Assembly (NCBI GenBank): GCA_008632985.1
Contig: QPGO01000039.1
Coordinates: forward strand, 496,001-560,000
Reading direction: 5' to 3'
Source of the DNA: Psammoneis japonica
Taxonomy: Eukaryota
DNA: 64,000 nt
Part shown: one piece after another, positions 1 to 64,000 of the stretch
Position numbering within the stretch: position 1 is the first letter of the stretch
Layout of the letters: the number at the start of each line of letters is the position of its first letter
Notes under the pieces: model-generated
Seen by the model: the letters and a program-made list of their open reading frames with translations, nothing else
Told to the model about the DNA's origin: nothing
Database searches by the model: none
Made by a program: the position numbers and the translations under genes

Positions 1-986
1 CGCACCGCAACTGCCGCCAGACACGAACACAGCGGTCTGAGAAGGGAAACGTGGAGTTGGGGTTGTTGAAAAAGATTCCATAATTCATCTCGAATCGACG
101 AAATGGGTGGAGTTGCGGTTGATGATCCAAACGGTACTTGCGTTCGGATTTTGCTCAACAGCATGGTGAGACAAAGCAGCTGTGTCCCATCGACGTTGGA
201 AGCAGAAACAATCGACCTGAGCCAGTATCCAAAAGTCGTCCATGCTTCTGGTGCTGCAGTCCATTGTTCCAGAAAACCAGAAGCTTCCGATCGTTGTGCT
301 CGAGTGCTAGAGGGATGTACCAAGGCGAGCGCAGCTTGGGCAACTCGATTGTCCATGGTGAAAGGTGAAAGGCGTTTGTTATGTGGTTCGTACCGGGGAA
401 AAAAAAATGAGTTGCATGATGGCATGTTCGTGTGTCGTGCGTGCGCAAGGGTTCGATCGGGATCAACCATGATGGTGCGGTTGTTGCTGCGGGTTGGAAA
501 GTAAACTGAAAACAGAGAAGACCCACACGAGGAGTCATCCAGAGTCGATGTGCTCATTGACATCTTGGTCAGTCGGTGGCGAGGATAATCTGAAGGACAC
601 CTTTCTTAAAACTCCAGTGGGGCAGAACCATCGAACAGGCAACAGTTGCAGTCATTTGAACACTGCACTGCTCTGCATGAAACGGGGCGTTTGCATGTGC
701 TGCCCGTCCATCAGGTTGACAAATCCCAAATTCGGTGGCACAGCATCCTGCACCTGCAAGCTCGTTGGGATAAACGTCGAACCTCCACTCGTGAATGTCG
801 TTGATCCTCATTTTCCCGCCCACCACACACTCATGTCCTTCATCATTGTGCCCGTCTCGCCAAACTTCAAAATTCACACCAACTCGGGCTCCTGTCCACT
901 TTCCGATAGAGTGTCTGATGTGAATCCACCATCACAGCCTTTGAATGATTCAATCTCAAGTCCCTGGCCTGTCAATGGTGCCCGTT

Positions 987-2112
987 TCAGAGCCAATTTG
1001 GGAGGGCAGAAAAAGTCTTCACATCTGTGCCTGGTGATCTGTGAATCCGCAAAGGCGCACCCAATGGCCTGATGGCTTTCATTTCCAGGAAAGGACAGTC
1101 CACTGGGCATGCATCGCCTGCTCCATTGCCATCAGTGTCAGCCTGATCAGCATTGCGAATAAACGAGCAGTTGTCAATGTAATCGGGAACACCATCACCA
1201 TCAGTGTCACCATTGGAGTCTGCCTGCAAATCCAACATCAACCAACTCATCGAATTGAAACACCCATGCTCTCTAAAAAGCAGCTTTCCATCAAAGAATG
1301 GGTGTTGAGTCGCGAGTCCATCTTCGTTCACTGTGTTGCCGACACTCGCATCCTTCGTCGCCATTCCAGTGGCACCTTTCACCGGATCGTGCACCCACAC
1401 ACTGGATTGGAATCCGGCAGCACCAGCAAACCCAACAAAATGGTTGAAGATCAACTTTCCATCAGAGGCAGACAGACAGCAAATTCGTGAATGCTTGCCA
1501 TTGTTGCCGACATTCTTAATCATCTCAAGAGTGTCTTTGATGGGATCGCACACGAAAAGTGATCTTCCGCATGTTTTGTCTTGAGCGATGAAATGCAGCT
1601 TGCCATTCAACAGTGCAAGCCCTTCTGACCATGGCGGCACAGGGAATGGTTTGTAGCTGGCCAATGCCCGAGTTGAGCCGCTAGTTGGATCGTGCATCCA
1701 GAGGTCACGGAATCGCGAGTGGGTGCTGTTGCTGGATTTGAAGTGCAGCTTTCCATCGAGTGAAGTCATTGACCTCACAAATGCCAAATTTTGCTTCACC
1801 AACGTTGTTCTGGTTTTGTCCAAGTTGTGCGCAAAGACCTCTTCAGATCCACAAGCACCATCTTTGAAATGCAAGGTTCTGTCTGCTGGTGTTAAACTTT
1901 CAAAGCCAGTCTCCGTCTTTTTTGACCGAAACACCTTTTTGATTCTGACGGGTTCCAGCCCCAGGTGGGACTCCGTGTGACATTGGGCCCGTAGAATTCT
2001 GGGTGCGAGCTCCGCAGCAACTTTGTGCTGCAATGAAAATGCAAATGATTGCCAACAGAAAAAGAGGCAATTTTATGAACGCATCTCCTCCTTCATGCTT
2101 GGAGCACATCAT
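987..2112 (-). pseudogene. Secreted beta-propeller (ELWxxDGT-like repeat) protein with thrombospondin type-3 Ca-binding repeat; frameshifted and Tyr-depleted
   Basis: Repeats LDGKLHF, LNGKLHF, DLWMHDP, VWVHDP (expected GKLYF, LWxYDP). TSP3 motif DGDGVPDYIDNC...NADQADTDGNGAGDACP. A signal-like LFLLAIICIFIAA lies in another frame (1900-2112). Confidence 0.65.
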
Positions 2113-2305
2113 CGACAGTTTGCCCGGGTGTGTTCTTCAGACATTAAAGAACATGCCCAGCACATTTTCATTCTCACAAATGTTGAAAATAGAAAGCCTT
2201 TGGCTTCGCAAAACAGGGAGCATGAAACAATTTCGTAGAATGTCACACGCAGAAATGTGCATGTGCGACATGCGACGTGATCCAAAAAACTGTTGATGTC
2301 ACAGT

Positions 2306-2935
2306 TCAGCAGTGTGAGGTCCCACCTGGAGCTGGAACGCGTTTTCTGTTGCTCGCAGGATCATGCACAGCCAAATCACGCTTCTCACAGCAAGCAAAGT
2401 AGAGCTTTCCATTCATTGGTGTTAATTCGCTTGGGATCATGTTGCGTCCTGGCTTTCGCGTTGTTTCCTGAAACGGACTGTGCACCCAGAGCTCGTTGCA
2501 AGCCGAGAAGCACAGCTTTCCACCCAATGCCGTCAAAGACTCGGCAAGAATTCTCTTTTGTACGCTCCTCTCTGCTGCCTCGACGGTTTCAATTTCGTGA
2601 GTGAAACAATCGCACGCATGCATGTGCCATCCAGCAGGGGGATGGGAATCATCATCGATGAAATGCAGCTTTCCATTGTCCAGGGCAGTTCCGTCAATGT
2701 GCCTGTGCACCCCCTCACACGAGTGAACTTGCATGGTGAAGACAGATGACGTTCGACCAACTGACTGTCCACATCCACATTGGACGGTGGCTGCATCAAT
2801 GTCGCACGGGAGCTGCTCTTTGTTGTTTGCACTGACAGTGCCATCAGGCAGCTCATCGTTGCCAGCACCGTTGCTGCCAGGGAAGCTGAAACCGAAAAGC
2901 AGTGCCAAAAACACCCAAGAAGTCAGACGCATCAT
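2306..2935 (-). pseudogene. Second tandem ELWxxDGT-like repeat secreted protein, truncated
   Basis: Signal peptide MMRLTSWVFLALLFGFS. Repeats NGKLHF, GGKLCF, NGKLYF (one Tyr survives), ELWVHSP, LAVHDP. Confidence 0.6.
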
Positions 2936-3435
2936 TCTCGTTCTGGTTCGCTGATGAACACGTTCAATGTGAATTGTGAGCTGATTGATGCACCGATGCA
3001 CACGAAATGCGAACCCCCGCAGGCCTGGGGGGAAGTCTGCTTTGGAGACCCTGCTTGCCAAATAATGTACTGTCCGTCTGTGCGTTTGGGGTCTTCCCAG
3101 TACAATTTATTTGTAGGGCGCACAGAAAACACGTACGGTAAGGTACTGTACGATCTGTCAAGACGAAACCCTAAACGCACTGATTGACAGACTTCGTCAG
3201 TACAAATTCTACGTAAGTTTCTTCGACGATTTCACTGCCAAAGCACGTCCCCATCCCAGGCCGCATCAGGGGTCATTCGCCCATGAGCTGATGCCGTCGC
3301 TCGCCCCACACTCTTTTCTTTCCTATAAAATACTCAACAACGACTCTTTACACTCCCTGAATCACACTTTAGTTTGTCCATATATTGCATGAAACACATA
3401 CAAGTTTGTTGATTCGCTATTATTTTTTTTTCAAA

Positions 3436-5256
3436 ATGGTTTCTGCTCGAACAAACGGTCTGAAGCAACGACACGACTTGGATGAAAACAAGTATAGCAA
3501 AAAGAAAAAGCTTCGAAGAAAGCAGCGACGAAAAAGCAGCAGTAGTAGTAGTACCCTATCCTACTACAGGGGCGCAATTGTGTTTTGTGTAGTGCTACTG
3601 TGCTGGCTGTATGCACGGAGGCACTGGAGTTGGAAGCAACAACAGCTAAAGCTGGCTCGATTGAAGCGTGCGTATTCGTTGGAGAGAGTTCGACAACAAG
3701 ATACAGATGAAAAGAAGTCTAGAAGCGAAAAACATGAGTCGTTTCATCCACCTCTCCAGGTGGACGAAGAAAAGCCGCAAGCACTTGAGGACGAAAAGCC
3801 GCAGCCCCAGAGCGCGAATTGGAAAGATCAGTACTCCAGAGAGGATCTCGAACACGCTATGAAGGTGCTGAACCACGATATTGTTTCCAATCGCCACGGC
3901 GGCATACGCTTTCTCAATCCCATTTGGTTACCAAGTCTTCCCGGTGGCTTTACCAACCCTGCCATGGAAAGCAAACCACGACCCGACAGAAAGAAAAAAG
4001 GTCGCATGCAGCCCTTCTTCAAGGTTTCTCAGCGAAATACGAAATTTGCATTTGAAAACGAAGAGTGGGACGAAACGGCTGGACCAAAGGTGGATTACAC
4101 GCTAGACAAACATTACGAGTATGCGCCAAGACTTGAGGAACCGCCAGCGGAAGGTGGGTACCCGCATTTGGAACCACTGGAGACAGTCATGACCCGTTGG
4201 CCACAGGACGCTATTGACTCACCACCTGTACCCATCAAGGAGGAGCTACAGAGATTTGATTACAGCAATCCCGAGGAACTTGCCATGGCTATCAAGTTTC
4301 GAGACAAGGAATTGCCATTCAAGCTCTATAATGTTCCAGAACTGCAAGAGGCTGGGCTCAAATGGACCGACGAATACCTTGCCGGGCAATTTGATGATGG
4401 CGCTCGAGGCATTGATAGCTTTGAAAGGGAGGGTTTGGGAATGAATCCTTTCAAAAACCTACTGCGGAGAGGACATGACGAGAACTTGCCACCACCGCCC
4501 AAAGCTTCGGGGCAATGTCAAGAATCCAATGACAATTTCTTTTCCTTCTATATTCCAGCTTCGTGGGATGTCAACACCATGGGATTGCCACCGACACGCA
4601 ACAATGACTTTACCTTTGAGCGGTTTGCGTCTCATGCCCGCTACGCCGACTCGACCAGTCTTAGCTTTGATAAGCCACACTTTTATTGGCAAGCCGGTGT
4701 GCCGCGGGAAGAACGCATGCAACCCAAGTCGGAATGGAGTTTTATATCGAGAGACTTGCCGTCGTGGTCCTCGCCCGAGCCCAACTTTTTCATGTTTGAA
4801 ATTGAAAGCCAAAAGGGTATTCAATGCCGTTTTGGAGAACGCGGTGTGACGGCAGCGACACACTACGACGCGGGACGAAACATGATTGCCATGGTGACGG
4901 GCGCCAAGCGATACGTGTTGAGTCCTCCCAATCAGTGTTCGAAACTGGGAATCATCAATCTACGGGGTCAACCGGCCTTTCGACACTCGCTTTTAAATTT
5001 TGCGCACCTGGAACATGTGAATGATTTGGAGAATGAAATGTCTACAGAAGAGCGACAATGGTTGGAGAAGGCCAAAACCAGTTTGGCGGTGGATACCGTG
5101 TTGAAGGCGGGAGAAGTATTGTACATTCCAAGCCACTGGTTCCATTACATTACAAGTTTACAAAAGAGCGCCCAATGCAACGCACGATCAGGGCGAGAAC
5201 GAGTGGGCACGGCGGAATTTGGAGGCTTTGATGATGTAGACAGGTGTGAAGATTAG
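3436..5256 (+). CDS. JmjC/cupin-like 2OG-Fe(II) oxygenase with N-terminal TM anchor
   Basis: HYD...N motif, VTGAKRYVLSPP, LKAGEVLYIPSHWFH. TM segment AIVFCVVLLCWLY. Confidence 0.88.
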   Translation: MVSARTNGLKQRHDLDENKYSKKKKLRRKQRRKSSSSSSTLSYYRGAIVFCVVLLCWLYARRHWSWKQQQLKLARLKRAYSLERVRQQDTDEKKSRSEKHESFHPPLQVDEEKPQALEDEKPQPQSANWKDQYSREDLEHAMKVLNHDIVSNRHGGIRFLNPIWLPSLPGGFTNPAMESKPRPDRKKKGRMQPFFKVSQRNTKFAFENEEWDETAGPKVDYTLDKHYEYAPRLEEPPAEGGYPHLEPLETVMTRWPQDAIDSPPVPIKEELQRFDYSNPEELAMAIKFRDKELPFKLYNVPELQEAGLKWTDEYLAGQFDDGARGIDSFEREGLGMNPFKNLLRRGHDENLPPPPKASGQCQESNDNFFSFYIPASWDVNTMGLPPTRNNDFTFERFASHARYADSTSLSFDKPHFYWQAGVPREERMQPKSEWSFISRDLPSWSSPEPNFFMFEIESQKGIQCRFGERGVTAATHYDAGRNMIAMVTGAKRYVLSPPNQCSKLGIINLRGQPAFRHSLLNFAHLEHVNDLENEMSTEERQWLEKAKTSLAVDTVLKAGEVLYIPSHWFHYITSLQKSAQCNARSGRERVGTAEFGGFDDVDRCED

Positions 5257-5643
5257 GAAACGGCAATCACAATGTGCCTCCTGAAATTTGTTCACTGCGT
5301 CTACAAAGGCGACTTGAAACTGGAAATAGCCACTACAATCAATGTTCTCAAATAGCGAATAAATCAGCATAACAGAGAAGCACTGAGATGTGTAAGTGGG
5401 TGCGGTTACCTCTTCAGCACTACGAAGCGTTCATCGTTTAGTGTTTGATGATACGTAAGGACACCTTGAATCAGTTATACTACCAAAAGGTACTGAAAGC
5501 GGCCTGCTCTTGGTACCGGTAAATGGCCGCACAAAAAATGTGGCAAAACAGCGCAAAGGAATCCAGCAGCCGCAATACTGCCTTTCAGCTCCATTCGATC
5601 ATACACCAGAAAAAAAAAGTGCAATCTAAACTGTAATCTATTT

Positions 5644-7097
5644 CTATTTTTCGTGATCTACCAAGGACAAATCGTCAACCGGCGCGTTGGTCGATGTGGT
5701 GATTTTCATGTTTTTCACATTGTAATTTTGTTTCTCTTCTCTCTTTGTGCTTTCGTCATTGGATTCAGCATAGATCACGTAGTGCTGCAGCAAAAATATA
5801 ATCTTTGAGAAAATGAGAACCGAGAGTGAGTGGTGTCTGTTTTTTCGAAGGATCAAAAATGATTTCAACTCTAGCAACCGGAGACGGTACTTACATCAAA
5901 CATGATTGTAAGGAAACCCAGCGCAAACTTTGCCATGTTTCCTGTAACACCAGTCCAATCATGCATGTCAATTGCGTCAAAAACAACCTGTAGCATGCAG
6001 AGCGTTCCGCCCACAGCTTCCAAAAAGTTGTACCAAATGTTCCATCCCTTTGTCGATTTTCGTTCCATGTTGAAAAGGACCTGTTTTGAATATTTGGTCA
6101 ACGTGCAGGATATCTTTAGGAAAGACAGCATATAAAAGTAATCCAACCACTTGTGAAAGGGGAGAATACCAGAAAATAGCAGTACTGGACCAACAAGCGT
6201 TGGTGTGACAATGCAAAAGAGTAGTATCCAAGTTTGACGTTTGATCCGTAGTGGCCAACCGTCGTTGCTGCTGTACCATATGATTTGAAAGACATAAATA
6301 AACGACAACGTCATGGCGTGCAGGGCAAAGAGCACGTCATTCGACTGAACTGTGTTGTCACTGGCTTTGAATCGTTCTCGATACAATTGCTTAATTTCGC
6401 CATCAAAATACATGGCACATTCGTACAAGGCAAAGCAGGTCCAACCCAAGAGATTCAACACGGCAAAATCATGACTTAGTCCCAAGGTCGATTTTCGTCT
6501 GTAGTTCAAAATGACTTGGGGATAAAAGCAAACCGACCAACAAAGGAAGTACGTATAACCCAACATGGAACTGGTTGCTCGAAAATCGGGCGTCAAGTGT
6601 TCATCCTTGGGCATGATTAATCCTAACGCGATGCCAACGCTTGACAACGCCAACAATCCGGACGCCAATTTTGTCGGTGATCCCGTGTCATCTGTAAAGG
6701 GAATCATGAGCGAGTTCTTGAAGTTTCCCAAATACTGCGTCGACAGAGTCACAATTGATGATGCCGTAGACCATGATGCAAGAGACGACTGAGAGCGATT
6801 GTCATCGTCCTCGGTGTCGGTTACATCCCAGAGAAAGGAGGAAGAAGAATCTTCTCGAATAGTTCTTGTTGGTTGAACGCTGCTCGGTTCGTCTTGCGTC
6901 TTTGCTAATGCATCTAAACCGGAACTGGACTTATGAGAAATCAGCGGTGTTTTCTCATTGTGATAAGGATCAAAAGCGGAAGAAGTTTTCCGTGAAGTGG
7001 GCGCCAGCGGTGTTCGGTCTACGTAAAGAAAGCCCGACCTCGGCGGTGGTGGTTCCTTGTCATTCTCTTCTAGGTCTTCCCAGTCAGGAGTTGACAT
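5644..7097 (-). CDS. CTNS: Cystinosin-like PQ-loop lysosomal transporter (2 exons; intron 5803-5894)
   Basis: WSVCFYPQVILNYRRKSTLGLSHDF, NDVLFALHA, RKSTKGWNI, then FD|IIFLLQHYVIY after a GTAAGT..AG intron. Confidence 0.88.
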
Positions 7098-7650
7098 GAT
7101 TGGGTGACTCTAACAGTGGGTCCAGTAATTGGTAGGGCTTCACAATTACAGCAGCAATAAGTGCAGCAGCTGCTTACGTCGTCGGCAGTCGTGTGAGAGG
7201 TGATAGCAAAAAGCAAAAATGAAGGGAGAAGATGGAGAGCGATGAAATTGTGAGCAAATCCAACGCCGACCTGAAACACGTGGACGAAAGTGCAAGCTAG
7301 AAAAATCGCAAGTATCGAAAAGCTGCATTATTATTCTATTCAAGATAGCATATGAATTTATTGTGCACTCCGATCAAAATTGAAGTGAGTGTGTCCGATT
7401 ATCTCACGAACGGGTGCGCTATCTACATCATGCCGGATACGCAAGGCTCAGAGGTACCCGGTTTGCAAATTGCACCATGGCAGACTGGAAGCCGATAGAT
7501 ATCACGGCTCCTTCCGAGAGGTAGGGCCCTACCGGTAGCACGTACGTTGTCACCGCAGTCACTGAATCCGAGATGGAAGCTACCATACACTGACGACTGA
7601 CTGCAAAGGGTACGAAAAGCAAGATAGATGCCGCCCGGGGACCAGTGCTT

Positions 7651-8600
7651 TTAGAGCTCGAATCCAATTGACTGGAGACGCTCCACACGATCTTCAGGGA
7701 GACGTTTCCTATTTTTCTTTTGTCTCTGAACCCAGTTCGCCAACTGCGGGCTTTCACTATAATTCCATGGTACTCGACAGTGTCCATTCTCTTGCTTGTA
7801 CATTATGAGCGCTTCGAACATTTTATCCCACAATGCTTCATTGACTGACCAAACAAAGCCAATGTCTTCCATACGTTTCTTCCGGTCAGGGGTCAAAGAG
7901 TCCTTGTAGATTCTCTGAATCGCGACCCACTTGCCGAGCTTTGGGTTATCTTTGTAGCTCTGTGACGATGAGAGGAATTGAGAAAGTTACTTTCTGTGAG
8001 GCACACTGCAAGGCTTTACCAAATCGATTTCAGCTGACGCAAAACAGGACTTGCCTGAGGAACTAGACAATCGCCATGCTCAGCTTTATATTCAACCTGA
8101 TGGTACAGAGATTGGTCGTGAGATAGGAAAGAAAGGCTTCGATGCATTGAGCGGCTCCACCACAGCGACATACCAATTGATCAAACATTTCATCCCAACT
8201 TTCCAACTTTCGAACAAGGAAGACGAATCCAATCTCTTCGAGCTTTCTTCTTCTTTCTTTTTCCAAGTTGTCTTTTCTTTTTCGTTGATAGCATACCCAT
8301 TTCCCTTTTCACAAACAAAGAAAAGAGTTTCGTGATGAGTCGAAAATGATGCTATAAATGGTACAAAAGTGCTCGCAAACGTTGCAATAAAACGGGACGA
8401 CGCCACGAATCGTTGAAACTTAAACTTACCGAGTTTTGGATCGTCCAGGTGTCGTTGCGGTACCAAGCAGTCACCATGGACGGCCTTGTACTCGAGTAAT
8501 CTCTCATACATGATGTTCCATTGATCATTATTGACCGGACGCGGAAAGGACTTTTTCTTTTTTTGTTTTTGCTGTTGCTGCCAGACGAATCCTCTTCGGT
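7651..8600 (-). CDS. Helicase-associated (HA) domain repeat protein, multi-exon, C-terminal part
   Basis: WNIMYERLLEYKAVHGDCLVP, WDKMFEALIMYKQENGHCRVP...LANWVQRQ...RVERLQSIGF. GTAAGT donor at 8429. Confidence 0.8.
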
Positions 8601-8650
8601 CGTCGTTGGCGGAATCGGATCAAAATCACCACGAACATGATGATTCCCTT

Positions 8651-9970
8651 TCAAATTGTGAAGGGACTTTGCTCCCCCTGAAAAGTGCTGGAATTCACAT
8701 CAGCTGATGAGACATACTCTTCGCCGTCTTCTTGCTGAGGACTGTAGCAGCGATTACTACTACTGTTCTTGCTTTTGATAGCACTGGCCGCAAATCGAGT
8801 CGATGGGGGACACTTCTGCTCTACAGTTTCCGGGAATATTTTATGTTGATCTTTCACAGTTTGCACTCGCGGCACGGAGTAGTACTTCTCTGCTTCTTCT
8901 TCGAGCCGAGTTGCTCGTGGTTTGTCTAGCCTCCTGCTGCAGCTATTACTGGCGCCCCGAACATCAATCTTGGCACGCCGCTTTTTGACGGGACCAACCT
9001 CGGATCGGTTAGCCTGTGATCCTTCCTTTCGCATACGCTTTCGAGTGACTAGCGTGTCTTGTGGCGGTGTCTGTTGAAGATCTGTCTCCTCCCCGAGAGA
9101 ACGGTCGCCTTGTTGTTTTTGATGATCAACAACGCCTGGTAACGCTGCCGCAGGAGTGGCTCTGGAATGACTAATGCAGTTGTATGGACGAGAAGGATTC
9201 GGACTAACAGCTAGTCCGCCTCGATGGCTGATGCTTGAAGTCATTCTTGCTAGAGAAGAGGCAGAAGAAGTCGCAGGAGGAAAAATAGCACCTGCATTAC
9301 TGTGATGCAAAGACGTCGTCGGCGCAGAGAAGGCCGAAGTTGCAGTCCGTAGGATTCGTCGCTCTGCATCGAGAGTTAGTCTTGGTGGGTCGAGACCATA
9401 GTTTTGGGGTGAAGGCAATGAAGATATTGATGGTATATAAGATCGAGCACCGTAGAGAGAGGAACAATGTTGGTCATTGTGCTGCTCTCGCAGCGGGAGC
9501 GTACTCCTGGATGATGGTGACAGAGGCGCATGCCCATATGATAATAAAGAAGAAGCTGCTGTTGGTAAAAGGGAGGCCGACGTAGAAGCCCCATAAGGGT
9601 TTCCATCGTAATATGTTGGCGGTTGATGAGCATACAGGATGGAAGCTACTTGACGCTGCTGTTGTTGTTGCACTAGTAGTGCTGCTGCGGTGGTTCTTGT
9701 TCTTAGGTCTTCTGATGAGGAAGTGTTCGCGAGAGATGCAAGGTACATGTTGGGATCAGCAGCTGCCATTAGCTGTTGTTGACGTAGCAACATCGAACCT
9801 GACAGAATAGCAGACGGATTAATGCTACTAGTCGCAATGTTATGATGATGTCGGAGATGGGGATTCGTCGGGTCAAAGTTGCTGTCATCCCGATCTCTCT
9901 CGTCCTGCAACGCTCCATTTGTTTCATCCCCTTGGCTAGATATTTCCCCTCTTTTTCTTTGATCGTTCAT
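8651..9970 (-). CDS. Low-complexity Q/S/A-rich ORF, probable N-terminus of the HA-domain gene (join unresolved)
   Basis: Long open frame directly upstream of the HA exons on the same strand. In-frame stops at ~8620-8650 require an intron or frameshift that I could not place. Confidence 0.55.
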   Translation of the reverse strand: MNDQRKRGEISSQGDETNGALQDERDRDDSNFDPTNPHLRHHHNIATSSINPSAILSGSMLLRQQQLMAAADPNMYLASLANTSSSEDLRTRTTAAALLVQQQQQRQVASILYAHQPPTYYDGNPYGASTSASLLPTAASSLLSYGHAPLSPSSRSTLPLREQHNDQHCSSLYGARSYIPSISSLPSPQNYGLDPPRLTLDAERRILRTATSAFSAPTTSLHHSNAGAIFPPATSSASSLARMTSSISHRGGLAVSPNPSRPYNCISHSRATPAAALPGVVDHQKQQGDRSLGEETDLQQTPPQDTLVTRKRMRKEGSQANRSEVGPVKKRRAKIDVRGASNSCSRRLDKPRATRLEEEAEKYYSVPRVQTVKDQHKIFPETVEQKCPPSTRFAASAIKSKNSSSNRCYSPQQEDGEEYVSSADVNSSTFQGEQSPFTI

Positions 9971-10657
9971 TTCTTTCTTTTCGCCCGGCTTCTCAGCACT
10001 ACGCCTGACAGAATCGTGACTTTCTTGGGAATACAAATAATATGACAAGACCTGCTTCTTGCCAGAGTGTATCAAAGACGTTGTGAGAGTCCTCTCTTCT
10101 GAAACAGGCCGGAAACGTCGGGATACGTAATGAAATCACACTCGTAAACTTCGATTTACTTCGCCGCCATAGCGCTTTTCTCACCTCGCGACCACACGCA
10201 GAGGCAAGCACTCGATTTATGAGAGGCGGTGCAAGGTGCAAGCACAACTTTTTCATCATTTGAACATCAAAGTCTACGCAGGTTATAAAAGTATTCTATG
10301 TCTTCAAGTTCGAATAAGTGGTTTCCGAGGGCACGTGCTGGTGTGCTTCAGCTGGTACAGAAGACGTACTGCTGTACGGCACTGCATTTTGTTCCATTTC
10401 GTCTGATATTCAGCGAACGGCATTTCCCTGTCACTAATAGAGACACTATCAGTGATACTATCTGATGAATGAAATTAAGGATGAATATGTAAATTAAAGA
10501 AATGTCATCTTCTAAACATTTAGAGGAAATCTCAAATACTTCGTGAGAAAAAGAACCAAAAACCGACCAATTTTGAAAAAGTCTAATTTCGTAGCGAGAA
10601 ACTCAAATCGGTCATTATTCACCGAAAACCGAAACAAAGCACACAGTATCAGCGACC

Positions 10658-11596
10658 ATGATGGCAGGGCCAATGGAAGCGTCTTACTTAGTAGTCCCCG
10701 GTCAAGTAATCGCCACAGCTTCTCTGGAACAACAAGAAGAGGATGGGGGCTTTCTACGAGGTCATGGAACTTACATTGAAAAAGTTTTGCAGAACGATGG
10801 AGAGCCGCAACAACGACTGGTTGCAAGTGTCGCTGGGACGGTGGAGCGAGTCAACAAGCTAATCAGTGTTATTCCTGTTGCATCGTCTCTCTATGAAGGC
10901 CATGTGGGAGACTTGGTGGTTGGAAGAATTGTGTCGGTTGGAAACAACCGATGGAAAGTCGGTTTGGGGTCAAGTTTTCGAAACGCTCAGCTCCTACTTT
11001 CGGGTGTGCATCTTCCCGGAGGTGTTCAGCGAGTAAGAACGGCCGAGGATGCCCGTGATATGCGCCAGTTTTTTGCTGAAGGTGACTTGGTTAGTGCTGA
11101 AGTGCACAATGTTCATCAGGATGGTGCTCTGGTCCTGCACACCAGGTCCATGAGGTACGGAAAACTCGAGAATGGATGCCTAGTTCAAGTTCCCCCGGCA
11201 CTTGTACCTCGACAGAAAAATCATTACACGACGTTATTGGGAATGGATGTATTGTGGGGAACCAACGGGTATATTTGGATTCAGCGATCGCTTTCTTCTT
11301 TCCAAGGCGACGCTGTAAGCGATAGTGCCAACGCAGACGTTGCTCCATCGCAGTTGGCTGAAACACAGGAGGTTCTGCGAAAGCGTCATGCGGAAACTTC
11401 AGTGCTGCCGGATGAACGAAAAAATATTTCTCGCTTACGCAACTCGATTGAATGCTTGGTACTTGTCCATTCAATGATTACTCCAGAATCTACTGAGACT
11501 GTTTATCAAGAGAGTCTAACCAGAGGAATGGAAGTAAAGGATATGCTGCAACCTTCTGCGGTGATACAGTTGACTGAATCTTTTCGAAACAAATGA
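10658..11596 (+). CDS. RRP4: Exosome complex component RRP4 (EXOSC2)
   Basis: FLRGHGTY, ASVAGTVERVNKLISV, YEGHVGDLVVGRI, EGDLVSAEV, LHTRSMRYGKLENG, GTNGYIWI. Confidence 0.95.
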   Translation: MMAGPMEASYLVVPGQVIATASLEQQEEDGGFLRGHGTYIEKVLQNDGEPQQRLVASVAGTVERVNKLISVIPVASSLYEGHVGDLVVGRIVSVGNNRWKVGLGSSFRNAQLLLSGVHLPGGVQRVRTAEDARDMRQFFAEGDLVSAEVHNVHQDGALVLHTRSMRYGKLENGCLVQVPPALVPRQKNHYTTLLGMDVLWGTNGYIWIQRSLSSFQGDAVSDSANADVAPSQLAETQEVLRKRHAETSVLPDERKNISRLRNSIECLVLVHSMITPESTETVYQESLTRGMEVKDMLQPSAVIQLTESFRNK

Positions 11597-11835
11597 CAGC
11601 TCAATAAGAGCATGCATGACTAGGCTAAGAAATGGAAAGGGTGATGCGTTGTGCCAGCGTAAGCCTCGATTAGTCGTACCGTACCCAAAAGAGATCGAGA
11701 CGCGAAGTGGAACCTAGGCAAGGCATCTGGGCACCAATTTTAAAATTGTAGCTGAGCCATAAACACATTTCAGCTGAACCATAATCAGCCTTTCGTTTTA
11801 TTCTATAAAACAATTCACGTTAGGAACCAATTCTT

Positions 11836-12318
11836 TCATTCTACAACGTGTCGCCGAGGCAAGTTACCCCTTTCCGGCAGAACATACCGATGGGAATCTT
11901 CGAGTACACGAGCGGCTGATGCATCTCGAGATCTTTGATGAGAGCTTCGCGCCCGTTCCACTTGCTCTTTGAACCGCTTGGTGGCTTCTTTTGCCATTGT
12001 TCCGTCTCCAAAGGATTCGTCATAATCCGCTGGCATGTGGTCAAATTGTTGTTGCCTCTGGAGTTCATCCAAGCGCATGTTGATGAGATCTTCGACAATT
12101 GCATTTCTGGCGTCCTTGTCATGTTTTTCATGCCTTATAACTTTGAAACCATCATCAGCTACGTCGCCACTCGTACTACTAGCATTCCAACGCCATGTGA
12201 ATAGAATCAGCAGCGCGACCAGTCCAACAACGATCGCCCCAATCGTCAAAGCTTTCTTTCGTTCTTGACGATTCCGCTTTTCGTACTTGTTGTCGTCATC
12301 CGTTAGAGAAGAGCTCAT
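11836..12318 (-). CDS. Hypothetical single-pass membrane protein
   Basis: 160-aa ORF with TM segment ALTIGAIVVGLVALLILFTW. Confidence 0.6.
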   Translation of the reverse strand: MSSSLTDDDNKYEKRNRQERKKALTIGAIVVGLVALLILFTWRWNASSTSGDVADDGFKVIRHEKHDKDARNAIVEDLINMRLDELQRQQQFDHMPADYDESFGDGTMAKEATKRFKEQVERARSSHQRSRDASAARVLEDSHRYVLPERGNLPRRHVVE

Positions 12319-14072
12319 TAGTTCTTGCAAAGGTCTTTATTTGAAACCAATCCTGCCTTTCGAGGAATGTGAGAGGGCTGATGAAGCGCTTCCCTGATGC
12401 GATGAGAGATTATAGAGGCGGGGTCGTCGCGTTCCGCGTTCCGCGGGCCCGCGGGGATCCGGGGTCCGGGATTCGCGGATGCATTCGTGACTCGTGACTC
12501 GCCACAATGTGTAACCTTACCAGGACGAAAACAAACCGTAGTAGATAGGCCCTCTCTACTCTACAGAGGTAGATTGAGATGGGCTGGGAGGCTAATAGCC
12601 GAGCTCTTTCATGGCGTAGTACAACAGGGGATACTCGAAAGACAAGAGGGAATATGGACTATTGTGCTAATGATGGATACTTTCAGTGGCTCTCTAGAGC
12701 ATACTGCACCATTCTGAGCACCAGAAGATCCAGGAATGATAACATTGAAAACAGCGTGAGAGCTACTCTACGTTCTCATCTCTCGTGTGAGATCATCAAA
12801 GATAAGCTATAATGCATATAGACCACTGGATAACTCTCGTGTATTCTCGTTTTGGTAAGGCTTACATCGCGACACAAAGTGCTTTGTTTTTTGTGACACA
12901 TTCAGCCATGTCGGACGCAATCCGAAGGCGACGCAGGATCGAGGCATCCCATACATTCCTAAAGCCGGACAGCAATTCGAGAGTGACAAGGCAAAGAAGC
13001 GGAACTTGTCGGGAAGCGACGCCACAGCAGAAGTCTGAGCGCCAGCATGAACATGCCAAAATGTGGCAGTCGAGTTCTTCGTCAGCATCGACGCAGAAAA
13101 TGGTGGTTCTATATTCCGTCATTCTCTAGGTTTCCAGTTTCTGCTGTCCTTGGATTGCTTCATCAACAGCATCGAGTGACTATTATCGTCCTAGTGTTGG
13201 GTCAGTAGTTTTCATCAAGGCAAGATACGTCACGACAAAAGCCGTGATGCGACAATCAACTTCTTCGGATTCATTGGGAGAATCCCCAAGAACCAATGAC
13301 GAGATTTATTATTCCTTCTTGACACCGGTCGTGTGTCGTGAAAAGAAATTTCCTTCCGTTGATGGATATTCCGCTGGGGCCTTGCTTTCAGCTTTCAATT
13401 CATCACCGAGGTTTCGAGGCTGCGTAACCAATCGAACGGAAAAAAATGACGCTGACAACACGATGACAACTCGCTGACAAATTGAAAAAGCTGAGCGGGG
13501 CAAGGTGGCCAGGTTCGAAAGACTGCATAGAAGATGTCGAACCAGCATCTCGTCGTTCAGATTTATGTGACCAGCAAGGTTTCTACCACAGTACAGGAAG
13601 GGTCTTCCACGAAATGACCTCCCATAGTTATCCTTCAAATCATCATTCGTGACCAACCTTGACGAGTCATTTTCACGTAACGTCACTCGTTGTTGAGACA
13701 CAACGTGATTTTCGGAGTGTGCTCGGCATAATTCCAAAATTCATTCTGAAACCCGATGGTCTGAATGAGGGTCATAATGACTGAGTTGAGACAATGAGTG
13801 ATCTTGTTTGCATCTATCAACTACACAATCATTTAAAGCCTCCTAACCTAAGAAAAATCGTTTAGAAACTCCATTAGTACGATGTCTTTTGTCAATGAGA
13901 AATTATAGCAATGCCAGTCACTCAGAACGTTCCAAATGACCATCATTGCCCTCGTAGGAACGTACGCGAGAAGTACTGTACAGTACTGTACTGATTTTTC
14001 TCATGAACAGCCTCACTTCTCACTTTTTACAGGTTCGCTCATCGCTCTTGTCTTGCCACAACTCCTTCTTGT

Positions 14073-14540
14073 ATGATCGTTATTAGAACTATGGCTCTTC
14101 CATCAAAGGTTACGATGAGACATCTATACGCTTCTCAAGGTTCAAGGGAAGCTGGCAGAAGTGAAGAGAAGACATCTACGGTTGCACCGCAAATGACGAC
14201 GCAAACGGGCATAAAAGCAGCTTTCGCTTCCTCTGCGAATACAGACAATCTGAGAACAGCAAGCAAGACCTACCATCTCGAGTGTTCCTCAGATTCTTCG
14301 AATCATACAAGTATGAAACGATGCAGCCCAACCATGGTGACTATTGCAGAAAAGGATGTAACAAGATCTCCTCGAGATATGGACACTGTTCGGGTGGCAC
14401 GAGAATCGTCACCACCGCCACCTGTCAAGAAGAGGCGCTTTGAGCGGAGAAACTCCAAGGTCCCTTCCATGTTTTTCACTCAGAACATGTCATCAACGTC
14501 AGGATATGCGCATAAACCCGGACCGTCGACACGAAAGTAG
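14073..14540 (+). CDS. Hypothetical S/T-rich protein with RRFERRNSK motif
   Basis: 155-aa ORF. The motif resembles a short repeat seen in diatom hypothetical proteins. Confidence 0.5.
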   Translation: MIVIRTMALPSKVTMRHLYASQGSREAGRSEEKTSTVAPQMTTQTGIKAAFASSANTDNLRTASKTYHLECSSDSSNHTSMKRCSPTMVTIAEKDVTRSPRDMDTVRVARESSPPPPVKKRRFERRNSKVPSMFFTQNMSSTSGYAHKPGPSTRK

Positions 14541-15228
14541 CACGTGCGGTTGGTCTGTCGCATCTATCCTTTGCAACGGAACACCACAAAGATAATGCAG
14601 GGAGGGTTCCTCGGCCAATTACTACTTTTCGCCGATGCGTGTTACTTGCTTGTGAATAGTGATTCTTTGAATGGCTGTAACCTGACTATGGAGGTGCCTG
14701 AGAAGGGCGTTATTCGCACAACATGTTGTGTGTTGTACAAAGTTCTGTTACTTACATACCGCATAAGAGTTACGGAATACTGTAGCAGTAAGAAGTAAGA
14801 TACAAAATGAGTAAGTTTAGGGCTATCTCTTGTGTGTCTTGCAGCTTAGGTATCATTGGCTACGAATACATTTTCAATTTGCATTTTCAATTCACCAAGC
14901 CCATACATCCCGGGTCCGAATAGAAGTAACAACATCAATGCCATTGACGATTGACGTGGCACGTGGCATGTCGCGCCAAAATTCGCAATGGTCTCGTTTT
15001 GATGACGATCGACGGAGGGACAGCCACTGCGCGGCGTGCGTGATCGCGCGGTCCCATTTTTGATTTTTTTTTATTTTTCTTGCGTTTGCTCTTGTGGGTT
15101 ATGTGGGTTGTAGGTTGTGGGCACTCCCCGCTTGGGAGGTCTCCTCGAGTTGTCCTAGTGTTTGGTATTGTCGCTGCACATATCCTTTTCCTGACGTTTC
15201 GTTACTCTCTTCATTGTTGATTTCTATA

Positions 15229-16065
15229 ATGACAAGCTCAGATGATGTCGCGATAGATTTTAGAAAACTAATCAAACAAGAAAGGAAGCGAGCAAAGGAA
15301 AGAAGGAAAGGGCAAGAAGCTACGAAATGCAATCAGCGACCGCAGAAAGAACCATCTCATGATGAACTTCCATGGAACGACGACTGGAACAAGTGCTTGA
15401 CAGAGGCCTTAGTATTGGATCCAGTGACTCACTGTGTTTCTCGAGAAAATCCACGAAGTATTTACTACGTTCCAACGTTTCTGGATCAAGTTTTCATCGA
15501 TAGACTGATTCCCTGGCTACAGTCTCTACCTAGTGGTCGTAATGAAAGCGACTGCAACGGAAAGTGGACTACAATGAAGTATGGAAAACGCCGTGTAGCG
15601 CTCTTTGATGCAACCAACAGCACAGGCCGACCCTTGCCGTCTCCTCTTGAGGCCTTGACCGAGACTCTTGTTGTGTGTGGGGCTTGCACGCTGAAACCCA
15701 ATCATGTCCTCGTGAACGAATACACGGAAACCCAAGGCATCATGCCACATACCGATGGTCCTCTCTATCATGATGTTACAGCTACCATATCCATTGGAGG
15801 AGGAGACGTGCTGCTCAAATTCACTCCTCGACCATTAGATACGGTCCAAAACCAAGCTGAGAATTTGGAGGTTTGGCTTCAAGGATCCGGGTCACTCGTG
15901 GTGTTTCAAGAGGATGCTTACACCAACTATTGTCATGGAATTGACGATGGAATATATACAGAGTATGCTAGCGATTCCTGTGTCAATGCAGTACCGAACA
16001 CAAAGGTCACTCGAGGATATCGCATCAGTCTCACGTTTCGGCACAAGAACGAGTCTTCATCGTAG
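15229..16065 (+). CDS. ALKBH6: AlkB homolog 6-like 2OG-Fe(II) dioxygenase
   Basis: NHVLVNEY...QGIMPHTDGPLY..TATISIG, SLVVF...Y.HGI, RISLTFR. Confidence 0.88.
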   Translation: MTSSDDVAIDFRKLIKQERKRAKERRKGQEATKCNQRPQKEPSHDELPWNDDWNKCLTEALVLDPVTHCVSRENPRSIYYVPTFLDQVFIDRLIPWLQSLPSGRNESDCNGKWTTMKYGKRRVALFDATNSTGRPLPSPLEALTETLVVCGACTLKPNHVLVNEYTETQGIMPHTDGPLYHDVTATISIGGGDVLLKFTPRPLDTVQNQAENLEVWLQGSGSLVVFQEDAYTNYCHGIDDGIYTEYASDSCVNAVPNTKVTRGYRISLTFRHKNESSS

Positions 16066-16179
16066 TTAGAGCACGGCTAAAGAAATAGAAACCACTTCAG
16101 TACTAGTACATTCTTTCTGATGAAGCTCACTTAAATTTACTTACTAACATATTACACGAAAGGCACGCATATTCTTGTT

Positions 16180-17727
16180 CTAAAATGGTCTCGGTCCTGA
16201 CAAATCCGCAAAGGTGGGTGTTGGCGTGTAACTGTGCTGGTCATTGGCCGCCGGTGGTTGCAGGATATTATCCGACGGGTTCAGCATGGACAAGGGTTCC
16301 ATGTCATTGTTGGTTCCTCCATACTCCAACGCCGTACGCTGCGACTGTTGCCCATGGTTGCGACGATTGCGGCTCGTGTACACATGGCACCGGGCGAGAG
16401 CATCGTACAGCGGTTGTGCCGCCGGCGGAGTGGGTACTTGACCCAACAACAACTCTTCTCCCGTGACCTTTTTGCCATAGAACTTTTCATTGACATTGTG
16501 TCTTGTCACTACCAGCTTTCCATCCAAACTTACACCGGCATAGAGGCCTTTGGACTGCGAATACGTATACACGGGAGCCATGTTTTTGAGAGAAGCTCCA
16601 AAATCCGCCTCCACACTTCGTCCCACAGGACCCAAGGCGACTCCAACGTCCGCACCCAATTGAACCGAGCCATCATTGGAAAAGAACAATTTGACCGCGT
16701 CTTGATTCATTAACAAAAAGACGTGATCCGATACCTGAGCTCCAATCAAAGCTGTGAAACAAAAAGAGACAGAAGGTATCAGTAAAAGCAGCGCAATCAC
16801 TTCATATCACATATCAGAGCCCACGATCCACTCACCTCCCCAACTCAATCCGGCGGTTCCAATCGCACACGGTGCCGTCCATCCTTCTTCCAACCTGGCT
16901 ACAACAAGGCCAGTTCCAAATTCCACTCCACCCAATCCAAATCCTCCCTTGACTACCGTCATGACAGCCACACCCTGCGCATGCTCCAATAGCCTTGCGG
17001 GAATTCGAACGCCATCGATATTCCCAAATTGGGGCGTCAGCGTGGCGCACGTGTCTTTGCAATTGTCGTCTCCCAACGACGAATGAAACTCGGTGCCCGA
17101 CGCGGCGAGGGCACCCATGCGTTTGGGGAGAGGCAACAAATTGTTGAGCGTGTACGCCGCCTTGCGTACTTCATGACCAAGCGTAAAGGCCAGGGGCGAA
17201 TTAAACAGACGACGGGGATCGGTCGGGTCAATGGCGTTGTAGCGCATCGCGTTGGAATTGGTGCCCCGCAACTCTTCTTGGACGGGGAGCAATTGAGCGT
17301 GGCACGAACGGCATACCCGAAGAGGTTCTCGTGCTAATTTCGTGCGTTCCTCCAAGCCCTTGCCATAAAGCAAGTCTTGTGACTCGGGACTGACAAAGGT
17401 CAGCATACGATCAGGGTCCTCGTCGGGAGAAAAGGACGTGACAGTCTCGTGAGCGACCGACTTTTTCTTTCCTCCCTTTGGAATCAACACGATCGATGAG
17501 GGAGGGATAAGGCATTTGTTGGAAGAGCAATCGTTGCAAAAGATCTTTCCACACATACGACAATGATGACGACGGTTAAAGTTTGTAAAGGGACGGGCAC
17601 AATCCGCACAGTAAGGTTGCAAAACATCCAATTCCCACGGAGAGGACAGCGTAGCAACCGTCGTGTCAGGCTCGTTCTCCGGCGTAGGTGGAGCCGTTGC
17701 CTCGGGCTCTTGATCTTCTTTAGACAT
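16180..17727 (-). CDS. FYVE zinc finger + SYLF/Ysc84 domain protein (2 exons; intron 16752-16835)
   Basis: RRHHCRMCGKIFCNDCS...RVCRSC, GTGLVVARL, VALGPVGRS, YTYSQSKGLYAGVSLDG. Confidence 0.92.
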
Positions 17728-18698
17728 GCTCAGTCGGCTTTCAGGGTGAATAAGTTATTTACAGATCACTTCTTATGGGCAGAAACAGCAGAAGGTGATG
17801 AGACTCAGACAGCGCTTTCGCAATGTGGTTTAGCTTCAACAACGCTGTGGCTCTGGCGTCTTGCGTTCGTATTTCTTTACGTCGTGCTTTTTGTACGAGA
17901 ATTCTGAATCGTGTCACGCACTCTTTTCCAACGCAAAATTTTTACGTGATCTCACCGTACAAGTACGGGCGGAGCGACTGTCTGACGGAGGTCCGTCAGG
18001 TTGGTTCTCTACTCACATGAATGAGGTGTCAGCTGCATTTTCCATGCAGGTTTTGCTTGACTTTAATCAACACAAACCTGCATTACAGTGCAGGTCAGCA
18101 AGCTAAAGACCGAGTTGTTTGGGGTCATGTGGTGCTGTCAGCCAGGAAGCCCTTTCGCAGCACGTGCGGTGGTTGTTTTTCTCACCCCTCGTGCACTGGC
18201 TCCCACCACCAACGCAGCAGTTGTTGGAGCCCAACAACATCCCCACTCACATTTGCTCCATGCCTCATCCATTGTGTGTGGTGGGCTGCTACATGGTCTC
18301 CAGGAAAGCTCACTCCACCAGCTTGGCACACAGGATTTTTTGAGAGTGCAACAAAGTTGGCTCTGATGAGATTGCGCACTTTTTGCAGGAATCTGCTCTC
18401 TCGGCATCATGATGGCACGGGTCTGTCTCACACATGTGTGGCCAGCCATGCACTTTGTTTCTGGCAGATGAAACATTCAAGGCACAAATGCTGCAAACAA
18501 GGAAGACTCTCCCCTGCGGCAGCAAGCAAAAAGAGAAAACAAAGAGTGGCTGTCTTTCTGTCACACATTGTGTGTTTCCCATCTCAGACCATGAAGCACC
18601 AGCTGTTCCAAGCAATCAAGAGTTCCATCAGAATTTTTTTGTGAGAGGACATTTGTGCTGAGGGGGGGGGGTGAGATGGTGGCTGAAGCAGGCCACAT

Positions 18699-19116
18699 TG
18701 TTGATGTCTCAGCTTGCCTGTGCACTGTGCTCAAAGATTGAGTGCAAAGAAAAGCAGAACAAATCATGAAAAAGAGGAAATTGTGAGATCAGATTTTGCT
18801 CTGCAATTTTGGGTTTCTCTGAATGAGCTCTCAATGGCCCAAAGCATTTGTGCTGCTGCTCTTGCAGAGCAAAAGCCTTTCGGAGAATCTGTTCCTTGTG
18901 ACGACAGATTGTCCAAATGCAATCAATGTTGACAGCCTGTGTGTCAACATTGTTTGTCAATTGCACCGGTGATTTTAGACATCCAATCAATTCTGTGCAA
19001 TTTGTCTGACCTTTGTGTGCATCCACGATTGTTGCACAATTGACGCACACACAATGATGCAAGATTGTGAATGTGCACAATTTCTTCTGCTGCTCAACAA
19101 CAACGCGCATGCTGCA
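18699..19116 (-). repeat. 3' LTR of the Gypsy element
   Basis: Starts TGCAGCATG directly after the polypurine tract and ends TCAACA on the minus strand. Homologous to 22715-23046. Confidence 0.7.
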
Positions 19117-22100
19117 CTCACCTGTCCCCAACTGCACATTGGAGTCATTTGTTGAATGGAGTTGTTCAATGGACATTGACAGTGTCAACAATGTTGCCAC
19201 ATTTGATCTGCACTGTGCTGTCATTGTGTGCCATTGTTGTCTTTGGGCTGTTCTAATTTTTGAGAATCTTTCTCTGGCAGGATCTTTTCTCCCACTCTGC
19301 ACATGCATGGAGCACATCAAGCATTCTCTCTGGTGTTGTTTTCATTTGTGACATCTTGTTTTCATTTCTGAACAAACTTCCCCAGTCAGTTGTGTGTTGG
19401 ACATCAAAGACTGATTGTCCTGATGCAGCTGGCACAGTGGTGTGACATGTTGAGCACATTGCAAAGGCCGCTGCTGACAGTGTTCCCTCAAATGGATTTT
19501 GTGCATCCAGGGGTGCATTTTGCAAATCAAATGTGCACAGCATGTTGCCCAGTGCTTGATGCACATGCTCAATTGCGGCATTTGCTTGTGGATTTTGTGT
19601 GGTTGTGGGCTTGCATTCAGTGCCACAATCATCTTGAACTGCAGCTCTAAAATGGCACCCAACAAATTCACTTCCCCACAATCACAAGCAGTCAATGATG
19701 GCCAAGGACATCTGCTCAAAGCAACATTCTTTCCAACAGCCCAGCAACAGTCATGGATTCCTTGTTTGGATTTTCTGCTGCTTCAAACCACCCTGTTGCT
19801 GGACCTGTCATTGTCAAACATTTTTCAGGACTGGGGGTTTCTCTCTGCCCTTTCAATGCATTTTGTGTGGTCAAATGAGATCCCCACACACAGTCTTTCC
19901 CATGGCACTGATTCCATGCATCCAGGAGGCAAGTGTCCACATTTCTTTTGTCTCTTCTTAAATTTCTAGCATGCCTCATGCATTTTCTCATGTCTTCATG
20001 TGAGACAGACCACCACAAGGAGTGTTGCAAGATTGTCTCTTCAGCTCTGTTTGTGCCAGGATGCAGAAGGTGTGCATGATGCCAATCTGTCACTGTTTTT
20101 TGTGATGTCTTTGCCATGATGATTTTGTCCTTGTGATGTGTGAGCATTCAATCTTGCTCACCTCCATGAAAAGTCTTCATGTGGTGGCTGGTGTGTTGTG
20201 CCAGACAATTTGGAGAGAGTGTCTTTGCCCCATTTTTGTTCAGCATCAAGAACTTTGTGCATTGATGGAAAGACATTGTTGCTGGATTTGGGTGCAACAT
20301 TGTCAGCCAGTTCTTCATTGCTGAGGTTTTCCCTGGGATCAATTTTCTTCATGGTGAGTTGGCTGTGATCACATCTCTGCAAAATGACACTGGCCTTGCC
20401 CTTGAGATGGATCATTGCGGGGCTGAAATCTTCAATTGTCAGACACCCTCCTTTTCCATTGCAGTGTGTCAAGTCTGCACTCCACTCAGCTCAAAGCTGT
20501 TGCAAAAGGCAATGGGGGTTTGCTGTTTTGCTTCATGACTGCACCCAATTGAGAATCACTTGCATTGGCGCACATCTCAAAGGGTGTGTTGAAATTTGGG
20601 CATGACAACAACACACATCTTTTGACACAATTTGACTCACATTTTGAAGGCATTTTGTCCCATGCTTGTCCATTGCCACTTGACCTTAGATGAGGTGAGT
20701 TTGGCCAAAGGAGCAACATGTGTTTGAGATTGTCAAGGCCACATGTCTTGACAGCAATCAACCACACCAATGAAACATCACAATTCCTTGCAAGTTGCAG
20801 GAGCTGCAATTGCTTGAATTGCCTCCACTTTCTCAGGTGTTGGTCTGACATGCCATTTTGGGCAACATGAAAGCCTGGACAGTCTGCTTCAGACTTGGCA
20901 AAGAGAATGACTTTTTGGCACTCACCTTCAAACAAGCTTGTTCAAGCTGTGTGAACATTGTCTTGAGCTTGCTCAGATGATTTTTGAAGTTGCCTTCAGT
21001 CAGACATGGCATGTTGTCAATGTGATGTCATGCGGCAAGCTCCAATTCTGCCACAAGCTCACTTGTGTGCTCCTGAAAAACATCTCTGGAGCTCCACAAT
21101 CTCCCATTCATTGGGAAACTTCAGCACTCATGCTTGCCCTGTGGCATCGTGGTCATGCACAAATGATGTGTGTGTGGTGTCAATTCAATGTGGCAGTGTT
21201 CCATGTTCAAATCAAGTGAGGTTGCATGCATGAAACCTTCTGATGGTTTCTGCAGAACATCCTGAATTTTTGGCAAAGGATGAGTGCGGGGCATGCATTG
21301 GCCTTCCACTGAGCTCATGGAAGTCAGGCAGAAACTGAGCTTGACAAATTTTTCTTGGGCTGAACAAAGGTTGGAGCTGCCCATTCAGAGTGGCTTGCTC
21401 TTCTCAGGACTCCTGACTCACACAGTTGGTCCACTTTGTTTCTGGCAGTTGCCCATCAGGCTTGTTGTGGTGCTGGAAAAGGTTTGCATGATGCAGAGTC
21501 ATGCCTGATTTCAGTGCAAAATCAGCCGGCTTCTCCATCAAAAAGGAGTTCAAATCTTTTGAGGAGGAAAAGTTCAGCTGCTTCTGTTCCTCTGGGGTTG
21601 GATGCTGTGTCACTGTGGCAGCCACATTGTTGAGATCAGCAGCATGGCAGTTGGCACTGAGGATTTTGTTGATCACATCATCAAGGCCATTCACAGCATT
21701 GGATTCTTCAATGTGGCCAGCAATCAGCTGGAACACTTTGGTGTCAAAGAGTGCATCAACGTTCTTTGTTGGCACAGCTGCATTTTCCCATTTGATTTCT
21801 TCACTCGCAAAATCAAGTGTGTGACTCCAAGGCTGCTTGTCAAGTTGTGTCCCATGGTCATGTCATGTCTTGAAGAAGCAGCAGTGTCATCAACACATGT
21901 GCCATCTTCTCAACCAAGCAATGCTTGTCAAATTCAGGCAGCAAGAATTGAGCTGAGCATTGGCTGTCAGTTGCAAAGAAGCCACTGCCCTTGGTTTCCC
22001 AAGTCTTGGTGGCAGATTTCTCATTTCTCAATTTCTGTGTGAATTTGTGCAAAATTGTGGTTGACAATGTTTTTCTGTCAAGAAGAATGTGCAGAGGCTT

Positions 22101-22714
22101 GTTGTTTTCTCATTTCCCAAGGAAGTGTTCATGTGAGCAATGACTGCTCTGCTTTGGCCCTTTTCCCAGGCTTCCCAACATCCAGTGATGCACAGTCATT
22201 CCTTGGAGTTGCTGCACAAGTCATTTTTCAAACTGACAGTTTTCTACACTGAGGGTGTCTGAGCCACATTCCTCACTCTTGCACTTCTGATTGTTTGTGG
22301 AGGAACTCATCTTGAAAGATTTGTTGACTGCCTGAGTGATCATGGCATTCAACTCTTCTTTTTGAGAGGATTTTTAGCATCACGATGAGACCAGCCATGT
22401 GTGGTTGTTGCTGTTTTGGGTTTTGTTCACCACTCTCTTGGCATTCTTTTGCCAGCCTCTTGATGACCCAGCAGCACTGACCCATGTTGCACCACTTGCC
22501 AGGCTCAGATTGTTTGGCACCAGCTTGGCAACCATTTTGGGACCACAGCAAGATCCATCCTTGGCTTTGGAGCCAGACTTGTTGGCAGCATCAGACTTGG
22601 CATGCATGAGTTTGATCAAACAATGTGTCCTCAGCAACCTCCAGGTCTTCCAAGAATTCTGCCAACTCATCAAAGGTGTGGTCCAAAATTTTGAAACCTT
22701 GTGGGGTTGGCTGA

Positions 22715-23046
22715 CACAGTGCACCATGCTTGAAGAAGGAGTGCAAACAAAAGTGGAACAAAGTGCGAAAAGTGGAAATTGTGAGATTAAATTTCAATCT
22801 GTGATTTTTGGTTTCTCCGAATGAGCTCTCAATGGCCTGAAGCTTCTGCACTGCTTCTGCAGACAAAAGGCCTTTCGGAGCACATGCGATTGATGTTGAC
22901 ATGCAAGATGTCAACATTGTCAATCAACCTCACTTGCAATTTTTGATGTCTGATCAACTCTGTGTGATCATTCTGTCCTGCTGTGGCATGATTGACATGT
23001 GAAAAATGTGCAATCACAGATGTGCGCACAACAGTCGCATGCTGCA
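22715..23046 (-). repeat. 5' LTR remnant of the Gypsy element, fused to mid-gag
   Basis: Shares cgcatgctgca, gaatgagctctcaatggcc, gcctttcggag and ggaaattgtgagat with the 3' LTR. Confidence 0.65.
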
Positions 23047-23229
23047 AAGCTCTTGGAGTTGTCATTGTGTGATGGCAGCACATGTGTGGAGGATGGACAG
23101 ACTGTCAATGACAAGAGGGACAAACCAGAAATGGCGCCCCATGTTGAAAAATTCTTCCTGCTTTCAGCCATTTGTCACAAACAGCTCTCTCACAACTGAC
23201 ACATTGGCTCCTTTTCCCCTGAGGCATGG

Positions 23230-23480
23230 CAGCATTGAGAGCTCATTAAATTGGCTCTGACAAGATTGAAGGGTGCAGCACAGGGTTGCGCCACTCTCAG
23301 TGTGATGGGTGTGGGTCTGTCTTGCACATGCATGACCAGCCACACAACACTTTGTTTTTGAGAGATGAGATGCCTCAGGTGCACACAAACAATGCTGCAA
23401 ACCTGTTGAAGAATGCGAGGAAGATTGTGGCAAAGGGAAAACAGACAGCAGTTGTCTCTTTTTGCTGTTTTGTGTTTCTA
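23230..23480 (+). repeat. Diverged repeat, paired with ~18340-18600; unidentified coding remnant
   Basis: Shared ttggctctga, gggtctgtct, cactttgttt and aatgctgcaaac in the same order. Confidence 0.55.
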
Positions 23481-24543
23481 ACATCTGCAGAAAATGGAGC
23501 ACCAGATGCTCCAACATGCAGCTGAGAGAGAGCTCCACATCAGGAAATTTGCAACATTTGTGCCAGCCAAGGGAGGAGAGGGGTGGTGGCGGCACAACTG
23601 AGGCAGACCACATTGCCAACAGCTCAGCTTGGTGCTTGTTTGTCTCTGAAGCACTGCCAAAAATTCAAAAGTGGTGCTTGTGCACAAGCACCGCCAATCA
23701 TGAGCCTCCCTTCAATCAACTCAACAATGACTCCAAGTCCTCCAGTGGCAGCAACTGGCTGCAGCTTCTCCCTCCTTCTTTGAACAATCAAACAAGCAAT
23801 CAAAATGTTGCAGGTCACAAGAGCATCTGATGAAACTGTCACAACAGAGCTGATCATGTGGCAATTCATCGCATTTTGATGATCATGCTGTTCAACTCCC
23901 CCCATCCTCTGATCTGTTTTTTGTTTTGGGCGAATGCTTTGTGCCACCACAACTCTGGAACTCATCACAGTGTGGCGCATGTTGCCCCGCCGTGCCCTTC
24001 AGCAACATCATCAGCATTGACGTTGACCAGCAACAATTTGTCAAAACATCACGCTCACACTCATCGCTTCTGGCAAACGACATCGTCAAAAGCAACGGCA
24101 AATCACCATTTTTTTTTGTCACGGTGCAGCGTGGAAAAAATTGGTTTTTGTGGTGGCCTGCACCAGAGACAAATGACATCTACACATCAACACATGTGGC
24201 ACAAAGTCAATGTTTCTGCGCACGACACTTTGTTGCTCAGATTCCTTTTTCGGGTTCGAACTTTCAATTTTAACCAACTTGGGTTTTAAATTTGGATTTT
24301 GAACCCAAAAGGGTCCAAAATTGCAATTTTTGACCCGCCCCGAAAACGCGGAGGCAGAACAGCCAGTTCGCATTTCGCATTGAGCCGCAATTTGCATTTT
24401 ACGCTGTTACAAGGTGTGCATCGTCTTCTCAGATGATGCTCTGAGCCTGCAAGCTAAAGACCAGATGGCATGGACCAGCCTGCTGTTGTGTGGTGATTGA
24501 GGTTTTGTGCCACCCCAAATTCAAAAAAACTCAAATGGGCATG

Positions 24544-25800
24544 CCAAACCCACCAAACTTGCCAAACTCGCCAAACCTGCCAAACTCCCCAAGCTGGCCA
24601 AACTTGCCAAACTCACCAAACACGCCAAACTTGCCAAACACGCCAAACTTGCCAAACTCACCAAACTTGCCAAACTTGCCAAACCTGCCAAACTTGCCAA
24701 ACTCAGGAAACTTTCCAAACTTGTCAAACTTGGCAAACTCACCAAACTTGCCAAACTCGCCAAACTTGCCAAACCCACCAAACTTGTCAAACTTGCCAAA
24801 TTTGCCAAACTCGCCAAACCTGCCAAACTTGCCCAACTTGCCAAACTCGCCAAACTTGCCAAACCTGCCAAACTCACCAAACTTGACAAACTTGACAAAC
24901 CTGCCAAACTTGACAAACTCGCCAAACAATCCAAACTTGCCAAACCCGCCAAACTTGCCAAGCTCACCAAATTTTCCAAACCCGCCAAACTTGCCAAACT
25001 CAGGAAACTTTCCAAACTTGTTGCACTTGGCAAGCTTGCCAAACTTGTCAAACTTGTCAAACTTGGCAAACTTGCCAAACCTGCCAAACTTGCCAAACTT
25101 GCCAAGCTCGCCAAACCTGCCAAACTCCCCAAACTCACCAAACTTGCCAAGCCCGCCAAACTCACCAAACTTGCAAACCCTGCCAAACTTGTCAAACTTG
25201 CCAAACTTGGCAAACTGGCCAAAGACGAAGCCCGCCAAACTTGGCAAACTCACCAAACTTGGCAAAACCTGCAAAACCCGCCAAACTTGCTAAACTCAGC
25301 AAACTTGCCAAACTTGTCAAACTTGCAAAACTCACCAAACTTGTCAAACTTGCAAAACTCGCCAAACTTGCCAAACTTGCCAAACCTGCCAAACCTGCCA
25401 AACTCACCAAACTTGCCAAATGCGCCAAACTTGCCAAACCAGCCAAACTCACCAAACTTGCCAAACTCACCAAACCTGCCAAACCTGCCAAACTTGCCAA
25501 ACCCGCCAAATTGGCCTTGCCAAACTTGCCAAACTCACCAAACCCACCAAACCCGCCAAACACACCAAACTTGCCAAACACACCAAACTTGCCAAACTCA
25601 CCAAACTTGCCAAACCCGCCAAACTTGCCAAACTCAGCAAACTTGCCAAACTTGCCAATCTTGCCAAACTCACCAAACCCGCCAAACTTGCTAAACTTGC
25701 CAAACCCGCCAAACTTGCCAAACTTGCCAAGTGCACCAGACTCGCCAAACTCGCCAAACTTGCCAAACTTGTCAAACTCGCCAAACTCACCAAGTGCACT
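24544..25800 (+). repeat. 9-bp minisatellite (CCAAACTTG)n, ~140 units
   Basis: Directly visible tandem array. Unit variants end in TTG, TCG, TCA, CTG, CCG or CCA. Confidence 0.97.
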
Positions 25801-26695
25801 TGCAAAAAACACTCACGTGAATGGCCTTTTGCACATGTCCAGAGTGTGAACACTCAAACATTTTTTTTCATTGGTGCTCAAACCTCCATGCACCATGTGC
25901 CACAATTTCTTCCTGTGAAGTCAGCACCAATTGCTGGTTGTGTGATGAAATCTTGGCTGCAGCCGGCCTTTGTGGGCAGAAAACACCTGCCAGAAAACAC
26001 TGCAAACAAACATTTTGTGTTGTCACACAAACAGCACTGACAGCACATGAATCTTGATGATTTTTGTTAAAAATCAGCACCCATTGTGTTGCGGCTTGTC
26101 ACTTGCTTCTGACCCGATGAAAAATGCCGACAGCAGAGAAACAATGGCGATGTGACGCTGATGCGAGTCTTGTCAGTTTTGCAAAACATCAACATTTGGG
26201 ACATCCCCAGCTCAGTCACAAGTCAGAGACTGAGCCAAAATTGTGCAAATGTCATTTTTTGCATGTGTTTGGATCGCATCATGCGGCTGGAGCACATCGC
26301 CTTTCCAGCAGCGTGCCAGGGCTTGAGGACTTGCGTGCTCAAAACAGTGTGTGCCCTTGTTGCAGAGCACCTCTGAAATGATCTTGTGGTCTGTGTCTTC
26401 TTGTTGCGCTGCTTTTTCTTTCATTTTTGTCAGTCACTAACTTGTTTTCTCCCCCTTCTGGCCTTCAGCAGCAGTGCCAGCGACACTTCTGTCCCCCACG
26501 CACAGTGGCTGCAGATCCACCTGCTTGTGCCAGCCACGCGATGGCATGACGCGGCAGGCGCCAGACAGCCGGTTCGCATTTTTTCTCATCGCTCATCGCA
26601 CCGCAATTCGCATTTCACGCCATTGCGAATCTTGCATCGCAGTCGTCTCCTCTGGATACCGAAGAGAAAGAGAAAGTAAATCATCATTCATAACC

Positions 26696-29350
26696 ATGAG
26701 CCGACGAGCGGCGAGACATAGTGGAATGCCAGATGAAGATGATTGGAATCCTCCGCAATCGCTACTACACCACACGAGCAGCAAAGAAATGAGGACAACA
26801 GGAGCCAATAAGGACAACAACAGCAAACCCGGATACGACGACAATGATGCGAGTTCTTCTCTTCCTCCTCAGCGTCCCCATTATGCGAGTGGACAATGGA
26901 GAAGAGTGTCAGAAGTACCAGATGCTCCTAGTACCGGTGCTTTTCATCATCATCAGAAACAGCAGCATCAGTTTTGGAGTGAGAGAGGATACGAGAAGAG
27001 AGGAAAAGACAAGATTGACACGACTCATGCTCCTGAATTGTTTCCAATAGAGCGTCCACCTCCTCCAATGATGGCGAGGAATGAAAAGGGAGAAACGTTG
27101 GGGTCACTTAAATCCAACAAGAAAGACGTTCAGAAGCAGAATCCCCAGAAAAGTGGCGCCGGATTGCATCCTCACACGGATAACAAATTCAATACAGCAT
27201 CCGCCGCAGCAAGCACTAGTAGACCTCAGGATGAAGATATTGATGACATTCCTACAGAAGGAGTCGCTCCTCAGTTGATTGATAACAAGAAATGCGTACA
27301 GAAGCGGAATGCCCGGAAAAAAGGCGCCGGGTTGCATCCTCACACGGATAACAAATTCAATACATCATCCACCGCAGCCAGTATTAGTACACCTCAGGAT
27401 GAAGATATTGCTGCCATTTCTACAGAAGGAGTCAGTCCTCAGTTTAATGACCATGAAGATTTTGCTTCATCCAATAGAATGCAGGCTGCGGAAGGAAGCG
27501 ACCCTTCTGCGGTGCAGCAGCAAGTGTTTCCTGGGGCCTACCGGGAGGGTGGCAACTCGTCATTTCAACAAGATGAAGAATATACACTGTCTGCTCCATC
27601 GATTCAAGACATGCCACCACCACAACAAGACGAACAAGCGCCGCATGGTGATTCCCCGCCCTTACTAACCGCTCATGTGGTGAATGAGGCTGAAGCTATT
27701 GTGGTCGATTCTCAACCCATAACGGATGGCGGCAGCAGCAGCAATAGTCCCGGTGGGTGGTGGTCGTCACCACGAAACAGAATATTCTTTTTGGTCGGCA
27801 GCATTGCACTTATTGCTGTTGGTGCTGTTGTGGGTGTGGTGATGGCGCTTTCCGGCGGCAGTGATACGGCGAGTCAGGCGGCGATAACCTCTGAGCCGTC
27901 AATTGCTCCTACGCCTGAACCTACTCGTGAATCTGGACCAAAGACGGACTCTCCCACACCTCCTTCTACGCTATCCCCAACACCCGTATCGCCGACGGAC
28001 CCCTCTACAGATCCTCCAACATGGCCTCCATCTGGCTCCCCAACAGATCATCCAAGTGTTTCTCCGACAGACTCCCCAACACCTTCCCCTAGTTTGTCGC
28101 CGACAGTCTCCCCAACATCTTCTCCTACTCTTCCTCCTAAGGTGTGGAAACAGGTTGGTTCCGATATCGAAGGTCCAAACACAAATGACTTTTTGGGAAA
28201 TGCCATTGCGCTGTCGGAGGATGGCGAGCGCCTTGCCGTGGGAGCGATGTGGCACGATTTCAACGACACCATGTTACGAACCGGCATTGTTCAATTGTAT
28301 GATTTAAGAACCCTTGTGGGTCAAGACGAGGTGGAACCCTATTGGCAGCAACGTGGTCCCGACATTTATGGTGAAGCGCAAAATGCACACGCGGGTGCGT
28401 CCGTGGCGCTGGTTGGCACCACGGTGGCGGTGGGAGCGTCTGGTCACGAATATGATGGACAGGAGGATATTGGAATGTCCCGTGCATATGGCATCAGTGA
28501 TCCAGATGATGATTATGCTGCACCGTATGGATGGGAAGTATACGGATGGAATGCCTCGGATGAGCTCGGACGCTCCATTGCTCTATCCAGTGATACAAAC
28601 ATCATGGCTGTCGGTGCCCCGGGCACTTGGGACCGCCCTGGATATGCCGCGATCTACGGTTTTAACGATAGGGCATACCAGTGGGTTAGGTTGGGAGACA
28701 GAATTGAGGGTTTAAACAACGATGATTCCTTTGGATCAAGTCTATCTCTATCTCAAGATGGCTATCGAGTGGCAATTGGGGGCAGGTTTCACGATGTCGG
28801 AGATAAATACCGGGCCGGGCACGTTCAAGTGTATCAGTATGACAGAAGCGCTGAGACTTGGCTCCAACTAGGTGATGACATTGTCGGAAGAGAGACGCAT
28901 ACTTTATTTGGCGAAGATGTTTCACTAAATGCCGTTGGCAATCGCGTTGCCATTGGTGGGAGTGGAGATGGAGGTTACATCGGCGTCTACCAGTATGATC
29001 AAACATCGCAAAAATGGGAGACTCTCGGGGATGTTATCGAATCTGCAACAGGGACTGACTCGTTTGGTAGCTCAGTGTCGATGTCTGCTGCCGGTGATAT
29101 TGTCGCCGGAGGTGCCACTTCTAGTGACGACGGGGGTCCGAGGTCCGGTCACGTACGTGTCTTTGAATTCATTGCCGACAAAGGTTCGTGGGAGCAGGTA
29201 GGGCCCTCCATTTTTGGCAGCGAGAACGATAATTTCGGTGCGTCCGTGTCCTTATCGTCAAATGGCCAGCGTATAGCAGTGGGTGCACCATATTTTGACG
29301 GAGCGAACGGCCAGCGCTGCGGTCACGTACAAGTCTTTGACCTGGTATAG
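26696..29350 (+). CDS. Single-pass membrane protein with P/S/T stalk and FG-GAP (integrin-alpha-like) beta-propeller
   Basis: PGAY motif, TM IFFLVGSIALIAVGAVVGVVMAL, PT/SP repeats, and repeated FGxSVSLSxxGxRxAVGA units. Confidence 0.9.
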   Translation: MSRRAARHSGMPDEDDWNPPQSLLHHTSSKEMRTTGANKDNNSKPGYDDNDASSSLPPQRPHYASGQWRRVSEVPDAPSTGAFHHHQKQQHQFWSERGYEKRGKDKIDTTHAPELFPIERPPPPMMARNEKGETLGSLKSNKKDVQKQNPQKSGAGLHPHTDNKFNTASAAASTSRPQDEDIDDIPTEGVAPQLIDNKKCVQKRNARKKGAGLHPHTDNKFNTSSTAASISTPQDEDIAAISTEGVSPQFNDHEDFASSNRMQAAEGSDPSAVQQQVFPGAYREGGNSSFQQDEEYTLSAPSIQDMPPPQQDEQAPHGDSPPLLTAHVVNEAEAIVVDSQPITDGGSSSNSPGGWWSSPRNRIFFLVGSIALIAVGAVVGVVMALSGGSDTASQAAITSEPSIAPTPEPTRESGPKTDSPTPPSTLSPTPVSPTDPSTDPPTWPPSGSPTDHPSVSPTDSPTPSPSLSPTVSPTSSPTLPPKVWKQVGSDIEGPNTNDFLGNAIALSEDGERLAVGAMWHDFNDTMLRTGIVQLYDLRTLVGQDEVEPYWQQRGPDIYGEAQNAHAGASVALVGTTVAVGASGHEYDGQEDIGMSRAYGISDPDDDYAAPYGWEVYGWNASDELGRSIALSSDTNIMAVGAPGTWDRPGYAAIYGFNDRAYQWVRLGDRIEGLNNDDSFGSSLSLSQDGYRVAIGGRFHDVGDKYRAGHVQVYQYDRSAETWLQLGDDIVGRETHTLFGEDVSLNAVGNRVAIGGSGDGGYIGVYQYDQTSQKWETLGDVIESATGTDSFGSSVSMSAAGDIVAGGATSSDDGGPRSGHVRVFEFIADKGSWEQVGPSIFGSENDNFGASVSLSSNGQRIAVGAPYFDGANGQRCGHVQVFDLV

Positions 29351-29649
29351 TTATCGTGTTTGTCACCCTTCATGGACATTCGCATACAGTTTGATCCAAT
29401 ACGTTACCTTTGTAAGACGGTCTCTCGATTCCGTTTCTTGATCCCGATTGACAGTTTACTCATTACTACGTAGTTTTGCAAGATCATCAAAGTTGTTTCA
29501 GGACGATTTGCATCCAAGTCTACTCGTAAATGCCTACGTTCTCGCAATGCGATCTGTACATAAGTGCACGGCTATGTACTCAGTGTGTATCATGGATCAC
29601 TGGCACTGTTCCGTCTAACTCCTGTCGGACGGGAGTCTATGGTTTAGCA

Positions 29650-31860
29650 TCTTTCATCGCCATCCCGCAGGAAACACCTGGCTTGCATGATGCATTTCAG
29701 GCGACCAATGCTCCGTTGCAATCCCACGGCTCCTTTGAGCATCTTCCAGCGTTGCACTCTCTGGTCCCGATGGATCCGTTGTCACAACTGAGACGAGGAA
29801 GACACATTTGCCACAACACACTCACCACGCAAGCGTCTGGCACCACGTGTTTGTGCACCAGATCTTCAATGATGCATGGCACAAAAAACATGACATCAGC
29901 AGGGATGACCATTGCAGTGGAAAATCGAGCACTCTGCTGGCTGGTTGTTGCACAAGCCACAAGACACCGCACCTTCTTAAGCCAGCACAGAGCTTGCAGG
30001 TTCAGGGCAACCCAGGCATGTGCTGAAGCAAAAACTCACTCTCCAGTTTCAATGTGATGGCATTGATGATGAAAAAGACTGAGCGTGGCTGCAGCTCTTC
30101 AGATGGCCCATGGCTTTGCAAACTGGCCAGTGCAGCCAAGCAAGCAATGCCAGTGTGTGGCCTCAGAAACAGGCCCAGGAGGAGTGTGCCTGCTCATGAC
30201 CATGTGAGCAAGCCCCCTCCCCCCAGCAGCAGCAACAGAAAGAAGAAAAAGGACAGGTGGCAGGTGGTGGGAGAGATTTTTCAATGGCTGCTGTGACAGC
30301 CAAGCTGATGATCTCAGCATGGCAGCTGACCAGGAACTGCACTGTCCAAACACTGTGGCTGCCTTCAGGGACTGTGACAGTGCCAGAGCACATCTTTTTT
30401 CCAACAACAAGTGTGCCACACACAACCTGCACTGTGACTGCAAAAGATTTGATGATGGAAGCTGGGGGAACACCTGCATGCATGAGGTGTTTCTGGTCCT
30501 GCCCTTTTCCACAGCTTTTGGCTCATTTGGGCTGAGATCAGACCTGCGCTGATTTGCCCATTTTGTGCCAGACCCAAAGGACCCCAACCACAAAGCCCTG
30601 GTTGCAAAGTGTTGCGCACCCATTTTTGCCTGTGAGAAGACAAGTGTGTGCCATGATGAGATGGCCTTGCCTTGGGGCCAACTCCAGCTTCATGGCTCAT
30701 GTCCACACAGTGATGTGTGCGATGAGAGTTTGCATTTCTTGCACCACCGCTGTGTCCCATGACCCCAACACTTGTGCCCTCTCAACAATGCTTGCTCATT
30801 GGAGTGACCACAGCAGTGGCCATGCCACTCCATCACATGGCTTTGACAAAGCAAGTGAATCTGCCTGGACTTGCCATGTGGACCCACAAAGAGAGACAAA
30901 CAACAACAACAACAACAACAACAAAGCCTGCTGGCCATTTGTCCTGCACAAGAGACTGTGAGCCTGCTGCTGGGGCACTCTTCCAATGTGCTGAAAGAAG
31001 AAGCTGCCAACTTGCAATGCTGCAGAAAGAGCCAACTTGCCATGGAGATTTTGTGTGAGGCCAAAGAGTGAAAATTGGCCCTGAACAAAAGGTTCCAAGT
31101 TGGGTGGCACAGACAAGCTGGCAGCCAAGAAAAGAAGTTGTCGCTGCCGCTCTTCCTGAGCAGTGGCAAGAGCAAAACAACAGAAGGTGCAGCAGGAGGG
31201 GTGCAGGACATGCTCAGTTTCAGGGCAGCTTTTTGAAAGAGGCCAAAGCAGAGAAGAGAACATTTGTGAAAGATGAGCAGCTGTGTGGCGCACAGAAAAA
31301 ACCTGGTGCCGCTGTTTTTGGCAGTGAACAATGAAGTCAGTGAGTGGACCAAGCACATCCAGTGCATTTGTGCATGATGATGATCTGCTCTTGGGGAAAC
31401 AGGAACACCAGCACACGGCGAAGCCAAGCAGCCAGCCGTGCTCTGCCACATTCACAGCAGTGCGAATCTGTGGTGGGAGACATCAACGGGCAACAACACA
31501 GTGCCAAGATCAAGAATCGCAAGCAACTGGAGGGGAACATGTGTGAAGATGTCATCACCAGTGGCTTTTTTGCTTGAACAGAGATGCAAGACTGACCAGC
31601 AGCCCAGCAGCTCTTCTGACAACAAAAGAAGATGGGGAGATCGTCAACAGCGCCGAGAGAGACTTTTTGTGACACACCTGGTGTTGTTGTCATTGCACAG
31701 GTCTAAGGCCAACAGGAGGACCCTGTCATGGCATTCATCAACTTTGATTCAGCAGTGGATCAAGGAGCGACCTGTGTGAGACATGATCACCATGCGACAA
31801 ACAGCAGCATGACCCCTTTGTGTTCAAAATGTGGGCGGTTGTGCTTCCATTGGCGCAGAA
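29650..31860 (+). mobile_element. TpA-depleted island 3, possibly a decayed piggyBac-like transposase
   Basis: Almost no TA over ~2.1 kb (survivors ttaa, ctaa). CDES-like motif at ~30715 and VWRTEKTW at ~31285 weakly resemble piggyBac motifs. (CAA)n at ~30900. Confidence 0.4.
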
Positions 31861-31970
31861 GATATAACATCATGAAAATACATATAACCGTAAACATGAA
31901 TACATTGATTACGATTGCTTCCGACAGATATGCAAGCACTTGTTGTTTTCACTCTTGAACCTTGTCGACA

Positions 31971-33608
31971 ATGGCGACGACTGCTGTCAAGAATGAGATT
32001 GACGAGTCAGTTGCAGGCGTATTATATAGTTCCTATGGTGCTGTCAATAATGATGAGGAAAAGGATGAAATAGAGGATGAAGCAGCACGTCAATTTCATC
32101 TTTTGCGTCGGTTATCGTCGCCACACCTTTCCTTTACAGAACCAGCTTATTCATCACGTCAACATGGACATGCTGCTGGTATTATGCTATCAGTTCGCCA
32201 GGTTTATAAAAATTCTGTAAGAGATACAATCTCAAAGGCACTTCATTTCGGAGGAAAGCCGAGCTCTGTTCGAGATGTGCCGGGGACCGCAACTGTCCCG
32301 AACGAAATTCTCAATCTCGTCAAGAACATTGTCGGTGCAGGCGCTCTAGCACTACCCGGCGGTGTCGCAGCCTTTGCCACTGCACCTTCCGTCTTGTATG
32401 GTGCATCTGTGTGGCTTGTTATTATGGCTGCTATTTTTGGATACTACTTTTTGCTGATTGGGCGGACATGCAAACTTTCAGGGACTTGTTCCTATGCCGA
32501 AGCATGGGAACGAACCATGGGAGAAGCCGGAGCAGGTTTCGTGGCTTTTTCTGTAGCGCTAAAGGCTGGAATGGGTAATCTGGAATGTAGCATGATTCTT
32601 GCGGATACCTTTCGAGATTTGAGTTCATCCGTTGGACTGTCTGTCTCGAGGAGTACGGCGCTGCTTTGCATCACGGTTGTGGCGCTTTTGCCTCTTTGTC
32701 TATTGAAGAATCTTGCGGTTCTAGCACCGTTCAGTATGCTTGGACTCGCGGCTATGCTATTTACATCCATTGCAATGGCGATTCGTTATTTCGATGGAAG
32801 CTACGACAGAAGTGTGGAAGGAAAATTCCTTGGTGATATTGAGGAGGAAATGCAACCCTCGTTTGGAACTACGGGTGCCATGGCTGCGTTTCACTTGAAT
32901 GTGTTAGTCTTTCTCTGCATGATTTCCGAGGCATACATTGCTCATTATAATTCGCCTCGGTTCTGGATCGAACTCAAGAATCGTTCCGTCAAGAGATTTG
33001 CATCCGTCGTTGCTTGGTCCTATGCTATTTCGGCGACCTATTATATTTTCGTCACTTCCATTGGATTCCTTACGTTTGGAGCAAACTCATCTGGCTTCAT
33101 CTTGGACAATTACTCCACCAATGATATTCTCGCTTCCGTATCCCGTGCATGTGTGGGATTTTCACTCATTTTTACCTATCCAATCATTTTTGTTGGTACG
33201 TTCAGTCCTTGAGGGAGTTCTTTGTGTTTTTGAGATCGCTAACCTCTTCATCTTTGCAAATCTGAATCTACTCAAGGCTTTCGAGACGCCATGTTGGACG
33301 TGATCATGATTCCCCACGAACAGCGAACGTCACACAATCTGAACATCTTGACACTGATACTTCTTACAATCATTACATTGCTTGCTGCGTTGCTCAAGGA
33401 TCTTGGAGTCGTGGTGGCCGTCGGTGGAGGAAGTCTAGGGACAATTGTAGTATTTGTCGTTCCGACCCTAATGTTTTGCCGGGCTGTCAACTTGCTGGGT
33501 GACAAGGCATCAACGAACCTAAAGCGTGAGACGATACTGGTGAAAGGGTTCATGTGGTTTGGCATTTTCATGGGTGTTGTTGGTGTTTGGTTAGCTCTCA
33601 CTACCTAA
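31971..33608 (+). CDS. Amino-acid transporter, Aa_trans/SLC38 family (2 exons; intron 33196-33276)
   Basis: NLVKNIVGAGALALP, LLPLCLLKNLAVLAPFS, AHYNSPRFW, GFLTFG, ILDNY. Spliced FVG|FRD. Confidence 0.92.
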
Positions 33609-33734
33609 ATTTTTGAAACGACTTCGACTCTGCCATGGCTTGGGCTGTTTCCTGCCTTTGGATGTTTCCTGCTCTTTTTTTGTTTAATGGCTTGTAGAGA
33701 TGATTTGGGCAAAAACTGCGTCAGGACGAGCGAG

Positions 33735-33880
33735 CAGCTACAGTGCTCTCTAGGCCTACTCTACTCTCTACAGTACTCTACAATGTAGCTCTACTCTCTA
33801 CTCTCCGGTAGCAGTCTACTACTCTCTCTAGCTAGAGAGTAGCGGTAGAGCTACAGTAAGAGTGCGGTGGCCGGTAGCAA
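33735..33880. promoter_or_regulatory. CTACTCT/AGAGTAG-rich quasi-palindromic intergenic tract
   Basis: Repeated ctactct units and the near-palindrome ctactctctctagctagagagtag, upstream of the 33997 gene. Function inferred only. Confidence 0.35.
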
Positions 33881-33996
33881 CTAAAATTCTAACTTATCGG
33901 GTTCCCTTTCCCGGGTCTTTCTCTCGCGCCCATCGCACCGCGCAATCACCTCATTTTTTTTTCTCACGCGGCGTTCACGAATAAGTCGACATCACG

Positions 33997-34842
33997 ATGA
34001 TGCGTCCACGGCGTTGTGCCTTTTCTCTTGTTTCTTCTCGATGCCTGTCTTCTTCTTCATCCAGTCCTAATGTAGCTACTGTCGTTCAGGGTCCTTCGTT
34101 GGTCCAAACGGGAAATCCCAATCGTCCTTCACCCTCACTCATGTTTCTGCCAGCGCTTCGAAGTCTGCCGTACTGGACGCTTCAGGACACCCAAGACGGA
34201 ATCACCAGAGTCGCCTATCAGGACAAGTACTTGCAAGAGATTGTGGACTTGTTGGAGTCTAATGCTCCAGCTATCGGAGAAGAATATCGGAAATCTTCCA
34301 GTCAAGTCGAGTCAGACTATGACGTATCACAAGGTGCTGAACACGCCAACGATGCGTTGCATACGGGCACTTGGGACTGGCATTCATACATGCTCAAGGG
34401 CATAATTCAAAAAGACACACCCTTTCAACTACACTTTCCATTAACATTTTCCGTTTTGCAGCAATTAAAAGAAACTGGGGCCTTGTTTGACGAGGTTCCG
34501 TTTGGTTTCTCCTTCTTTTCCATCCTCCACCCTCAATCGAAAATCAAGGCACACGTTGGGCCAATGAATTTTCGGTTGCGAATTCATTTACCTCTGATTG
34601 TACCAAGTGGATGTGGAATCAGTGTCGCTCATCAAGAACGACAATGGCATGCAAACAAGGCGTTGGTCTTGGACGATTCCTTTCTTCATCACGTGTGGAA
34701 TGATAATGCAAATCAAGCGAGGGTGTTACTCTTGGTGGATGTATGGCATCCCGACGTCAGTCGAGATGAACGAGAAGCTATAAGAAACATGTTTCGACAT
34801 GCCCAGGAACAAGGTTGGCTAGGGAAGAAGGGAAAAGAATAA
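33997..34842 (+). CDS. Aspartyl/asparaginyl beta-hydroxylase-domain protein, possibly mitochondrial
   Basis: FSILHPQSKIKAHVG..NFRLRIHLPL, LDDSFLHHVWN, RVLLLVDVWHPD. R/S-rich N-terminus. Confidence 0.9.
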   Translation: MMRPRRCAFSLVSSRCLSSSSSSPNVATVVQGPSLVQTGNPNRPSPSLMFLPALRSLPYWTLQDTQDGITRVAYQDKYLQEIVDLLESNAPAIGEEYRKSSSQVESDYDVSQGAEHANDALHTGTWDWHSYMLKGIIQKDTPFQLHFPLTFSVLQQLKETGALFDEVPFGFSFFSILHPQSKIKAHVGPMNFRLRIHLPLIVPSGCGISVAHQERQWHANKALVLDDSFLHHVWNDNANQARVLLLVDVWHPDVSRDEREAIRNMFRHAQEQGWLGKKGKE

Positions 34843-35032
34843 CGCATACTCGTTTTCCTTGTCACATACCGCAAGGAGCCCTTATTTCTAGTATTATGTG
34901 AATCCTAAAGTCTAAATTGTTAAAACTGTGTAGTTGTATATGTATTTCACAAGAGAAAAGAGTAATGCCTCGTGTAATGTATAGGTACGCTTGTCAAAAG
35001 ATGCCATGCAACCTTTCGCATCATCCTTCGAA

Positions 35033-35806
35033 CTAGAAATCAAAGGACAATGGCTTGTCACTGGATCTAAAGAGTCGACGAATCGCAAAGGCCAAGCGAT
35101 CTTCCTGACTCTTGTTGTTCAAAGACAGCGTAGACGTTTCATAGAAAAAGAGCTTGGGGTCGACAGGCAAGTGTTCTTGGTGTCGGCATATGCCGACTAT
35201 ATCCAATCCATCCGACTGCTCTACGTCGAAGCGTTCCATTGCTTGGCGTTGTTTCGTGACAATGGTTTGAAGTTCCGTCTTCATGTCTCTGATTTCGTTA
35301 TCCAGCTTACTGTAGGCTTGCTTTACTTGCATGGTTTGGACGCCACATTCGATATGGGTAAGAATGGACTTGACCCATATAGCTAGTCCCTTGCTATCGG
35401 CTTGAAGTTTCTCCACTTGTTTCCCCCACAAAACCATGTGATGGATTGATCGACATAGCTGAGCCTCCAATGATATAACGTATGGTGAGATCGGTTTTGC
35501 TGGTTCTTCACCATGCTCAGGAGGGTCCGGACGTCTCATATTCTTGACAGCGGTGAAGTACAGTTGAGATGGGCTTTCGTTGCTCTGCATGTTTTTGAAC
35601 ATTAAATCGTGTATCGCCGTTCCAAGGTTCTTGCGCTTCTCCCTCAACTCGTGCAATTCAATTTGACGGGCAGCTCTGACTCTTTCCCTCCTTGCGCAGA
35701 CCTGATCCAAGTGCGTCTTAAACTTTGCGATGACCGCATCCATCTCATCTATCACGTTGTCTCGGCTTCCATTGGATCTATCGTCTTGCGGGTTCTCGCT
35801 TGTCAT
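35033..35806 (-). CDS. Hypothetical coiled-coil protein
   Basis: 257-aa ORF with helical, charged composition. Confidence 0.65.
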   Translation of the reverse strand: MTSENPQDDRSNGSRDNVIDEMDAVIAKFKTHLDQVCARRERVRAARQIELHELREKRKNLGTAIHDLMFKNMQSNESPSQLYFTAVKNMRRPDPPEHGEEPAKPISPYVISLEAQLCRSIHHMVLWGKQVEKLQADSKGLAIWVKSILTHIECGVQTMQVKQAYSKLDNEIRDMKTELQTIVTKQRQAMERFDVEQSDGLDIVGICRHQEHLPVDPKLFFYETSTLSLNNKSQEDRLAFAIRRLFRSSDKPLSFDF

Positions 35807-36321
35807 GGTCGATGTTCAAAAGGTTGAGTAGAATAGGCCCGGATCGACGCAAGGCGCTGACGGTCGCAGCAATCTTGATACCAGGGCGGGGAAGGTAGAG
35901 GCCGAACACGTTGTTTCGACACTCCGGTACTCGTAATTGGGTGAAACCGGTCTTCACTACTCGCTGCAACACGTTGACTTTGTCGTGCTTTTCCCCGCAG
36001 AAATGTGGTGAGCAACTTGTGAAACATCTTGCGGATGGTGGCCAACATCTAAGCCCCTGTCAACAGTCATTTCAGGCTTATGTGTTTTTGTGGAAAGCAA
36101 GTTTCAGAATGACCCTGCATAAATGCCAGCGATGGTGGGTCATAATGATGATTATCATGCTGTTATACATTTATAAAATTTAACGCAGGGGGTGCACACA
36201 TTTTCACGAAATCAAGAAGAGGGGAATCCATCAACAACAAACTGTGATTGGTCATTCTGGAATGAATTCGCACCTCTAACAACCTTCCTTGTGTTGATCG
36301 AGCACTACCGATCAGTCGATC

Positions 36322-37958
36322 ATGTCACGGTCGTCCATACAAATACTCCTCTTTGTGGCGTTTGTTGTTGTCCTGGTTCTCCTGTCAGGAGTGAACGAAG
36401 GTGAGCTAATCTTGACAAAGTGGGTTGAGTTAAGTACAACTTTCTTATTCATCCTTGCATTGGTTTCATTCTTTATTCAACGAATGTTACTCCTGTTTCC
36501 GGCCACGTAGACATCCTTCCTCTGAGAAACCTTCGTGGTGATTCGATCTTGTCTCGGAGCGAAAAACATAGTGTGAATATCGCGCCGAATGAGCTTGGAA
36601 AGTCCCGTGCGCTTAACGATGGGGGCACGGTCGGAACGTTCCCCATTGTACGAAAAGTTAAAAAAGTCTCAGCAAGCCGTAATGAGGGAGAATTCAGACC
36701 CACCCACCTTGTCGAAGCGCGCATGGTGAAAACAAATAGTCAAGGTCGACCCGAAAAGAGTTCCAAACCTGCTAACGCTGCAAAGCCTCAACAAAACGAA
36801 AAGCCTACCATTGGAGGGACGACCCCAGAAAAGATGCCAAAGCATATTAAGCCTGAACCTAAACGCCCGGAGACTCCGATAGACGGCATCCGAAATAAAA
36901 ATAGCCTGGGTGTTGAGCATTCACATCCTGCTGCTCATGGGAAGCCCATTGTGGTGGAGAAGCAACGCCAACCTGAAGTGAAGGAAAAGTCACACCCAGT
37001 ACACGACAAACACCGTAAACCTGGCACCACTGTCGAGAAAAAATCTGCAGTGACCAATTCCCACCGCAAGCCTACTATCACCGACCAACCCAACGGCAAA
37101 CCGCCTCAAGGAAAGCCTGTTGATACGCCAAAAAACACCTTTGGTCTCGAAACAAAGCCGGGACCAGCTTTGGCTGTGACTAAAACCCGTAAACCAACTG
37201 ACGACATGCCAGCTGGCACGGCTCCAAAGCTTACTTATGGGGGTGAGAAGAAGCCTAATCCAGCAGTTAAAGGAGACAACAACGGTAACTCCCCAGGCTG
37301 GAAGCCTAAAATCAATCCTTCTGAGAACGATTCGCAGCGGAAGCCTCAGCCCTGGAGCGGTGGAAAAAGTCTAGGACATTGGAATCCCAGCTCCAACAGC
37401 CAGCCCAACATTAGCACATCCAACAAAACAACACGTGATCAACCAACTAAACCGTACACGAAAAAGGCGCATCCGTCTCCTCCCGTTAACAAGAAACGTG
37501 AGCCACCGACTCAACCTCACGTCAAAGAAATGCGTCCTCTTCCTCCAGTCGAAGAAACAAGAGAAAGCACTAAAACCAAGCCCGAGTCACAAGGGCCTCA
37601 TAAAACACCACATGGCACTATAAGGAAGCCAGAGTCACCGGGTAAGCCCACTGGCAACACCCAGCCTAGGACAGGAACGCCAAAGATTGACAGTCCCGGG
37701 CAGTTCCGTGAAAAAAAGAATACCCAAGGCCAAGAAAGCGTCATGTCAAGTATTGGAAGACAACCTGCGCCAGCCCAAAAGCCTCCGGATAAACCGGAAA
37801 CGGTGATTGAGAACCATTATCCACCAAAGAAGCATCCTAAAGGACATCAGAAGCAGATTGTCGACCATGAGAACAAAAGGCAGCATCCCAAGCCTCCCGA
37901 GCCGAAAGCGCTAAAAGTACAATCGGTAGTGACGAATGGAAGTACCGAGCCTACCTAG
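36322..37958 (+). CDS. Secreted or anchored P/K-rich low-complexity protein (intron 36401-36510)
   Basis: The signal/TM exon splices in frame (GTGAG..TAG) into the 469-aa P/K-rich ORF. Confidence 0.65.
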
Positions 37959-39671
37959 TTGGAAGAATGAAATACAAGTCCGTCATGAAGAAAGAGCAAT
38001 GCGAGCAATTTGAAGCACCGAAGCAGAAGCTGTGTCAAAAGGTTGTTTCGTGTGTTGATGGAATGTGCTTTGAAAGCATACAAGCTGCCATGGACTCAAC
38101 GACATGTGGAGATTGTGACATCTCTACGGAAGAAATCAGTCATGCTATGCCAACCGATTAGGCCAAGCAGCTGCGACACTGTCGTTAGAGCCATTGTTGC
38201 GACTATATCGCAAATTAAATTGAAATAGCTATTCGTTATTGTCGCGAGCAACAACATTCCCCACCAGAATTTTGAAGCCGATGTTGGACTTGGACGAATT
38301 CAATGCCATTATGATTTGGAAAAAGTTCCACAGAGTCGCGAAATTGTCTCTCTCGGGTATGGATTTTGATCTCGTCACTACTGGTGACTCGATACAGGAA
38401 GAGCGAGTCCAGCGATTGCTTTCTTCGTTTCTTTTCTTGAACGATTGCGCTGGATCAACATTGCAATTCAATCCAATCCTAAAAATTACCCAGTTAACTA
38501 CAGTTGCCGCCTGAGGCTTCTGAGGTAGCCCATAGCGTGAAACTAGGTTACGAGCCCAACCTCATTGGCGGCTAAGTGGTATCCGTTCTTGAAGATAATC
38601 TGACCGAGAACACCAGTTTGAGATGGAATGCTAGGTCGGAAAATGTACAATGTCTTGTGTACCAGAACACGAGACTATGCCATCACACCTTCCGTTCACA
38701 TACTTGCCGACATATCCAGTGACAATCTAGCTTTCAAAGGTGTAGCTAACGACGAAGACTGCTGGAAACATCAGTTGTCTTTCCGAACTTCCTTCTTAAT
38801 GACTTTCACCTCCCAAGACCCAAAATTGCCCTTGAGTAAAAAGCTCCCTGTACGAAAGCTGTCTTCGATGACAGTGCCCTCCTTTACACTGTCATAGTAC
38901 TTTTTATCCACGGGGATCTCAAAGGTCGCCGAGTTGAGGGATTCGGCAAGGTGATTTCGCCAATTCAGACTAAGACGTGATTGACTGATTCGATAGAGGT
39001 AACAATGTACCGCTTATGAGCTGCAATTGCATTCATATGCCTGCTCAAGGCAACCACAAGAATGGCAAAGAAGGTTGCCCCAGTTTTCATTTGAAAACAC
39101 TCAATTCCTTGTTGGCTTTACATGAGGGTTTCCACTGAACGGGAAACTCATGGTATGTGTCATTTCAGTTTCAGATTTTCCGGTATGGCTTTTGAACGAC
39201 TGAAAATAGAAAGAGAAGCGCTTACGCTTGCCGTCCCGACCATTTTGTGTGTGATGGCCATTCTGTGAGACGCCGCGCGATCGATCTTTGTTGCCCATGT
39301 TTTCAACGGATTCACTATCACGAAATGTGAAGTTTGGCGATCAAACAACTCTTACGAGCGCAATTAGGGACAATTTGGTAATATAGCCCCAACGAAGATT
39401 CATCGTGTTCAAAATGCGATATATGGACATTTTCGATTTGGAGATCAGAATTTGCCGCCAACGCCGGCCAACGCGCGCAAAACTGATGGTGATAACAGTC
39501 GAAAGCAGTACTGTAGGTCCTCTGTACTTGTACAGTGCCGCTAGCTAGCTAGATTTTTATGTCGACAACATGCAATAACATCATCAGCGACGACGACGGC
39601 AGTGCTTTCAACCAAAACTCGAAGCGATTCAGATAAAACCCGTGGCTTTTGTTTTCGAGAGAATAAATAGT

Positions 39672-40623
39672 ATGAGGTTCTTATTTCAACGAGATACTGC
39701 AGAAGTTTCAGCAATGGACTCCTCCTCCTCGCAATTCTCGTCTTGCGGCGATCTCGACATGGTGCATCATCCGAAAAAGCTCATGCTGCTGGAAAGCCCA
39801 GAATCCTTTTCGACTACAGACACGACTTTGGAAGAAGACGATGATATATTCGTGATGCCATTGGTTGTGGATGAAAAGCCATTGAGAATGACCTATAGCA
39901 GCGACTCATCTTCGTCTGAAGAAGCATCAAATATGGAAAACGAAACGAGTGAAAGGTATGCGGATCAAGACACTTGCGACTGCAGTGCCGACTCTTCGAT
40001 TGGATTCGTCATGGGTTATCCACAATTCGATGAATCGGCTACTGAAACACACCAAGTGACTTATCATGGAAGAAGAATTAGAAGAGGCAGTGGTGTTAGG
40101 TTTGGTAAGGTGGAGGTTCGAGAATACGAACGAACTGTTGGGGACAACCCGGTAGGTATTGAGATTGTTGTGGCTTGTCATGGTATCGCATCGTTATGTT
40201 CTTATGTCATTCTTTTTTCATCATTACAACTCTTAGGCGTGTTCCTCTGGGGCACCTCTTACGCTAGGATGGAGGTACAATCTTCCGCAAGAACAGATAT
40301 GGATCGACGAATACGAAGCTCTTCGAGCACCGGTAAGGCGCTCCAGTCGAAAGGCAATGGTTCTCAAAGCACGGGACCGTGACGAGTTGTTACGAAAGGA
40401 GTGGCAAGTATCACCAGCTCGTATTGAACGTGCAAGCAACCGAATGGCTTTTCTTCAACAGTTGCGCATGGACTCGCTGAATTATACCTGTATGGAACGA
40501 TTGGAGTTGGTTGGGTCTGTCTCCAAGAATTGTCTTGACAAAATCATACCAAAAAAGAAGAACAAGAGCAAACGTGACAAGCAAGGGGAGCTTTTGGGAT
40601 CCTTTTTGCCAATGGAAAAATGA
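39672..40623 (+). CDS. Diatom VRF...REY...GDNP family protein (intron 40152-40236)
   Basis: Spliced VRFGKVEVREYERTVGDNP|ACSSGAPLTLGWRY...IDEYE. Confidence 0.8.
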
Positions 40624-40864
40624 TGAATGGACTTGCAAAAGGTGCTACATCGTCAGCAAATTGTTCTCGTGTCTCTTTGCTACCAGTAACTACTTGTTCC
40701 GTGATCTCGCGCCGAGTTCCGACTTCTACATTAATACCTTTTTGAAATTCCTACATTAGGTAAAACTGATATGGTGTACAACCCACAGCTCTCGCACCTT
40801 TCGCTCGTAGTTTGGCTGCAGCTTTATGCAACAAAGAACATAGGTAGCTCGACCTACGAAGCGA

Positions 40865-41896
40865 TTAGAAACGGATATACTGCTCAAGTGGGAAACTTGA
40901 TTCTTGGAGCTCTTGGACCGTCTCTTCAATGTTGTAAATAACTTCCTTATGTGCGCTGGGTGGCGATCGCGTGTTGATCTTAGGACGCAAAACGTCCCGA
41001 ATCACATCTTCATTGACATTATCAATCAAGGAACTAGTCAAAGACACCCATGCCTGGACACTGTGGTCAAAGATGTTCTCGTCTAAAGTGGACGAAAACG
41101 CAAAGAGATCTTCATACGTCACACTCGTTCCGGGCAAGATCAAGTTACGCACTCGATTTATAATTCGCTTCTGAGACGTTTCCATGTGTCGGACACATGC
41201 ACTCGCCATGCCTGGCATAAAGTACGCCTGTGTCTTGACATCTCTTTGCTGCCGTCGCTTGAAACACAAGTCGGTTTCTGTTCCGTTATTTGCAAACACG
41301 GGATAACCGTACGTGTCCTTTTGCCCGAAACAATCACGTACCCGACACACACATCGATCCAAGGCGTTAGATCTGTACATGTGAGAAAAGGTAATACCGA
41401 TTTGTTGAAGACCATCCAAGAGAGGCTCACTGTGTACACTGGCTTTGAAATACAGCATTTGATTTTGCTCAACTGCCTCCTCGTGCATGAGACGCATAGC
41501 TTCTACAATTGTCTTTTCATACGTTGGATCTTGTTGCTGCTGCTGGTGGTGCTGAAGGAGGTTTTCGTAGGCTTTTCGGTAGAATTTGTTCTTACGAGGT
41601 ACCAGCAACTCGTGTGCTTCGACTGGATAGAGAATGTAACCATGAGCTTTCAAAACTTCCTTAATGATGCTACCTGTTGCAGAAGATCCCGAACATCCAG
41701 ATGAAATCAACGCCCTCATGCGAGTGTCTTGTAGAGCTGGTGGTGGCCTATGAAGTTCTTGAGAAGAAGAAGCAGAAAAAGAAACTTGATTATTTACATG
41801 CACCAGGACCCAAAAGGCCATGACAGCCGAGACTGTGAAAAAGATGGTGTGTCGCATAAGAGAGTATTTTGTAATGTTCGAGACTGCACTGAGCAT
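40865..41896 (-). CDS. Type II membrane sulfotransferase-like protein
   Basis: N-terminal TM, SGCSGSS PAPS-loop-like motif, YRSNALD, VTYEDL, IYNIEE. Confidence 0.55.
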   Translation of the reverse strand: MLSAVSNITKYSLMRHTIFFTVSAVMAFWVLVHVNNQVSFSASSSQELHRPPPALQDTRMRALISSGCSGSSATGSIIKEVLKAHGYILYPVEAHELLVPRKNKFYRKAYENLLQHHQQQQQDPTYEKTIVEAMRLMHEEAVEQNQMLYFKASVHSEPLLDGLQQIGITFSHMYRSNALDRCVCRVRDCFGQKDTYGYPVFANNGTETDLCFKRRQQRDVKTQAYFMPGMASACVRHMETSQKRIINRVRNLILPGTSVTYEDLFAFSSTLDENIFDHSVQAWVSLTSSLIDNVNEDVIRDVLRPKINTRSPPSAHKEVIYNIEETVQELQESSFPLEQYIRF

Positions 41897-42500
41897 TGTG
41901 GCCTTGGCTTTGTTTTCGTGTATCGACGAGTTGTGTGTTTCAGCGCTTACGTTCAACAATTATCATTGGTGAGCTTCGCAGTAAGCTTACTGTAAGCAAG
42001 TCGAGGAGGAAGGAGTCAAGGCAGTCAATCACCAATTACCCTGTCGCAGATCGCAGATCGCAGAGTGCGTTTCGCGAGACATCTATCGGTGCGGCGGTCA
42101 GCTCACATCTCACATCATCAGTGTTTTGTCGTCATCATCCGCGCCGCCCCCGAAGGCATCTGATACTTCTGGGGCAATTTGTATTTGAAATCCAACGACA
42201 GACGTCAATCCTACGACTTACCTACGTTGTCACGCTAGTAAGACAATATTGCATGTGAATAACATGCTATGTTTCGTATCAAATTATTCACAAATTAGTA
42301 AAAATAAATACATATGAAACGACATGGGGGCAATTGAAATTTTGAATTGAACCAGCCGTTCACTTTCTTTCAACTTGACCGTTCATGTCAGAAGCCGCGA
42401 AAGATACCGGGACCGCGAAACAGAAAATCTTTCTCATGTTTCACGAAGACAAAGTCCAAGTGGTGGTTGAGAAAGTTCAGAATAATACTCAGTGGCAAAC

Positions 42501-44550
42501 ATGGGAATACCGTATAAGGTAGCGTACTGCTTGGGGCTTCTGCTACTTTCAGACTTGGGGAGTGGGCAAGACTGGACACGGGTTCGAGGGACAAGACGAG
42601 GAACCATCAAAACCAAGCGATTCCCGAAGGAGATGTTGTTTTCTCTTGAAAACGGTATAGCTTTTGAGGAGGATACTTCTTACTGGGGCAGGCTTCTCAA
42701 TGAGATCAGCTTCTCAATGTCTTCGAGCCTAGAGCCAAAGAGATTGACTCCTACACTTCTCCCGTCGCCGTCTCCACGAGCCACCACCCCGACGGTACAG
42801 GACGCCACAAAACCTCCGACCCCGGTTCCGTCTTTGACCGAATTCGATCAAACCTTTGACACCCCTGGTGTATCGGCAACAACCGGCACCTTGTCGCCTA
42901 CAAGCATTAGTCGTGCAGCCCAGGTCGTCCTCTCTGTAGCACTCTTTGGCGGAGATGAATTCACTGAAGGTACCTACTATCAATCCAAGGCATTGACGTG
43001 GTTGGAACAAAATAGAGACGTTGACATTTACACCGATGAGCAAATCATTCAGAGATATTCCTTGGCTTGCGTTTTCTTTGCGACCTTTGGTGTTCCGAAT
43101 GGCTATACCACATCGGAGGTTTCAGGGTGGGACGTTTCAACCAACTGGATGACAAATGAACACGAGTGCACATGGTTTGGTATCTTTTGCAATGGAGATG
43201 GCTTTGTCTTTTCTATGGACCTTTCTTTTGTATGTACTTGCCTTAGCCTTTGCCATTGCTTTTCTTTGACATCGATCTCACTAGTCTGCTTGTCTTTCGT
43301 TAGAACTCATTGACAGGCGTCTTCCCACCGGAATCGACCTTGTTGAGCGATACTCTAGTAGACCTTCGGCTAACGGGAAACTTTCTTCATAATCATGGTG
43401 ATTTGTTCAATGCGTTCTTGGGCGAACTGACGAAACTTGAAGTACTCTTGATCGGTGATAACTTTTTCGAGAACGCAGGCATCCCGACAGAGATCGGGCG
43501 GCTGTCGAATCTAAAAGAGTTTGAAAGTTACTCCAATCAATGGACCGGTCCGCTCCGAGGAGAAATATTTGCCAACATGCCAAACCTTTTCTATATGGAC
43601 ATCTCGTTCAACAAGTATGATTCGCCAATACCAATGGAGATCGGAATGCTGCCAAGTATAGGTAAGCGTCCTGTGCGAAGATCGCATTTCTGGGCACAGA
43701 AAGCTTGAGGTTTCGCTTACCAGATACGCCCTACTCAACCTCTCTAAAACTCCTTGCTTCGATGCGATATACAGAATATCTCTACATTGAGAGTTCAAAC
43801 GTTACCGGGGATTTGTCGTACATGCTTCACCTCGACAACATTTGTGAGTCATCGTCAGTGATCCTCAAGTTCCTTTACCAGGGTATGATCATTATTGCAC
43901 CTAACCGTTTCTTTGTCCTCGTTGCAACAAAAAAGTGGAAAACTGGGTGGGCGGCAATCCGAATCTGAAAGGTTCCATCCCATCTTTCATTGGAAACATA
44001 AACACTCTCAGTAAGTTCTGTTTTGGGTTCGTCGCTTGTGAATTCGTAATTGAGGATTCTCACGATGTCTTCGCTCTTTTATCTTTCAGCAAGCTTTAAC
44101 GTTTACGGCTCAGGATTAACGGGGACACTGCCGACAGAGCTCGGATTGATTACACATATGAAGCAGTTGGTTCTAGATCGAAACGACTTTAATGGAACTG
44201 TGCCAACTGAGATAGGAATGATGAAAGAACTAGGTGAGTCGTCGGTGCTCTCAACAAGCTGTTCATACTATACCCATGACTTATCATTTTTTCACTGACT
44301 ACGCTTCATATATACAGAAACATTTCGGATAGAGGAAAACTCTCTTGATGGAGGAATGCCGCATCTGGTTTGTCATTTAGTAGACGACTACCTCTTGAGC
44401 GTTGTTTCGGCCGATTGCAACGATCCTGCCGTGTTCAATTGTTCGTGCTGTACAGAATGTTTTCCTTGCATTGGATGTGGTGGAGCCAATGGTGTACGGC
44501 ATGTAGAGAGACTTCCTCGTCAACACAAACGACTTCGGCGGGCCATCTAG
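42501..44550 (+). CDS. Leucine-rich-repeat receptor-like protein, 6 exons (introns 43230-43303, 43662-43774, 43844-43935, 44011-44089, 44234-44317)
   Basis: IIQRYSLACVFFAT, ECTWFGIFC cap, GTLPTELG and GTVPTEIG LRRs, C-terminal ADC...CSCCTEC. All five introns are GT-AG and in frame. Confidence 0.88.
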
Positions 44551-45231
44551 AGAGAGAGAGAGAGAGAGAGTAAAGAGCTCTCGCCCCATTATTCTTTGTA
44601 CAGTGACCCATCGTTTTTGTCTAGATGTAAGGTACATAAAGCACTCTCTGCGAGTGCCGTGCACTCCGTGTATTTAAGTTCTCTGTTTATCCGTAGATCT
44701 CGACATCCTTTATCGGCGAGGAAAAGAGGTTCTCCTATCGTTTCCTCCGATGGCTCTTCGCACCAGTCAACTGCTTTCTGGCTAGATCAAGCTATTATCG
44801 CGTTCCCGCGTTTCTCTCGCTTCTCTGACTAGGTACAGTACGAATGCATTCAATTCAGTTGAAGAATCAACAAAAACATAGGGGAAGCTGCGGCAGTCTA
44901 GTGCTTCAAGGAAGAGGCGCTAGTAGCTCGACATTTGTTGTAACACTTCTTTTTTTGTTACGAGTAATTCGCCAGCATTGCATGCTTCTGCCTCTCCCAC
45001 GAGATATCTCCGCAGGACAATACTGTAACCTAATCATAGTAGGGCGCTGTTGTTGCTAGAGAATAATATACTATCTGCCTCACTCTAGGGTGCAGTGAGG
45101 TCTAGAGAGAAAAGGGAAAAGCCTCCTCGAGAAAATGCACGTACGGCTATTCCTTTATCGCAATCTTTCCGCGCTCTTTCTTGTTAACTACTTTTTCGCT
45201 GCGTCACTCACCACAGCGATGCCAGATTTTC

Positions 45232-46599
45232 CTACAATTCTCTTGAACGCGTCGTTCGTGGTTTCACCACCTTTTTCTTTTTCAGAGTCGAATCCTCGTC
45301 GTCGTCGTCCACTTGGAACAAGTCTTCCCATCCACGTTCCGGAATCATGTCTTGTTTTCCATACTGATCTTCAATTGCCAGCTTGCCTTGCGTCTCTTCA
45401 TCATGATAAACATAATGGTGTTCGACACGTCGTGACACGGCCTTGGCACAGCGAAATCCAATGTTTCCCGTAGTCGTTGTTCCGTGTAGCGTTGCTCGTG
45501 ATCCACTCGTGGCAGCATGATTGTATTCGCCCGTGGGTGTATCCACGTAGGACGCTCCCCGCACAATGCGGGCTTGATGCTTTCCACCCCGTTGCCATTC
45601 CCACACGTTTCCAATCAAATCATAAAAACCCATGGAATTGGGGGGATAATGCGTCACGGGTGAGGTACCGCGCCACCCATCCTCAGCAGTGTTTTCAAAC
45701 GGAAAAGCACCCTGCCACAAATTGGCATACTTGACAGCATCTTTTTCCTCATTGCCCCACCAATAGGTGGTTCTATTGTTTGGACCATAATTCTGACTAC
45801 GCGAAGCAGCTTCGTATTCGCGTTCACCTGGAAGCCGTTTTCCGACCCAGGCACAATACTCGGCGGCATCGCGGTGTGACACATGCACCACGGGATGGTT
45901 CTCACGATACTTGTAGGATGAGTTGGGTCCCTCGGGACGTCGCCAATATGCCCCATCTACAGCCACCCAATGCTCAGCGTCCGGGTCCTTGTCGTGTGTG
46001 CCCTGCAGCTTGGAGGAAACAAAGGACTCTAGCACAAAGGACCATCCATAATGTTCCGCTTCTGTTTCATAGTGCGTACTTGCCACGAACTTTCCAAACT
46101 GCTTGTTGGTTACCAAGGTGGCATCTAAAAAGTAGGGCTCGACCGACACCACCTTTGTGGGTACTACGCCTCCGTCTAATTCATGAGTCTCGACATGACC
46201 ATAGGGTTTGGGGCCATCGCCGGGCTTTACTTTCCCATGACGGCGTTCCAATAACACCTCTTCTCGTGTTTTTTCGATTCGTTCTGGAACGTCATGATGA
46301 TGTAACAACTCATGCTCTGAAATACCCAAATGACTATCGTGTAGACTGGAACCAAAAATATACTTTAGGGAATTGTCGTGGTTATGAAAGCCCACCCGGG
46401 TACCGTTCTCGTGCAAGCGGCCCATGTAAATCATGCCTTCATAGTCTTCGTCGTTGGGATCCAAGTGTGGAGCGACATTGGCTCCGATAATGCTTTCGTC
46501 GTCATTACTGGTATAAGAAGGATCATCAGAGAGACACCTATTAACAAAAAGAGAAAAGCACGACAGGAAACACAAGAGCCGCAGCGGCAGCAACGTCAT
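45232..46599 (-). CDS. Formylglycine-generating-enzyme family protein, SUMF2/pFGE-like (no catalytic Cys)
   Basis: HPVVHVSHRDAAEYC, KRLPGEREYE, YDLIGNVWEW, RGASYVDT..GEYNH, NIGFRCA. Signal peptide and C-terminal REL. Confidence 0.85.
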   Translation of the reverse strand: MTLLPLRLLCFLSCFSLFVNRCLSDDPSYTSNDDESIIGANVAPHLDPNDEDYEGMIYMGRLHENGTRVGFHNHDNSLKYIFGSSLHDSHLGISEHELLHHHDVPERIEKTREEVLLERRHGKVKPGDGPKPYGHVETHELDGGVVPTKVVSVEPYFLDATLVTNKQFGKFVASTHYETEAEHYGWSFVLESFVSSKLQGTHDKDPDAEHWVAVDGAYWRRPEGPNSSYKYRENHPVVHVSHRDAAEYCAWVGKRLPGEREYEAASRSQNYGPNNRTTYWWGNEEKDAVKYANLWQGAFPFENTAEDGWRGTSPVTHYPPNSMGFYDLIGNVWEWQRGGKHQARIVRGASYVDTPTGEYNHAATSGSRATLHGTTTTGNIGFRCAKAVSRRVEHHYVYHDEETQGKLAIEDQYGKQDMIPERGWEDLFQVDDDDEDSTLKKKKVVKPRTTRSREL

Positions 46600-46792
46600 T
46601 GTCGATGTTTGATGATATGATTGCTACCGTATGCATGCAGCCAGCAAATTAAATGAGACAAAGCACGACGGCCTGAAACAGAATACGAAATTCAAAACAA
46701 ATGAATATGTTATTGAAACACCAAGGTATTAATTTCAATGAATGTTATTAATTCATGATGTTTTAAATAATTATGAGTTAGCCAGGGTAGGG

Positions 46793-47661
46793 CTAGTTGG
46801 TCGCGCACGTTTGGGTTCGATGTGATGAGCAACTAGCCATACCCTGCAGGAAGAGCTGTTGGTGGCGCGCGAGCAGAAGCAACAAAGCAAAGAACACGGC
46901 GTGGGTCAAAACGTAGTAAAATGACGCAACAACAAGCAACGAGAAGAAACCCAACTTGACCCATGAATACAGCGCATACATATTGTCCAACCACTTCAAT
47001 AGTATCTCGTATTCCCAACTTGTAGATGAGGGGACGGCGTTCGCGTTTCTCGCCATGGTGTTGTTGTGCGTTATCGTGTTGTTTGCGCGCGAAGAACACG
47101 GGATCTATTTATCCGATAGTGACTCTGTTTTGGTAATAGTAGATGTTTTACTATAAACAATATGAGGATATTTTGAGAAGCGCTTCGGGGCGACCCTGTT
47201 CGGACCGTTAAATAGAAATTTTTTTAAACAGATTCTAAAATGTGTTTCGGGGTGTTCCTCACTTTTTTGAATTTGGGTATGTATATTTTAAAGATCGAAG
47301 AAATATTAATGATATGTAAAATCCTCAGAGACCAACATAAATTTATGTTCCATGTAGACCGCGTAGATTGTGTACCGGCGGAAAATCCACCGCCTGTCAA
47401 CTCATCAGTAGTAATTCTACGTATATTCTACTTACACCTCACACACGCACACACGCCTACACAGTCTAATAACCGCGCACACGTGCGCGAGATAATGATT
47501 CTAGTACGAAAAAATGCCGTAGCCACAAGTAGCCACGCAAGATCCTCTGGATCTTTCTCGCTTATCGCATTACTTTTATTAGAAAATCTTTTCACAGCCA
47601 TGAGGGGTTTTGTTTTCCGCCGCTGAAGCACCTTCGCGACTCTCTCGTCAAACTCATGCAA
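46793..47661 (-). pseudogene. Small membrane-protein ORF interrupted by a Helitron
   Basis: Removing 47104-47504 joins ...ATAFFR|IPCSSRANNT...MARNAN in frame without stops (~155 aa). Confidence 0.4.
47104..47504 (+). mobile_element. Non-autonomous Helitron (401 bp)
   Basis: 5' A|TCTATTT. 16-bp palindrome CGCGCAC-AC-GTGCGCG at 47474-47489, followed 11 nt later by CTAG|T. AT-rich interior, no TSD. Confidence 0.75.
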
Positions 47662-48426
47662 TTACGCCAAATGAGACCAACAAAGACGTAGACTGCCTCG
47701 CAAAACATCGAGCAGTTGTTGCTGTTGTTGTGTGTTGGCGCCATAAATGTTCTTGAACATTTAACGTGACGTCATTCCGAAAGATGAGAACCATCATAAA
47801 GCAGGATCCCGCGACAGCGAATCACAAAACACAAAACTAACTCAATGAACAACAAAAGAACAAACCTGTTGCTTTTGGACGACGAATAACAAGAATGTGA
47901 GTCATTTTCAGTCGAGGCTGCTGTGAGCTGTGAGCTACGGGAAAAAATGTCCCATCGCTGATGCCTGATGCTGGTCCTTAGAAGCTACTTGCTTCGTCAC
48001 ATTGTACAATAGATAGAAAGCATCTCGAACGTTGTGAATGTTTAGGCACACTCGTGGTTGCGTGAACCGTGCGTCTCTTTTACCAAACTGAAGAAAGCCT
48101 TCACACAACTCGCAGAAAACAGCTCCATGTACTCGTAATTGTGCACTTTTGTTTGTTCTTGTGCGTTGTTGTTATCGTCACGTGCTTCTTCATGATGTGT
48201 TGGATAGCCACCGGAGAAGAGACGTAATGGACTGTGGCGGGGTTCGGGTTTTTATTGCCACCAAATACCCTGTCGAATATACGTGTATTGATAATGCGTG
48301 TGTTGTTTTTTTATCGACCGTGGTTGTCATAACGACACTTGTAAGACAAAATACCTTTCTAAACCTCCGTGGTATTCTCTGTGGCGCTCTTTAGAGCGAA
48401 GAGCAAGAGAGAAAGCAAAGAAACTC

Positions 48427-50496
48427 ATGATGACGGGCAACTGGGAGAATTTCCGTGTACGTGTCATTGTAGGAAGTTTAATGGTGCTCCCCACGATCTC
48501 GGGGTTTGAACCAAATTGTGGGAAGCCCAATACAGATCCCTGCGAGATTGCTACTTACAATGATCTCAAGGGTGTTGAGGCCAACGGACTGGACAGAAAC
48601 TATGTGATGATCAATGATATTCAAGCCACAGACGACAATTTCAAACCTATTGGCAATGAGTATGAACCTCTCTGGTACGTTGATTCGTACCATGACTCCT
48701 CTTATTATGAGGAATACGAGGTCGAGTATACTACCTTCACTGGATCATTTGATGGTGGTGGGCATGCGATTCGTGGGTTGTCCATCTTTCAAGAGGAAGA
48801 TGGCAGCATGGGCAAGGGTTTGTTTGGTGGTCTTAGTAATGCCGATGTCCGCAATCTCATCCTAGTTGACACCAAAGTTGGTGCTTCTGACACCTCTGCC
48901 AGATTTGCCGGATCCCTTGCTGGAAGTGTTTATGGTGGCACGATCCATAATGTCACCTCAAGAAATCCACAAGTCAATGGAGATGCTGTTGCTGGTGGGC
49001 TTGTTGGAGATGTATATCAAAATTGTAAAATCTCCTGCTGCCGGGTTCTCGATGGGAAAGTAAACGGGAATCAAGCTGGTGGTCTTGCGGGGTGGATTGA
49101 CGATGTTACCATCGAGGAATGCAGCGTGCAAAACATCTCTGCGATAGAACATGAGTTTGGACCGGACAGTTGCCAAGGAGTCAGTCATCAACAATTGCTT
49201 TGTAGCTGGTGATGTTGCTGTTTTTGGTAGTTTGGAGGTGGGTGGCCTTGTCGGAGCAGCATCGAGTACGAACATATCAAACAGCTATTTTCTAGGTGAT
49301 GTTCATGCGAAAGCAAGTCAAGCGGCCGGTGGTCTCGTTGGCAATTCTTTCAGATCGTCTATTAAGAGCAGCTTTGCCACAGGTAAGGCCACAATAGAGA
49401 AGAGCTTGTATGACGATGATATTTTCATAGGTGGATTTATTGGCCATGACAGCTCCGATGACTACGAGTTGCGACTACTAGAGGGTAACTACTGCGTGAT
49501 GGACCCTGCAGTTGGCGACGAGTATGAGGCAGCCGACACCGAAGTGAAAGTCGTGGAAAGCAAGGAATACTTTCGTGATCCCACTAATCCGCCACACTCC
49601 GGCTGGGACAGCAACATTTGGGCCCAGCTACACAACAGTGCATACCCCTATCCAACCCTTCAGTGCCAATCTTCTGGTCAGAGTAACACTCCCCCAGTTG
49701 CCGTTGATTTCCCTTTGTCAGGAAAGATCAAACTGGACTCGTGCAAAAAACTTGATACCACGATCACCTTTCTGAGTCCGGAGCAAGATCAAACTACTAA
49801 CGTCAAGACTTGGGGAGTCCCCGGTGGAATGACTGCGACAAACAAACCTGGAAATGCAGCGACTGTTCGTCTCGAAATGACACCGACGGCGAATGCGCGA
49901 TACAAACTGTTCTTCAAAGCCCAAGACAGCAAGGGAGCTGTTACCAAGAAGAAGCTACTTGTCATAGTGTCTGGCTGCAAGACTGCAAAGGCACCAAGAA
50001 TGCGCTGCAAGGAACGAGATAAAAAAGCCATGTCGTCTTCAAAGTGCTATGTTTGGACTACGATTGACGACGGGTCCAAATCTTTTGACTCCAAGCCTGT
50101 TGACTTGACGCAAGTCCCTCCTCCGCCCTACGGCGTCGGTGTTACGGATGTAACACTCACAGCTACGGACAGTGAAGGCCGCACAAATACCTGTACGAGG
50201 ACTGTGACGGTTCGTCAACCTCGGCGTGGCGTCTGTCCTGTAAACAAGCCACCAGTTGTGCGCTGCAAAAATAGGGATAAAAGAGCCCGCCCTTCCCTCA
50301 TTGCAAGGTATGGACGACGATTGACTTCGATTCGTATGATCCCAACGGCGACACGTTGACGCACGTCCTGGACCCTCCGCCTCCCTATGGCATTGGAAAT
50401 AGAACAGTGACACTCACAGTCACAGATAGCAAAGGGGCATCCTCATCGTGCACAAGATGTGTCAACGTTCGACCTCCTAGCGATGGCACTTGCTAA
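48427..50496 (+). pseudogene. Secreted GLUG-motif protein with C-terminal HYR/Ig-like repeats; two frameshifts (~49160, ~50295)
   Basis: NYVMINDI, FTGSFDGGGHAIRGL, GLFG, repeated AGGLVG. Two PPPPYG..VTLT.TDS.G repeats, the second in a different frame. Confidence 0.75.
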
Positions 50497-51289
50497 ATCA
50501 CGCCCAAAAACCTGTGGAAAGCAACGGAGTCAGCGACTTTTAGGAAAGAAGAAGACGCACTCATATTTGGTTCTTCAGTTTTACCTGTGGACATTTATTT
50601 TCGCACGGTTTTTGCACTTCTTGGATGTAGTCTTGCGTGAGTTTATAGTTCCCATGGTGAACCAAGGAGGGTGTAGGACCGTTGCAACCTTGCTTTAATG
50701 ACATTAGATAAAAACCGCGTGACCTGATAGCTTTCCACATTCTTTTGCCAAAGATGTAACATGTCCTTACACGAGCTGTCTTGAAGCTCAAGAAGCATGG
50801 CAGACGCTCGATTTTCTAATGGACAAAGTTGCGCACGACGTGTACAAACAGAATATACCGGCCTCCAACCAACTTGTGAAAGAACAAGAAAAGTTGGCTG
50901 GGTCCCTCCACCGGCTCAAACAAGCCATGGAATCACTCGAAAATGCAACAGGCCTGTCCTGAATTTGTCGATGATGTGGGCAAGATCATGAGTGCCTGTG
51001 CAACAAAATTGGTTGACAACTTTGTCCAGGCATGCACAGACAGGGTTTTTATGATGTTCTGCCAAGTCACCTGAGTGACACTGGGTTGAAATCTCTTTCC
51101 AGGAAGGAAGCCACAATGTGGAAAAGCAGTGTCACTGAGTCTGAGAGAGCCATCTTGGCCATTGTGAAGCATCTGCGTGGAGTCATGCTCTGCGGCAGAC
51201 AATGCAACTGGACCAACTCTCTGTTGTCAATTTGGGAAAGAAGAGAGGACCCAGCACAAGAACAAAATGAATGTGCATGACAAACTTTT

Positions 51290-51965
51290 GGCTTTTGACA
51301 GGGTCACTGTCTGCAACCCCAGCAGGTGGCCAGCATGTCTGCTGCCATGATCTCATGGTTGATGCAGCATTGCCTCCACCTGTTGTTGATGCATGTGTTG
51401 TTTCTGTCAAAGCTTCTTCATTGGGTCAGCCCAAAAGTTGACCACAAGGTTTTGGTGGCCTCCCCACTGTTTTTGTGCCATGTGCTGCACAGCTCAAGTT
51501 CTGCATTTTTGCACTCCAAAAAGTGAGACAAGTGGATCTGATTGTTCTTTGTTGGACTCGGGTTGGATCAGTTGTGTCTCAAGAACTGCATGACACCCAC
51601 TGTGCCAGGGATCTGTTCTGTTGATGTGGGCAGCCAATGACTTTGCAACAGTCTGTGCAGCACCTCTGCAGGGTGACTGACAGCATTTCTCAGTTGTGCA
51701 TTGAGTGTGTGCTGGAAAATTCTTTTTCCTTTTTTGATGGTGCCAGTCTGGAGCACCTCTCCAAGGAAGAGCTCTCTGCAACCTTCTGGCTCAAAGGCTG
51801 GCAGGTTTTATGGGCATGGTTGTCAAGTTCTTGACTGGCTGGTTGCTTTTTGCACAAGTTGCAGCAGTGGTTGTGTGGCTGCTCTTCATTTGACTTTGAT
51901 TTCTCAACTTTGCAGCTGCCTGTGAGAGCAGCACCAATCAACAAGAATGCAAAGTGGAGGTGACA
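51290..51965 (+). repeat. Dispersed repeat, copy 1 of 3 (others ~58100-58772 and partial ~60985-61290)
   Basis: Shared ccaaaagttgaccacaaggtttt, gccagtctggagca and gcaccaatcaacaagaatg. Confidence 0.8.
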
Positions 51966-52100
51966 TGCAAAAGAGCCATGATGTACACAGCACCATGCCA
52001 AGCCAAATTGTCAGGGGCCAGACCATTCCAAATCCTGCAATGAAGTGAGGAGAGAAGCAACAACATGAGATGTGAAGTGACTGCACTCATCAACTCACCA

Positions 52101-52647
52101 CAGTTGCGGCTCATCGTGGACAGTGCAGGGGCAAGAGGTGTTGGCTCCACCACAGAACAATGCACCACAGCCAGTGTCAACTGAGTGATGCAACAAAGGA
52201 GCAGTGGATCAGCTGTCATGTGCAGGACTCTCACCACATCTGTGATGGAAGGGAACAAAACATGGCATCACAAGCAAGAAATGAAAGCAAAAGTGATGCA
52301 GTGACAAAATGAGTGACAGGGACAAGATTGTGTTGGAGAGCTGCTGCAAGAATGCATTGTTCAGACAGCACAAGTTTCTAAATGACAAGGCCCTCAACAA
52401 TCACAAATGGAAGGGTTGCAAGGACAGTGCTGTCAGAGCTCAGCATGCCCCGAGAAAAGGGAGCATGATTTTGGGACACATCAAAGGATGAGGTGCAAAG
52501 GCAAACAACGAGAAAGAAGAACAAAGTCAGTGATGAACTGAACAAGAGTTTCTTCCTAAGCAGCACAACTGATGGAGTGTGCTGAGTGTGCCGCGGACAA
52601 GGAACTGGAAAAAAGCTGACACACGTGCATGCACAGGGTGCACAGAT
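52101..52647 (+). repeat. Direct repeat X flanking the Penelope-like element (second copy 56754-57268)
   Basis: Near-identical blocks running from cagttgcggctcat to cacagat on both sides of the element. Confidence 0.9.
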
Positions 52648-52910
52648 GAGTTTTTTTGGGGTTGCACAAAACCCTTAAACCATTTTTTACACATGGTCAG
52701 CTCTTTTTAGATGTGTCTTCAAGCATCAACCCAATCCACCATTTGAAGCACCAAAGCCTGCCATTTTCTCCTCCTGAGTTTTTTGGGCCAAGACATCAAT
52801 GTGCTTTTGCACGCATCGGCATTTGTCTTCAATGGTCGCGTCCAAGCTGCAATGGCAATGACCATTAAAAATGGCTGATCTCTTGACTTTTCAGCTCACA
52901 AGAAAAACAT

Positions 52911-52971
52911 GCCAACCACACTGATGAAGGTGAAAGCAAAAGCTCACATTGTCAAGCTTTGCAGGTTTGGC
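52911..52971 (+). ncRNA. Degenerate type I hammerhead ribozyme in the 5' pLTR
   Basis: CTGATGA core, GAAA-like segment, stem III GCTC/AAGC and outer GCCAA/TTGGC. Stem I is restored when TpA is put back. Confidence 0.6.
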
Positions 52972-55900
52972 AAGACTTTGACTGAGTCTTGTCAGTGCCA
53001 AAGGTGTTTGCACACTTGAAAACCTCAACAGCAGTGTGCACCCAAACAATGATGACAAGCACCAGTGCCTCCAATCAAATCACACCAATGAGGGCCAATG
53101 AAGCTGCAGTGTCATGCACCATGACTTTCGTTGAACCCGATCCAACAACGACATGTTGACAAACTCAAACCATGCCAGGAGCTGATTGAGAAGCAGCCAG
53201 CAGGACTCAGGGGTGCACTCGAGTCCCTCACGACTCGAATGATTTTGCAATCTGCTCAGGTGCAATGGAGGGAGAAAAGAATGCAAGCCTTTGCAGGTGA
53301 ACAAGATCCTCCTTTTGTCCCACATGGCTCAAGGCTCAATGTGGAACTCAAGCACAGCAACAAGCTTCAAGATGATGCAGACACAAAAAAGCTTGTGAGC
53401 AAATTCAAAGACATTGTGGCCAATTTCCAAGAAAAAGGTGTGAAGCTGATGCACAAAATGGCAGAACGTCAACTTGAATTTGCAAAAACAGAAAGAATTT
53501 CTGCACTTGTCACTGCATGCATCGATCTCTTTGAACACCACATGTTCTGTTGCATTGCACATCAAAAAGGAGCATCAAAGCATTCACACAGGCACTTGGG
53601 AGCACTCTGTCTGCTGAAACATGCAAAGAACAAAATTGCAGACACCTTCTGTGTGACCCATCTCAGAGTCAAGCAATGTGTTGTCCCAGCTGAGATCATT
53701 TTGCAGATGCAATCAGATGTGGAGTTAACTGCTCCACCCACCAAAGACACCAACGAAACAGAGTCAAACCCACGCCACTTCACTGACAGCAAAACCAAGA
53801 TCTGTGACACATGGTCACAAGGCTTCAATGCAAGAACACTTTTGGAGAAGTCACCACACGACCACAAAATAAAATCAACCACAAAAACAAAATTGCAAGA
53901 GCCAACATGCAAGTCACCACCAGGTGGAACTCATGCAACAAGAAAGCAGCAGCTGAAGCTGCCGCTGCCACCCTGGAAAATGAGCCATCAGCGCACCGGG
54001 CGCAGCCAAACAAGCTGTCAAAGCTCTTCAAAAACACAGCAGCAGTTAAAAAGGAAGCAAAAAATCTTCGCGGGCAACCAGAAAGCCCTGCCGGCCAAAA
54101 ATGCCACTGCTGCAAAAACAGGAAATGGACCACCACAGAAAAAACAAAAAAACATCAGGAGGCAAGCCTCGCACCAGAAAACAACAGAAAAAACAAGGAA
54201 ATGGAAGAGGCAATCACAGCGCACAGTGCAAAGGTGGGGAAAAAGACTCTGGACATGCACCTGACTTCTGAACTGCTGATTGAGACCACCAACCATCAAG
54301 CCAACAGCTTTTGCAAAAGGATCTGTGGGTTCATGCCAAACCCACCAAACAAAACCCCATGTGGCAAAATGCCATTGATGTGCTTGCTTGGCAATGCTGC
54401 TGCAGTGCAATGCTTCAACTGCCCAATCAATCTGGCTTTCCACAACCTTTGCACAAACCTCCAACCCCCTCCAGGCCTCGTTGCTCTTCTTGGACTTGGC
54501 CACAAGTTTTGCATCAAATGGCCAAGACCACCATCGCACAACAAAAATGGAGCTGAATGACTTTGTTGATCAACTGGCCTTGCAGCCTCTGCCATTTCTC
54601 ATCAATTCCATGGATGCCCCATCAGAAGCCACAACCACATCCCAGGCCTGTGCATCAAGTCAATGTGGGAGCCACCAAAAACAAAAGAAGGCAACTTGGA
54701 ACTGCGTGTGCATGATGGACTTTGCCAACTGTGCTGAACAACTTTGCTGCCAAGCCACAGCAAAACAGCCTTGGCACAACTTGTTGCAACAACAGCGCCA
54801 GCTTTTTTGCTCTCTCAAAGAGGATGGCCAATTCATTGTTTGCTTGAGTGACAAAAATCTTGGACCCATCATCATCAAATGGGCCACGTGCGTCACTCGA
54901 GTCCTCCAAGACCATCTGCTCAACCAGAACAACTGCCAACGATTTTCACCTGCAAAAAAACCAACCTCCTGCAGGATGCAAAGCAACATCTTGTGGATGT
55001 GTGCAATGAAGCCAAGCCTCTCTTAAGCTCCACCAAGCAAAGTTGCTTCAAGCACAGCTTTGACCTGCACCATTGCATCCCGCAATTTTACATCACAATC
55101 AAGGTCCAAAAAATCCCTTGGAAACAAGACCAATTGTCAGTTGTGTGGGCAGTTTTAACAAAATCTTCTCAAACTGGTTGGATGAAAAGATGAAGGAGCT
55201 CTTCACCCTTTCCCACTGATGCATCTGTGATTCCCACCAAGTTCTCATGGATCTGCCAGCACTGGGAACCTTGCCTCCAGGTGCAAAGCTCTTCACCATC
55301 AATGCCATCAGCGTGCATTTGAACATTGACATGAGTCATGCCCTGGAAGTCTTCCAAGACTGGTTCAACACATGCCCAGACAAAATGCCAGCAGGCTTCT
55401 CAATGATTTTTCCCTCTCCACCTCAACTGTCATCATGACACGTGACATTGTCCAGTTTGATGATGCATGCTGGCACCAAACCTGTGGAGCTGCAATGGGC
55501 ACCAGCACAGCATGCATGTGTGCAATGCTGCACAAAGCCCTGCACGAGCGCCAAGTGCTCAAGACATGCTTTGCCACCAACCTTCAGCACCATGGCTGCT
55601 TTGTTGACAACATCCTTGGTGCATGAACAGGAGACAATGAAATGACATGGACAGAGTTCAAAAATGAAATGAACAACTCTGCCCCCCTTGTGCGGGAAAC
55701 TTCCCCACTCTCAACCTCCAACACACATTTCTGGATCTTGAAATCCACATCGGAGCTGACAACAGAATCATCACTCACACACACCAAAAGCCAATGAATC
55801 TCTTTTTGCACATCCCATCTGCCTTGGCACATGCACTGGGAGCACTGAAGAGCATTGTGCGCAGCAACCTCTGGCATTTCTGGACACAAAATTCCAATGT

Positions 55901-56639
55901 GGCAGACTGCATCACTGTTGCACAGAATTTTGTGAACCGTCCAGTCAAAAGAGGACACTGTCAAGCCACCCTGTGTGAGATCTTTGTGCAAGCCGTGCAG
56001 CACCTTGACAACCCCTCTCAACACCACCACTCCAATGCTGCTGCAAACCCAAGCTCTGCATTGTTTTTTTACAGTGAATTTCACCCACAAGGGAAACCCC
56101 ATGTCTCCATCTGACGAGTCCATGACAAAACACTGCTGCAGGGAGTGCAACACACTGGGTTTGACCACTTTGTGCTTGCCTGCTCACAACCAAAAAATTT
56201 GAGAGATGCTTCAATGCAAACTCAAATGCAGGAACCAGAAGGGAAGCATGCATCTAAATGCACAGAGCACTCAGATCCAGAGCTCTTAGTTGGTGACTCC
56301 ATCGCAACGACACACCTCCAGCAAAAAACTCAAATGGGCCACCTTCCTTGCTTTCAGCACTTCGGCTTGCACCCATTTGAGTTTTTTGGGGGTTGCACAA
56401 AACCCCAAAACCACTTTTTACATGCAGCCAGCTCTTTTTAGATGTGTTTTTGAGTGTCAACCCAATCCACCATTGGAAGCACCAAAGCCCACCATTTTCT
56501 CCTCCAGAGTTTTTGGGCCAAGACATCAATGCGTGTGCTTTGTGTGCACTGGCATTTTTCAATGGTCACATCCAAGCTGCAATGGCAACGACCATTAAAA
56601 ACAGCCAATCTCAACATTTTTGGCTCACAAGAAAAACAT

Positions 56640-56693
56640 GCCAACCACACTGATGAAGCAAAAGCTCACATTGTTGAGCTTTGCAGCTTTGGC
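56640..56693 (+). ncRNA. Degenerate hammerhead ribozyme in the 3' pLTR (stem II deleted)
   Basis: CTGATGA followed by the perfect hairpin AAAGCTC-acattgtt-GAGCTTT, flanked by GCCAA/TTGGC. Confidence 0.5.
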
Positions 56694-59600
56694 AAGACTT
56701 TGTCAGAGTCTTGTCAGTGCCAAGGGCATTTGCACACTCAAAAACCTTGGCAGCAGTTGCGGCTCATTGTGGACAGTGCAGGGGCAATGGGTGTTGGCTC
56801 CACCATGTGTCAACTGTGATGCAACAAAGGAGCAGTGGATCAGCTGTCATGTGTGGGATTCTCACCACATCTGTGATGGGGAAGAACAAGATGACATCAC
56901 AAGCAAGAAATGAAAGCAAAAGTGATGCAGTGACAAAATGAATGACAGGGACAAGATTGTGTTGGAGAGCTGCTGCAAGAATGCAGTGTTCAGACAGCAC
57001 AAGTTTCTAAATGACAAGGCCCTCAACAATCACACAATGGAAGGGTTGGAAGGACCATGCTGCCAGAGCTCAGCATGCCCCAAGAAAAGGGAGCATGATT
57101 TTGGGGCACATCAAAGGATGAGGTGCAAAGGCAAACAACAAGAAAGAAGAACAGCGTCAGTGATGAGCTGAACAAAAGTTTTTCCTGAGCAGCACAAACA
57201 AATGGAGTGTGCCATGAACAGGGAACTGGAAAAGAACTGACACACATGCATGCACAGGGCACACAGATCATGAAAAGAAGAAACCACAAGCGCACAAAAC
57301 AATGCCAAGATGCCATCTCTGGAAGACATGCCAGAGGGGCGGAACAACATGATGGCCCAAAGCTGTTTCACCATCATGCAAATCCTGCCACTCATGGTCA
57401 GAAAGACGATGTGGAAGCATTGGCTCAAGAGTTGAGACATTGCTTGAACAAGTTGGCATCTGCAAGTGACGAGGCATTTGGTCTGCCAGTGTTGGAGAAC
57501 AGCTGGAACAAGTGGGCATGCATGCACGGCAGCAAAACAAAGGAAGAGTTGAAGGAATTAAAAAGGAAAGGAGGAGGAATAGACCATGGAAACATTGATG
57601 GAGCACTCACAAAACTTGCATCAGAAATGTTCATGCAGTGACACAAAAAGAAGCCAAGTCATTGACCTGCATTTGTCAATGCAGCACACTGGCATGGATG
57701 CCCACATCAAATGTGGTGGTGGAACCCAAGCTGCAATGAACCCAAAACCTGTGTGGAAAACAAAGGAGGGGCTTGCATTGCTCCATTTGGCCCAACCTGC
57801 AAATTGCCAACCCCTCAGATGCAGGCCACACAAAGTGCCGCAGCTGTGATGATTTCCTTGTTTTCACTGTCGCAAGGTGGAAATTTGACACTCTGCTGTG
57901 GGCTCATTTTCATCATTTGCGCTGGTTGTTGTGCTGGGCATTTGCTTCTGTGCTTCTTTGTCAGAATGTGAGGTGTGGTGTGGTCTAGTCTCAGACAATG
58001 ATGGTCTCTTAGACATGTGGTGCCATGCTGCATGGTGGGAAAGCCACCTGCACACATCTCACCTGGAGCTGGAACAAGCCCAGCAGTCAGAGAAACAAGT
58101 GGGCAACTGCAACTTTGTTGAGGCCTGACAGGTGGCTGGCGCTGTTTGCAGCCATCTCAGTCCATGCAGGAGTGACTCCACTTGTTGGTGCATGAAGCTT
58201 CTTCATTGAGCCAGTCCAAAAGTTGACCACAAGGTTTTGCCCCCCCCCCCCCCCCCCCACTGTTTTTACACAGCGTGCTCTGCGGCACAAGTTCTTCTGC
58301 AGTTTTTGCACCAAAAGGTGAGACAAGCAGTGGATCTGAGATTTGCTGTTGGATTTGCTTGGATTGGGCCAGCTGGATTTCAACTGCGCAACACCCACTG
58401 TGCCAGGGACCTGTTTTGATGACAATCAACAGCCAATGACTTTGCACAACAGCAGTCTGTGCAGCACCTGGGGTGACTGACAGCACTTCTCAGCCATGCA
58501 CCATTGTGCCAGAAAATTCTTTTTCCTGCTTTGGTGGTGCCAGTCTGGAGCACCTCTTCAAGGAAGAGCTCCGCAACCTGCTGACTGAAAGTCTGCAAAG
58601 GAGGCAACCAGGTTGACAGGCATGGTTGTCAAGCTCTTGACTGGCTGGTTTCTTTTTGTGCACAAGTTGCAGCAGTGGTGAGCAGCTGTTCTTTTTTCAA
58701 CTTTGATTTCTCAACTTAGCAGCTGCCTGCAAAAGCAGCACCAATCAACAAGAATGTGAAATGGAGGTGACAAGTGTTGAGAAGTGAGCAACAAAAAACT
58801 CTGCACCTCTTGCAAAGTCAATGTGCAAGGTGGCCAAGCCAGATCTGCACAATGTGTCACTGGCCACACAGGTTGGTTCAGATGCAGCTAATTCAGTGTT
58901 TTTGTTTGTGTGTTGGTTGCTTTTGACTGGGGGAAACAATGGGGTGAAGCAAGTGGCCCAACACAACAAGGGTGCAACAACTTTGGGCCACTTGAAAACT
59001 TGAAAATTGTGGCAATCACCCTCAAGCCAGCCTGCCACACTGGTGTAAAAAAAGGGTGGTGCCTGCACATCAGAGGGGGGTTCCATGCAGGTTTTTGCAC
59101 CAATCAGTTGGGTTTCCCTTCCTCAAATGCAGGGTGACCCACATTTGACACAATGAATCTGCATTTTTTCCACGCAACCCTGCTTGATTTCCACAGTGCC
59201 TGCAGGAATCACAATCCTGCAGGATGGCAAAAACTTCAGTTGAATCTTCCTGGATTTAATTTGTGTTCTTCTGCAGAGGAAACAGCAGACAATTTTTTCT
59301 GAGTTCTTCAAGTGGACATCCCCCCACATGTTCTTGGCACAGGATGTGCCGCACAAACCACAAGCTGGTGTCCATGGGTGATGCTTTCTCTTTCTTTTTT
59401 GTTTGTGCCATTTGCTGCCTCTGTTTTTCCCATGGCAATGCCGTTGTTCAATGACAGCAAAAATTTCAACCTGCAGCTCCAACAACGTCAATGTCCCACT
59501 CAACACGCAAGTTTGTTTGTTCCCAAAATTTTGTTTTGTTCAGTTGGAAAGGGAAACGGAACTTTCTTGTTTGCAATCTTTCCCTTTTGGTGCCATTGTT

Positions 59601-62600
59601 GTTTCATTTTGTGGATGTGGAGCAACACTTCTCCACACACCCATTTGTTGTTTTCAATGCATTGTGGGTTGCTGTTTTTGTCTCCTTCTGGCAGCTCAAA
59701 GGCACACAGGGGATGCCGCCGCCACTCTCATCTGTTGAAAAAGCAGCATCAGAATGCAGTCAAGAGCAGAAAAGGGAAGTCATCATGTTGAGATCTGTCT
59801 TTGTGTTTTTGTGATTCTGCAGCGCCACTTCACGGGCGGGGCTGGTGCATTGGAGATGTCTGTCATGCTGCCAGGGTCCATCCTGTGGCCCCAGTGCTTG
59901 CAAGGGGTGCAGCCAGTTGTCCTGTGCTTTTTGACGGCTTGCCTGACATTGCTGTCAGGGTTCATCATCCCGTGCCCTCCAATTCCATGGGGGGTGCAGT
60001 GATGTCAGTGGATGCACCCTTCAACAAACATGTTGGGGTGCACCCATGCTCCTCCTCACTTTGGGGGTGCAGCCACTGGATCTCACTTTTTGGGGTTCTT
60101 GCAAGCTGGAAAGCATGCTGTCAGGGTTCATCCCATGACTCCCACCTTTGATGGGGGTGCACCACAGCTCTTCAAGGATTTGATTTTGTTTGCATGGATG
60201 ACAGTCTTGATGCATCATCCCACACTTTTGGAGATGGCATCAACAATGTCAGTGGCTTTGTTTCTGCAGACCACTTTGCCAGCTCTCCCATGGTCCATCC
60301 ATCCCACACTCCCCCTCTTTCTTGTGGATGGAACCTCTCTGTGAACCTCACCCAAGAACTTTCCCCTGCAAGAATCCCACTGAGTCCCTGCATGTCTTCA
60401 TCTTCCACCGCTGAGGCCAGGAGAAAAATGGGCGGCAATCAGGTCAGAGACAACATGGGTGGTGGATGAAACAACGACAACATTGCACAACAGTTGTTCT
60501 GAAATTGACCAAATCTCACGCAGTTGTCAGTGCACAAAAGTGGACACTGGTGCACCAGGGAAAGCCATTGTTTTCACTGGCGCAGTGCAGTCTTTTTGGC
60601 AGAGACCACCACAATGAATTCATGGTGTGATGGTGGGGCAGATGGCTTGAAAGAACAGAGTGTGCACATGCACAATGGATGTGTGACACCAACAGACAAT
60701 CAGGCAAAGTCACAAAATCTTTGGACTCTTTGGACCAATGAGAACTCACATCAGAAATTTGAACAAAAAGGGCACAATGCATGAGTGCATTGGAGTGGGC
60801 ACCAGTTGGCCCGGCACGTTCGCAGACAATCTCAGAACTGGCACTTCATTTGCAACTCAGATCTGGTCAGTTGGTTTTCAACTGGTGCATGATGCCCAGC
60901 TGTGGCTGCTGGAGACTTGCCATGTTGAAAATGTGGGCAGCTGGATGATGGCCTTGCTGTCATCCATGCACTGCCTCTGCTCCAGGGCCCTGCTCAGAAG
61001 GGGTGACTGACAGTGCTCCTTGACCACCCACCAAGGCAAAAAAATGTTTTTCCCATTTTGTTGCCAGTCTGGAGCATTTTTTTAATGAGCTCTGCACCCT
61101 GCCGGCCAAAATTGTGAGCTGGAGGGCACCAAGTTCAGCTGGTGCAACTGCTGAGCTCTTGACTGGTTGTTTCATTTTTGCACAAGTTGCCACAGTCCTG
61201 TGAGTTTTTTTTTTTTCAACTTCTTTCAATGCTTTGCAGCTGTGAAAGCAGTGCCAACAAACAAAAATGTGAAGTGGAGGCAAGCAGAGGCAAGAACATG
61301 TGGTGTCAAGAAGGAAGTGGCAAAACATTGTGTGCTTCTTGCAGAAATTGACTTGTTGCACTCAAGCAATTTTTCTGTCTTGTTGCACGACACAATGTCT
61401 GTGCAGAAGGCAGCCAAACCAGATCTGGTGCACACTGACATGTCATGCAGGGCTCATGTGTGCATCAGCATGGTGTGGTCTGACCCGGGCTCTGCACCCA
61501 CCTCCCTGCCAGGGACACAAGTGTCCAGCTGCTCCTCAAGCCCCACACAAGCATTTGCAGGTGCGCAGCCCAGCATGCACAATCAGGCAGCAGGTGACAA
61601 CAAAGAAGTGGCGCTTGTTGCACGTGTGCTGAGCGCTGCGCAAGCAGGAGGAAGGGAGAGCATGTGCATCAGAAGATGCTGCATCTTGCATGCAAACATG
61701 AAGTGTTGGCCAGTTGCACGGGGACTGCTGCTGGGCCAAATGTTGCTCCAAGAGCTTGTGAGCAAAGTGCAGCCAAACAAGTGTGTGTGGCTGCTGCCAC
61801 TCAATTTGCGCTGCTTGAGACACCCCATCTGACTGGATGATTGCGTCCCATCCCCACTTCTTGCTTTGCATCAACTTTGTACAAAAATGCCACAGGTTTG
61901 CCAACGCTGCTGAGAAGCTCCTCTCTTTTTCTTCTCAAACATGTGAAAAGTTTTTCAACATGTGGCTGTTTTACTTTCCACCACCTTGGCTTCTTCCTCG
62001 ACTCCATCATCAACCTCATGCAATTTGCATGCCAAATGAGATCCACAAAAAGTGCAATCAACAAAAGAGAGTCGAGTGGCAGCTTTCTCGCAAAACAACG
62101 AGCAGTTGCTGTCGTTCTGTTGTTGGCGCCCTTGCCACAAATGTTCTTGAACATTTAACGTGATGTCATGTTCGAAACAATGAAGACATCAAAAAACAAT
62201 GAGAACCGAGGACAGAGAGATCAGTCTCACCGCACGCAGACCGCAGCGAATCATCGCAAGACACAATGAAAAACAAAAGAACTGAACTGTTGCTGTGAAC
62301 GAAAAAACAAGAATGTGAGTCATTGCTCAGTCGAGGCTGCTGTGATCCACGGAAAAAAAGTCCCATTGCTGATGCCAGTCGTCACTTTTAGAAGGTTGTG
62401 AATGTTTGCGCAGGGCCCTGAGATTGTGGTTGCGTGAACGACGCGTCTCTTTGCCAAAATAAAGAGTGCCTTCACAAAACTCGCTGAAAGCAGCTCAATG
62501 CAATTGGGCCCTTTTGTGTGTTCTTTTTCGTTGTTGTCATCGTCACATGCTCCTTTGTGCGTTCGATCCACCGGAGAGGTGACAATGTGATGGACGGCAG

Positions 62601-62788
62601 GGGTTCGGGTTCTTTTTGCCCCCAAACACCCTGTCAAATGACTGCATTGATTTGGCGTTTTGTTGTTCTTTTGTCGATCGCAGTTGTCATGACGACACTC
62701 ACAAGACAAAGCGCCTTTCTAAACTTCCGTTGCATTCTGTGTGGGGTGCCCTTTAAAGCGAGGAGCAAGAGAGAAAGCAAAAGAACTC

Positions 62789-63912
62789 ATGGTGACGGGC
62801 AACAGGGAGAATTTCCGTGTGCGCACCATCACAGGGAGCTCAATGGTGCTCCCCACGATCTCGGGTTTTTTGCCAAATTGTGGAAAGCCTGGTGCAGATG
62901 CCTGCAAGATTGCTGCTTACAATGATCTCAAGGGTGTTGAGGCCAATGGACTGGACAGAAACCATGTGATGGTCAACGACATTCAAGCCGCTGACGACAA
63001 TTTCAAGCCCACAGGCAGCAGTGGTGACACCTGCAGTTGTGAGGAATGTGACATGCCGTTCACTGGATCGTTTGATGGTGGCGGACATGCCATTCGCGGT
63101 TTGTCCACATTTCTGGGGGAAGATCACGATTGTGACAGCACCGGCTCGGGTTTGTTTGGTGGTGTCGCTGGTGACGCCGACATCCGCAATCTCATCCTCA
63201 ATGACACCAAAGTTGAACATTGTGGCCACTGTCCAAACCATGCCGGATCACTTGCTGGATGTGTGGATGGTGGCACGATCCATAATGTCGCTGCAAGAAA
63301 TTCACAAGTCGAAGGGGATGTCTGTGCTGGTGGGCTTGTTGGATGGGCAGATGGGGGCAATTTCTCCTGCTGCCAGGTTCTTGGTGGGAAAGCATGTGGG
63401 GATGCAGCTGGTGGTCTTGCGGGATGGATTAAAAATGTTGCCATCAAAGAATGCAGTGTGCAAAACATCTCTCTGAAAGATGGGTGTGAACCGTGGTGTC
63501 ACAGGTCTTTTGGCGGTTTGGTTGGCCGAGCCGACTTCTCAGTCATCAACAATTGCTTTGTGGCTGGTGATGTCACTGTTTTGAGCAATTTGCCTGTGGG
63601 TGGCCTTGTTGGGGAAGCATGGGCAACGAACATGTCAAAGAGCCATTTTCCAGGTGATGTGAAAGGAGGTCACACCGCTGGTGGTCTCGTTGGCATGACT
63701 TACAAATCGTCGATTAAGAGCAGCTTTGCCACAGGTGAGGCCACAACAGAGAAGAGCTTGTGTGACGATGATGTTTTCACAGGTGGATTTGTTGGTCGTG
63801 ACAGCTCCGATGACTGCGAGTTGCGACTAGAGGGCAACCACTGCGTGATGGACCCTGCAGTTGGGGGCGAGCATGAGGCAGCCGACACCGAAGTAAAGTC
63901 GTGGAAAGCAAG
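62789..63912 (+). pseudogene. TpA-hypermutated, truncated paralog of the GLUG gene at 48427
   Basis: Colinear with ~48427-49565. The upstream ~0.8 kb (61950-62790 vs 47600-48430) is also homologous. Confidence 0.92.
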
Positions 63913-64000
63913 TGCAGTGTGCCTCGCTGCTGGACAACACGGCGAGACCGTGTGTGAGCCTCTTGCACGTGGCAACGCAGCATTGTTAACACGTGCCTGG

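What the first reader, a model, noticed from the sequence alone, without database searches (positions are those of the whole stretch)
18090..64000. Repeat-targeted TpA->TpG/CpA hypermutation: a reverse-RIP genome-defence candidate
Seen: three islands in this range, plus one at 0.5-3.05 kb, are strongly TpA-depleted (about 13 TA in 6.1 kb at 18121-24240), while adjacent genes have ordinary TA content. Every island consists of TEs, satellites or duplicated genes. TA is replaced by both TG and CA, meaning A->G on either strand. Established: fungal RIP is C->T and creates TpA; 5mC decay removes CpG only. Neither removes TpA. Inference: a DNA-level process recognises repeated or heterochromatic DNA and drives A:T->G:C at TpA. 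Candidate mechanisms are a DNA adenine deaminase (TadA-derived base editors prefer TA), deamination of a modified A, or miscoding of a modified T. I know of no described natural system with this signature.
Basis: partly seen in the sequence, partly recalled or inferred. Interest (0 to 1): 0.97.

Follow-up and report, generated by a model that had tools for sequence, protein, structure and literature searches.

The report
TpA-erasing hypermutation in diatom repeats
About 40% of this diatom-like DNA stretch lies in sharply bordered blocks where nearly every TA, and most CG, has been mutated to TG or CA, the scar of a rare A-to-G hypermutation reported so far in only one other alga.

Summary
Four blocks (1-3062, 18105-26656, 29646-31703, 50857-64000), about 26 kb in all, hold 97 TA where about 1,060 are expected.

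In every non-satellite block the missing TA+CG roughly equals the extra TG+CA. A paralogue pair gives the direction: of 67 TA in the normal copy, 25 became CA, 21 became TG and 7 were kept. The reverse change occurs at 2 of 291 sites.

Repeat copies differ by CA/TG doublets, so they mutated in place on either strand. Accurate-read contigs cross the block borders at even depth. One of 80 metagenome loci, from a distant diatom, shows the same scar. This is therefore not an artefact.

The signature matches the TpA-only hypermutation seen in Bigelowiella natans mutation-accumulation lines (bioRxiv 10.64898/2026.01.13.699255). Eight literature searches found no report in diatoms.

Targeting looks domain-based rather than RIP-like. 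Only one of the two paralogues is hit, and one block has single-copy depth. A DNA adenine deaminase is the likeliest mechanism, but this is inferred. Verdict: a new member of a very recently described kind, of high interest.

The parts
1..3062 (.). Block A: TA-depleted (O/E 0.14) with CpG mostly kept (0.74). It carries minus-strand ORFs that are pieces of a large TSP type-3 repeat protein gene running off the window.
   Evidence: TA 24 observed vs 105 expected for 300-3050. TSP_3 hit; 20,526 relatives, best a 3,477-aa protein at E 1e-108. Tyr 2 of 361.
18105..24541 (.). Block B: decayed, high-copy LTR-type element(s). TA O/E 0.04, CpG O/E 0.19.
   Evidence: 13 TA in 18121-24240; summed word depth 213-8,860 across the bins from 18439 to 24144, against about 52-57 in flanking genes; joints 18803>22826 and 22762>18795.
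18720..18885 (+). Left LTR-like direct repeat of the block B element; its partner is at 22719-22880.
   Evidence: 78% identity over 166 nt; 8 of 17 adjacent double differences are CA/TG.
22719..22880 (+). Right LTR-like direct repeat of the block B element.
20489..20941 (-). Only recognisable retroelement remnant: a weak RNase H (RT_RNaseH_2) match.
   Evidence: E 5.6e-4, 20.3 bits, below Pfam's cut-off of 29.8.
24542..25793 (+). Satellite of about 139 copies of a 9-nt unit (GCCAAACTC). It is TA-free by its unit, so it is not independent evidence for the process.
25794..26656 (.). Block D: a TA-free stretch from the satellite to the first 180 nt of the FG-GAP ORF. Its last 200 nt are CpG-dense, so the TA-free zone overshoots the CpG-poor zone.
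   Evidence: TA only at 26068 and 26438, then 26657; 18 CpG in 26481-26660. (ORF 26474-29350).
29646..31703 (.). Block E: 1 TA in 2 kb, CpG O/E 0.22, single-copy depth, no recognisable gene or TE.
   Evidence: depth 56-71, and one 3,294-nt contig spans 27632-30887 with 1 difference; no family, no homologue.
50857..61500 (.). Block F: nested direct-repeat (LTR-like) pairs spaced 3.7, 4.6 and 6.8 kb apart. TA O/E 0.05, CpG O/E 0.17.
61501..64000 (+). Block G: the hypermutated copy of a GLUG-motif gene (62087-63912 aligns to 47697-49564). TA O/E 0.10, CpG O/E 0.62. The frame is still open for 250 aligned residues.
47697..49564 (+). Unmutated GLUG paralogue with ordinary TA content, used as the reference for direction and context.

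Best explanation
Certain chromosome domains in this pennate-diatom-like genome are subject to a DNA-level hypermutation that changes the A:T pair of a TpA step to G:C. The domains hold decayed LTR-type elements, a satellite, and whatever unique DNA or genes lie inside or beside them. The change hits either strand at random, giving TpG or CpA, and runs until almost no TpA is left. TAA/TTA contexts, above all TTAA, resist longest. The same domains lose CpG to TpG/CpA more slowly, as expected from deamination of 5-methylcytosine in methylated diatom repeats. The two processes together turn both self-complementary pyrimidine-purine steps into CA/TG and leave G+C content unchanged. Shown here: the direction, the dinucleotide specificity, the strand randomness, in-place action after duplication, sharp domain borders, and presence in a second, distant diatom. 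Inferred: targeting follows silent chromatin rather than sequence homology, and the chemistry is deamination of adenine to hypoxanthine at 5'-TA by a recruited ADAT2/TadA-type deaminase, read as G at the next replication. I put about 0.8 on the process and about 0.4 on that enzyme class.
For: Depletion and bookkeeping: (97 TA observed vs about 1,060 expected in 26 kb; missing TA+CG roughly equals extra TG+CA in each non-satellite block).

Direction. Of 67 TA in the normal paralogue, 25 became CA, 21 became TG, 7 were kept and 14 changed otherwise. Only 2 of 170 TG and 0 of 121 CA are TA in the island copy.

Specificity. A>G is 21-59% per strand after a 5' T and 0-15% after A, C or G.

Strand randomness: (25 runs observed vs 23.8 expected, z 0.35). 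TG and CA counts are near equal in every block except the satellite.

In-place action. CA/TG doublets make up 13 of 20, 11 of 33, 6 of 20 and 8 of 17 adjacent double differences between repeat copies.

Context. The share of surviving TA relative to background is 8.0 for TTAA and 3.0 for CTAA/TTAG, against 0.07-0.26 for ATAC, ATAT and ATAG. TA->TG by 3' base is C 20/35, G 8/23, T 11/39 and A 6/33.

Not an artefact. Contigs of run X1 with word depth 32-57 match the blocks (23234-24288 and 25764-26691 with 0 differences; 16829-18648 with 5; 27632-30887 with 1) and cross the borders.

Second organism. L007 has 0 TA in 1,562 nt, with CpG O/E 0.46 and TG+CA O/E 1.79. Its RRP4 is 56% identical to the window's.

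Precedent. In B. natans mutation-accumulation lines, 230 of 231 mutations in two viral inserts are A>G/T>C, all at TpA.

Domain rather than homology.
Against: No mutation was caught happening here; everything is inferred from scars. No genome is held. I therefore could not test copy number, methylation or chromatin genome-wide, or look for a deaminase gene.

The repeat pair 52101-52647 / 56754-57268 (93% identical) has only 2 CA/TG doublets. That sequence was copied after most of its TA had already gone, so TA-free DNA can still be duplicated.

Run X1 may be the sample the window was assembled from, so it is not an independent individual.

Only 1 of 80 other diatom-like loci shows the scar. 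Those loci are gene-rich, so prevalence is unknown.

Because TpA is palindromic, the sequence cannot tell A>G from T>C chemistry. The context preferences rest on small counts (34-39 sites per class; 97 surviving TA).

The paralogue comparison has no outgroup, so direction rests on the 46-versus-2 asymmetry.
Confidence: 0.78

Rival explanations
1. Same domain-restricted process, but the lesion is on the thymine. A modified T at TpA (a 5-hydroxymethyluracil or base-J-like derivative made by a TET/JBP-type oxygenase) mispairs with G, or is excised and misrepaired, giving T>C.
For: TpA is palindromic, so T>C on one strand and A>G on the other are indistinguishable. From recall: thymine hypermodification is known in dinoflagellates and kinetoplastids, with J in a T-A context in telomere repeats.
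Against: From recall: 5hmU pairs normally with A and is not known to give near-pure transitions. No such enzyme or base was tested here. The B. natans authors favour adenine deamination.
Confidence: 0.1
2. TpA mutations are a side effect of repairing deaminated 5-methylcytosine. T:G mismatches in methylated repeats recruit patch repair with an error-prone polymerase (Pol eta type), which makes A>G errors at WA motifs, as in phase 2 of antibody hypermutation.
For: TpA and CpG loss coincide in the core blocks. From recall: Pol eta has a WA/TA hotspot with A>G bias.
Against: TA loss is strongest where CpG is least eroded: blocks A and G, L007, and the CpG-dense 26441-26657. A after A is not elevated (AAN 5-6 of 58-84), though WA includes AA. 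At TA sites, 46 of 60 changes are the two clean transitions. In B. natans 230 of 231 are. From recall: Pol eta also gives many transversions.
Confidence: 0.07
3. RNA-level A-to-I editing (ADAR-like) of retroelement transcripts, fixed by reverse transcription and reintegration.
For: The 5'-U/T preference resembles ADAR (stated in the preprint's Discussion). Block B holds an RNase H remnant.
Against: The scar covers a host-type gene copy, a TSP3-repeat gene piece and single-copy DNA, stops at sharp domain borders, and interleaves TG and CA site by site with no strand runs. LTR-like pairs differ by doublets acquired after insertion. From recall: ADARs are metazoan.
Confidence: 0.02
4. Sequencing or assembly artefact: a modified base at TpA/CpG in heterochromatin is misread.
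For: The blocks are probably methylated repeats. The assembly platform is unknown.
Against: High-depth exact-word contigs reproduce the blocks and cross their borders at even depth. A symmetric misread base would give all-TG or all-CA molecules, not the interleaved single sequence seen. An independent metagenome contig from another species shows the same scar. The copies also carry transversions and indels typical of old decay. A base read as G by polymerases would become a real mutation at the next replication.
Confidence: 0.02
5. The blocks are foreign or selected DNA that was TA- and CG-poor from the start (viral insert, or selection against TA).
For: In B. natans the hypermutated regions are viral inserts. 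Most block ORFs have no homologues.
Against: A duplicate of a host gene lost its TA in place. Repeat copies diverged by CA/TG doublets. Selection cannot clear TA from silent pseudogenes, and TAY codons became CAY/TGY.
Confidence: 0.01

Closest known systems
TpA-specific hypermutation of integrated viral DNA in the chlorarachniophyte Bigelowiella natans (Mettrop et al., bioRxiv 10.64898/2026.01.13.699255, version of Apr 2026). I read the abstract, Results and Discussion, and ran a term search; the supplements are closed.
   Same: Almost only A>G/T>C, all at TpA, giving TpG and CpA on either strand. It is confined to particular regions (about 1000-fold above the rest of the genome), at least one of them transcriptionally silent and single-copy. 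Genome-wide there are TpA-poor / CpA+TpG-rich clusters enriched in reverse transcriptase and DDE domains, mostly unannotatable. An ADAT2-like DNA adenine deaminase is proposed but not shown.
   Different: The lineage is different (diatom, Stramenopila, versus Rhizaria). The scar here is saturated (TA O/E 0.01-0.05, versus 0.45 for their NCLDV region). The blocks are decayed LTR-type repeats, a satellite and adjacent host-type genes rather than identified viral inserts. CpG is co-depleted here, and the preprint text never mentions CpG. There is no direct mutation-accumulation evidence here. The flank preference (TTAA resistant) is not described there.
Repeat-induced point mutation (RIP) of Neurospora and other fungi
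   Same: A genome-defence-like hypermutation that ruins repeats and leaves a dinucleotide scar in sharply bounded blocks.
   Different: RIP is C>T, mainly at CpA, and creates TpA, which is the opposite direction. It recognises homology and mutates both copies of a duplication; here only one of two paralogues is hit and a single-copy block is hit. The RIP details are from recall and from the preprint's Discussion. Diatoms have RID-related DNMT4 genes of unknown function (PMC9998398, passages only).
CpG decay by deamination of 5-methylcytosine in methylated transposons
   Same: It explains the CpG>TpG/CpA half of the scar in the core blocks. [quoted passage not shown]
   Different: It cannot remove TpA. 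The TA-free zone reaches CpG-dense DNA (26441-26657), and blocks A and G keep most of their CpG.
Adenosine deaminases of the TadA/ADAT2 and ADAR kinds, and TadA-derived adenine base editors (from recall, plus the preprint's Discussion)
   Same: A>I chemistry read as G, with a U/T immediately 5' of the edited A (U33-A34 in tRNA; ADAR's 5'-U preference).
   Different: Their natural substrates are RNA. ADAR editing comes in single-strand clusters, which is not seen here. No such enzyme was located, because no genome is held.

Membership tests
TpA-specific regional hypermutation (Bigelowiella natans type) | Substitutions are almost only A:T>G:C transitions | tested here: met
   at 67 TA sites, 46 clean transitions, 14 other changes and 7 kept. 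The reverse change occurs at 2 of 291 TG/CA sites.
TpA-specific regional hypermutation (Bigelowiella natans type) | Confined to TpA, giving TpG or CpA depending on strand | tested here: met
   A>G 21-59% after a 5' T versus 0-15% after A, C or G; outcomes 25 CA and 21 TG, interleaved.
TpA-specific regional hypermutation (Bigelowiella natans type) | Restricted to particular regions while the rest of the genome is ordinary | tested here: met
   TA O/E 0.01-0.14 inside the blocks and 0.59-0.63 outside, with abrupt borders.
TpA-specific regional hypermutation (Bigelowiella natans type) | Targets are foreign or selfish, silent DNA | tested here: inconclusive
   LTR-like repeats, a weak RNase H remnant, a satellite and high copy depth are present. 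However, two host-type gene pieces and one unidentifiable single-copy block are also hit. No viral origin was found. Silence could not be assessed.
TpA-specific regional hypermutation (Bigelowiella natans type) | De novo mutations observed in real time at about 1e-7 to 1e-6 per site per generation | not testable with these tools
   This needs mutation-accumulation lines or pedigree resequencing.
Fungal RIP | C>T at CpA, enriching TpA | tested here: not met
   The direction is the opposite: TpA is destroyed and CpA/TpG is created.
Fungal RIP | Homology-triggered: both copies of a duplication are mutated | tested here: not met
   Copy 47697-49564 keeps ordinary TA content while copy 62087-63912 is mutated. 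Block 29646-31703 has single-copy depth.
5mC-driven CpG decay | CpG>TpG/CpA with CpG O/E well below 1 in repeats | tested here: met
   CpG O/E is 0.17-0.22 in the core blocks. CG versus TG/CA differences occur between copies. Methylation itself was not measured.
5mC-driven CpG decay | Accounts for the whole scar | tested here: not met
   About 965 TA are missing (97 observed vs about 1,060 expected), which CpG decay cannot remove.
ADAR-type RNA hyperediting fixed by retrotransposition | Clusters of A>G on one strand per molecule; retrocopies only | tested here: not met
   Runs test z 0.35. A gene copy, single-copy DNA and flanks are affected.

The most novel reading that the evidence does not exclude
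Diatoms and chlorarachniophytes share an old, chromatin-guided DNA adenine-deaminase defence. It would be the first natural eukaryotic DNA A-to-I editor used against selfish DNA. It marks silenced domains by erasing TpA, working beside cytosine methylation so that both palindromic pyrimidine-purine steps collapse to CA/TG. The TA-free scar would then serve as a sequence-only map and clock of long-term heterochromatin across SAR algae.
Probability: 0.3. Interest if true: 0.92.

Novelty: new member of a known kind. Interest (0 to 1): 0.8.

Why it matters
A:T>G:C hypermutation aimed at TpA runs against the near-universal GC>AT mutation bias. In the literature I could search, it has been reported only once, in 2026, in a rhizarian alga, and the enzyme is unknown.

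Finding its saturated scar in two distant diatoms shows four things:
- The process is not a quirk of one species.
- It acts on ordinary transposon and satellite heterochromatin and spills into neighbouring genes, turning Tyr codons into His or Cys codons.
- It coexists with CpG decay.
- It can be read from sequence alone.

Diatoms are ecologically dominant and some are genetically tractable, so the enzyme and its targeting signal become findable. If the enzyme is a natural DNA adenine deaminase, it would also interest base-editing work.

There is a practical consequence for annotation. TA-free blocks lack TAA and TAG stops and throw up long false ORFs.

Tried and rejected
No whole genome is held, so genome-wide scans, TE consensus spectra and a deaminase search were impossible.

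Pfam search of block ORFs: I gave 143 of the 195 stop-to-stop ORFs of 75 aa or more listed. The 52 left out were satellite-region frames and the shortest or overlapping ones. The search gave GLUG, TSP_3, one sub-threshold RT_RNaseH_2, and two chance-level DUF hits.

Homologue searches with the long block ORFs 53125-54261(+) and 30693-31451(-) found nothing. I read these ORFs as by-products of missing TAA/TAG stops.

There are no tRNA genes at the borders.

Sequencing runs: no RNA holder is listed. Run X2 behaves like cDNA (an 84-nt GT..AG skip at 16751-16836). It gave almost no cover on the blocks or on the FG-GAP gene, and I draw nothing from that lack of cover. Differences between the window and X1 contigs inside block B include CA/TG doublets at 20370/1, 21616/7 and 21767/8. 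I cannot tell alleles from paralogues, so I do not use them as evidence of ongoing activity.

Scan of 80 metagenome loci: 8 low-TA 1-kb windows were found, 5 in L007 and 3 in L053. L053 has 71-73% G+C with CpG O/E 1.3 and is not the signature. Four CpG-poor windows with normal TA content in L021, L026 and L043 are uninformative.

Earlier notes of this scan hold nothing on this genome or on diatoms. The TpA-worded notes concern phages and did not affect my reading.

One literature query was rejected for syntax and was not re-sent.

Also considered and rejected: biased gene conversion (G+C is unchanged and CpG falls), UV TA photoproducts (these would not be domain-specific), and selection against TA (silent decayed DNA).

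Full report
**1. The observation**

Sliding 1-kb windows show four blocks where TpA almost vanishes: 1-3062, 18105-26656, 29646-31703 and 50857-64000.

TA O/E is 0.01-0.14 in the blocks and 0.59-0.63 in the three gene-rich stretches between them. Against the background O/E, the blocks hold 97 TA where about 1,060 are expected. Per-block Poisson P runs from 8.5e-10 to 2e-139.

TG and CA are both raised, to O/E 1.5-2.0 from about 1.15, and are about equal to each other outside the satellite.

CpG O/E is 0.17-0.22 in the cores (18100-24500, 29700-31700, 50750-61500). It is only 0.62-0.74 in the two edge blocks that carry host-type genes (1-3050, 61501-64000).

In every non-satellite block the missing TA+CG roughly equals the extra TG+CA: 126/137, 528/558, 42/52, 169/175, 895/885 and 134/154. 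The satellite block gives 77/46, but its composition is set by its 9-nt unit. Both self-complementary pyrimidine-purine steps have therefore been converted to CA/TG, which also explains why G+C stays at 45-52%.

Borders are abrupt. TA stops or resumes at 3063, 18104, 26657, 29645, 31704 and 50856.

**2. Organism and contents**

No whole genome is held.

The genes between the blocks are ordinary eukaryotic genes with long exons: JmjC, PQ-loop, RRP4, an AlkB-like oxygenase, FYVE, FG-GAP, an amino-acid transporter, Asp/Asn hydroxylase, FGE-sulfatase and GLUG. RRP4 finds 1,080 relatives. The named ones among the best 120 are pennate diatoms (Staurosira, Nitzschia, Fistulifera, Seminavis) at 54-60% identity, and the best unnamed hit is 67% identical.

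- **Block B (18105-24541).** It has LTR-like direct repeats at 18720-18885 and 22719-22880 and one sub-threshold RNase H match. Summed word depth in run X1 is 213-8,860 across the bins from 18439 to 24144, against 52-57 in flanking genes. Solo-LTR-like and tandem-like joints are present. I read it as a decayed high-copy LTR-type element.
- **Satellite (24542-25793).** A 9-nt unit repeated about 139 times. It is TA-free by its unit and so is not independent evidence.
- **Block F (50857-61500).** Nested direct-repeat pairs spaced 3.7, 4.6 and 6.8 kb apart.
- **Block G (61501-64000).** A copy of the GLUG gene at 47697-49564.
- **Block A (1-3062).** A piece of a large TSP type-3 repeat protein gene, with 20,526 relatives and a best hit of 3,477 aa at E 1e-108.
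- **Block E (29646-31703).** Single-copy depth (56-71), with no family or homologue.

'TE, satellite or duplicated gene' therefore holds for B, F, G and the satellite. It is unproven for A and not supported for E.

**3. Direction and signature**

The GLUG pair aligns over 1,793 columns at 83% identity. The fates of the dinucleotides in the normal copy were:

| Dinucleotide in normal copy | Sites | State in the block copy |
|---|---|---|
| TA | 67 | 25 CA, 21 TG, 7 TA, 14 other |
| TG | 170 | 2 TA |
| CA | 121 | 0 TA |
| CG | 77 | 46 CG, 13 TG, 6 CA |

- **Specificity.** Read per strand, A>G is 21-59% when the 5' base is T and 0-15% otherwise. G>A is 0-19% in every context.
- **Strand.** TG and CA outcomes interleave along the gene, with 25 runs against 23.8 expected (z 0.35). 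Single events hit either strand, not one strand processively.
- **3' base.** By the base 3' of the A, TA>TG is C 20/35, G 8/23, T 11/39 and A 6/33. The base 5' of the T matters less (26-41%).
- **Surviving TA.** Of the 97 TA left in the blocks, 27 are TTAA and 24 are CTAA/TTAG, which is 8.0 and 3.0 times their background share. ATAC/GTAT, ATAT and ATAG/CTAT are nearly extinct at 0.07-0.26.
- **Protein level.** The mutated copy stays in frame for 250 residues at 64% identity, with Tyr replaced by His or Cys. The block A ORF has 2 Tyr in 361 residues against 2.2% in its relatives, whose Tyr most often aligns with His. That last count is redundant, coming from 1,933 overlapping HSPs.

**4. Mutation in place, over a long period**

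Between repeat copies inside the blocks, adjacent double differences are dominated by CA versus TG:

| Repeat pair | CA/TG doublets | All adjacent double differences |
|---|---|---|
| 52647-53035 vs 56378-56757 | 13 | 20 |
| 51323-51965 vs 58129-58772 | 11 | 33 |
| 58470-58767 vs 61000-61280 | 6 | 20 |
| LTR-like pair of block B | 8 | 17 |

A doublet of this kind means an ancestral TA or CG mutated independently, on different strands, after the copies separated.

One result points the other way. The 93%-identical pair 52101-52647 / 56754-57268 has only 2 such doublets. That sequence had lost most of its TA before it was duplicated, so TA-free DNA can still be copied and the process predates some duplications.

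**5. Not an artefact**

Run X1 gives exact-word contigs up to 315 kb long, with word depth 32-57 on the window's single-copy stretches. That requires accurate reads. Its contigs match the blocks as follows:

| X1 contig span | Differences from the window |
|---|---|
| 23234-24288 | 0 |
| 25764-26691 | 0 |
| 16829-18648 | 5 |
| 27632-30887 | 1 |

The last three run from normal DNA into a block within a single contig.

X1 may be the assembly's own sample, so this tests the reads and not a second individual.

A symmetrically modified base misread by polymerases would yield all-TG or all-CA molecules. The sequence seen is a single interleaved one.

An independent check comes from a scan of JGI/ENA metagenome contigs with an RRP4 alignment of 28 sequences. 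It returned 80 loci totalling 525,832 nt. One of the 80, L007, has no TA for 1,562 nt where 77 are expected at O/E 1. Its CpG O/E is 0.46 and its TG+CA O/E is 1.79, next to ordinary genes. L007's RRP4 is 56% identical to the window's and 58% to that of Seminavis, so it is a different, distant diatom. The other 79 loci are gene-rich and show nothing, so prevalence is unknown.

**6. What is in print**

Eight full-text searches were answered. They found one paper with this signature: Mettrop et al., bioRxiv 10.64898/2026.01.13.699255. I read the abstract, Results and Discussion and ran a term search. I did not read the Methods, and the supplements are closed.

In mutation-accumulation lines of Bigelowiella natans, 231 of 302 nuclear mutations fall in an integrated giant-virus region (single-copy and silent) and a virophage region. 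Of those, 230 are A>G/T>C and all lie at TpA. Rates are about 1000-fold above background. The effect appears in only some lines: 11 of 15 for the giant-virus region and 6 of 15 for the virophage region. Genome-wide there are 124 TpA-poor / CpA+TpG-rich clusters, enriched in RT and DDE domains. The authors propose an ADAT2-like DNA adenine deaminase. The text mentions neither CpG nor diatoms.

No search found a diatom report. Hoguin et al. [quoted passage not shown] They also note that diatoms carry RID-related DNMT4 genes of unknown function.

**7. Mechanism**

Shown here: a DNA-level, domain-restricted, strand-random TpA>TpG/CpA process, with slower CpG>TpG/CpA decay in the same domains.

From, -ln(survival) for TA against CpG is 1.5 vs 0.3 in block A and 1.8 vs 0.45 in block G. 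In the saturated cores it is 2.6-4.2 vs 1.5-1.8. Both losses may simply track time spent silent, with TA lost about 4-5 times faster.

The two processes can be separated. The TA-free zone includes 26441-26657, the CpG-dense start of the FG-GAP ORF. TA also stops at 29645, while CpG density stays normal to about 29850.

Inferred:
- **Targeting follows a silent-chromatin domain that spreads about one nucleosome beyond the repeats, not homology.** Only the paralogue beside the repeat block is mutated, and a single-copy block is hit.
- **The chemistry is adenine deamination at 5'-TA.** Hypoxanthine pairs with C. From recall, TadA/ADAT2 edit A34 after the invariant U33, and early TadA-derived editors preferred YAC. 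The TAC maximum fits that loosely, on small numbers.

The rivals are thymine-side chemistry, Pol eta-type repair synthesis, RNA editing, artefact and intrinsic composition. They are weighed in their own sections.

**8. Limits**

- No outgroup for the paralogue pair.
- No methylation, chromatin or expression data.
- No genome, so no enzyme candidate.
- Context preferences rest on tens of sites.
- The flank table of the preprint could not be seen.

**9. Verdict**

This is a real and striking scar of a process that has just been described in one other SAR alga. In diatoms it appears to be unreported. It is saturated here, coupled in space to CpG decay, and spills into genes. I class it as a new member of a known kind and score interest at 0.8.

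Noticed in passing
L007:199-1759: A metagenome contig from a different, distant diatom (RRP4 56% identical to the window's) has 1,562 nt without a single TA. Its CpG O/E is 0.46 and its TG+CA O/E is 1.79, next to ordinary genes. Pfam finds nothing in the block.
   Followed up: partly
window 26441-26657: The TA-free zone runs about 200 nt into the CpG-dense start of an apparently intact FG-GAP gene (ORF 26474-29350). TpA loss therefore overshoots the CpG-poor zone and touches a normal gene.
   Followed up: partly
window 52101-52647 vs 56754-57268: This 93%-identical direct-repeat pair has only 2 CA/TG doublets, unlike its neighbours. It was duplicated after most of its TA had gone. The order of repeat pairs in block F (C A B ... 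B' A' ... C') is mirrored although all are in direct orientation, and I did not resolve that layout.
   Followed up: partly
window 18000-64000, TA-poor blocks: Without TAA and TAG stops the blocks throw up long ORFs (up to 379 aa at 53125-54261) that have no homologues. Gene callers are likely to annotate false genes here.
   Followed up: yes
window blocks B, E and F: GpC O/E is raised to 1.25-1.31 in the blocks against 0.91-1.01 outside, and GA/TC is lowered. This could be a by-product of GTA>GCA and TAC>TGC; it was not tested.
   Followed up: no
window 24542-25793: A satellite of about 139 copies of a 9-nt unit (GCCAAACTC; also read as an 18-nt period) sits between the LTR-type element and the FG-GAP gene. 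Many rearranged joints within it appear in run X1.
   Followed up: no
window 27116-27444: A 168-nt tandem duplication (2 copies, 87% identical) lies inside the FG-GAP ORF.
   Followed up: no
window 16751-16836: A contig of run X2 skips 84 nt with GT..AG ends on the minus strand, inside the FYVE gene. X2 therefore behaves like cDNA although it is listed as 'DNA?'.
   Followed up: no
window 3385-5256 and 15094-16065: A JmjC/cupin gene starts about 320 nt from block A, and an AlkB-like 2OG-Fe(II) oxygenase gene lies about 2 kb from block B. This is probably coincidence, but both are chromatin or nucleic-acid oxygenase families.
   Followed up: no

Follow-up and report, generated by a model that had tools for sequence, protein, structure and literature searches.

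Known systems of dinucleotide-directed hypermutation

Hypermutation of foreign or silenced DNA by conversion of TpA to TpG or CpA was described for Bigelowiella natans (Mettrop et al., bioRxiv 10.64898/2026.01.13.699255). According to the main text of this preprint, de novo TpA to TpG/CpA mutations were found in mutation-accumulation lines of B. natans, with 210/211 transitions, and TadA/ADAT-type A-to-I conversion was named as the candidate chemistry. TpA hypermutation itself is already in print, so far in this one 2026 preprint and for one alga. Its main text, supplements aside, contains none of the words "context," "flanking," "trinucleotide," and "CpG"; thus, a flank rule, an effect of T-runs and a co-loss of CpG are not described in that text. 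For the window, which is the whole stretch of 64,000 nucleotides that was analysed, we demonstrate the direction of the change and its restriction to TpA. We also show the flank rule and the effect of T-runs, and that the changes arose in situ and separately from CpG loss.

Similar to the B. natans system as its main text presents it, the changes in the window are confined to TpA, produce TpG or CpA on both strands and form kilobase clusters in which TpA is lowered and CpA+TpG is raised. The B. natans victims are enriched for RT and transposase domains in that account and many could not be annotated, both of which we tentatively count as likenesses. Different from B. natans, a chlorarachniophyte, the islands reported here are in a diatom-like genome, so that the lineage is new for TpA hypermutation; for a housekeeping gene, the best relatives with a name were raphid pennate diatoms. 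Moreover, these islands are near saturation (5–6% of TA left), whereas the B. natans NCLDV region is described as retaining about half.

The islands also resemble RIP of ascomycete fungi in their dinucleotide-specific transitions made in place on integrated, putatively selfish DNA, their spill into neighbouring sequence and their composition islands with sharp edges. RIP, however, makes TpA from CpA, by which stop codons arise, whereas the islands here lose TpA by a change that cannot create stop codons. Fungal RIP was rejected, given that TpA was depleted rather than enriched, that the direction was TA to TG/CA and that one of two paralogues, not both, was mutated. As a multi-copy-looking segment at 46.7–47.6 kb was also unaffected, the data do not point to duplication per se as the trigger.

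TadA, ADAT2-ADAT3 and the TadA-derived base editors convert A to I, which is read as G, and need T/U 5′ of the A, a requirement matched by the TpA-only changes. At the +1 position, C is found in the natural site of TadA (UACG) and mostly a purine in eukaryotic ADAT substrates. TadA/ADAT enzymes are not known to act naturally on domains of chromosomal double-stranded DNA, and we know of no polynucleotide adenine deaminase that prefers T at +1 while rejecting A. APOBEC3/AID and ADAR are likewise deaminase-type defences that leave clusters of transitions at a short favoured motif. APOBEC acts on C and ADAR on RNA; their changes mostly affect one strand and precede or accompany integration, whereas here the A:T pairs of TpA were changed on both strands and after integration. 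Membership in ADAR-type hyperediting was rejected, as strand-specific A to G changes are expected for it, whereas TG and CA products were found in equal measure (17 vs. 18) and non-retroelement sequence was affected.

TpA-depleted islands of the window

The features of the window are as follows.

1..3060, no strand: TA-depleted island; 27 TA left, CG rho 0.4–1.1, sharp end at ~3000
18121..24240, no strand: island with TA and CG nearly absent and TG/CA raised; 13 residual TA, 10 of them YTAR
18700..18900, plus strand: direct repeat copy 1, possible LTR remnant; partner 22700–22895, 78% over 166 bp
20489..20941, minus strand: decayed RT-RNase H remnant (LTR-retroelement pol) inside the island 18121..24240; Pfam RT_RNaseH_2, E = 5.6e-4, which falls short of the curated Pfam cut-off
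22700..22895, plus strand: direct repeat copy 2; partner 18700–18900
24241..26650, no strand: TA-poor flank of the island 18121..24240, CG only partly lowered; 9 residual TA, 7 of them YTAR
24543..25793, within this flank: 9-bp satellite, unit GCCAAACTC repeated ~140 times
29650..31700, no strand: TA/CG-free island; its one residual TA is a YTAR site, TTAA
47697..49564, plus strand: unmutated paralogue of the gene at 62001..64000, TA content normal; proxy for the ancestral state
51051..62000, no strand: 11-kb TA/CG-free island with internal repeats; 33 residual TA, 21 of them YTAR
62001..64000, plus strand: TA-depleted island with CG near normal; copy of a GLUG-motif gene, open frame 62723–64000; 13 residual TA, 8 of them YTAR

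Overall, the islands formed blocks of 2–11 kb with a TA rho of 0–0.28 and a TG+CA rho of 1.5–2.1, and their domain edges were sharp within 250 bp. In the island 18121..24240, TA rho was 0–0.28, CG rho 0.07–0.36 and TG+CA rho 1.7–2.0, with a sharp boundary at ~18000–18250. The satellite was TA-free because its unit contains no TA, and it was left out of the rate fits. A metagenome contig of a second related genome (L012) contained 0 TA over 1,560 bp and had a TG+CA rho of 1.6–1.96.

Decayed mobile elements with their flanks, together with at least one duplicated gene, appear to make up the islands. The victims included the RT-RNase H remnant of the island 18121..24240, islands with repeats and, at 62001..64000, a copied GLUG gene of cellular appearance. 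Six of the 7 matches of the remnant in a library of 1.84 billion proteins had RT_RNaseH_2/RT_RNaseH above the cut-off, and the protein alignment contained changes such as LSYP to LSCP. Minus-strand open frames, one with a TSP_3 repeat, were found in the island 1..3060. The domain search gave no recognisable domains in the islands 29650..31700 and 51051..62000. Between the two direct repeats, 8 dinucleotides were discordant in that one copy had CA and the other TG. Action in situ is documented by 47 such discordant dinucleotides between intra-island repeat copies, and the changes also reached satellite flanks and the copy of a non-TE gene.

Comparison of the paralogue pair

The GLUG gene copies, which were 73.6% identical over 1961 bp, gave a direct view of the process, as only the copy at 62087–63912 was mutated while that at 47697–49564 had normal TA. 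Of the 51 TA that could be aligned from the unmutated paralogue, 18 were CA, 17 TG and 7 TA in the island copy. The reverse change, from TG/CA to TA, was found twice (35 vs. 2, p = 1e-8). The other dinucleotides were 62–82% conserved, and CG changes were symmetric (17 vs. 11). TA was kept at 5/9 YTAR, 1/13 RTAR, 1/17 YTAY and 0/12 RTAY sites, i.e., at 5/9 YTAR sites vs. 2/42 sites in other contexts (Fisher p = 0.001).

Residual TA sites

In 18121–24240, 13 TA were observed vs. ~262 expected from the density outside islands. The initial annotation had described these survivors as mostly YTAR, and the recount agreed: 10 of the 13 were YTAR (three each of TTAG, CTAA and TTAA and one CTAG), the remaining three were CTAC, and RTAN was absent. 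YTAR made up 16.4% of TA outside islands (262/1601) and 23.7% of the contexts given by island TG/CA flanks (1397/5892), and 25% is expected from base composition; the binomial p values against these nulls were 2.5e-6, 7.7e-5 and 1.3e-4, respectively. YTAR was thus over-retained in this island under each of the three nulls, base composition being one of them. The same bias had been claimed beyond this island, and it was found in the further islands (45/83, p = 4e-15), although weakly in 1..3060. YTAR accounted there for 8/27 residual TA (p = 0.06 vs. 16.4% and 0.3 vs. 23.7%), so that the bias is not evident from that island alone; the island also had an unexplained strand skew, with 12 RTAR vs. 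2 YTAY (p = 0.005).

RTAY survivors, previously remarked to be very rare, were indeed scarce, at 2/56 in the TE-core islands vs. 30% outside (p = 7e-7). The remark that other survivors often follow a T-run was also borne out, as TTT preceded 18/45 surviving TTAB (14/25 in the core) vs. 56/567 outside (p = 5e-7), and all 7 YTAY survivors of the island 51051..62000 were preceded by TTT. Beyond the nearest neighbour, survivors had A at +2 in 51% vs. 27% and A at +3 in 40% vs. 28%. To judge from the TTTTAB survivors, a T-run may shield both base pairs, an effect as compatible with DNA shape as with an enzyme pocket.

The flank rule

Survival was 0.53 for TTAA, 0.24 for CTAA/TTAG, 0.07 for TTAC/GTAA, 0.05 for CTAG and at most 0.02 for the remaining contexts. 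When island tetramers were compared with those outside, the values were 0.69 for TTAA, 0.24 for CTAA/TTAG and 0.10 for CTAG, down to 0 for ATAT. TTAA was thus almost immune and CTAG was not, which is a finer rule than YTAR. CTAG had been listed among the favoured survivors; it was not specially protected, with 2 left in the core vs. ~37 expected.

A Poisson fit was made to the core islands (47 TA left vs. ~818 expected), for which the TA contexts that the decayed elements once had were approximated by gene-rich outside DNA, a direct ancestor being at hand only for the 51 sites of the paralogue pair. The deviance was 91.9 for a uniform model, 26.1 for a Y/R model and 3.2 on 6 df for a four-base additive model, in which the dose by base 3′ of the A was 3.75 for T, 2.21 for C, 1.27 for G and 0.33 for A. 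The additive and multiplicative forms (3.2 vs. 8.1) were both acceptable, and the contexts kept their ranking when all Y-R steps flanked by the same bases were taken as the reference. Given the order T > C > G >> A, the main effect is protection by a 5′ T/3′ A flank and by T/A-runs. The initial reading that TAY/RTA is preferred was right as a coarse summary; the four-parameter flank model, however, was superior to Y/R (p = 1e-5).

The initial annotation had also suggested an enzyme-like specificity, with TadA and its UACG substrate as the analogy. A context-dependent mutational process, as opposed to chance or composition, was upheld. The analogy was not, since C was the second-best 3′ neighbour after T and A was strongly disfavoured. 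The data speak neither for nor against a TadA-like enzyme. Finally, a flank may act only on the base pair adjoining it; for product direction, the paralogue pair gave 10 vs. 3 (p = 0.09), 2/3 classes of core k-mers went as predicted, and the TA-only islands had no bias.

Proposed mechanism and alternatives

The results are probably best explained by a TpA-specific mutator that acted in place, with the residual TA as survivors that obey the flank rule. Such a mutator would have turned almost every TA in the island domains into TG or CA, on integrated DNA, separately in each copy and on both strands about equally. The residual TA would be true survivors and would mark contexts in which the mutator works poorly. 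Its efficiency would be set by the base beside each A:T pair of the TA step, in the order T > C > G >> A when the A strand is read (5′-TA-N) and A > G > C >> T when the T strand is read (5′-N-TA). The two halves of a TA site would contribute roughly additively, so that TTAA would be nearly immune, CTAA/TTAG half-protected and ATAT as well as ATAC/GTAT wiped out, and T-runs 5′ of the site (A-runs 3′) would give extra protection. Given that TA to TG/CA never makes an in-frame stop, genes would be inactivated by missense substitutions (Tyr to Cys/His, among others) and by the loss of stop codons rather than by truncation. The leading candidate for the chemistry, to which we give about an even chance, is enzymatic deamination of DNA adenine, with A turned into inosine and read as G. 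The mutator is probably directed to DNA that lies in silent chromatin or is recognised as foreign.

Thymine chemistry, which we regard as unlikely, would follow the same flank rule, read as 5′-[A>G>C>>T]-T-A: T at TpA would be oxidised or modified (a 5-hydroxymethyl/5-formyl-uracil-type lesion), mispair with G and become C. Each TA to TG/CA change can equally be taken for a T to C change of the opposite strand, and the flank model is symmetric in this regard; as TA is palindromic, A-deamination and T-directed chemistry are not distinguishable at the site. TpA is the favoured site of hydroxymethyluracil in some protists, and formyluracil can mispair with G. The near-pure transition spectrum given in the main text of the B. 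natans preprint (210/211), however, fits the clean coding change of inosine better than a repaired lesion.

It is decidedly improbable that the survivors reflect DNA shape or chromatin, i.e., TA within T-runs/A-runs that is structurally or nucleosomally inaccessible, with no reading of bases by an enzyme. The protection past the nearest neighbour (A at +2/+3, TTT before TTAB) speaks for this reading, and in TTTTAC-type survivors the A beside C survived too. However, the graded effects of C, G and T flanks (2.2, 1.3 and 3.75) are not a run effect, run-free CTAA/TTAG were protected too, and the additive model fits without a run term (deviance 3.2 on 6 df).

Regeneration of the residual TA from CA/TG, or their retention by selection (signals, Tyr codons), is very improbable. 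In-frame Tyr codons account for 8/23 residual TA in three minus-strand open frames of the island 1..3060, and some selection is therefore possible there. Against this, 5/7 TA kept in the mutated paralogue are YTAR sites shared with the unmutated copy. The class distribution expected for regeneration from the island TG/CA flanks was rejected (chi2 74.5, reached in 0/200,000 simulations), and selection is countered by the core islands having no detectable function.

We give next to no credence to ADAR-like RNA A-to-I hyperediting of retroelement transcripts before reverse transcription. ADARs prefer U 5′ and G 3′ of the edited A; the former preference and the pol remnant within the island 18121..24240 would be in keeping with it. 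However, strands were equally affected (17 TG vs. 18 CA), a cellular gene copy and satellite flanks were hit, the same sites were resolved differently between copies of one island (the 47 discordances), and TAG was protected relative to TAT/TAC, contrary to the 3′-G preference. A sequencing or assembly artefact, by which modified bases in silent DNA are miscalled as TG/CA, is just as remote: the library type of run X1 is not on record, but contigs derived from its reads match 52970–62021 with 5–16 differing letters per 1–2-kb piece and its word depth over the islands (~53–66) is the same as over neighbouring genes, a check that is not fully independent as X1 is possibly the source of the window itself, while an unrelated metagenome assembly (L012) has a similar island and the B. 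natans changes were called from Illumina data according to the preprint's main text.

Implications of the proposed TpA-directed mutator

With a TpA-specific mutator as the preferred explanation, it is conceivable, at somewhat less than even confidence, that diatom-like stramenopiles, beyond the rhizarian B. natans, have a domain-targeted TpA-erasing DNA editor, maybe widespread in SAR. It would be a natural DNA adenine (or thymine) editor with a footprint of 4 bp or more, 5′-TA-[T>C>G>>A], to which TTAA is immune, from which T/A-runs protect, which silences genes while making no stop codons and which is independent of CpG methylation. This editor would be new, since no polynucleotide deaminase that we know of matches the footprint, and the footprint specificity could then be used to identify its gene. 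A quantitative flank rule is a fingerprint of the type by which the signatures of APOBEC and AID were identified. It allows a check against the published list of B. natans de novo mutations, offers a read-out for biochemical assays of candidate deaminases or T-modifying enzymes and predicts the sites that persist in any victim sequence. Moreover, saturated islands in a diatom-like genome and a metagenomic relative suggest that the defence is not limited to chlorarachniophytes. Builders of base editors would take an interest in a natural enzyme that turns A:T into G:C within double-stranded chromosomal DNA.

Loss of CpG in the island cores

Diatom TEs are CpG-methylated by DNMT5a (PMC9998398). 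In the island cores, CG rho was 0–0.36 vs. ~1 outside, and 191 CG remain vs. ~1022 expected. CpG decay of putatively methylated TEs would explain this loss of core CG to TG/CA. The CG sites had a flank rule of their own, with 0.60 of GCGC and 0.05 of TCGA kept, and CpG loss was absent from the TA-only domains 1–3060 and 62001–64000. As both the flank rule and the extent differ, the CpG loss is a process of its own on top of the loss of TA.

Extent and composition of the TA-depleted blocks

The window is gene-dense, intron-poor and eukaryotic, with a GC content of ~47%, and five of its blocks are nearly emptied of TA dinucleotides:

1-3060, TA-depleted, CG near normal
18121-26650, TA-depleted, containing the core 18121-24240 in which CG is also nearly absent
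29650-31700, TA-depleted, with a core at ~30000-31500 in which CG is also nearly absent
51051-62000, TA-depleted, core throughout, CG also nearly absent
62001-64000, TA-depleted, CG near normal

The number of TA per 500 bp ranged from 0 to 7 in these blocks, against 25–40 expected, while TG and CA reached 1.5–2.1 times expectation. The block boundaries were abrupt and resolved within 250 bp. Given that CG is near normal in the TA-poor blocks 1-3060 and 62001-64000 (the TA-only islands), the depletions of TA and CG are separable. The second block also contains a satellite:

24543-25793, satellite of ~140 copies of the 9-bp unit GCCAAACTC, strongly skewed in both GC and AT, adjoining the retroelement island

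This satellite is free of TA because its repeat unit itself has none, and it was excluded from the rate estimates and fits. Contigs assembled from a public read run, X1, matched 52970-62021 with 5–16 differing letters per 1–2 kb piece; as the window itself may come from the X1 sample, this match is not independent. The X1 word depth over this region was 53–66, similar to that of adjacent genes. Contigs of another public run, X2, spanned only 44001-50670, which includes no island bins.

Flanking bases of the residual TA dinucleotides

Thirteen TA were left in 18121-24240, where ~262 were expected from the density outside the islands. They were three each of TTAG, CTAA, TTAA and CTAC and one CTAG, or 10 YTAR, 3 YTAY and 0 RTAN. 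The initial annotation had described them as mostly YTAR, and this excess was significant against the YTAR share of TA outside the islands (262/1601, 16.4%; p = 2.5e-6), the flanks of island TG/CA steps (23.7%; p = 7.7e-5) and base composition (25%; p = 1.3e-4). The initial annotation reported the bias for one other island as well. Exact counts showed it in the remaining islands when pooled (45/83, p = 4e-15), including 51051-62000 (21/33), 24241-26650 (7/9), 62001-64000 (8/13) and 29650-31700 (1/1), but island 1-3060 alone showed no significant excess (8/27). The residual TA of 1-3060 were strand-skewed (RTAR 12 vs. YTAY 2, p = 0.005) and eight of them were in-frame Tyr codons of minus-strand frames; this may be a sign of weak selection or of a strand-biased process.

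Two further observations of the initial annotation were borne out. RTAY was very rare among survivors of the TE-type islands (2/56 vs. 30% outside, p = 7e-7), and surviving TTAB was often preceded by TTT (18/45, core 14/25, vs. 56/567 outside, p = 5e-7). No comparable TTT excess was present in the flanks of island TG/CA steps (265/2186 vs. 224/2336). Survivors were also enriched for A at +2 (51% vs. 27%) and +3 (40% vs. 28%).

Survival of TA by flanking context (TA in islands relative to outside density)
TTAA, 0.69
CTAA/TTAG, 0.24
CTAG, 0.10
GTAA/TTAC, 0.10
GTAC, 0.065
ATAA/TTAT, 0.06
CTAC/GTAG, 0.04
ATAG/CTAT, 0.02
ATAC/GTAT, 0.006
ATAT, 0

In a second normalisation, TA were compared with all pyrimidine-purine steps having the same flanks, which takes out the dependence on flank composition. 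The resulting core survival was 0.53 for TTAA, 0.24 for CTAA/TTAG, 0.07 for TTAC/GTAA, 0.05 for CTAG and ≤0.02 for the others. The order of contexts was the same under both normalisations.

A Poisson model was then fitted in which the loss rate of each A:T pair in TA depends on its own outer neighbour. For the core islands, in which 47 TA remained of ~818 expected, the cumulative doses by the base 3' of A were 0.33 for A, 1.27 for G, 2.21 for C and 3.75 for T. The deviance of this four-base model was 3.2 (6 df). A uniform model reached 91.9 and a Y/R model 26.1 (four-base over Y/R, p = 1e-5), and a multiplicative whole-site model fitted only slightly worse than the four-base model (8.1). The order of doses was unchanged in the TA-only islands (A 0, G 0.99, C 1.15, T 1.64). 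YTAR is therefore a good coarse description, but the principal effect is that a T on the 5' side or an A on the 3' side protects the site; CTAG has no special status. The enzyme-like context preference suggested by the initial annotation is largely right but needs recasting: the flank rule is graded across the four bases, and runs add protection.

Direction of change in a paralogue pair

Self-BLAST of the window identified two paralogues, which were 73.6% identical over 1961 bp:

47697-49564, copy with normal TA
62087-63912, copy in a TA-poor block

Fifty-one well-aligned TA of the normal copy corresponded in the island copy to CA (18), TG (17) or TA (7), among other states. Changes from TA to TG/CA outnumbered the reverse by 35 to 2 (p = 1e-8), whereas CG differences were symmetric (17 vs. 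11). TA was kept in 5/9 YTAR, 1/13 RTAR, 1/17 YTAY and 0/12 RTAY contexts (Fisher p = 0.001). The kept TA of this pair are therefore conserved sites rather than regenerated ones. Regeneration of core TA from the flanks of island TG/CA was also rejected (chi2 74.5, 0 of 200,000 simulations). The residual TA are true survivors of a directional process.

Beside a T/A flank, the product direction in the paralogue pair was the expected one in 10 cases against 3 (p = 0.09). K-mer gains in the core followed the expectation that a flank governs its own base pair in two of three classes, and no product-direction bias was seen in the TA-only islands.

Action on integrated DNA

In five intra-island repeat pairs, 47 positions were CA in one copy and TG in the other. 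Such discordance would arise if ancestral TA (or CG) had been resolved independently once the copies existed. In the paralogue pair, both strands were equally affected (TG 17 vs. CA 18). Taken with the sharp block edges and the fact that a gene copy and satellite flanks were hit as well, the discordances speak for a process acting on DNA that was already integrated, and against editing of an RNA intermediate. When tested as products of ADAR-type RNA editing, the islands failed.

The region 46670-47600 is TA-rich (43 TA per 500 bp), and its summed X1 word depth, which is not a copy number, was 1,900–6,200 vs. ~55 elsewhere. This seemingly multi-copy region shows no TA depletion, which, as a lead only, speaks against a trigger set by copy number on its own.

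Loss of CpG

In the cores (18121-24240, 30000-31500 and 51051-62000), 191 CG were left vs. ~1022 expected. Their flank rule was unlike that of TA, with 0.60 of GCGC but 0.05 of TCGA retained. Diatom transposons are CpG-methylated (PMC9998398), which would account for the CG loss of the cores. The CpG loss is probably a separate, methylation-type decay.

Comparison with known systems

TadA prefers C at +1, and eukaryotic ADAT substrates have mostly a purine there. The initial annotation had likened the process to TadA. The 5' T is common to both, but the 3' order of T > C > G >> A in the window differs from the preferences of TadA and ADAT, so that the 5' T is all that the analogy retains. Compared with fungal RIP, the process is a mirror image, and the islands failed the defining tests for RIP.

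In a literature search in which most subscription journals were not covered, the only report of TpA hypermutation found was on Bigelowiella natans, and none was found for diatoms. In B. natans, integrated giant-virus and virophage DNA undergoes de novo TpA to TpG/CpA hypermutation, 124 TpA-depleted clusters were described and an ADAT2-like deaminase was proposed (Mettrop et al., bioRxiv 10.64898/2026.01.13.699255). The window case belongs to this kind of process; it comes from a different eukaryotic lineage, and its islands are at saturation. The words "context," "flanking," "trinucleotide" and "CpG" are absent from the main text of that preprint, and the flank rule is an addition to a process of this type.

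A TA-free stretch in a related genome

The top named relatives of the RRP4 gene at 10595-11593 were from raphid pennate diatoms (Nitzschia, Fistulifera, Seminavis and Bacillariaceae; 54–60% identity), and the highest match overall was 67% identical. Eighty metagenomic loci around RRP4 relatives (500,328 bp) were scanned for TA-poor windows, and three were flagged: L012 had six such windows, whereas L045 and L064 each had a single borderline one. In L012, whose RRP4 is 56% identical, 0 TA occurred across 1,560 bp (199-1759), with a TG+CA rho of 1.6–1.96 and a CG rho of 0.22–0.62. This stretch lies 2.3 kb upstream of the RRP4 gene and shares no sequence with the window islands. The phenomenon therefore exists in at least one further related genome, but with no residual TA the L012 stretch is uninformative on the flank rule.

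Contents of the islands and neighboring genes

Features recognized in the islands include:

20489-20941, minus strand, decayed RT-RNase H remnant (Pfam RT_RNaseH_2, E=5.6e-4, below threshold)
within 1-3060, TSP_3 repeat protein frame, 361 aa
within 62001-64000, GLUG open frame, 426 aa, open at the window end

A Pfam search of 148 island frames of ≥75 aa returned nothing beyond the one sub-threshold RT_RNaseH_2 match. In a 1.84-billion-protein library, six of seven matches to 20489-20941 had RT_RNaseH_2/RT_RNaseH above threshold, and in the alignment a conserved Tyr was replaced by Cys. Nothing annotatable was found in the other cores by Pfam on island frames or by homologue search of the longest frame (53125-54261), which was empty. 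PDB sequence searches with three frames of 18121-24240 gave nothing meaningful, an Rfam search of the window gave zero families and an Atlas look-up of one unexplained host ORF gave only scores <0.9.

The GLUG and TSP_3 frames had 0.5–2% Tyr and 3–7.5% Cys, compared with 3.4% and 1.4%, respectively, in the normal genes of the window. Frames of the TA-only blocks were also His-enriched. By the genetic code, changes from TA to TG/CA can make no new in-frame stop: TAA can become TGA or CAA and TAG can become TGG or CAG. Frames therefore remain open even in dead genes, and the open frames in 1-3060 and 62001-64000 are uninformative on function.

Other genes of the window include:

3373-5253, JmjC/cupin gene, between the islands
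15064-16062, AlkB-like 2OG-Fe(II) oxygenase gene, between the islands
26441-29347, large FG-GAP repeat gene, with a tandem 167-bp duplication (87% identity) at 27116-27450

Follow-up and report, generated by a model that had tools for sequence, protein, structure and literature searches.

Decayed copies of a probable type I hammerhead ribozyme in the pseudo-LTRs of an endonuclease-less Penelope-like element of the diatom Psammoneis japonica

Type I hammerhead variants are known in the pseudo-LTRs (pLTRs) of endonuclease (EN)-deficient Penelope-like elements (PLEs) of fungi and protists, including Thalassiosira oceanica (PMC4209133, Cervera and De la Pena 2014), and among the EN-deficient Coprina/Athena elements, Coprina has been reported from Phaeodactylum (PMC8557442, PMC13159263). 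TpA hypermutation, comprising TpA→TpG and TpA→CpA changes, has been described in Bigelowiella natans, and the accessible part of that study proposes an adenosine deaminase as the cause without showing one (Mettrop et al., bioRxiv 10.64898/2026.01.13.699255). As for the duplications left by insertion, Dualen LINEs of Chlamydomonas have long TSDs with a median of 900 bp, which are ascribed to two endonucleases (PMC9977147, where a 126-bp TSD of R9 is also cited), and Penelope TSDs are reported as 8-10 bp (PMC3846280). Published work already covers hammerheads in the pLTRs of Penelope elements as well as TpA hypermutation; the long flanking duplications described below are less ordinary. Our literature search, which largely covered papers outside subscription journals, returned nothing on TpA loss in diatoms other than the study of Bigelowiella itself, which concerns a different host, no description of the present hammerhead variant beyond PMC4209133, and no report of long duplications at EN-less PLEs.

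The window analyzed here is a 64,000-nucleotide stretch of a P. japonica contig. With a probability of about 0.88, two motifs in it represent a genuine type I hammerhead that has decayed, carried in the pLTRs of an EN-less, two-ORF PLE; CpG loss would have been the main contributor to the inactivation of these motifs and TA mutation a minor one. The features concerned are as follows.

51001..64000, no strand assigned: TA-depleted repeat domain holding the element (TA obs/exp 0.00-0.13; CpG 0.05-0.26 up to 62000)
52101..52647, forward strand: left copy (~550 bp) of a flanking duplication, meeting the element at its 5' end
52647..53035, forward strand: 5' pseudo-LTR, 83.5% identical to the 3' copy
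52658..52681, forward strand: decayed telomere-like hairpin at the start of the pLTR, TTAGGGTT ... AACCCTAA in less-mutated subfamily-A copies
52911..52971, forward strand: predicted type I hammerhead of the 5' pLTR, with its core starting at 52921
53146..54119, forward strand: frameshifted ORF1 remnant, matched in tblastn by the ORF1s of L046 (E 3e-36) and L054 (E 2e-35)
54297..56285, forward strand: remnant of a telomerase-like RT ORF in four pieces and three frames, with stops and no GIY-YIG
56378..56757, forward strand: 3' pseudo-LTR, a direct repeat of the 5' copy
56640..56693, forward strand: predicted hammerhead of the 3' pLTR, with a predicted cut after 56681
56754..57268, forward strand: right-hand counterpart of the left copy, to which it is 86.7% identical, abutting the 3' end of the element

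The predicted hammerheads resemble those of PMC4209133 in being of type I, in lying in both pLTRs, and in having a long helix III, an extra nucleotide separating positions 9 and 10.1 and a G10.1-C11.1 pair. They differ from them, as far as the accessible text goes, in the 2-bp stem II with a GAAA loop, the 10-bp doubly bulged stem I and the CUU triplet, and the protist variant of Fig. 3C in that paper may already be the present one. Like Coprina/Athena (PMC8557442, PMC13159263), the element has a TERT-like RT with DKN, no GIY-YIG, an overlapping upstream ORF1 in a different frame, pLTRs with hammerheads and a short telomere-like stretch, here in subfamily A; unlike what is described for these elements, the present copies are interstitial and flanked by direct duplications of 0.18-4.0 kb. 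As in Bigelowiella (bioRxiv 10.64898/2026.01.13.699255), where RT domains are enriched among the TpA-depleted sequences, the mutation affects both strands and is confined to domains, whereas the diatom host, the retroelement target, the near-complete depletion of old copies and the CpG loss alongside set the present case apart. A variable long direct duplication on either side of a non-LTR insertion is shared with Dualen (PMC9977147), to which two endonucleases are attributed; in contrast, no endonuclease was detected in the present element.

The window element is a dead, endonuclease-less, two-ORF Penelope-like element of a diatom. Its pLTRs are direct repeats that contain the predicted hammerheads, the arrangement of EN-deficient PLEs, and the pLTR has at least 33 matches in the genome (G000). 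The two-ORF layout is seen in the relative L046, in which a 510-aa ORF1 is followed by a 769-aa frame that overlaps it in the -1 frame, and the layout of the metagenome contig L043 (Ga0209990_10017465) is alike. ORF1 matched no Pfam family and gave no usable match in the ESM Atlas. Pfam and PDB sequence searches with the RT were also blank, and it was recognized by fold search only: an AlphaFold model of the L046 RT (pLDDT 91.7) gave TERTs as the top nine Foldseek matches. The RT has 821 homologous relatives, and D183-K184-N185 (DKN) is invariant in the 56 that were aligned. No Pfam match to GIY-YIG was obtained in either ORF, nor was any recognized domain beyond PF28514/PF26215 found in the 120 listed near-length and four longer RT homologues. 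In the window RT, none of the 23 aligned Tyr residues is kept, and 14 of them are now His or Cys. For the RRP4 gene in the window, the named homologues are proteins of diatoms. All 30 bins of 52000-57400 are covered by short-read contigs of one public run, which may be the source sample; because every bin is covered, this region is not peculiar to the assembly.

The telomere-like hairpin is seen in subfamily A only. TTAGGG arrays exist in the genome, and none of five contig ends beside element copies carries one; the copies lie interstitially, inside Mb contigs. Attachment of the element to telomeres was rejected on the five contig ends. An interstitial telomere-like array at L046:8324-8361 (reverse strand) has every TA changed to TG or CA, whereas C108 and C297 have long TTAGGG arrays in which TA is kept. 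A second copy of the element, 97.8% identical and with the same flanks, lies at C174:23548-30900 (L048) and is an allele or a segmental duplicate; 50 of its 95 differences from the window element are of the CpG, TA or CA<>TG type.

Both pLTRs carry GCCAACCACA-CTGATGA...GCTC...(A/G)AGC-TT-TGCAG..TTGGC, as a sequence-only reading of the window had noticed, and its proposal of a type I hammerhead in Penelope-like pLTRs is supported by the core, the triplet and the covarying stems in an alignment of 30 copies. The aligned copies fall into three subfamilies and were taken from 39 hits, with nine left out (a metagenome copy, four copies identical or near-identical to C_L031, and four partial or rearranged ones). 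In the family fold, stem I has 10 bp and carries two bulged single nucleotides in its 3' strand, A9 is followed by an extra A, stem II has 2 bp and a GAAA loop, stem III has 4-5 bp, and the triplet is C-U-U. In the 5' copy, its parts are predicted at the following positions of the forward strand.

52911-52920: 5' strand of stem I
52921-52927: core, C3 to A9
52928: extra A
52929: inserted G
52930-52931 with 52936-52937: stem II (2 bp), closed by the GAAA loop
52938: position 12, A in place of the family G
52939-52941: A13 to A15.1
52942-52945 with 52954-52957: stem III
52958: U16.1
52959: U17, with the predicted cut just after it
52960-52971: 3' strand of stem I, with bulges at 52963 and 52968

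The 3' copy has lost one 6-nt repeat unit (stem II), has A at position 12 (56660), and shows TA→CA changes at 56667 and 56684 and a G→C change at 56687. The sequence-only reading had passed over the G12→A change in both copies, the 6-nt stem II deletion of the 3' copy and the 1-nt G insertion of the 5' copy.

Both window copies and 25 of the 30 aligned copies retain the full core C3-U4-G5-A6-N7-G8-A9. G12-A13-A14-A15.1 is present at the family level, with G12 in 16/30 aligned copies and in 12 exact genomic matches to the undecayed core plus stem II (reversed control, 0); intact copies, for which the earlier reading had suggested a search, are thus found in the genome. The G12 general base is missing from both window copies. 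At the U16.1-H17 cleavage site, CTT stands in 30/30 copies, the A15.1-U16.1 pair is A-U in 29/29 distinct rows, and the three helices, with open ends in stem I, show compensatory change, as in type I. A hammerhead descriptor fitted to the family geometry had its sole match in the window at 52921 and none in 100 Markov-resampled windows, a specificity figure that is generous because the descriptor was written after the motif had been seen. A covariance model of the family identified no third copy in the window, and its two top matches belong to its own training set. Rfam returned no hammerhead family at E<=5 for 44000-64000 of the window or at E<=10 for five loci, undecayed copies included. By every sequence test save an Rfam match, the family classifies as a type I hammerhead and the window copies as decayed members.

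In the bulged register of stem I, 92.0% of 486 cells are paired with 32 double changes and a covariation of 0.217 (0/500 shuffles; slid controls at most 36.4% paired), values to be read with the structure having been derived from the same sequences and with the double changes reflecting few independent events among three subfamilies. When folding is left unconstrained, the bulged stem I comes out for the less-decayed copies L006, L037, L015 and L014. At stem I columns 11-12, subfamily A reads CA in 7 copies, TG in 3 and AA in 1, and the ancestor had CA, CG or TA. In L043, the hammerhead sits upstream of homologous ORF1 and RT; its core, stem II and CUU triplet are identical, and its stems I and III differ yet are complementary, with stem I in an unbulged 5-bp register (CTCCA/TGGAG). 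L043 is a TA-rich metagenomic relative that keeps the two-ORF layout and serves as an unmutated outgroup. Cleavage may be slow with a stem II of 2 bp and a U17 site. Loop III is complementary to the core over 4-5 bp in all subfamilies and in L043 and dominates the minimum-energy folds; this pairing is possibly a self-inhibitory switch, or chance.

Relative to the least-mutated subfamily state, the 5' copy has eight differences: five from CpG decay (52931, 52938, 52950, 52954 and 52968), two at TA (52945 and 52962) and the inserted G at 52929. The change at 52938 is the loss by CpG decay of G12, the catalytic general base. G12A is present in 13/30 aligned copies and is recurrent because the C11.1-G12 step is a CpG, and this substitution slows the full-length hammerhead about a million-fold (PMC2553840). 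The TA change at 52962 creates an A.C mismatch in stem I, and that at 52945 turns a U.G wobble position into C, which would form C-G if its partner had not decayed. Because the conserved catalytic core holds no TA, TA changes cannot reach it. Both window ribozymes are most likely dead. The main cause would be the G12A change arising from CpG decay, joined in the 3' copy by a slippage deletion of stem II; we infer from the sequence that CpG decay and slippage inactivated them, with TA mutation a minor contributor. That the TA process destroys RNA structure, as had been suggested, is weakly borne out: the A.C mismatch speaks for it, whereas five of the eight changes are CpG-derived, the core is free of TA, and the stem I TA is kept in 9/10 pLTR copies of five young elements. 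Six nt of stem II have been lost identically in subfamily A (the event at window 56650-56663 shared with C174; L003) and in subfamily B (L014), and the repeat unit is slippage-prone, since the same loss arose in both.

The direction of the TA mutation can be followed over whole pLTRs and the RT. At the 23 TA sites of the TA-rich pLTR L006, ten sister pLTRs read CA in 78 cells, TG in 55, TA in 22 and other states in 75, and each window copy is changed at 13/16 alignable TA sites. Five young elements (93-95% identical) have 151 TA sites, of which L046 keeps 129 and its sisters 38-91, and their CpG loss amounts to 3-21 of 281, with a background of 1.7-2.8%; in the RT of the young elements, 263/456 TA cells are mutated and 193 kept. 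TpA hypermutation is confined to domains, and genes are spared, as seen in the TA obs/exp profile of the window; genic DNA has TA obs/exp of ~0.6 and CpG of ~1.0, in contrast to the domain of the element. The idea that active masters purged synonymous TA was rejected, as the synonymous rate is not higher (0.28 vs 0.47 non-synonymous in the L044 RT), and because there is no synonymous excess, the TA changes are post-insertion. The codon-junction TA ratio of L046 (23/33) resembles that of host genes. The earlier reading had drawn the direction of the TA mutation from restored pairing in the ribozyme. The direction, TA→CA/TG, holds, but the sole stem I pair that records it is 52918 with 52962; the ribozyme adds little, and on our sequence comparisons the direction is firmly supported by the whole pLTRs and the RT.

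Across the pLTRs of L044, L045, L046, L056 and L057, TA is kept in 49/60 cells at six sites in a stretch that begins 139 nt upstream of stem I and takes in its 3' strand, and in 16/70 cells at seven sites just downstream of the ribozyme (site-level Mann-Whitney p=0.002). This TA-spared zone may be a protected promoter, an effect of sequence context or something else. In 51001-62000, 27/34 surviving TA are in CTAA/TTAG, TTAA or GTAA/TTAC contexts, compared with 201/810 in genic DNA, and TA beside AA/TT is therefore relatively resistant.

Direct duplications abut both element ends in 11 of 27 regions; one further region (C241) is a partial candidate, and 15 have none, being mostly short old fragments with limited flanks. 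The lengths are 550 (window), 546 (C174), 1625, 1954, 3998, 2064, 180, 576, 1420, 236 and 777 bp. C174 shares the flanks of the window through the same event and was not counted apart from it, which gives ten independent insertions (window, L044, L045, L046+L067+L068, L047, L051, L053, L056, L057+L071 and L060). Among blocks of at least 3.7 kb, 9/12 have duplications. Flank matches of 75-77 bp at C391 and C179 (inner block) were dropped, as they lie inside pLTRs. The ends of the duplications fall 0-30 nt from the detected element ends, and all four window junctions are bridged by Logan short-read contigs of the public run that may be the source sample. The identity of the duplication copies is close to that of the pLTRs at the window (86.7 vs 83.5%), C2 (95.9 vs 95.5%) and C412 (98.1 vs 97.8%), though not everywhere, as at C214 (99.7 vs 93.6%), where the flank is already TA- and CpG-poor. 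At C2 (L044:1198-2820 vs 7220-8844), one of the two host copies holds 16 TA and the other 54, 42 of their 62 differences are TA<>CA/TG, and the less-mutated duplicate with 54 TA holds an open AAA-like frame.

Other accounts of the fold have to be weighed. The sequence-only reading had held that the RNA folds only once its mutations are undone; on that account, the ancestral stem I was a perfect CTACA/TGTAG helix, stem III paired GCTCG with CGAGC, and the TA mutator destroyed this fold. The observed 5' copy already forms 15/17 family pairs, and half of the restored-pairing argument is wrong because neither that stem I register nor the GCTCG stem III is supported. Reversion of TGCAG to TGTAG was correct, the 3' TA site at 52962 being real (TA 1, CA 8 and TG 2 in 11 subfamily-A copies), and so was the CpG restoration to GC-GAAA-GC-GAAA, which CpG-retaining copies read exactly. 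The matching 5' reversion from CCACA is contradicted by the copies: CA stands there in 11/11 subfamily-A copies, including L006, TA in 0/30, and the pair at columns 9-59 is unformed in 25/29 distinct rows. The aligned copies lack the CTACA pairing on which the reading had staked itself (CTACA in 0/30). Assessed on natural copies rather than on a folded reconstructed RNA, its register has 80.9% of cells paired and a covariation of 0.128 (26/500 shuffles). The stem III site reads TA in 2, CA in 20, TG in 8 and CG in 0 of 30 copies, so the ancestral state was TA, and GCTCG occurs in 0/30. The unbulged CTCCA/TGGAG of L043 means that a very remote ancestor may have paired the A in question, but with a catalytic loss derived from CpG and a stem I TA that most young pLTRs retain, we regard the account as very improbable; in the doubly bulged register, the ancestral 5' strand is best reconstructed as CCACA. 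The RNA might instead have been inactive even when undecayed, trapped by pairing of loop III with the core, serving as an RT structural signal, or dependent on a protein or on dimer formation for cleavage. The minimum-energy folds predicted for undecayed copies do differ from the hammerhead fold, with loop III paired to the core at energies lower by 1.8 (L037) and 5.8 kcal/mol (L006), and animal minimal PLE hammerheads cleave poorly in vitro (PMC4209133). However, nearest-neighbour energies do not model the junction, fungal PLE hammerheads with a long stem III cleave as monomers (PMC4209133), and conservation of the core, G10.1-C11.1 and U16.1-U17 extends over the subfamilies and L043, with covarying stems. 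Inactivity seems unlikely, and we retain the reading of a genuine hammerhead.

The mutational and insertional parts of the picture have their own alternatives. That the duplications are assembly artefacts, with filled and empty alleles in tandem, or later segmental duplications is suggested by the near identity of the copies at C214 (99.7%) and C386 (99.0%), by the 15/27 regions that have no duplication, and by the fact that no single contig or long read spans an element. Against it stand the agreement between duplication and pLTR identity at the window, C2 and C412, the 42 TA<>CA/TG changes between the C2 copies, the position of the duplication ends close to the element ends and the bridged junctions of the window, and we judge it distinctly unlikely, although misassembly is harder to dismiss for the youngest cases. 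Even less can be said for a reversal of direction, in which fungal-type RIP (C→T at CpA/TpG) made the TA-rich copies and CA/TG is ancestral, a notion with no argument found in its favour other than that any pairwise comparison is formally symmetric. The 27 CA sites of L006 are TA in 0/199 alignable cells and its TG sites in 2/115, and in TA-rich L046 the frames are open and carry the Tyr/Ile residues found in the consensus of the homologues. Furthermore, individual sites show CA in one set of copies and TG in another (56/101 multiply hit TA sites of the young elements and 15/23 of L006), and because CA and TG are mixed at the same sites, the RIP direction is refuted, which makes it scarcely credible.

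With TA→CA/TG as the direction and duplication at insertion, a scheme for the element can be proposed. In an active element, the two ribozymes would cut the precursor after U17 to release a 3,722-nt unit RNA. ORF1 and the RT, the two of which overlap in the -1 frame, would copy this RNA into DNA, starting at a 3' end already present. With priming on a break or fork end that exists beforehand and rejoining upstream, the intervening host DNA would be copied twice, so that insertion leaves a long direct duplication of the target. The inserted copy would then be silenced and mutated by CpG decay together with TpA→CpA/TpG hypermutation. More broadly, we lean toward an interstitially mobile, EN-less Penelope lineage of diatoms that bears hammerheads and that, at insertion, routinely copies 0.2-4 kb of host DNA anew on either side by break or fork priming and consigns one copy to the TpA mutator. 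Its minimal ribozyme with a 2-bp stem II lies in a largely spared zone of ~200 bp, which would provide a natural footprint of mutator targeting.

The family represents a natural hammerhead variant of compact form, which Rfam does not recognize and of which intact and decayed copies both exist in nature. One RNA separates two processes, as CpG decay removes the catalytic base and TpA hypermutation mostly spares the ribozyme region, and this sparing is a constraint on how the TA mutator finds its targets. Kilobase target duplications with no detectable endonuclease are relevant to the insertion of EN-less Penelope elements at sites other than telomeres, and provide diatoms with a route to gene duplication; if the scheme above is true, insertion duplicates host sequence and hands one of the copies to the TpA mutator.

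Other repeats were observed in the window. A separate dispersed repeat surrounds the element in three copies with 70-74% identity (51323-51965, 58129-58772 and 61000-61280). The GLUG-motif gene region at 47697-49564 has a second, TA-depleted copy, 73.6% identical, at 62087-63912 in the mutated domain. A long tandem array with a 9-bp unit and inverted arms occupies 24434-25740, inside a TA-depleted block.

Follow-up and report, generated by a model that had tools for sequence, protein, structure and literature searches.

A natural, heritable mutator that converts A:T to G:C at one DNA dinucleotide is very rare. We found one description, a 2026 preprint on the chlorarachniophyte Bigelowiella natans. 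In mutation-accumulation lines of this rhizarian, two viral regions accounted for 231 of the 302 de novo mutations, and 230 of those 231 were A>G or T>C changes, all 230 of them at TpA (Mettrop et al., bioRxiv 10.64898/2026.01.13.699255). The preprint puts the de novo rate in the cultured lines at about 1000-fold over background, and its Discussion notes that ADARs prefer a 5' U and cites Trypanosoma ADAT2 as acting on DNA (bioRxiv 10.64898/2026.01.13.699255). For diatoms, no report of TpA loss or hypermutation was found in the literature searched.

Here we describe a locus whose signature, read from sequence, matches the TpA-only A:T>G:C hypermutation that affects viral DNA integrated in B. 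natans. The window, meaning the whole stretch of DNA that was analyzed, comprises 64,000 nt of diatom-like DNA, and all coordinates are positions within it. As in B. natans, the changes are of the type TpA>TpG/CpA only, affect both strands, and carry a GC-ward bias against the usual direction. They are likewise limited to discrete regions, some of them transposon-like, and their long-term footprint is poor in TpA and rich in CpA and TpG; the preprint describes B. natans clusters enriched in reverse transcriptase coding sequences. The two cases also differ. The organism here is diatom-like, a stramenopile rather than a rhizarian, and the mutations in B. natans were observed in real time, whereas here there is a footprint in sequence alone. 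Depletion is near saturation over domains of 2 to 11 kb (TA observed/expected [o/e], 0.01 to 0.07), compared with a Rho of 0.45 that the preprint gives for the NCLDV region of B. natans. The cores described here are also CpG-depleted, a property for which the preprint text offers no counterpart (0 occurrences of "CpG"). Unlike in B. natans, a paralog of a host-type gene has been struck, and a flanking-base rule, with TTAA refractory, is visible here and absent from the main text of the preprint.

Five discrete TA-depleted domains occur in the window, with edges that are resolved to 100 to 500 bp and that adjoin ordinary genes. Both TA and CpG are depleted at 50950..61900 (TA o/e, 0.02 to 0.07; CpG, 0.12 to 0.26), where CA and TG are raised and internal repeats are rearranged; at 18050..26450, where a retroelement relic lies along with a 9/18-bp tandem array (24542-25793); and in a small domain between an FG-GAP gene and an amino-acid transporter gene (29850..31550). 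The remaining domains are depleted in TA only. One of them (61900..64000; TA o/e, ~0.11 to 0.13; CG, ~0.7) holds copy B of the paralog pair described below and extends past the window end. The second (1..2950; TA o/e, 0.12 to 0.16; CG, ~0.7) includes a minus-strand open frame (990-2072) that carries a TSP3 repeat and in which Tyr makes up 0.6% of residues. Transitions into the domains are abrupt: in 500-bp bins, TA counts go from 18 to 25 down to 0 to 2 within one bin at ~3.0, 18.0, 26.5, 29.7, 31.8, and 50.9 kb. Core depletion is nearly total, with 1 TA in 2 kb; the pooled cores have o/e values of 0.04 for TA, 1.76 for CA, 1.91 for TG, and 0.19 for CG, while TA o/e in the normal regions of the window is 0.61. 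Despite the A:T>G:C changes, GC content is 0.46 to 0.50 in all compartments, inside and outside the domains, because CpG loss offsets TpA loss in the cores.

The domains vary in the apparent origin of their content. One core carries a reverse transcriptase (RT) relic, host-type ORFs (GLUG and TSP3) are present in two others, and their nearest library relatives are bacterial at ≤35% identity; the 51- to 62-kb core is without a Pfam match in six frames (50.9 to 62.1 kb, stops read as X). The same kind of scan at 17.5 to 26.5 kb returned a weak RT_RNaseH_2 match (E = 0.01), weak collagen-repeat matches on the tandem array (E = 0.001 to 0.004), and a FYVE finger belonging to the neighboring gene. 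ORF-wise Pfam scans of the cores added no further families. Library matches to the TSP3 ORF cover the short TSP3 repeat alone, 7 to 20% of the query, and are useless for polarity.

The paralog pair provides a site-by-site view of the loss. Copy A, a GLUG-repeat gene with ~700 bp of upstream sequence, lies on the forward strand at 47697..49564 and was delimited by a blastn self-match, MAFFT, Pfam Glug matches, and translations. Copy B is the same segment at 62087..63912, also on the forward strand, recognized by its alignment with copy A and by a Pfam Glug match (E = 2.6e-14). The two copies share 73.6% identity over 1961 blastn columns. Copy B has an open ORF (62741-64000) that extends past the window end and contains 0.5% Tyr, and its homologs in the protein library are bacterial GLUG proteins alone, at ≤35% identity. 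In copy A, translations place the reading frame in two ORFs, 48298-49212 and 49151-50359, a split caused by the lack of 26 nt that are present in copy B (near 49145-49180 by MAFFT). The earlier note had treated copy A as the unmutated paralog. That description suits its TA content, which is normal, but copy A is not pristine, being 26 nt shorter than B and split in frame.

Dinucleotides were tallied at 1394 reliably aligned positions across the whole duplicated segment. At the 50 aligned TA sites of copy A, copy B has 7 TA, 18 CA, and 16 TG, so that 43 were lost, 34 of them to CA or TG. In comparison, the 15 non-TA dinucleotides were kept at 1010 of 1344 sites when pooled and at 63 to 83% each (Fisher P = 9e-19 versus 7/50 for TA). 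The reverse change, from CA or TG in A to TA in B, was seen at 2 of 230 sites (34 versus 2; binomial P = 2e-8). When read from A to B, the A>G rate was 19/51 at TpA, compared with 13/117 at ApA, 6/93 at CpA, and 11/103 at GpA; the T>C rate was 19/50 at TpA, compared with 4/79 at TpC, 13/143 at TpG, and 6/117 at TpT. Thus, as had been proposed, TA sites are substituted far more often than A or T in other contexts, where rates are 6 to 11% for A>G and 5 to 9% for T>C. Among 222 differences, the pair transitions were 49 A>G, 42 T>C, 27 G>A, and 18 C>T, with the excess sitting at TpA.

The pattern had been described from a hand alignment of 63703..63912 (forward strand) with 49352-49564, in which 10 of 14 TA sites in copy A were scored as converted, 2 as kept, 1 as deleted, and 1 as a transversion. 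Realignment with MAFFT gave exactly this site list. In copy A coordinates, TA became TG at 49384, 49409, 49420, 49438, and 49463 and CA at 49395, 49428, 49486, 49490, and 49523; it was kept at 49363 (in TTAA) and 49479 (in CTAG), deleted at 49476, and altered by transversion at 49360. The reported sparing of CpG in this interval was also borne out: 10 of 11 CpGs of copy A are CpG in copy B, and the one at 49516 was lost via transversion. The full-length alignment, tabulated by dinucleotide, carries the signal well past these 213 bases to the whole duplicated segment.

Survival of TA depends on its neighbors. TTAA accounts for 28 of 100 surviving TA sites in the depleted blocks, whereas normal DNA has 52 of its 1541 TA sites in this context (P = 5e-16). 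In contrast, ATAT occurs 0 times in the depleted blocks versus 109 times in normal DNA, and ATAC/GTAT occurs once versus 233 times. Judged by these counts, the process appears to target 5'-T-A-[T > C~G >> A], such that TA followed by A would be spared and the TTAA palindrome would survive.

TpA loss in the window is directional, context-specific, regional, and two-stranded. It probably reflects a regional, DNA-level hypermutation of TpA to TpG/CpA on both strands, with copy B lying inside a sharply bounded, targeted domain. Such a process would convert A:T to G:C on either strand, turning TA into TG or CA, and would be indifferent to codon position and to coding versus noncoding sequence. It would destroy TAA and TAG and swap Tyr for His or Cys, and it would never create stop codons. 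We infer that a targeted enzyme is the driver, in a defense or silencing-linked activity. Our leading guess for the chemistry, and only a guess, is that a TadA/ADAT2-like enzyme deaminates adenine in DNA. The natural tRNA target of ADAT2/TadA, A34, follows U33. Amphioxus BjADAT2 is described as deaminating both A and C in DNA, with a preference for GAA around adenine and for 5'-TCG around cytosine (PMC10354150). The adenine context is unlike the TA seen here, and the suggested link is one of analogy.

The same regional TpA process could instead run on a chemistry other than that of adenine. Thymine might be modified at TpA (5-hydroxymethyluracil-like, TET/JBP) and mispair with G, or a T:G glycosylase or mismatch-repair bias might fix T>C in silenced chromatin. 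Because the data are strand-symmetric, A>G and T>C are indistinguishable, and the 18 CA to 16 TG outcomes in copy B fit a thymine route equally well; for a thymine-directed enzyme, the context rule is equally readable as [A > G~C >> T]-T-A. Dinoflagellate 5hmU has a reported preference for TpA and TpC, and very-short-patch repair in Escherichia coli depletes CTAG, observations that count for the thymine and repair-bias routes, respectively. However, the window holds no evidence for either enzyme class, and a repair bias would need confinement to sharply bounded domains. We regard this alternative as unlikely.

Copy B and the retroelements could also be edited retrocopies, produced by ADAR-like A>I editing on U-A in RNA followed by reverse transcription and insertion. 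The changes described here resemble ADAR hyper-editing of repeat-derived double-stranded RNA in being A>G with a 5' U preference, which ADARs favor. In addition, one depleted block holds a retroelement, and part of the 52- to 57.5-kb block is strand-skewed (CA 731 versus TG 517, summed over 500-bp bins; AT skew, +0.1 to +0.27). But ADAR acts on RNA, and heritability would need retro-copying, whereas copy B and the repeat pairs point to two-strand changes at the level of DNA. The A/B homology takes in ~700 bp upstream of the start codon, with 10 conversions; outcomes in copy B are balanced over the strands (CA:TG, 18:16); and depletion runs across the ends of the duplicated segment, halting at gene edges and not at element edges. 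Moreover, in five repeat pairs inside depleted blocks, CA lay opposite TG at 47 of 114 adjacent double differences, with the next class reaching 9. Since these repeats have the same orientation, both strands were struck after copying; differences of this kind would arise if, once the repeat had been duplicated, the copies each resolved an ancestral YR site on their own. The one-strand, transcript-limited pattern predicted for retro-copied RNA editing thus does not fit, and, in agreement with what had been argued for copy B, we consider this explanation very unlikely.

If modified bases in heterochromatin (5mCpG and a TpA modification) were miscalled, the true DNA could retain its TA and CG, and the depletion would be a sequencing or base-calling artifact. 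Its near totality and the coincidence of its edges with presumably modified, silenced DNA would fit this account. Nevertheless, contigs from run X1 (word depth, ~55) reproduce 50.9 to 62.0 kb in pieces of 0.8 to 2.0 kb with 3 to 16 differing letters each, a match that is not fully independent with respect to a base-calling artifact, as X1 is possibly the sample behind the window assembly. Run X2 covers 47.0 to 50.97 kb only and run X3 none of the window; these gaps carry no evidential weight. Miscalls at palindromic sites would conflict between the two read strands, leaving many TA and CG in the consensus, and the TTAA and GCGC exceptions are sequence-specific. Furthermore, 12 of 150 RT homologs in the public protein library contain <1% Tyr. 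On these grounds we set the artifact aside as highly improbable.

Fungal RIP, known from ascomycetes, likewise hypermutates repeated or selfish DNA region by region, through transitions at specific dinucleotides, and it can spill into neighboring and duplicated genes. A RIP-like C>T process at CpA/TpG could have made the TA of copy A, with copy B representing an ancestral TA-poor state. The pair by itself cannot polarize the change, and CA/TG versus TA is the RIP dinucleotide pair as well. However, RIP turns CpA/TpG into TpA with a fall in GC, the opposite of the TpA destruction at constant GC (0.46 to 0.50) in this window. RIP mutates both copies of a duplication, whereas here B alone is affected and copy A has a TA o/e of ~0.6 to 0.7. 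RIP also creates stop codons, which the process inferred here cannot; and although RIP readily makes TAA and TAG, there is no internal stop in either ORF of copy A. The TA content of A is at the level of the window's ordinary genes, including the single-copy housekeeping genes RRP4 and JmjC, and the near absence of TA in B (o/e, 0.11) is common to the adjoining, nonhomologous depleted DNA.

Proteins supply an outgroup. At two aromatic columns conserved in the GLUG family, copy A has Tyr and copy B has His. Among 120 bacterial homologs, the first column reads Y31/F28/H5 and the second Y73/H14/F7/W6. Together with composition and neighborhood, these two columns favor loss of TA in B over its gain in A. 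The RT relic (19840..21339, minus strand), identified with phmmer as one frame with TGA stops, had 386 matches at E ≤ 1e-3 against 1.84 billion representatives, the best at 1e-30. At all 6 of the 6 columns with a Tyr majority among 150 homologs, the relic has lost Tyr, carrying His at 4 and Cys at 2. Metagenomic relatives of the element (n = 79) have a TA o/e of 0.60 to 1.18, a sample that is biased towards intact copies and silent on TA-free copies elsewhere because one of the two search patterns, both derived from an 8-sequence alignment, contains Gly-Tyr. The GLUG columns, the Tyr columns of the relic, and the TA content of related elements contradict a RIP-like gain of TA in A, which we judge to be extremely unlikely. 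The polarity assumed in the earlier note accordingly stands on outgroup proteins, composition, the RT relic, and the B. natans precedent. The repeat pairs of the depleted blocks, in which CA opposite TG is the main difference, likewise favor loss of TA.

Selection rather than mutation, whether against UpA in transcribed RNA or through altered codon usage of copy B, is scarcely credible, for although TpA is mildly underrepresented in most genomes and mildly scarce across the normal regions of this window, conversions are spread evenly over codon positions 1, 2, and 3 (10/8/7) and the ~700 bp of upstream noncoding homology (10 more), most of those in coding sequence alter the amino acid (8 are Tyr>His/Cys), and noncoding, degraded transposon DNA shows the same loss.

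The TpA process and the CpG process are distinct. TA-free sequence extends 100 to 400 bp farther than CpG-poor sequence at 4 of the 5 inner domain edges, and over copy B the TA depletion exceeds the CpG-depleted zone by at least 2 kb; it is from this difference in reach that the two processes can be told apart. Within the pair, CpG loss is symmetric, with CG changed to TG or CA at 14 of 62 sites in the A-to-B direction and at 11 of 58 in the B-to-A direction (P = 0.66), and the CG o/e of copy B is 0.72. The signature of CpG decay, low CG with a matching surplus of TG and CA, is present in the cores (CG o/e, 0.08 to 0.26), as in decay by 5mC deamination, and absent from copy B. In the transposon-like cores, this decay is presumably 5mC deamination. 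Such deamination accounts for the CpG half of the signature only, as it cannot remove TpA, and B lost TpA without CpG loss. The claim that TpA loss is separable from CpG decay therefore holds up. The further claim that it is faster is correct as a count in copy B (34/50 TA versus 14/62 CG) but not as a ratio of active rates, since B is without sign of CpG decay driven by methylation and thus yields no second rate for such a comparison. CpG decay of this kind in methylated transposons is known from diatoms. In P. tricornutum, part of the genome is cited as methylated, and mutation accumulation is reported to follow the ordinary GC>AT bias (PMC6604790).

If a diatom-like genome bears the saturated footprint, the process would not be limited to one species. 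With one copy inside the domain and one outside, the paralogs form a clean natural experiment in which TpA loss and methylation-linked CpG decay can be told apart, and the locus gives a testable sequence rule, with TAT as the preferred target and TTAA as the refractory one. There are practical consequences as well. Removal of TAA and TAG leads to long false ORFs on both strands of depleted DNA and to Tyr-free "proteins" in gene catalogs, and dinucleotide-based binning could misread depleted domains as foreign DNA. An enzyme with TpA specificity would be of interest to base-editing research.

A more far-reaching possibility, which we put forward tentatively and find doubtful, is that a chromatin-targeted DNA deaminase defense found across SAR (diatoms and chlorarachniophytes, perhaps wider) writes the whole no-TA/no-CG signature. 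TpA would be wiped almost completely from silenced DNA, with spread of about one nucleosome (100 to 400 bp) past a 5mC-marked core and sometimes over whole neighboring genes, and genes would be disabled without any stop codon being made. One enzyme would serve for both the TA and the CG halves of the signature, and a 5'-T-directed active site may explain a TCG-biased loss of CpG too. Among CpG contexts in the depleted DNA, TCGA is the most depleted (ratio, 0.068), which by analogy resembles the 5'-TCG preference of BjADAT2, and GCGC is the least depleted (0.56).

One long direct duplication emerged when the window was compared with itself by blastn, pairing positions 47697-49564 (copy A) with 62087-63912 (copy B), which are 73.6% identical across 1961 columns. 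Each copy carries a GLUG-repeat gene and roughly 700 bp of upstream DNA. We aligned the two with MAFFT, listed every TA dinucleotide of copy A, and used 1394 reliably aligned dinucleotide positions. In a 213-base stretch that the earlier note had aligned by hand, realignment returned the same tally: 10 of the 14 TA sites in copy A were converted in copy B (five to TG and five to CA), two were kept (TTAA and CTAG), one was deleted, and one was a transversion. CpG was retained in copy B at 10 of 11 sites, in line with the claim that nearly all had been spared. When the whole segment was tabulated by dinucleotide context, TA was conserved at 7 of 50 sites and had become CA at 18 and TG at 16, whereas the other fifteen dinucleotides were conserved at 1010 of 1344 sites (63 to 83% for each; Fisher P = 9e-19). 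The reverse change, from CA or TG in copy A to TA in copy B, occurred at 2 of 230 sites (34 versus 2, P = 2e-8). TA sites also stood apart from other A/T contexts: A>G changes affected 19 of 51 bases at TpA versus 6 to 11% following A, C, or G, and T>C changes affected 19 of 50 versus 5 to 9% preceding C, G, or T. Loss of TA is thus confirmed far beyond chance. By eye from the site list, TTAA was kept in copy B at two of three sites versus 5 of 47 for other TA.

Change of CpG to TG or CA was symmetric between the copies (14/62 and 11/58, P = 0.66), and this symmetry bears out the proposal that TpA loss is separable from CpG loss. The two losses were also separable in space. For the whole window, observed/expected ratios (TA, 0.39; CA/TG, 1.40/1.43) are the average of two states. 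Ordinary DNA (36.0 kb) has TA at 0.61, CG at 0.97, and CA/TG at 1.15/1.16. Dual cores, depleted of both dinucleotides (18.05-26.45, 29.85-31.55, and 50.95-61.9 kb; 21.1 kb), have TA at 0.04, CG at 0.19, and CA/TG at 1.76/1.91, with a single TA in some 2-kb windows. TA-only domains (1-2950 and 61.9-64.0 kb, the second containing copy B) have TA at 0.13 and CG at 0.72. GC content is 0.46 to 0.50 in all compartments, because TA>TG/CA and CG>TG/CA offset each other. Domain edges are sharp, passing from a TA every 10 to 50 bp to none, and they adjoin ordinary gene ends. TA depletion reached 100 to 400 bp farther than CpG depletion at four of the five inner edges (e.g., TA from 26657 versus CG from 26481; TA to 29645 versus CG to 29846), while at 18.0 kb the two boundaries coincide. 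Over copy B, the TA-free state continues at least 2.1 kb past the CpG-poor core. The interpretation first offered holds and the finding is real, with one caveat. That TpA loss is "faster than CpG deamination" is correct as a count within copy B and not otherwise, because copy B shows no methylation-type CpG decay.

The window is eukaryotic. Its single-exon open reading frames (ORFs) include an RRP4 exosome subunit, a JmjC/cupin protein, a PQ-loop protein, an amino-acid transporter, an FGE-sulfatase-type enzyme, and an FG-GAP protein. The best named relatives of the RRP4 protein are from pennate diatoms (Nitzschia, Fistulifera, Seminavis, and a Bacillariaceae MAG; 54 to 60% identity), and its best match in the protein library, which is unnamed, reaches 67%. 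The organism therefore resembles diatoms, and that library contains nothing closely related to it. The FG-GAP ORF (26474-29350), in ordinary DNA, contains a 168-bp unit twice (27116-27444, 87% matched). Inside the depleted blocks, TAA and TAG are nearly gone, so TGA alone ends reading frames. Overlapping ORFs of 120 to 400 amino acids on both strands (e.g., 18000-26000 and 53000-55000) are composition artifacts, not genes. A tandem array at 24542-25793, inside a depleted core and comprising about 139 copies of the 9-bp unit GCCAAACTC (also scored as 18 bp; 75 to 77% matched), remains open in several frames across both strands, producing spurious "PNLPNS"-type ORFs of 200 to 400 amino acids. 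The 51-62 kb core holds three direct repeat pairs in rearranged order (51323-53035 versus 56378-58772; 74 to 87% by blastn) and an additional pair (58470-58767 versus 61000-61280); a six-frame search of the core gave no Pfam match. Within this core, positions 52000-57500 are strongly strand-skewed: plus-strand CA outnumbers TG (731 versus 517, hand-summed in 500-bp bins), AT skew climbs to +0.27, and GC skew reaches -0.17. An excess of A>G and C>T hits on the minus strand, such as a transcription-linked bias might produce, would be compatible with the asymmetry; alternatively, the element may simply have had this composition from the start.

By itself, the pair does not polarize the changes, so four outside lines were used. 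First, we consulted 120 homologs of the GLUG protein, those listed out of 380 at E ≤ 0.001 (named as bacterial in source records; at most 35% identity). At two well-conserved aromatic columns, copy A has Tyr and copy B has His; even aligned to copy B, the listed homologs have Y31/F28/H5 and Y73/H14/F7/W6. The remaining Tyr differences fall in unconserved columns and are uninformative. Second, TA in copy A is at the level of ordinary window genes, and TA in copy B is at that of the adjoining nonhomologous DNA. Third, among five repeat pairs within depleted blocks, CA faced TG in 47 of 114 adjacent double differences (next class, 9). Such an excess is predicted when the two copies resolve a shared ancestral YR site (TA or CG) separately, and it can arise only if both strands were hit once the duplication had occurred. 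The fourth line is a reverse-transcriptase relic on the minus strand at 19840-21339, within the depleted block at 18-26 kb. It had 386 matches at E ≤ 1e-3 (best, 1e-30) in a phmmer search of 1.84 billion representatives. Aligned with the best 150 of these, all six majority-Tyr columns, including those in motifs GYYH, KYEY, and YxDD, are His (CAY, four) or Cys (TGY, two) in the window, and other conserved residues are mostly retained (L 12/19, K 6/8, F 3/3, H 2/2). These lines agree with the original claim that copy B lost TA, which, with all four combined, is much the better reading.

Relatives of the relic vary in composition. Within the best 150 of the 386 homologs from the public representative protein library, 12 have less than 1% Tyr and 10 have none (entries P0256, P0263, P0291, P0315, P0321, P0346, P0350, P0357, P0380, and P0384). 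The low-Tyr homologs have His or Cys at conserved Tyr columns, showing that other public records contain TA-erased copies of the element family. Also bearing on polarity, 79 metagenomic loci coding for relatives had TA ratios of 0.60 to 1.18, in a sample skewed toward intact copies by the Gly-Tyr contained in one search pattern. Several metagenomic relatives (L076, L022, L043, L029, L078, and L035) combine strong CpG depletion (0.06 to 0.29) with normal TA (0.62 to 0.88), a classical methylation footprint lacking the TpA process, presumably in other hosts. The relic has an in-frame TGA at positions 103-104, where homologs have Arg, consistent with CGA>TGA.

The reading frames of the duplicates carry a pattern of mutation, not selection. 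Base changes at codon positions 1, 2, and 3 numbered 10, 8, and 7, with 10 more in the upstream homology; this tally was filtered per base and so gives 35 changes versus 34 sites in the dinucleotide count. Coding conversions mostly alter the amino acid (eight Tyr>His/Cys; also Ile>Thr/Met/Val, Val>Ala, and Leu>Ser/Pro). Tyr makes up 0.5% of the copy B product, 4.3% and 3.0% of the copy A halves, and 2.2 to 5.0% of six ordinary window genes. The copy B frame is open for 420 codons, with 6 to 24 stops in its five other frames. This is compatible with a process unable to create stop codons, since TA>TG/CA merely removes TAA and TAG. Copy A is 26 nt shorter (49145-49180 versus 63477-63540 in copy B), with one GGLVG unit gone; the resulting frameshift divides its coding sequence between two ORFs that overlap (48298-49212 and 49151-50359). 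Contigs from X2, a public DNA sequencing run, agree with copy A here with 0 differences. Copy A may be a pseudogene, or the shortfall may be an assembly indel.

Flanking bases influenced which sites survived. Of the 100 TA left in depleted DNA (26.1 kb), 28 were TTAA, versus 52 of 1541 in ordinary DNA (P = 5e-16); CTAA/TTAG came second (24 versus 125). Contexts essentially lost, as counts in depleted versus ordinary DNA, were ATAT (0/109), ATAC/GTAT (1/233), and ATAG/CTAT (3/183). Tetranucleotide values approximate the product of two per-strand factors. This fits a 5'-T-A-N target with N ranked T > C~G >> A or, if the agent is directed at thymine, equally N-T-A with N ranked A > G~C >> T. CpG in dual cores, relative to ordinary DNA, was most depleted in TCGA (0.07) and least in GCGC (0.56), with CCGC at 0.46, fitting a per-strand 5' preference for C>T of T > A~C >> G. 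TC and GA are slightly low in dual cores (0.90 and 0.88 versus 1.12 and 1.13 in ordinary DNA), and TT and AA are slightly high.

Our analysis demonstrates a directional, TpA-specific, two-strand transition process that acts on DNA in sharply bounded domains and is distinct from CpG decay. A full-text literature search found no report of TpA hypermutation in diatoms and one directly relevant work, a preprint on Bigelowiella natans (Mettrop et al., bioRxiv 10.64898/2026.01.13.699255). In that study, two integrated viral regions received 231 of the 302 nuclear point mutations in 15 mutation-accumulation lines, and 230 of the 231 were A>G or T>C, every one at TpA. The rate in those regions, about 6e-7 per site per generation, exceeded background roughly 1000-fold, and only a subset of lines showed the effect. 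The genome also has 124 clusters of 1-kb windows poor in TpA and rich in CpA+TpG, and 324 coding sequences with a TpA frequency of 0.0018, enriched for reverse transcriptase and DDE domains. The text consulted mentions neither diatoms, CpG, nor TTAA. For Phaeodactylum tricornutum, a mutation-accumulation study describes an ordinary GC>AT bias (PMC6604790). With B. natans in 2026 as the first, the process is the second example of its kind and lies in another major lineage; this locus adds a natural inside/outside control, co-located CpG decay, and a flanking-base rule.

The domains may be silenced chromatin around transposon relics, where a recruited enzyme would do the damage as a by-product or instrument of genome defense; copy B and the TSP3 ORF would have been caught because they lie within reach. 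Strand-symmetric data accommodate thymine modification or a bias in T:G repair equally well as adenine deamination. For the latter, our guess by analogy would be a TadA/ADAT2-type deaminase, converting A to hypoxanthine; Mettrop et al. likewise put forward an ADAT2-like enzyme that deaminates adenine in DNA. Both A and C in DNA can serve as substrates for ADAT2-type deaminases, and the cytosine preference of amphioxus ADAT2, TCG, echoes the TCGA-first CpG loss, but its preferred adenine context is GAA, not TA (PMC10354150). Miscalls as the source of the depleted sequence are countered by the palindromic sites, at which strand-discordant errors would not give a consensus devoid of TA and of CG, and by the homologs with less than 1% Tyr in the public library.

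X1, a public DNA run whose agreement is partly independent only, as it may be the source of the assembly, contained 81% of sampled words of 54-64 kb. Its contigs (word depth, ~55) span the depleted domain in pieces of 0.8 to 2.0 kb with 3 to 16 differing letters each. Among 40 listed of 236 differences from the window, 4 of the 10 listed A>G or T>C changes were at window TA sites (47936, 49062, 49684, and 51984), where X1 has CA or TG; TpA conversion of one allele could account for them.
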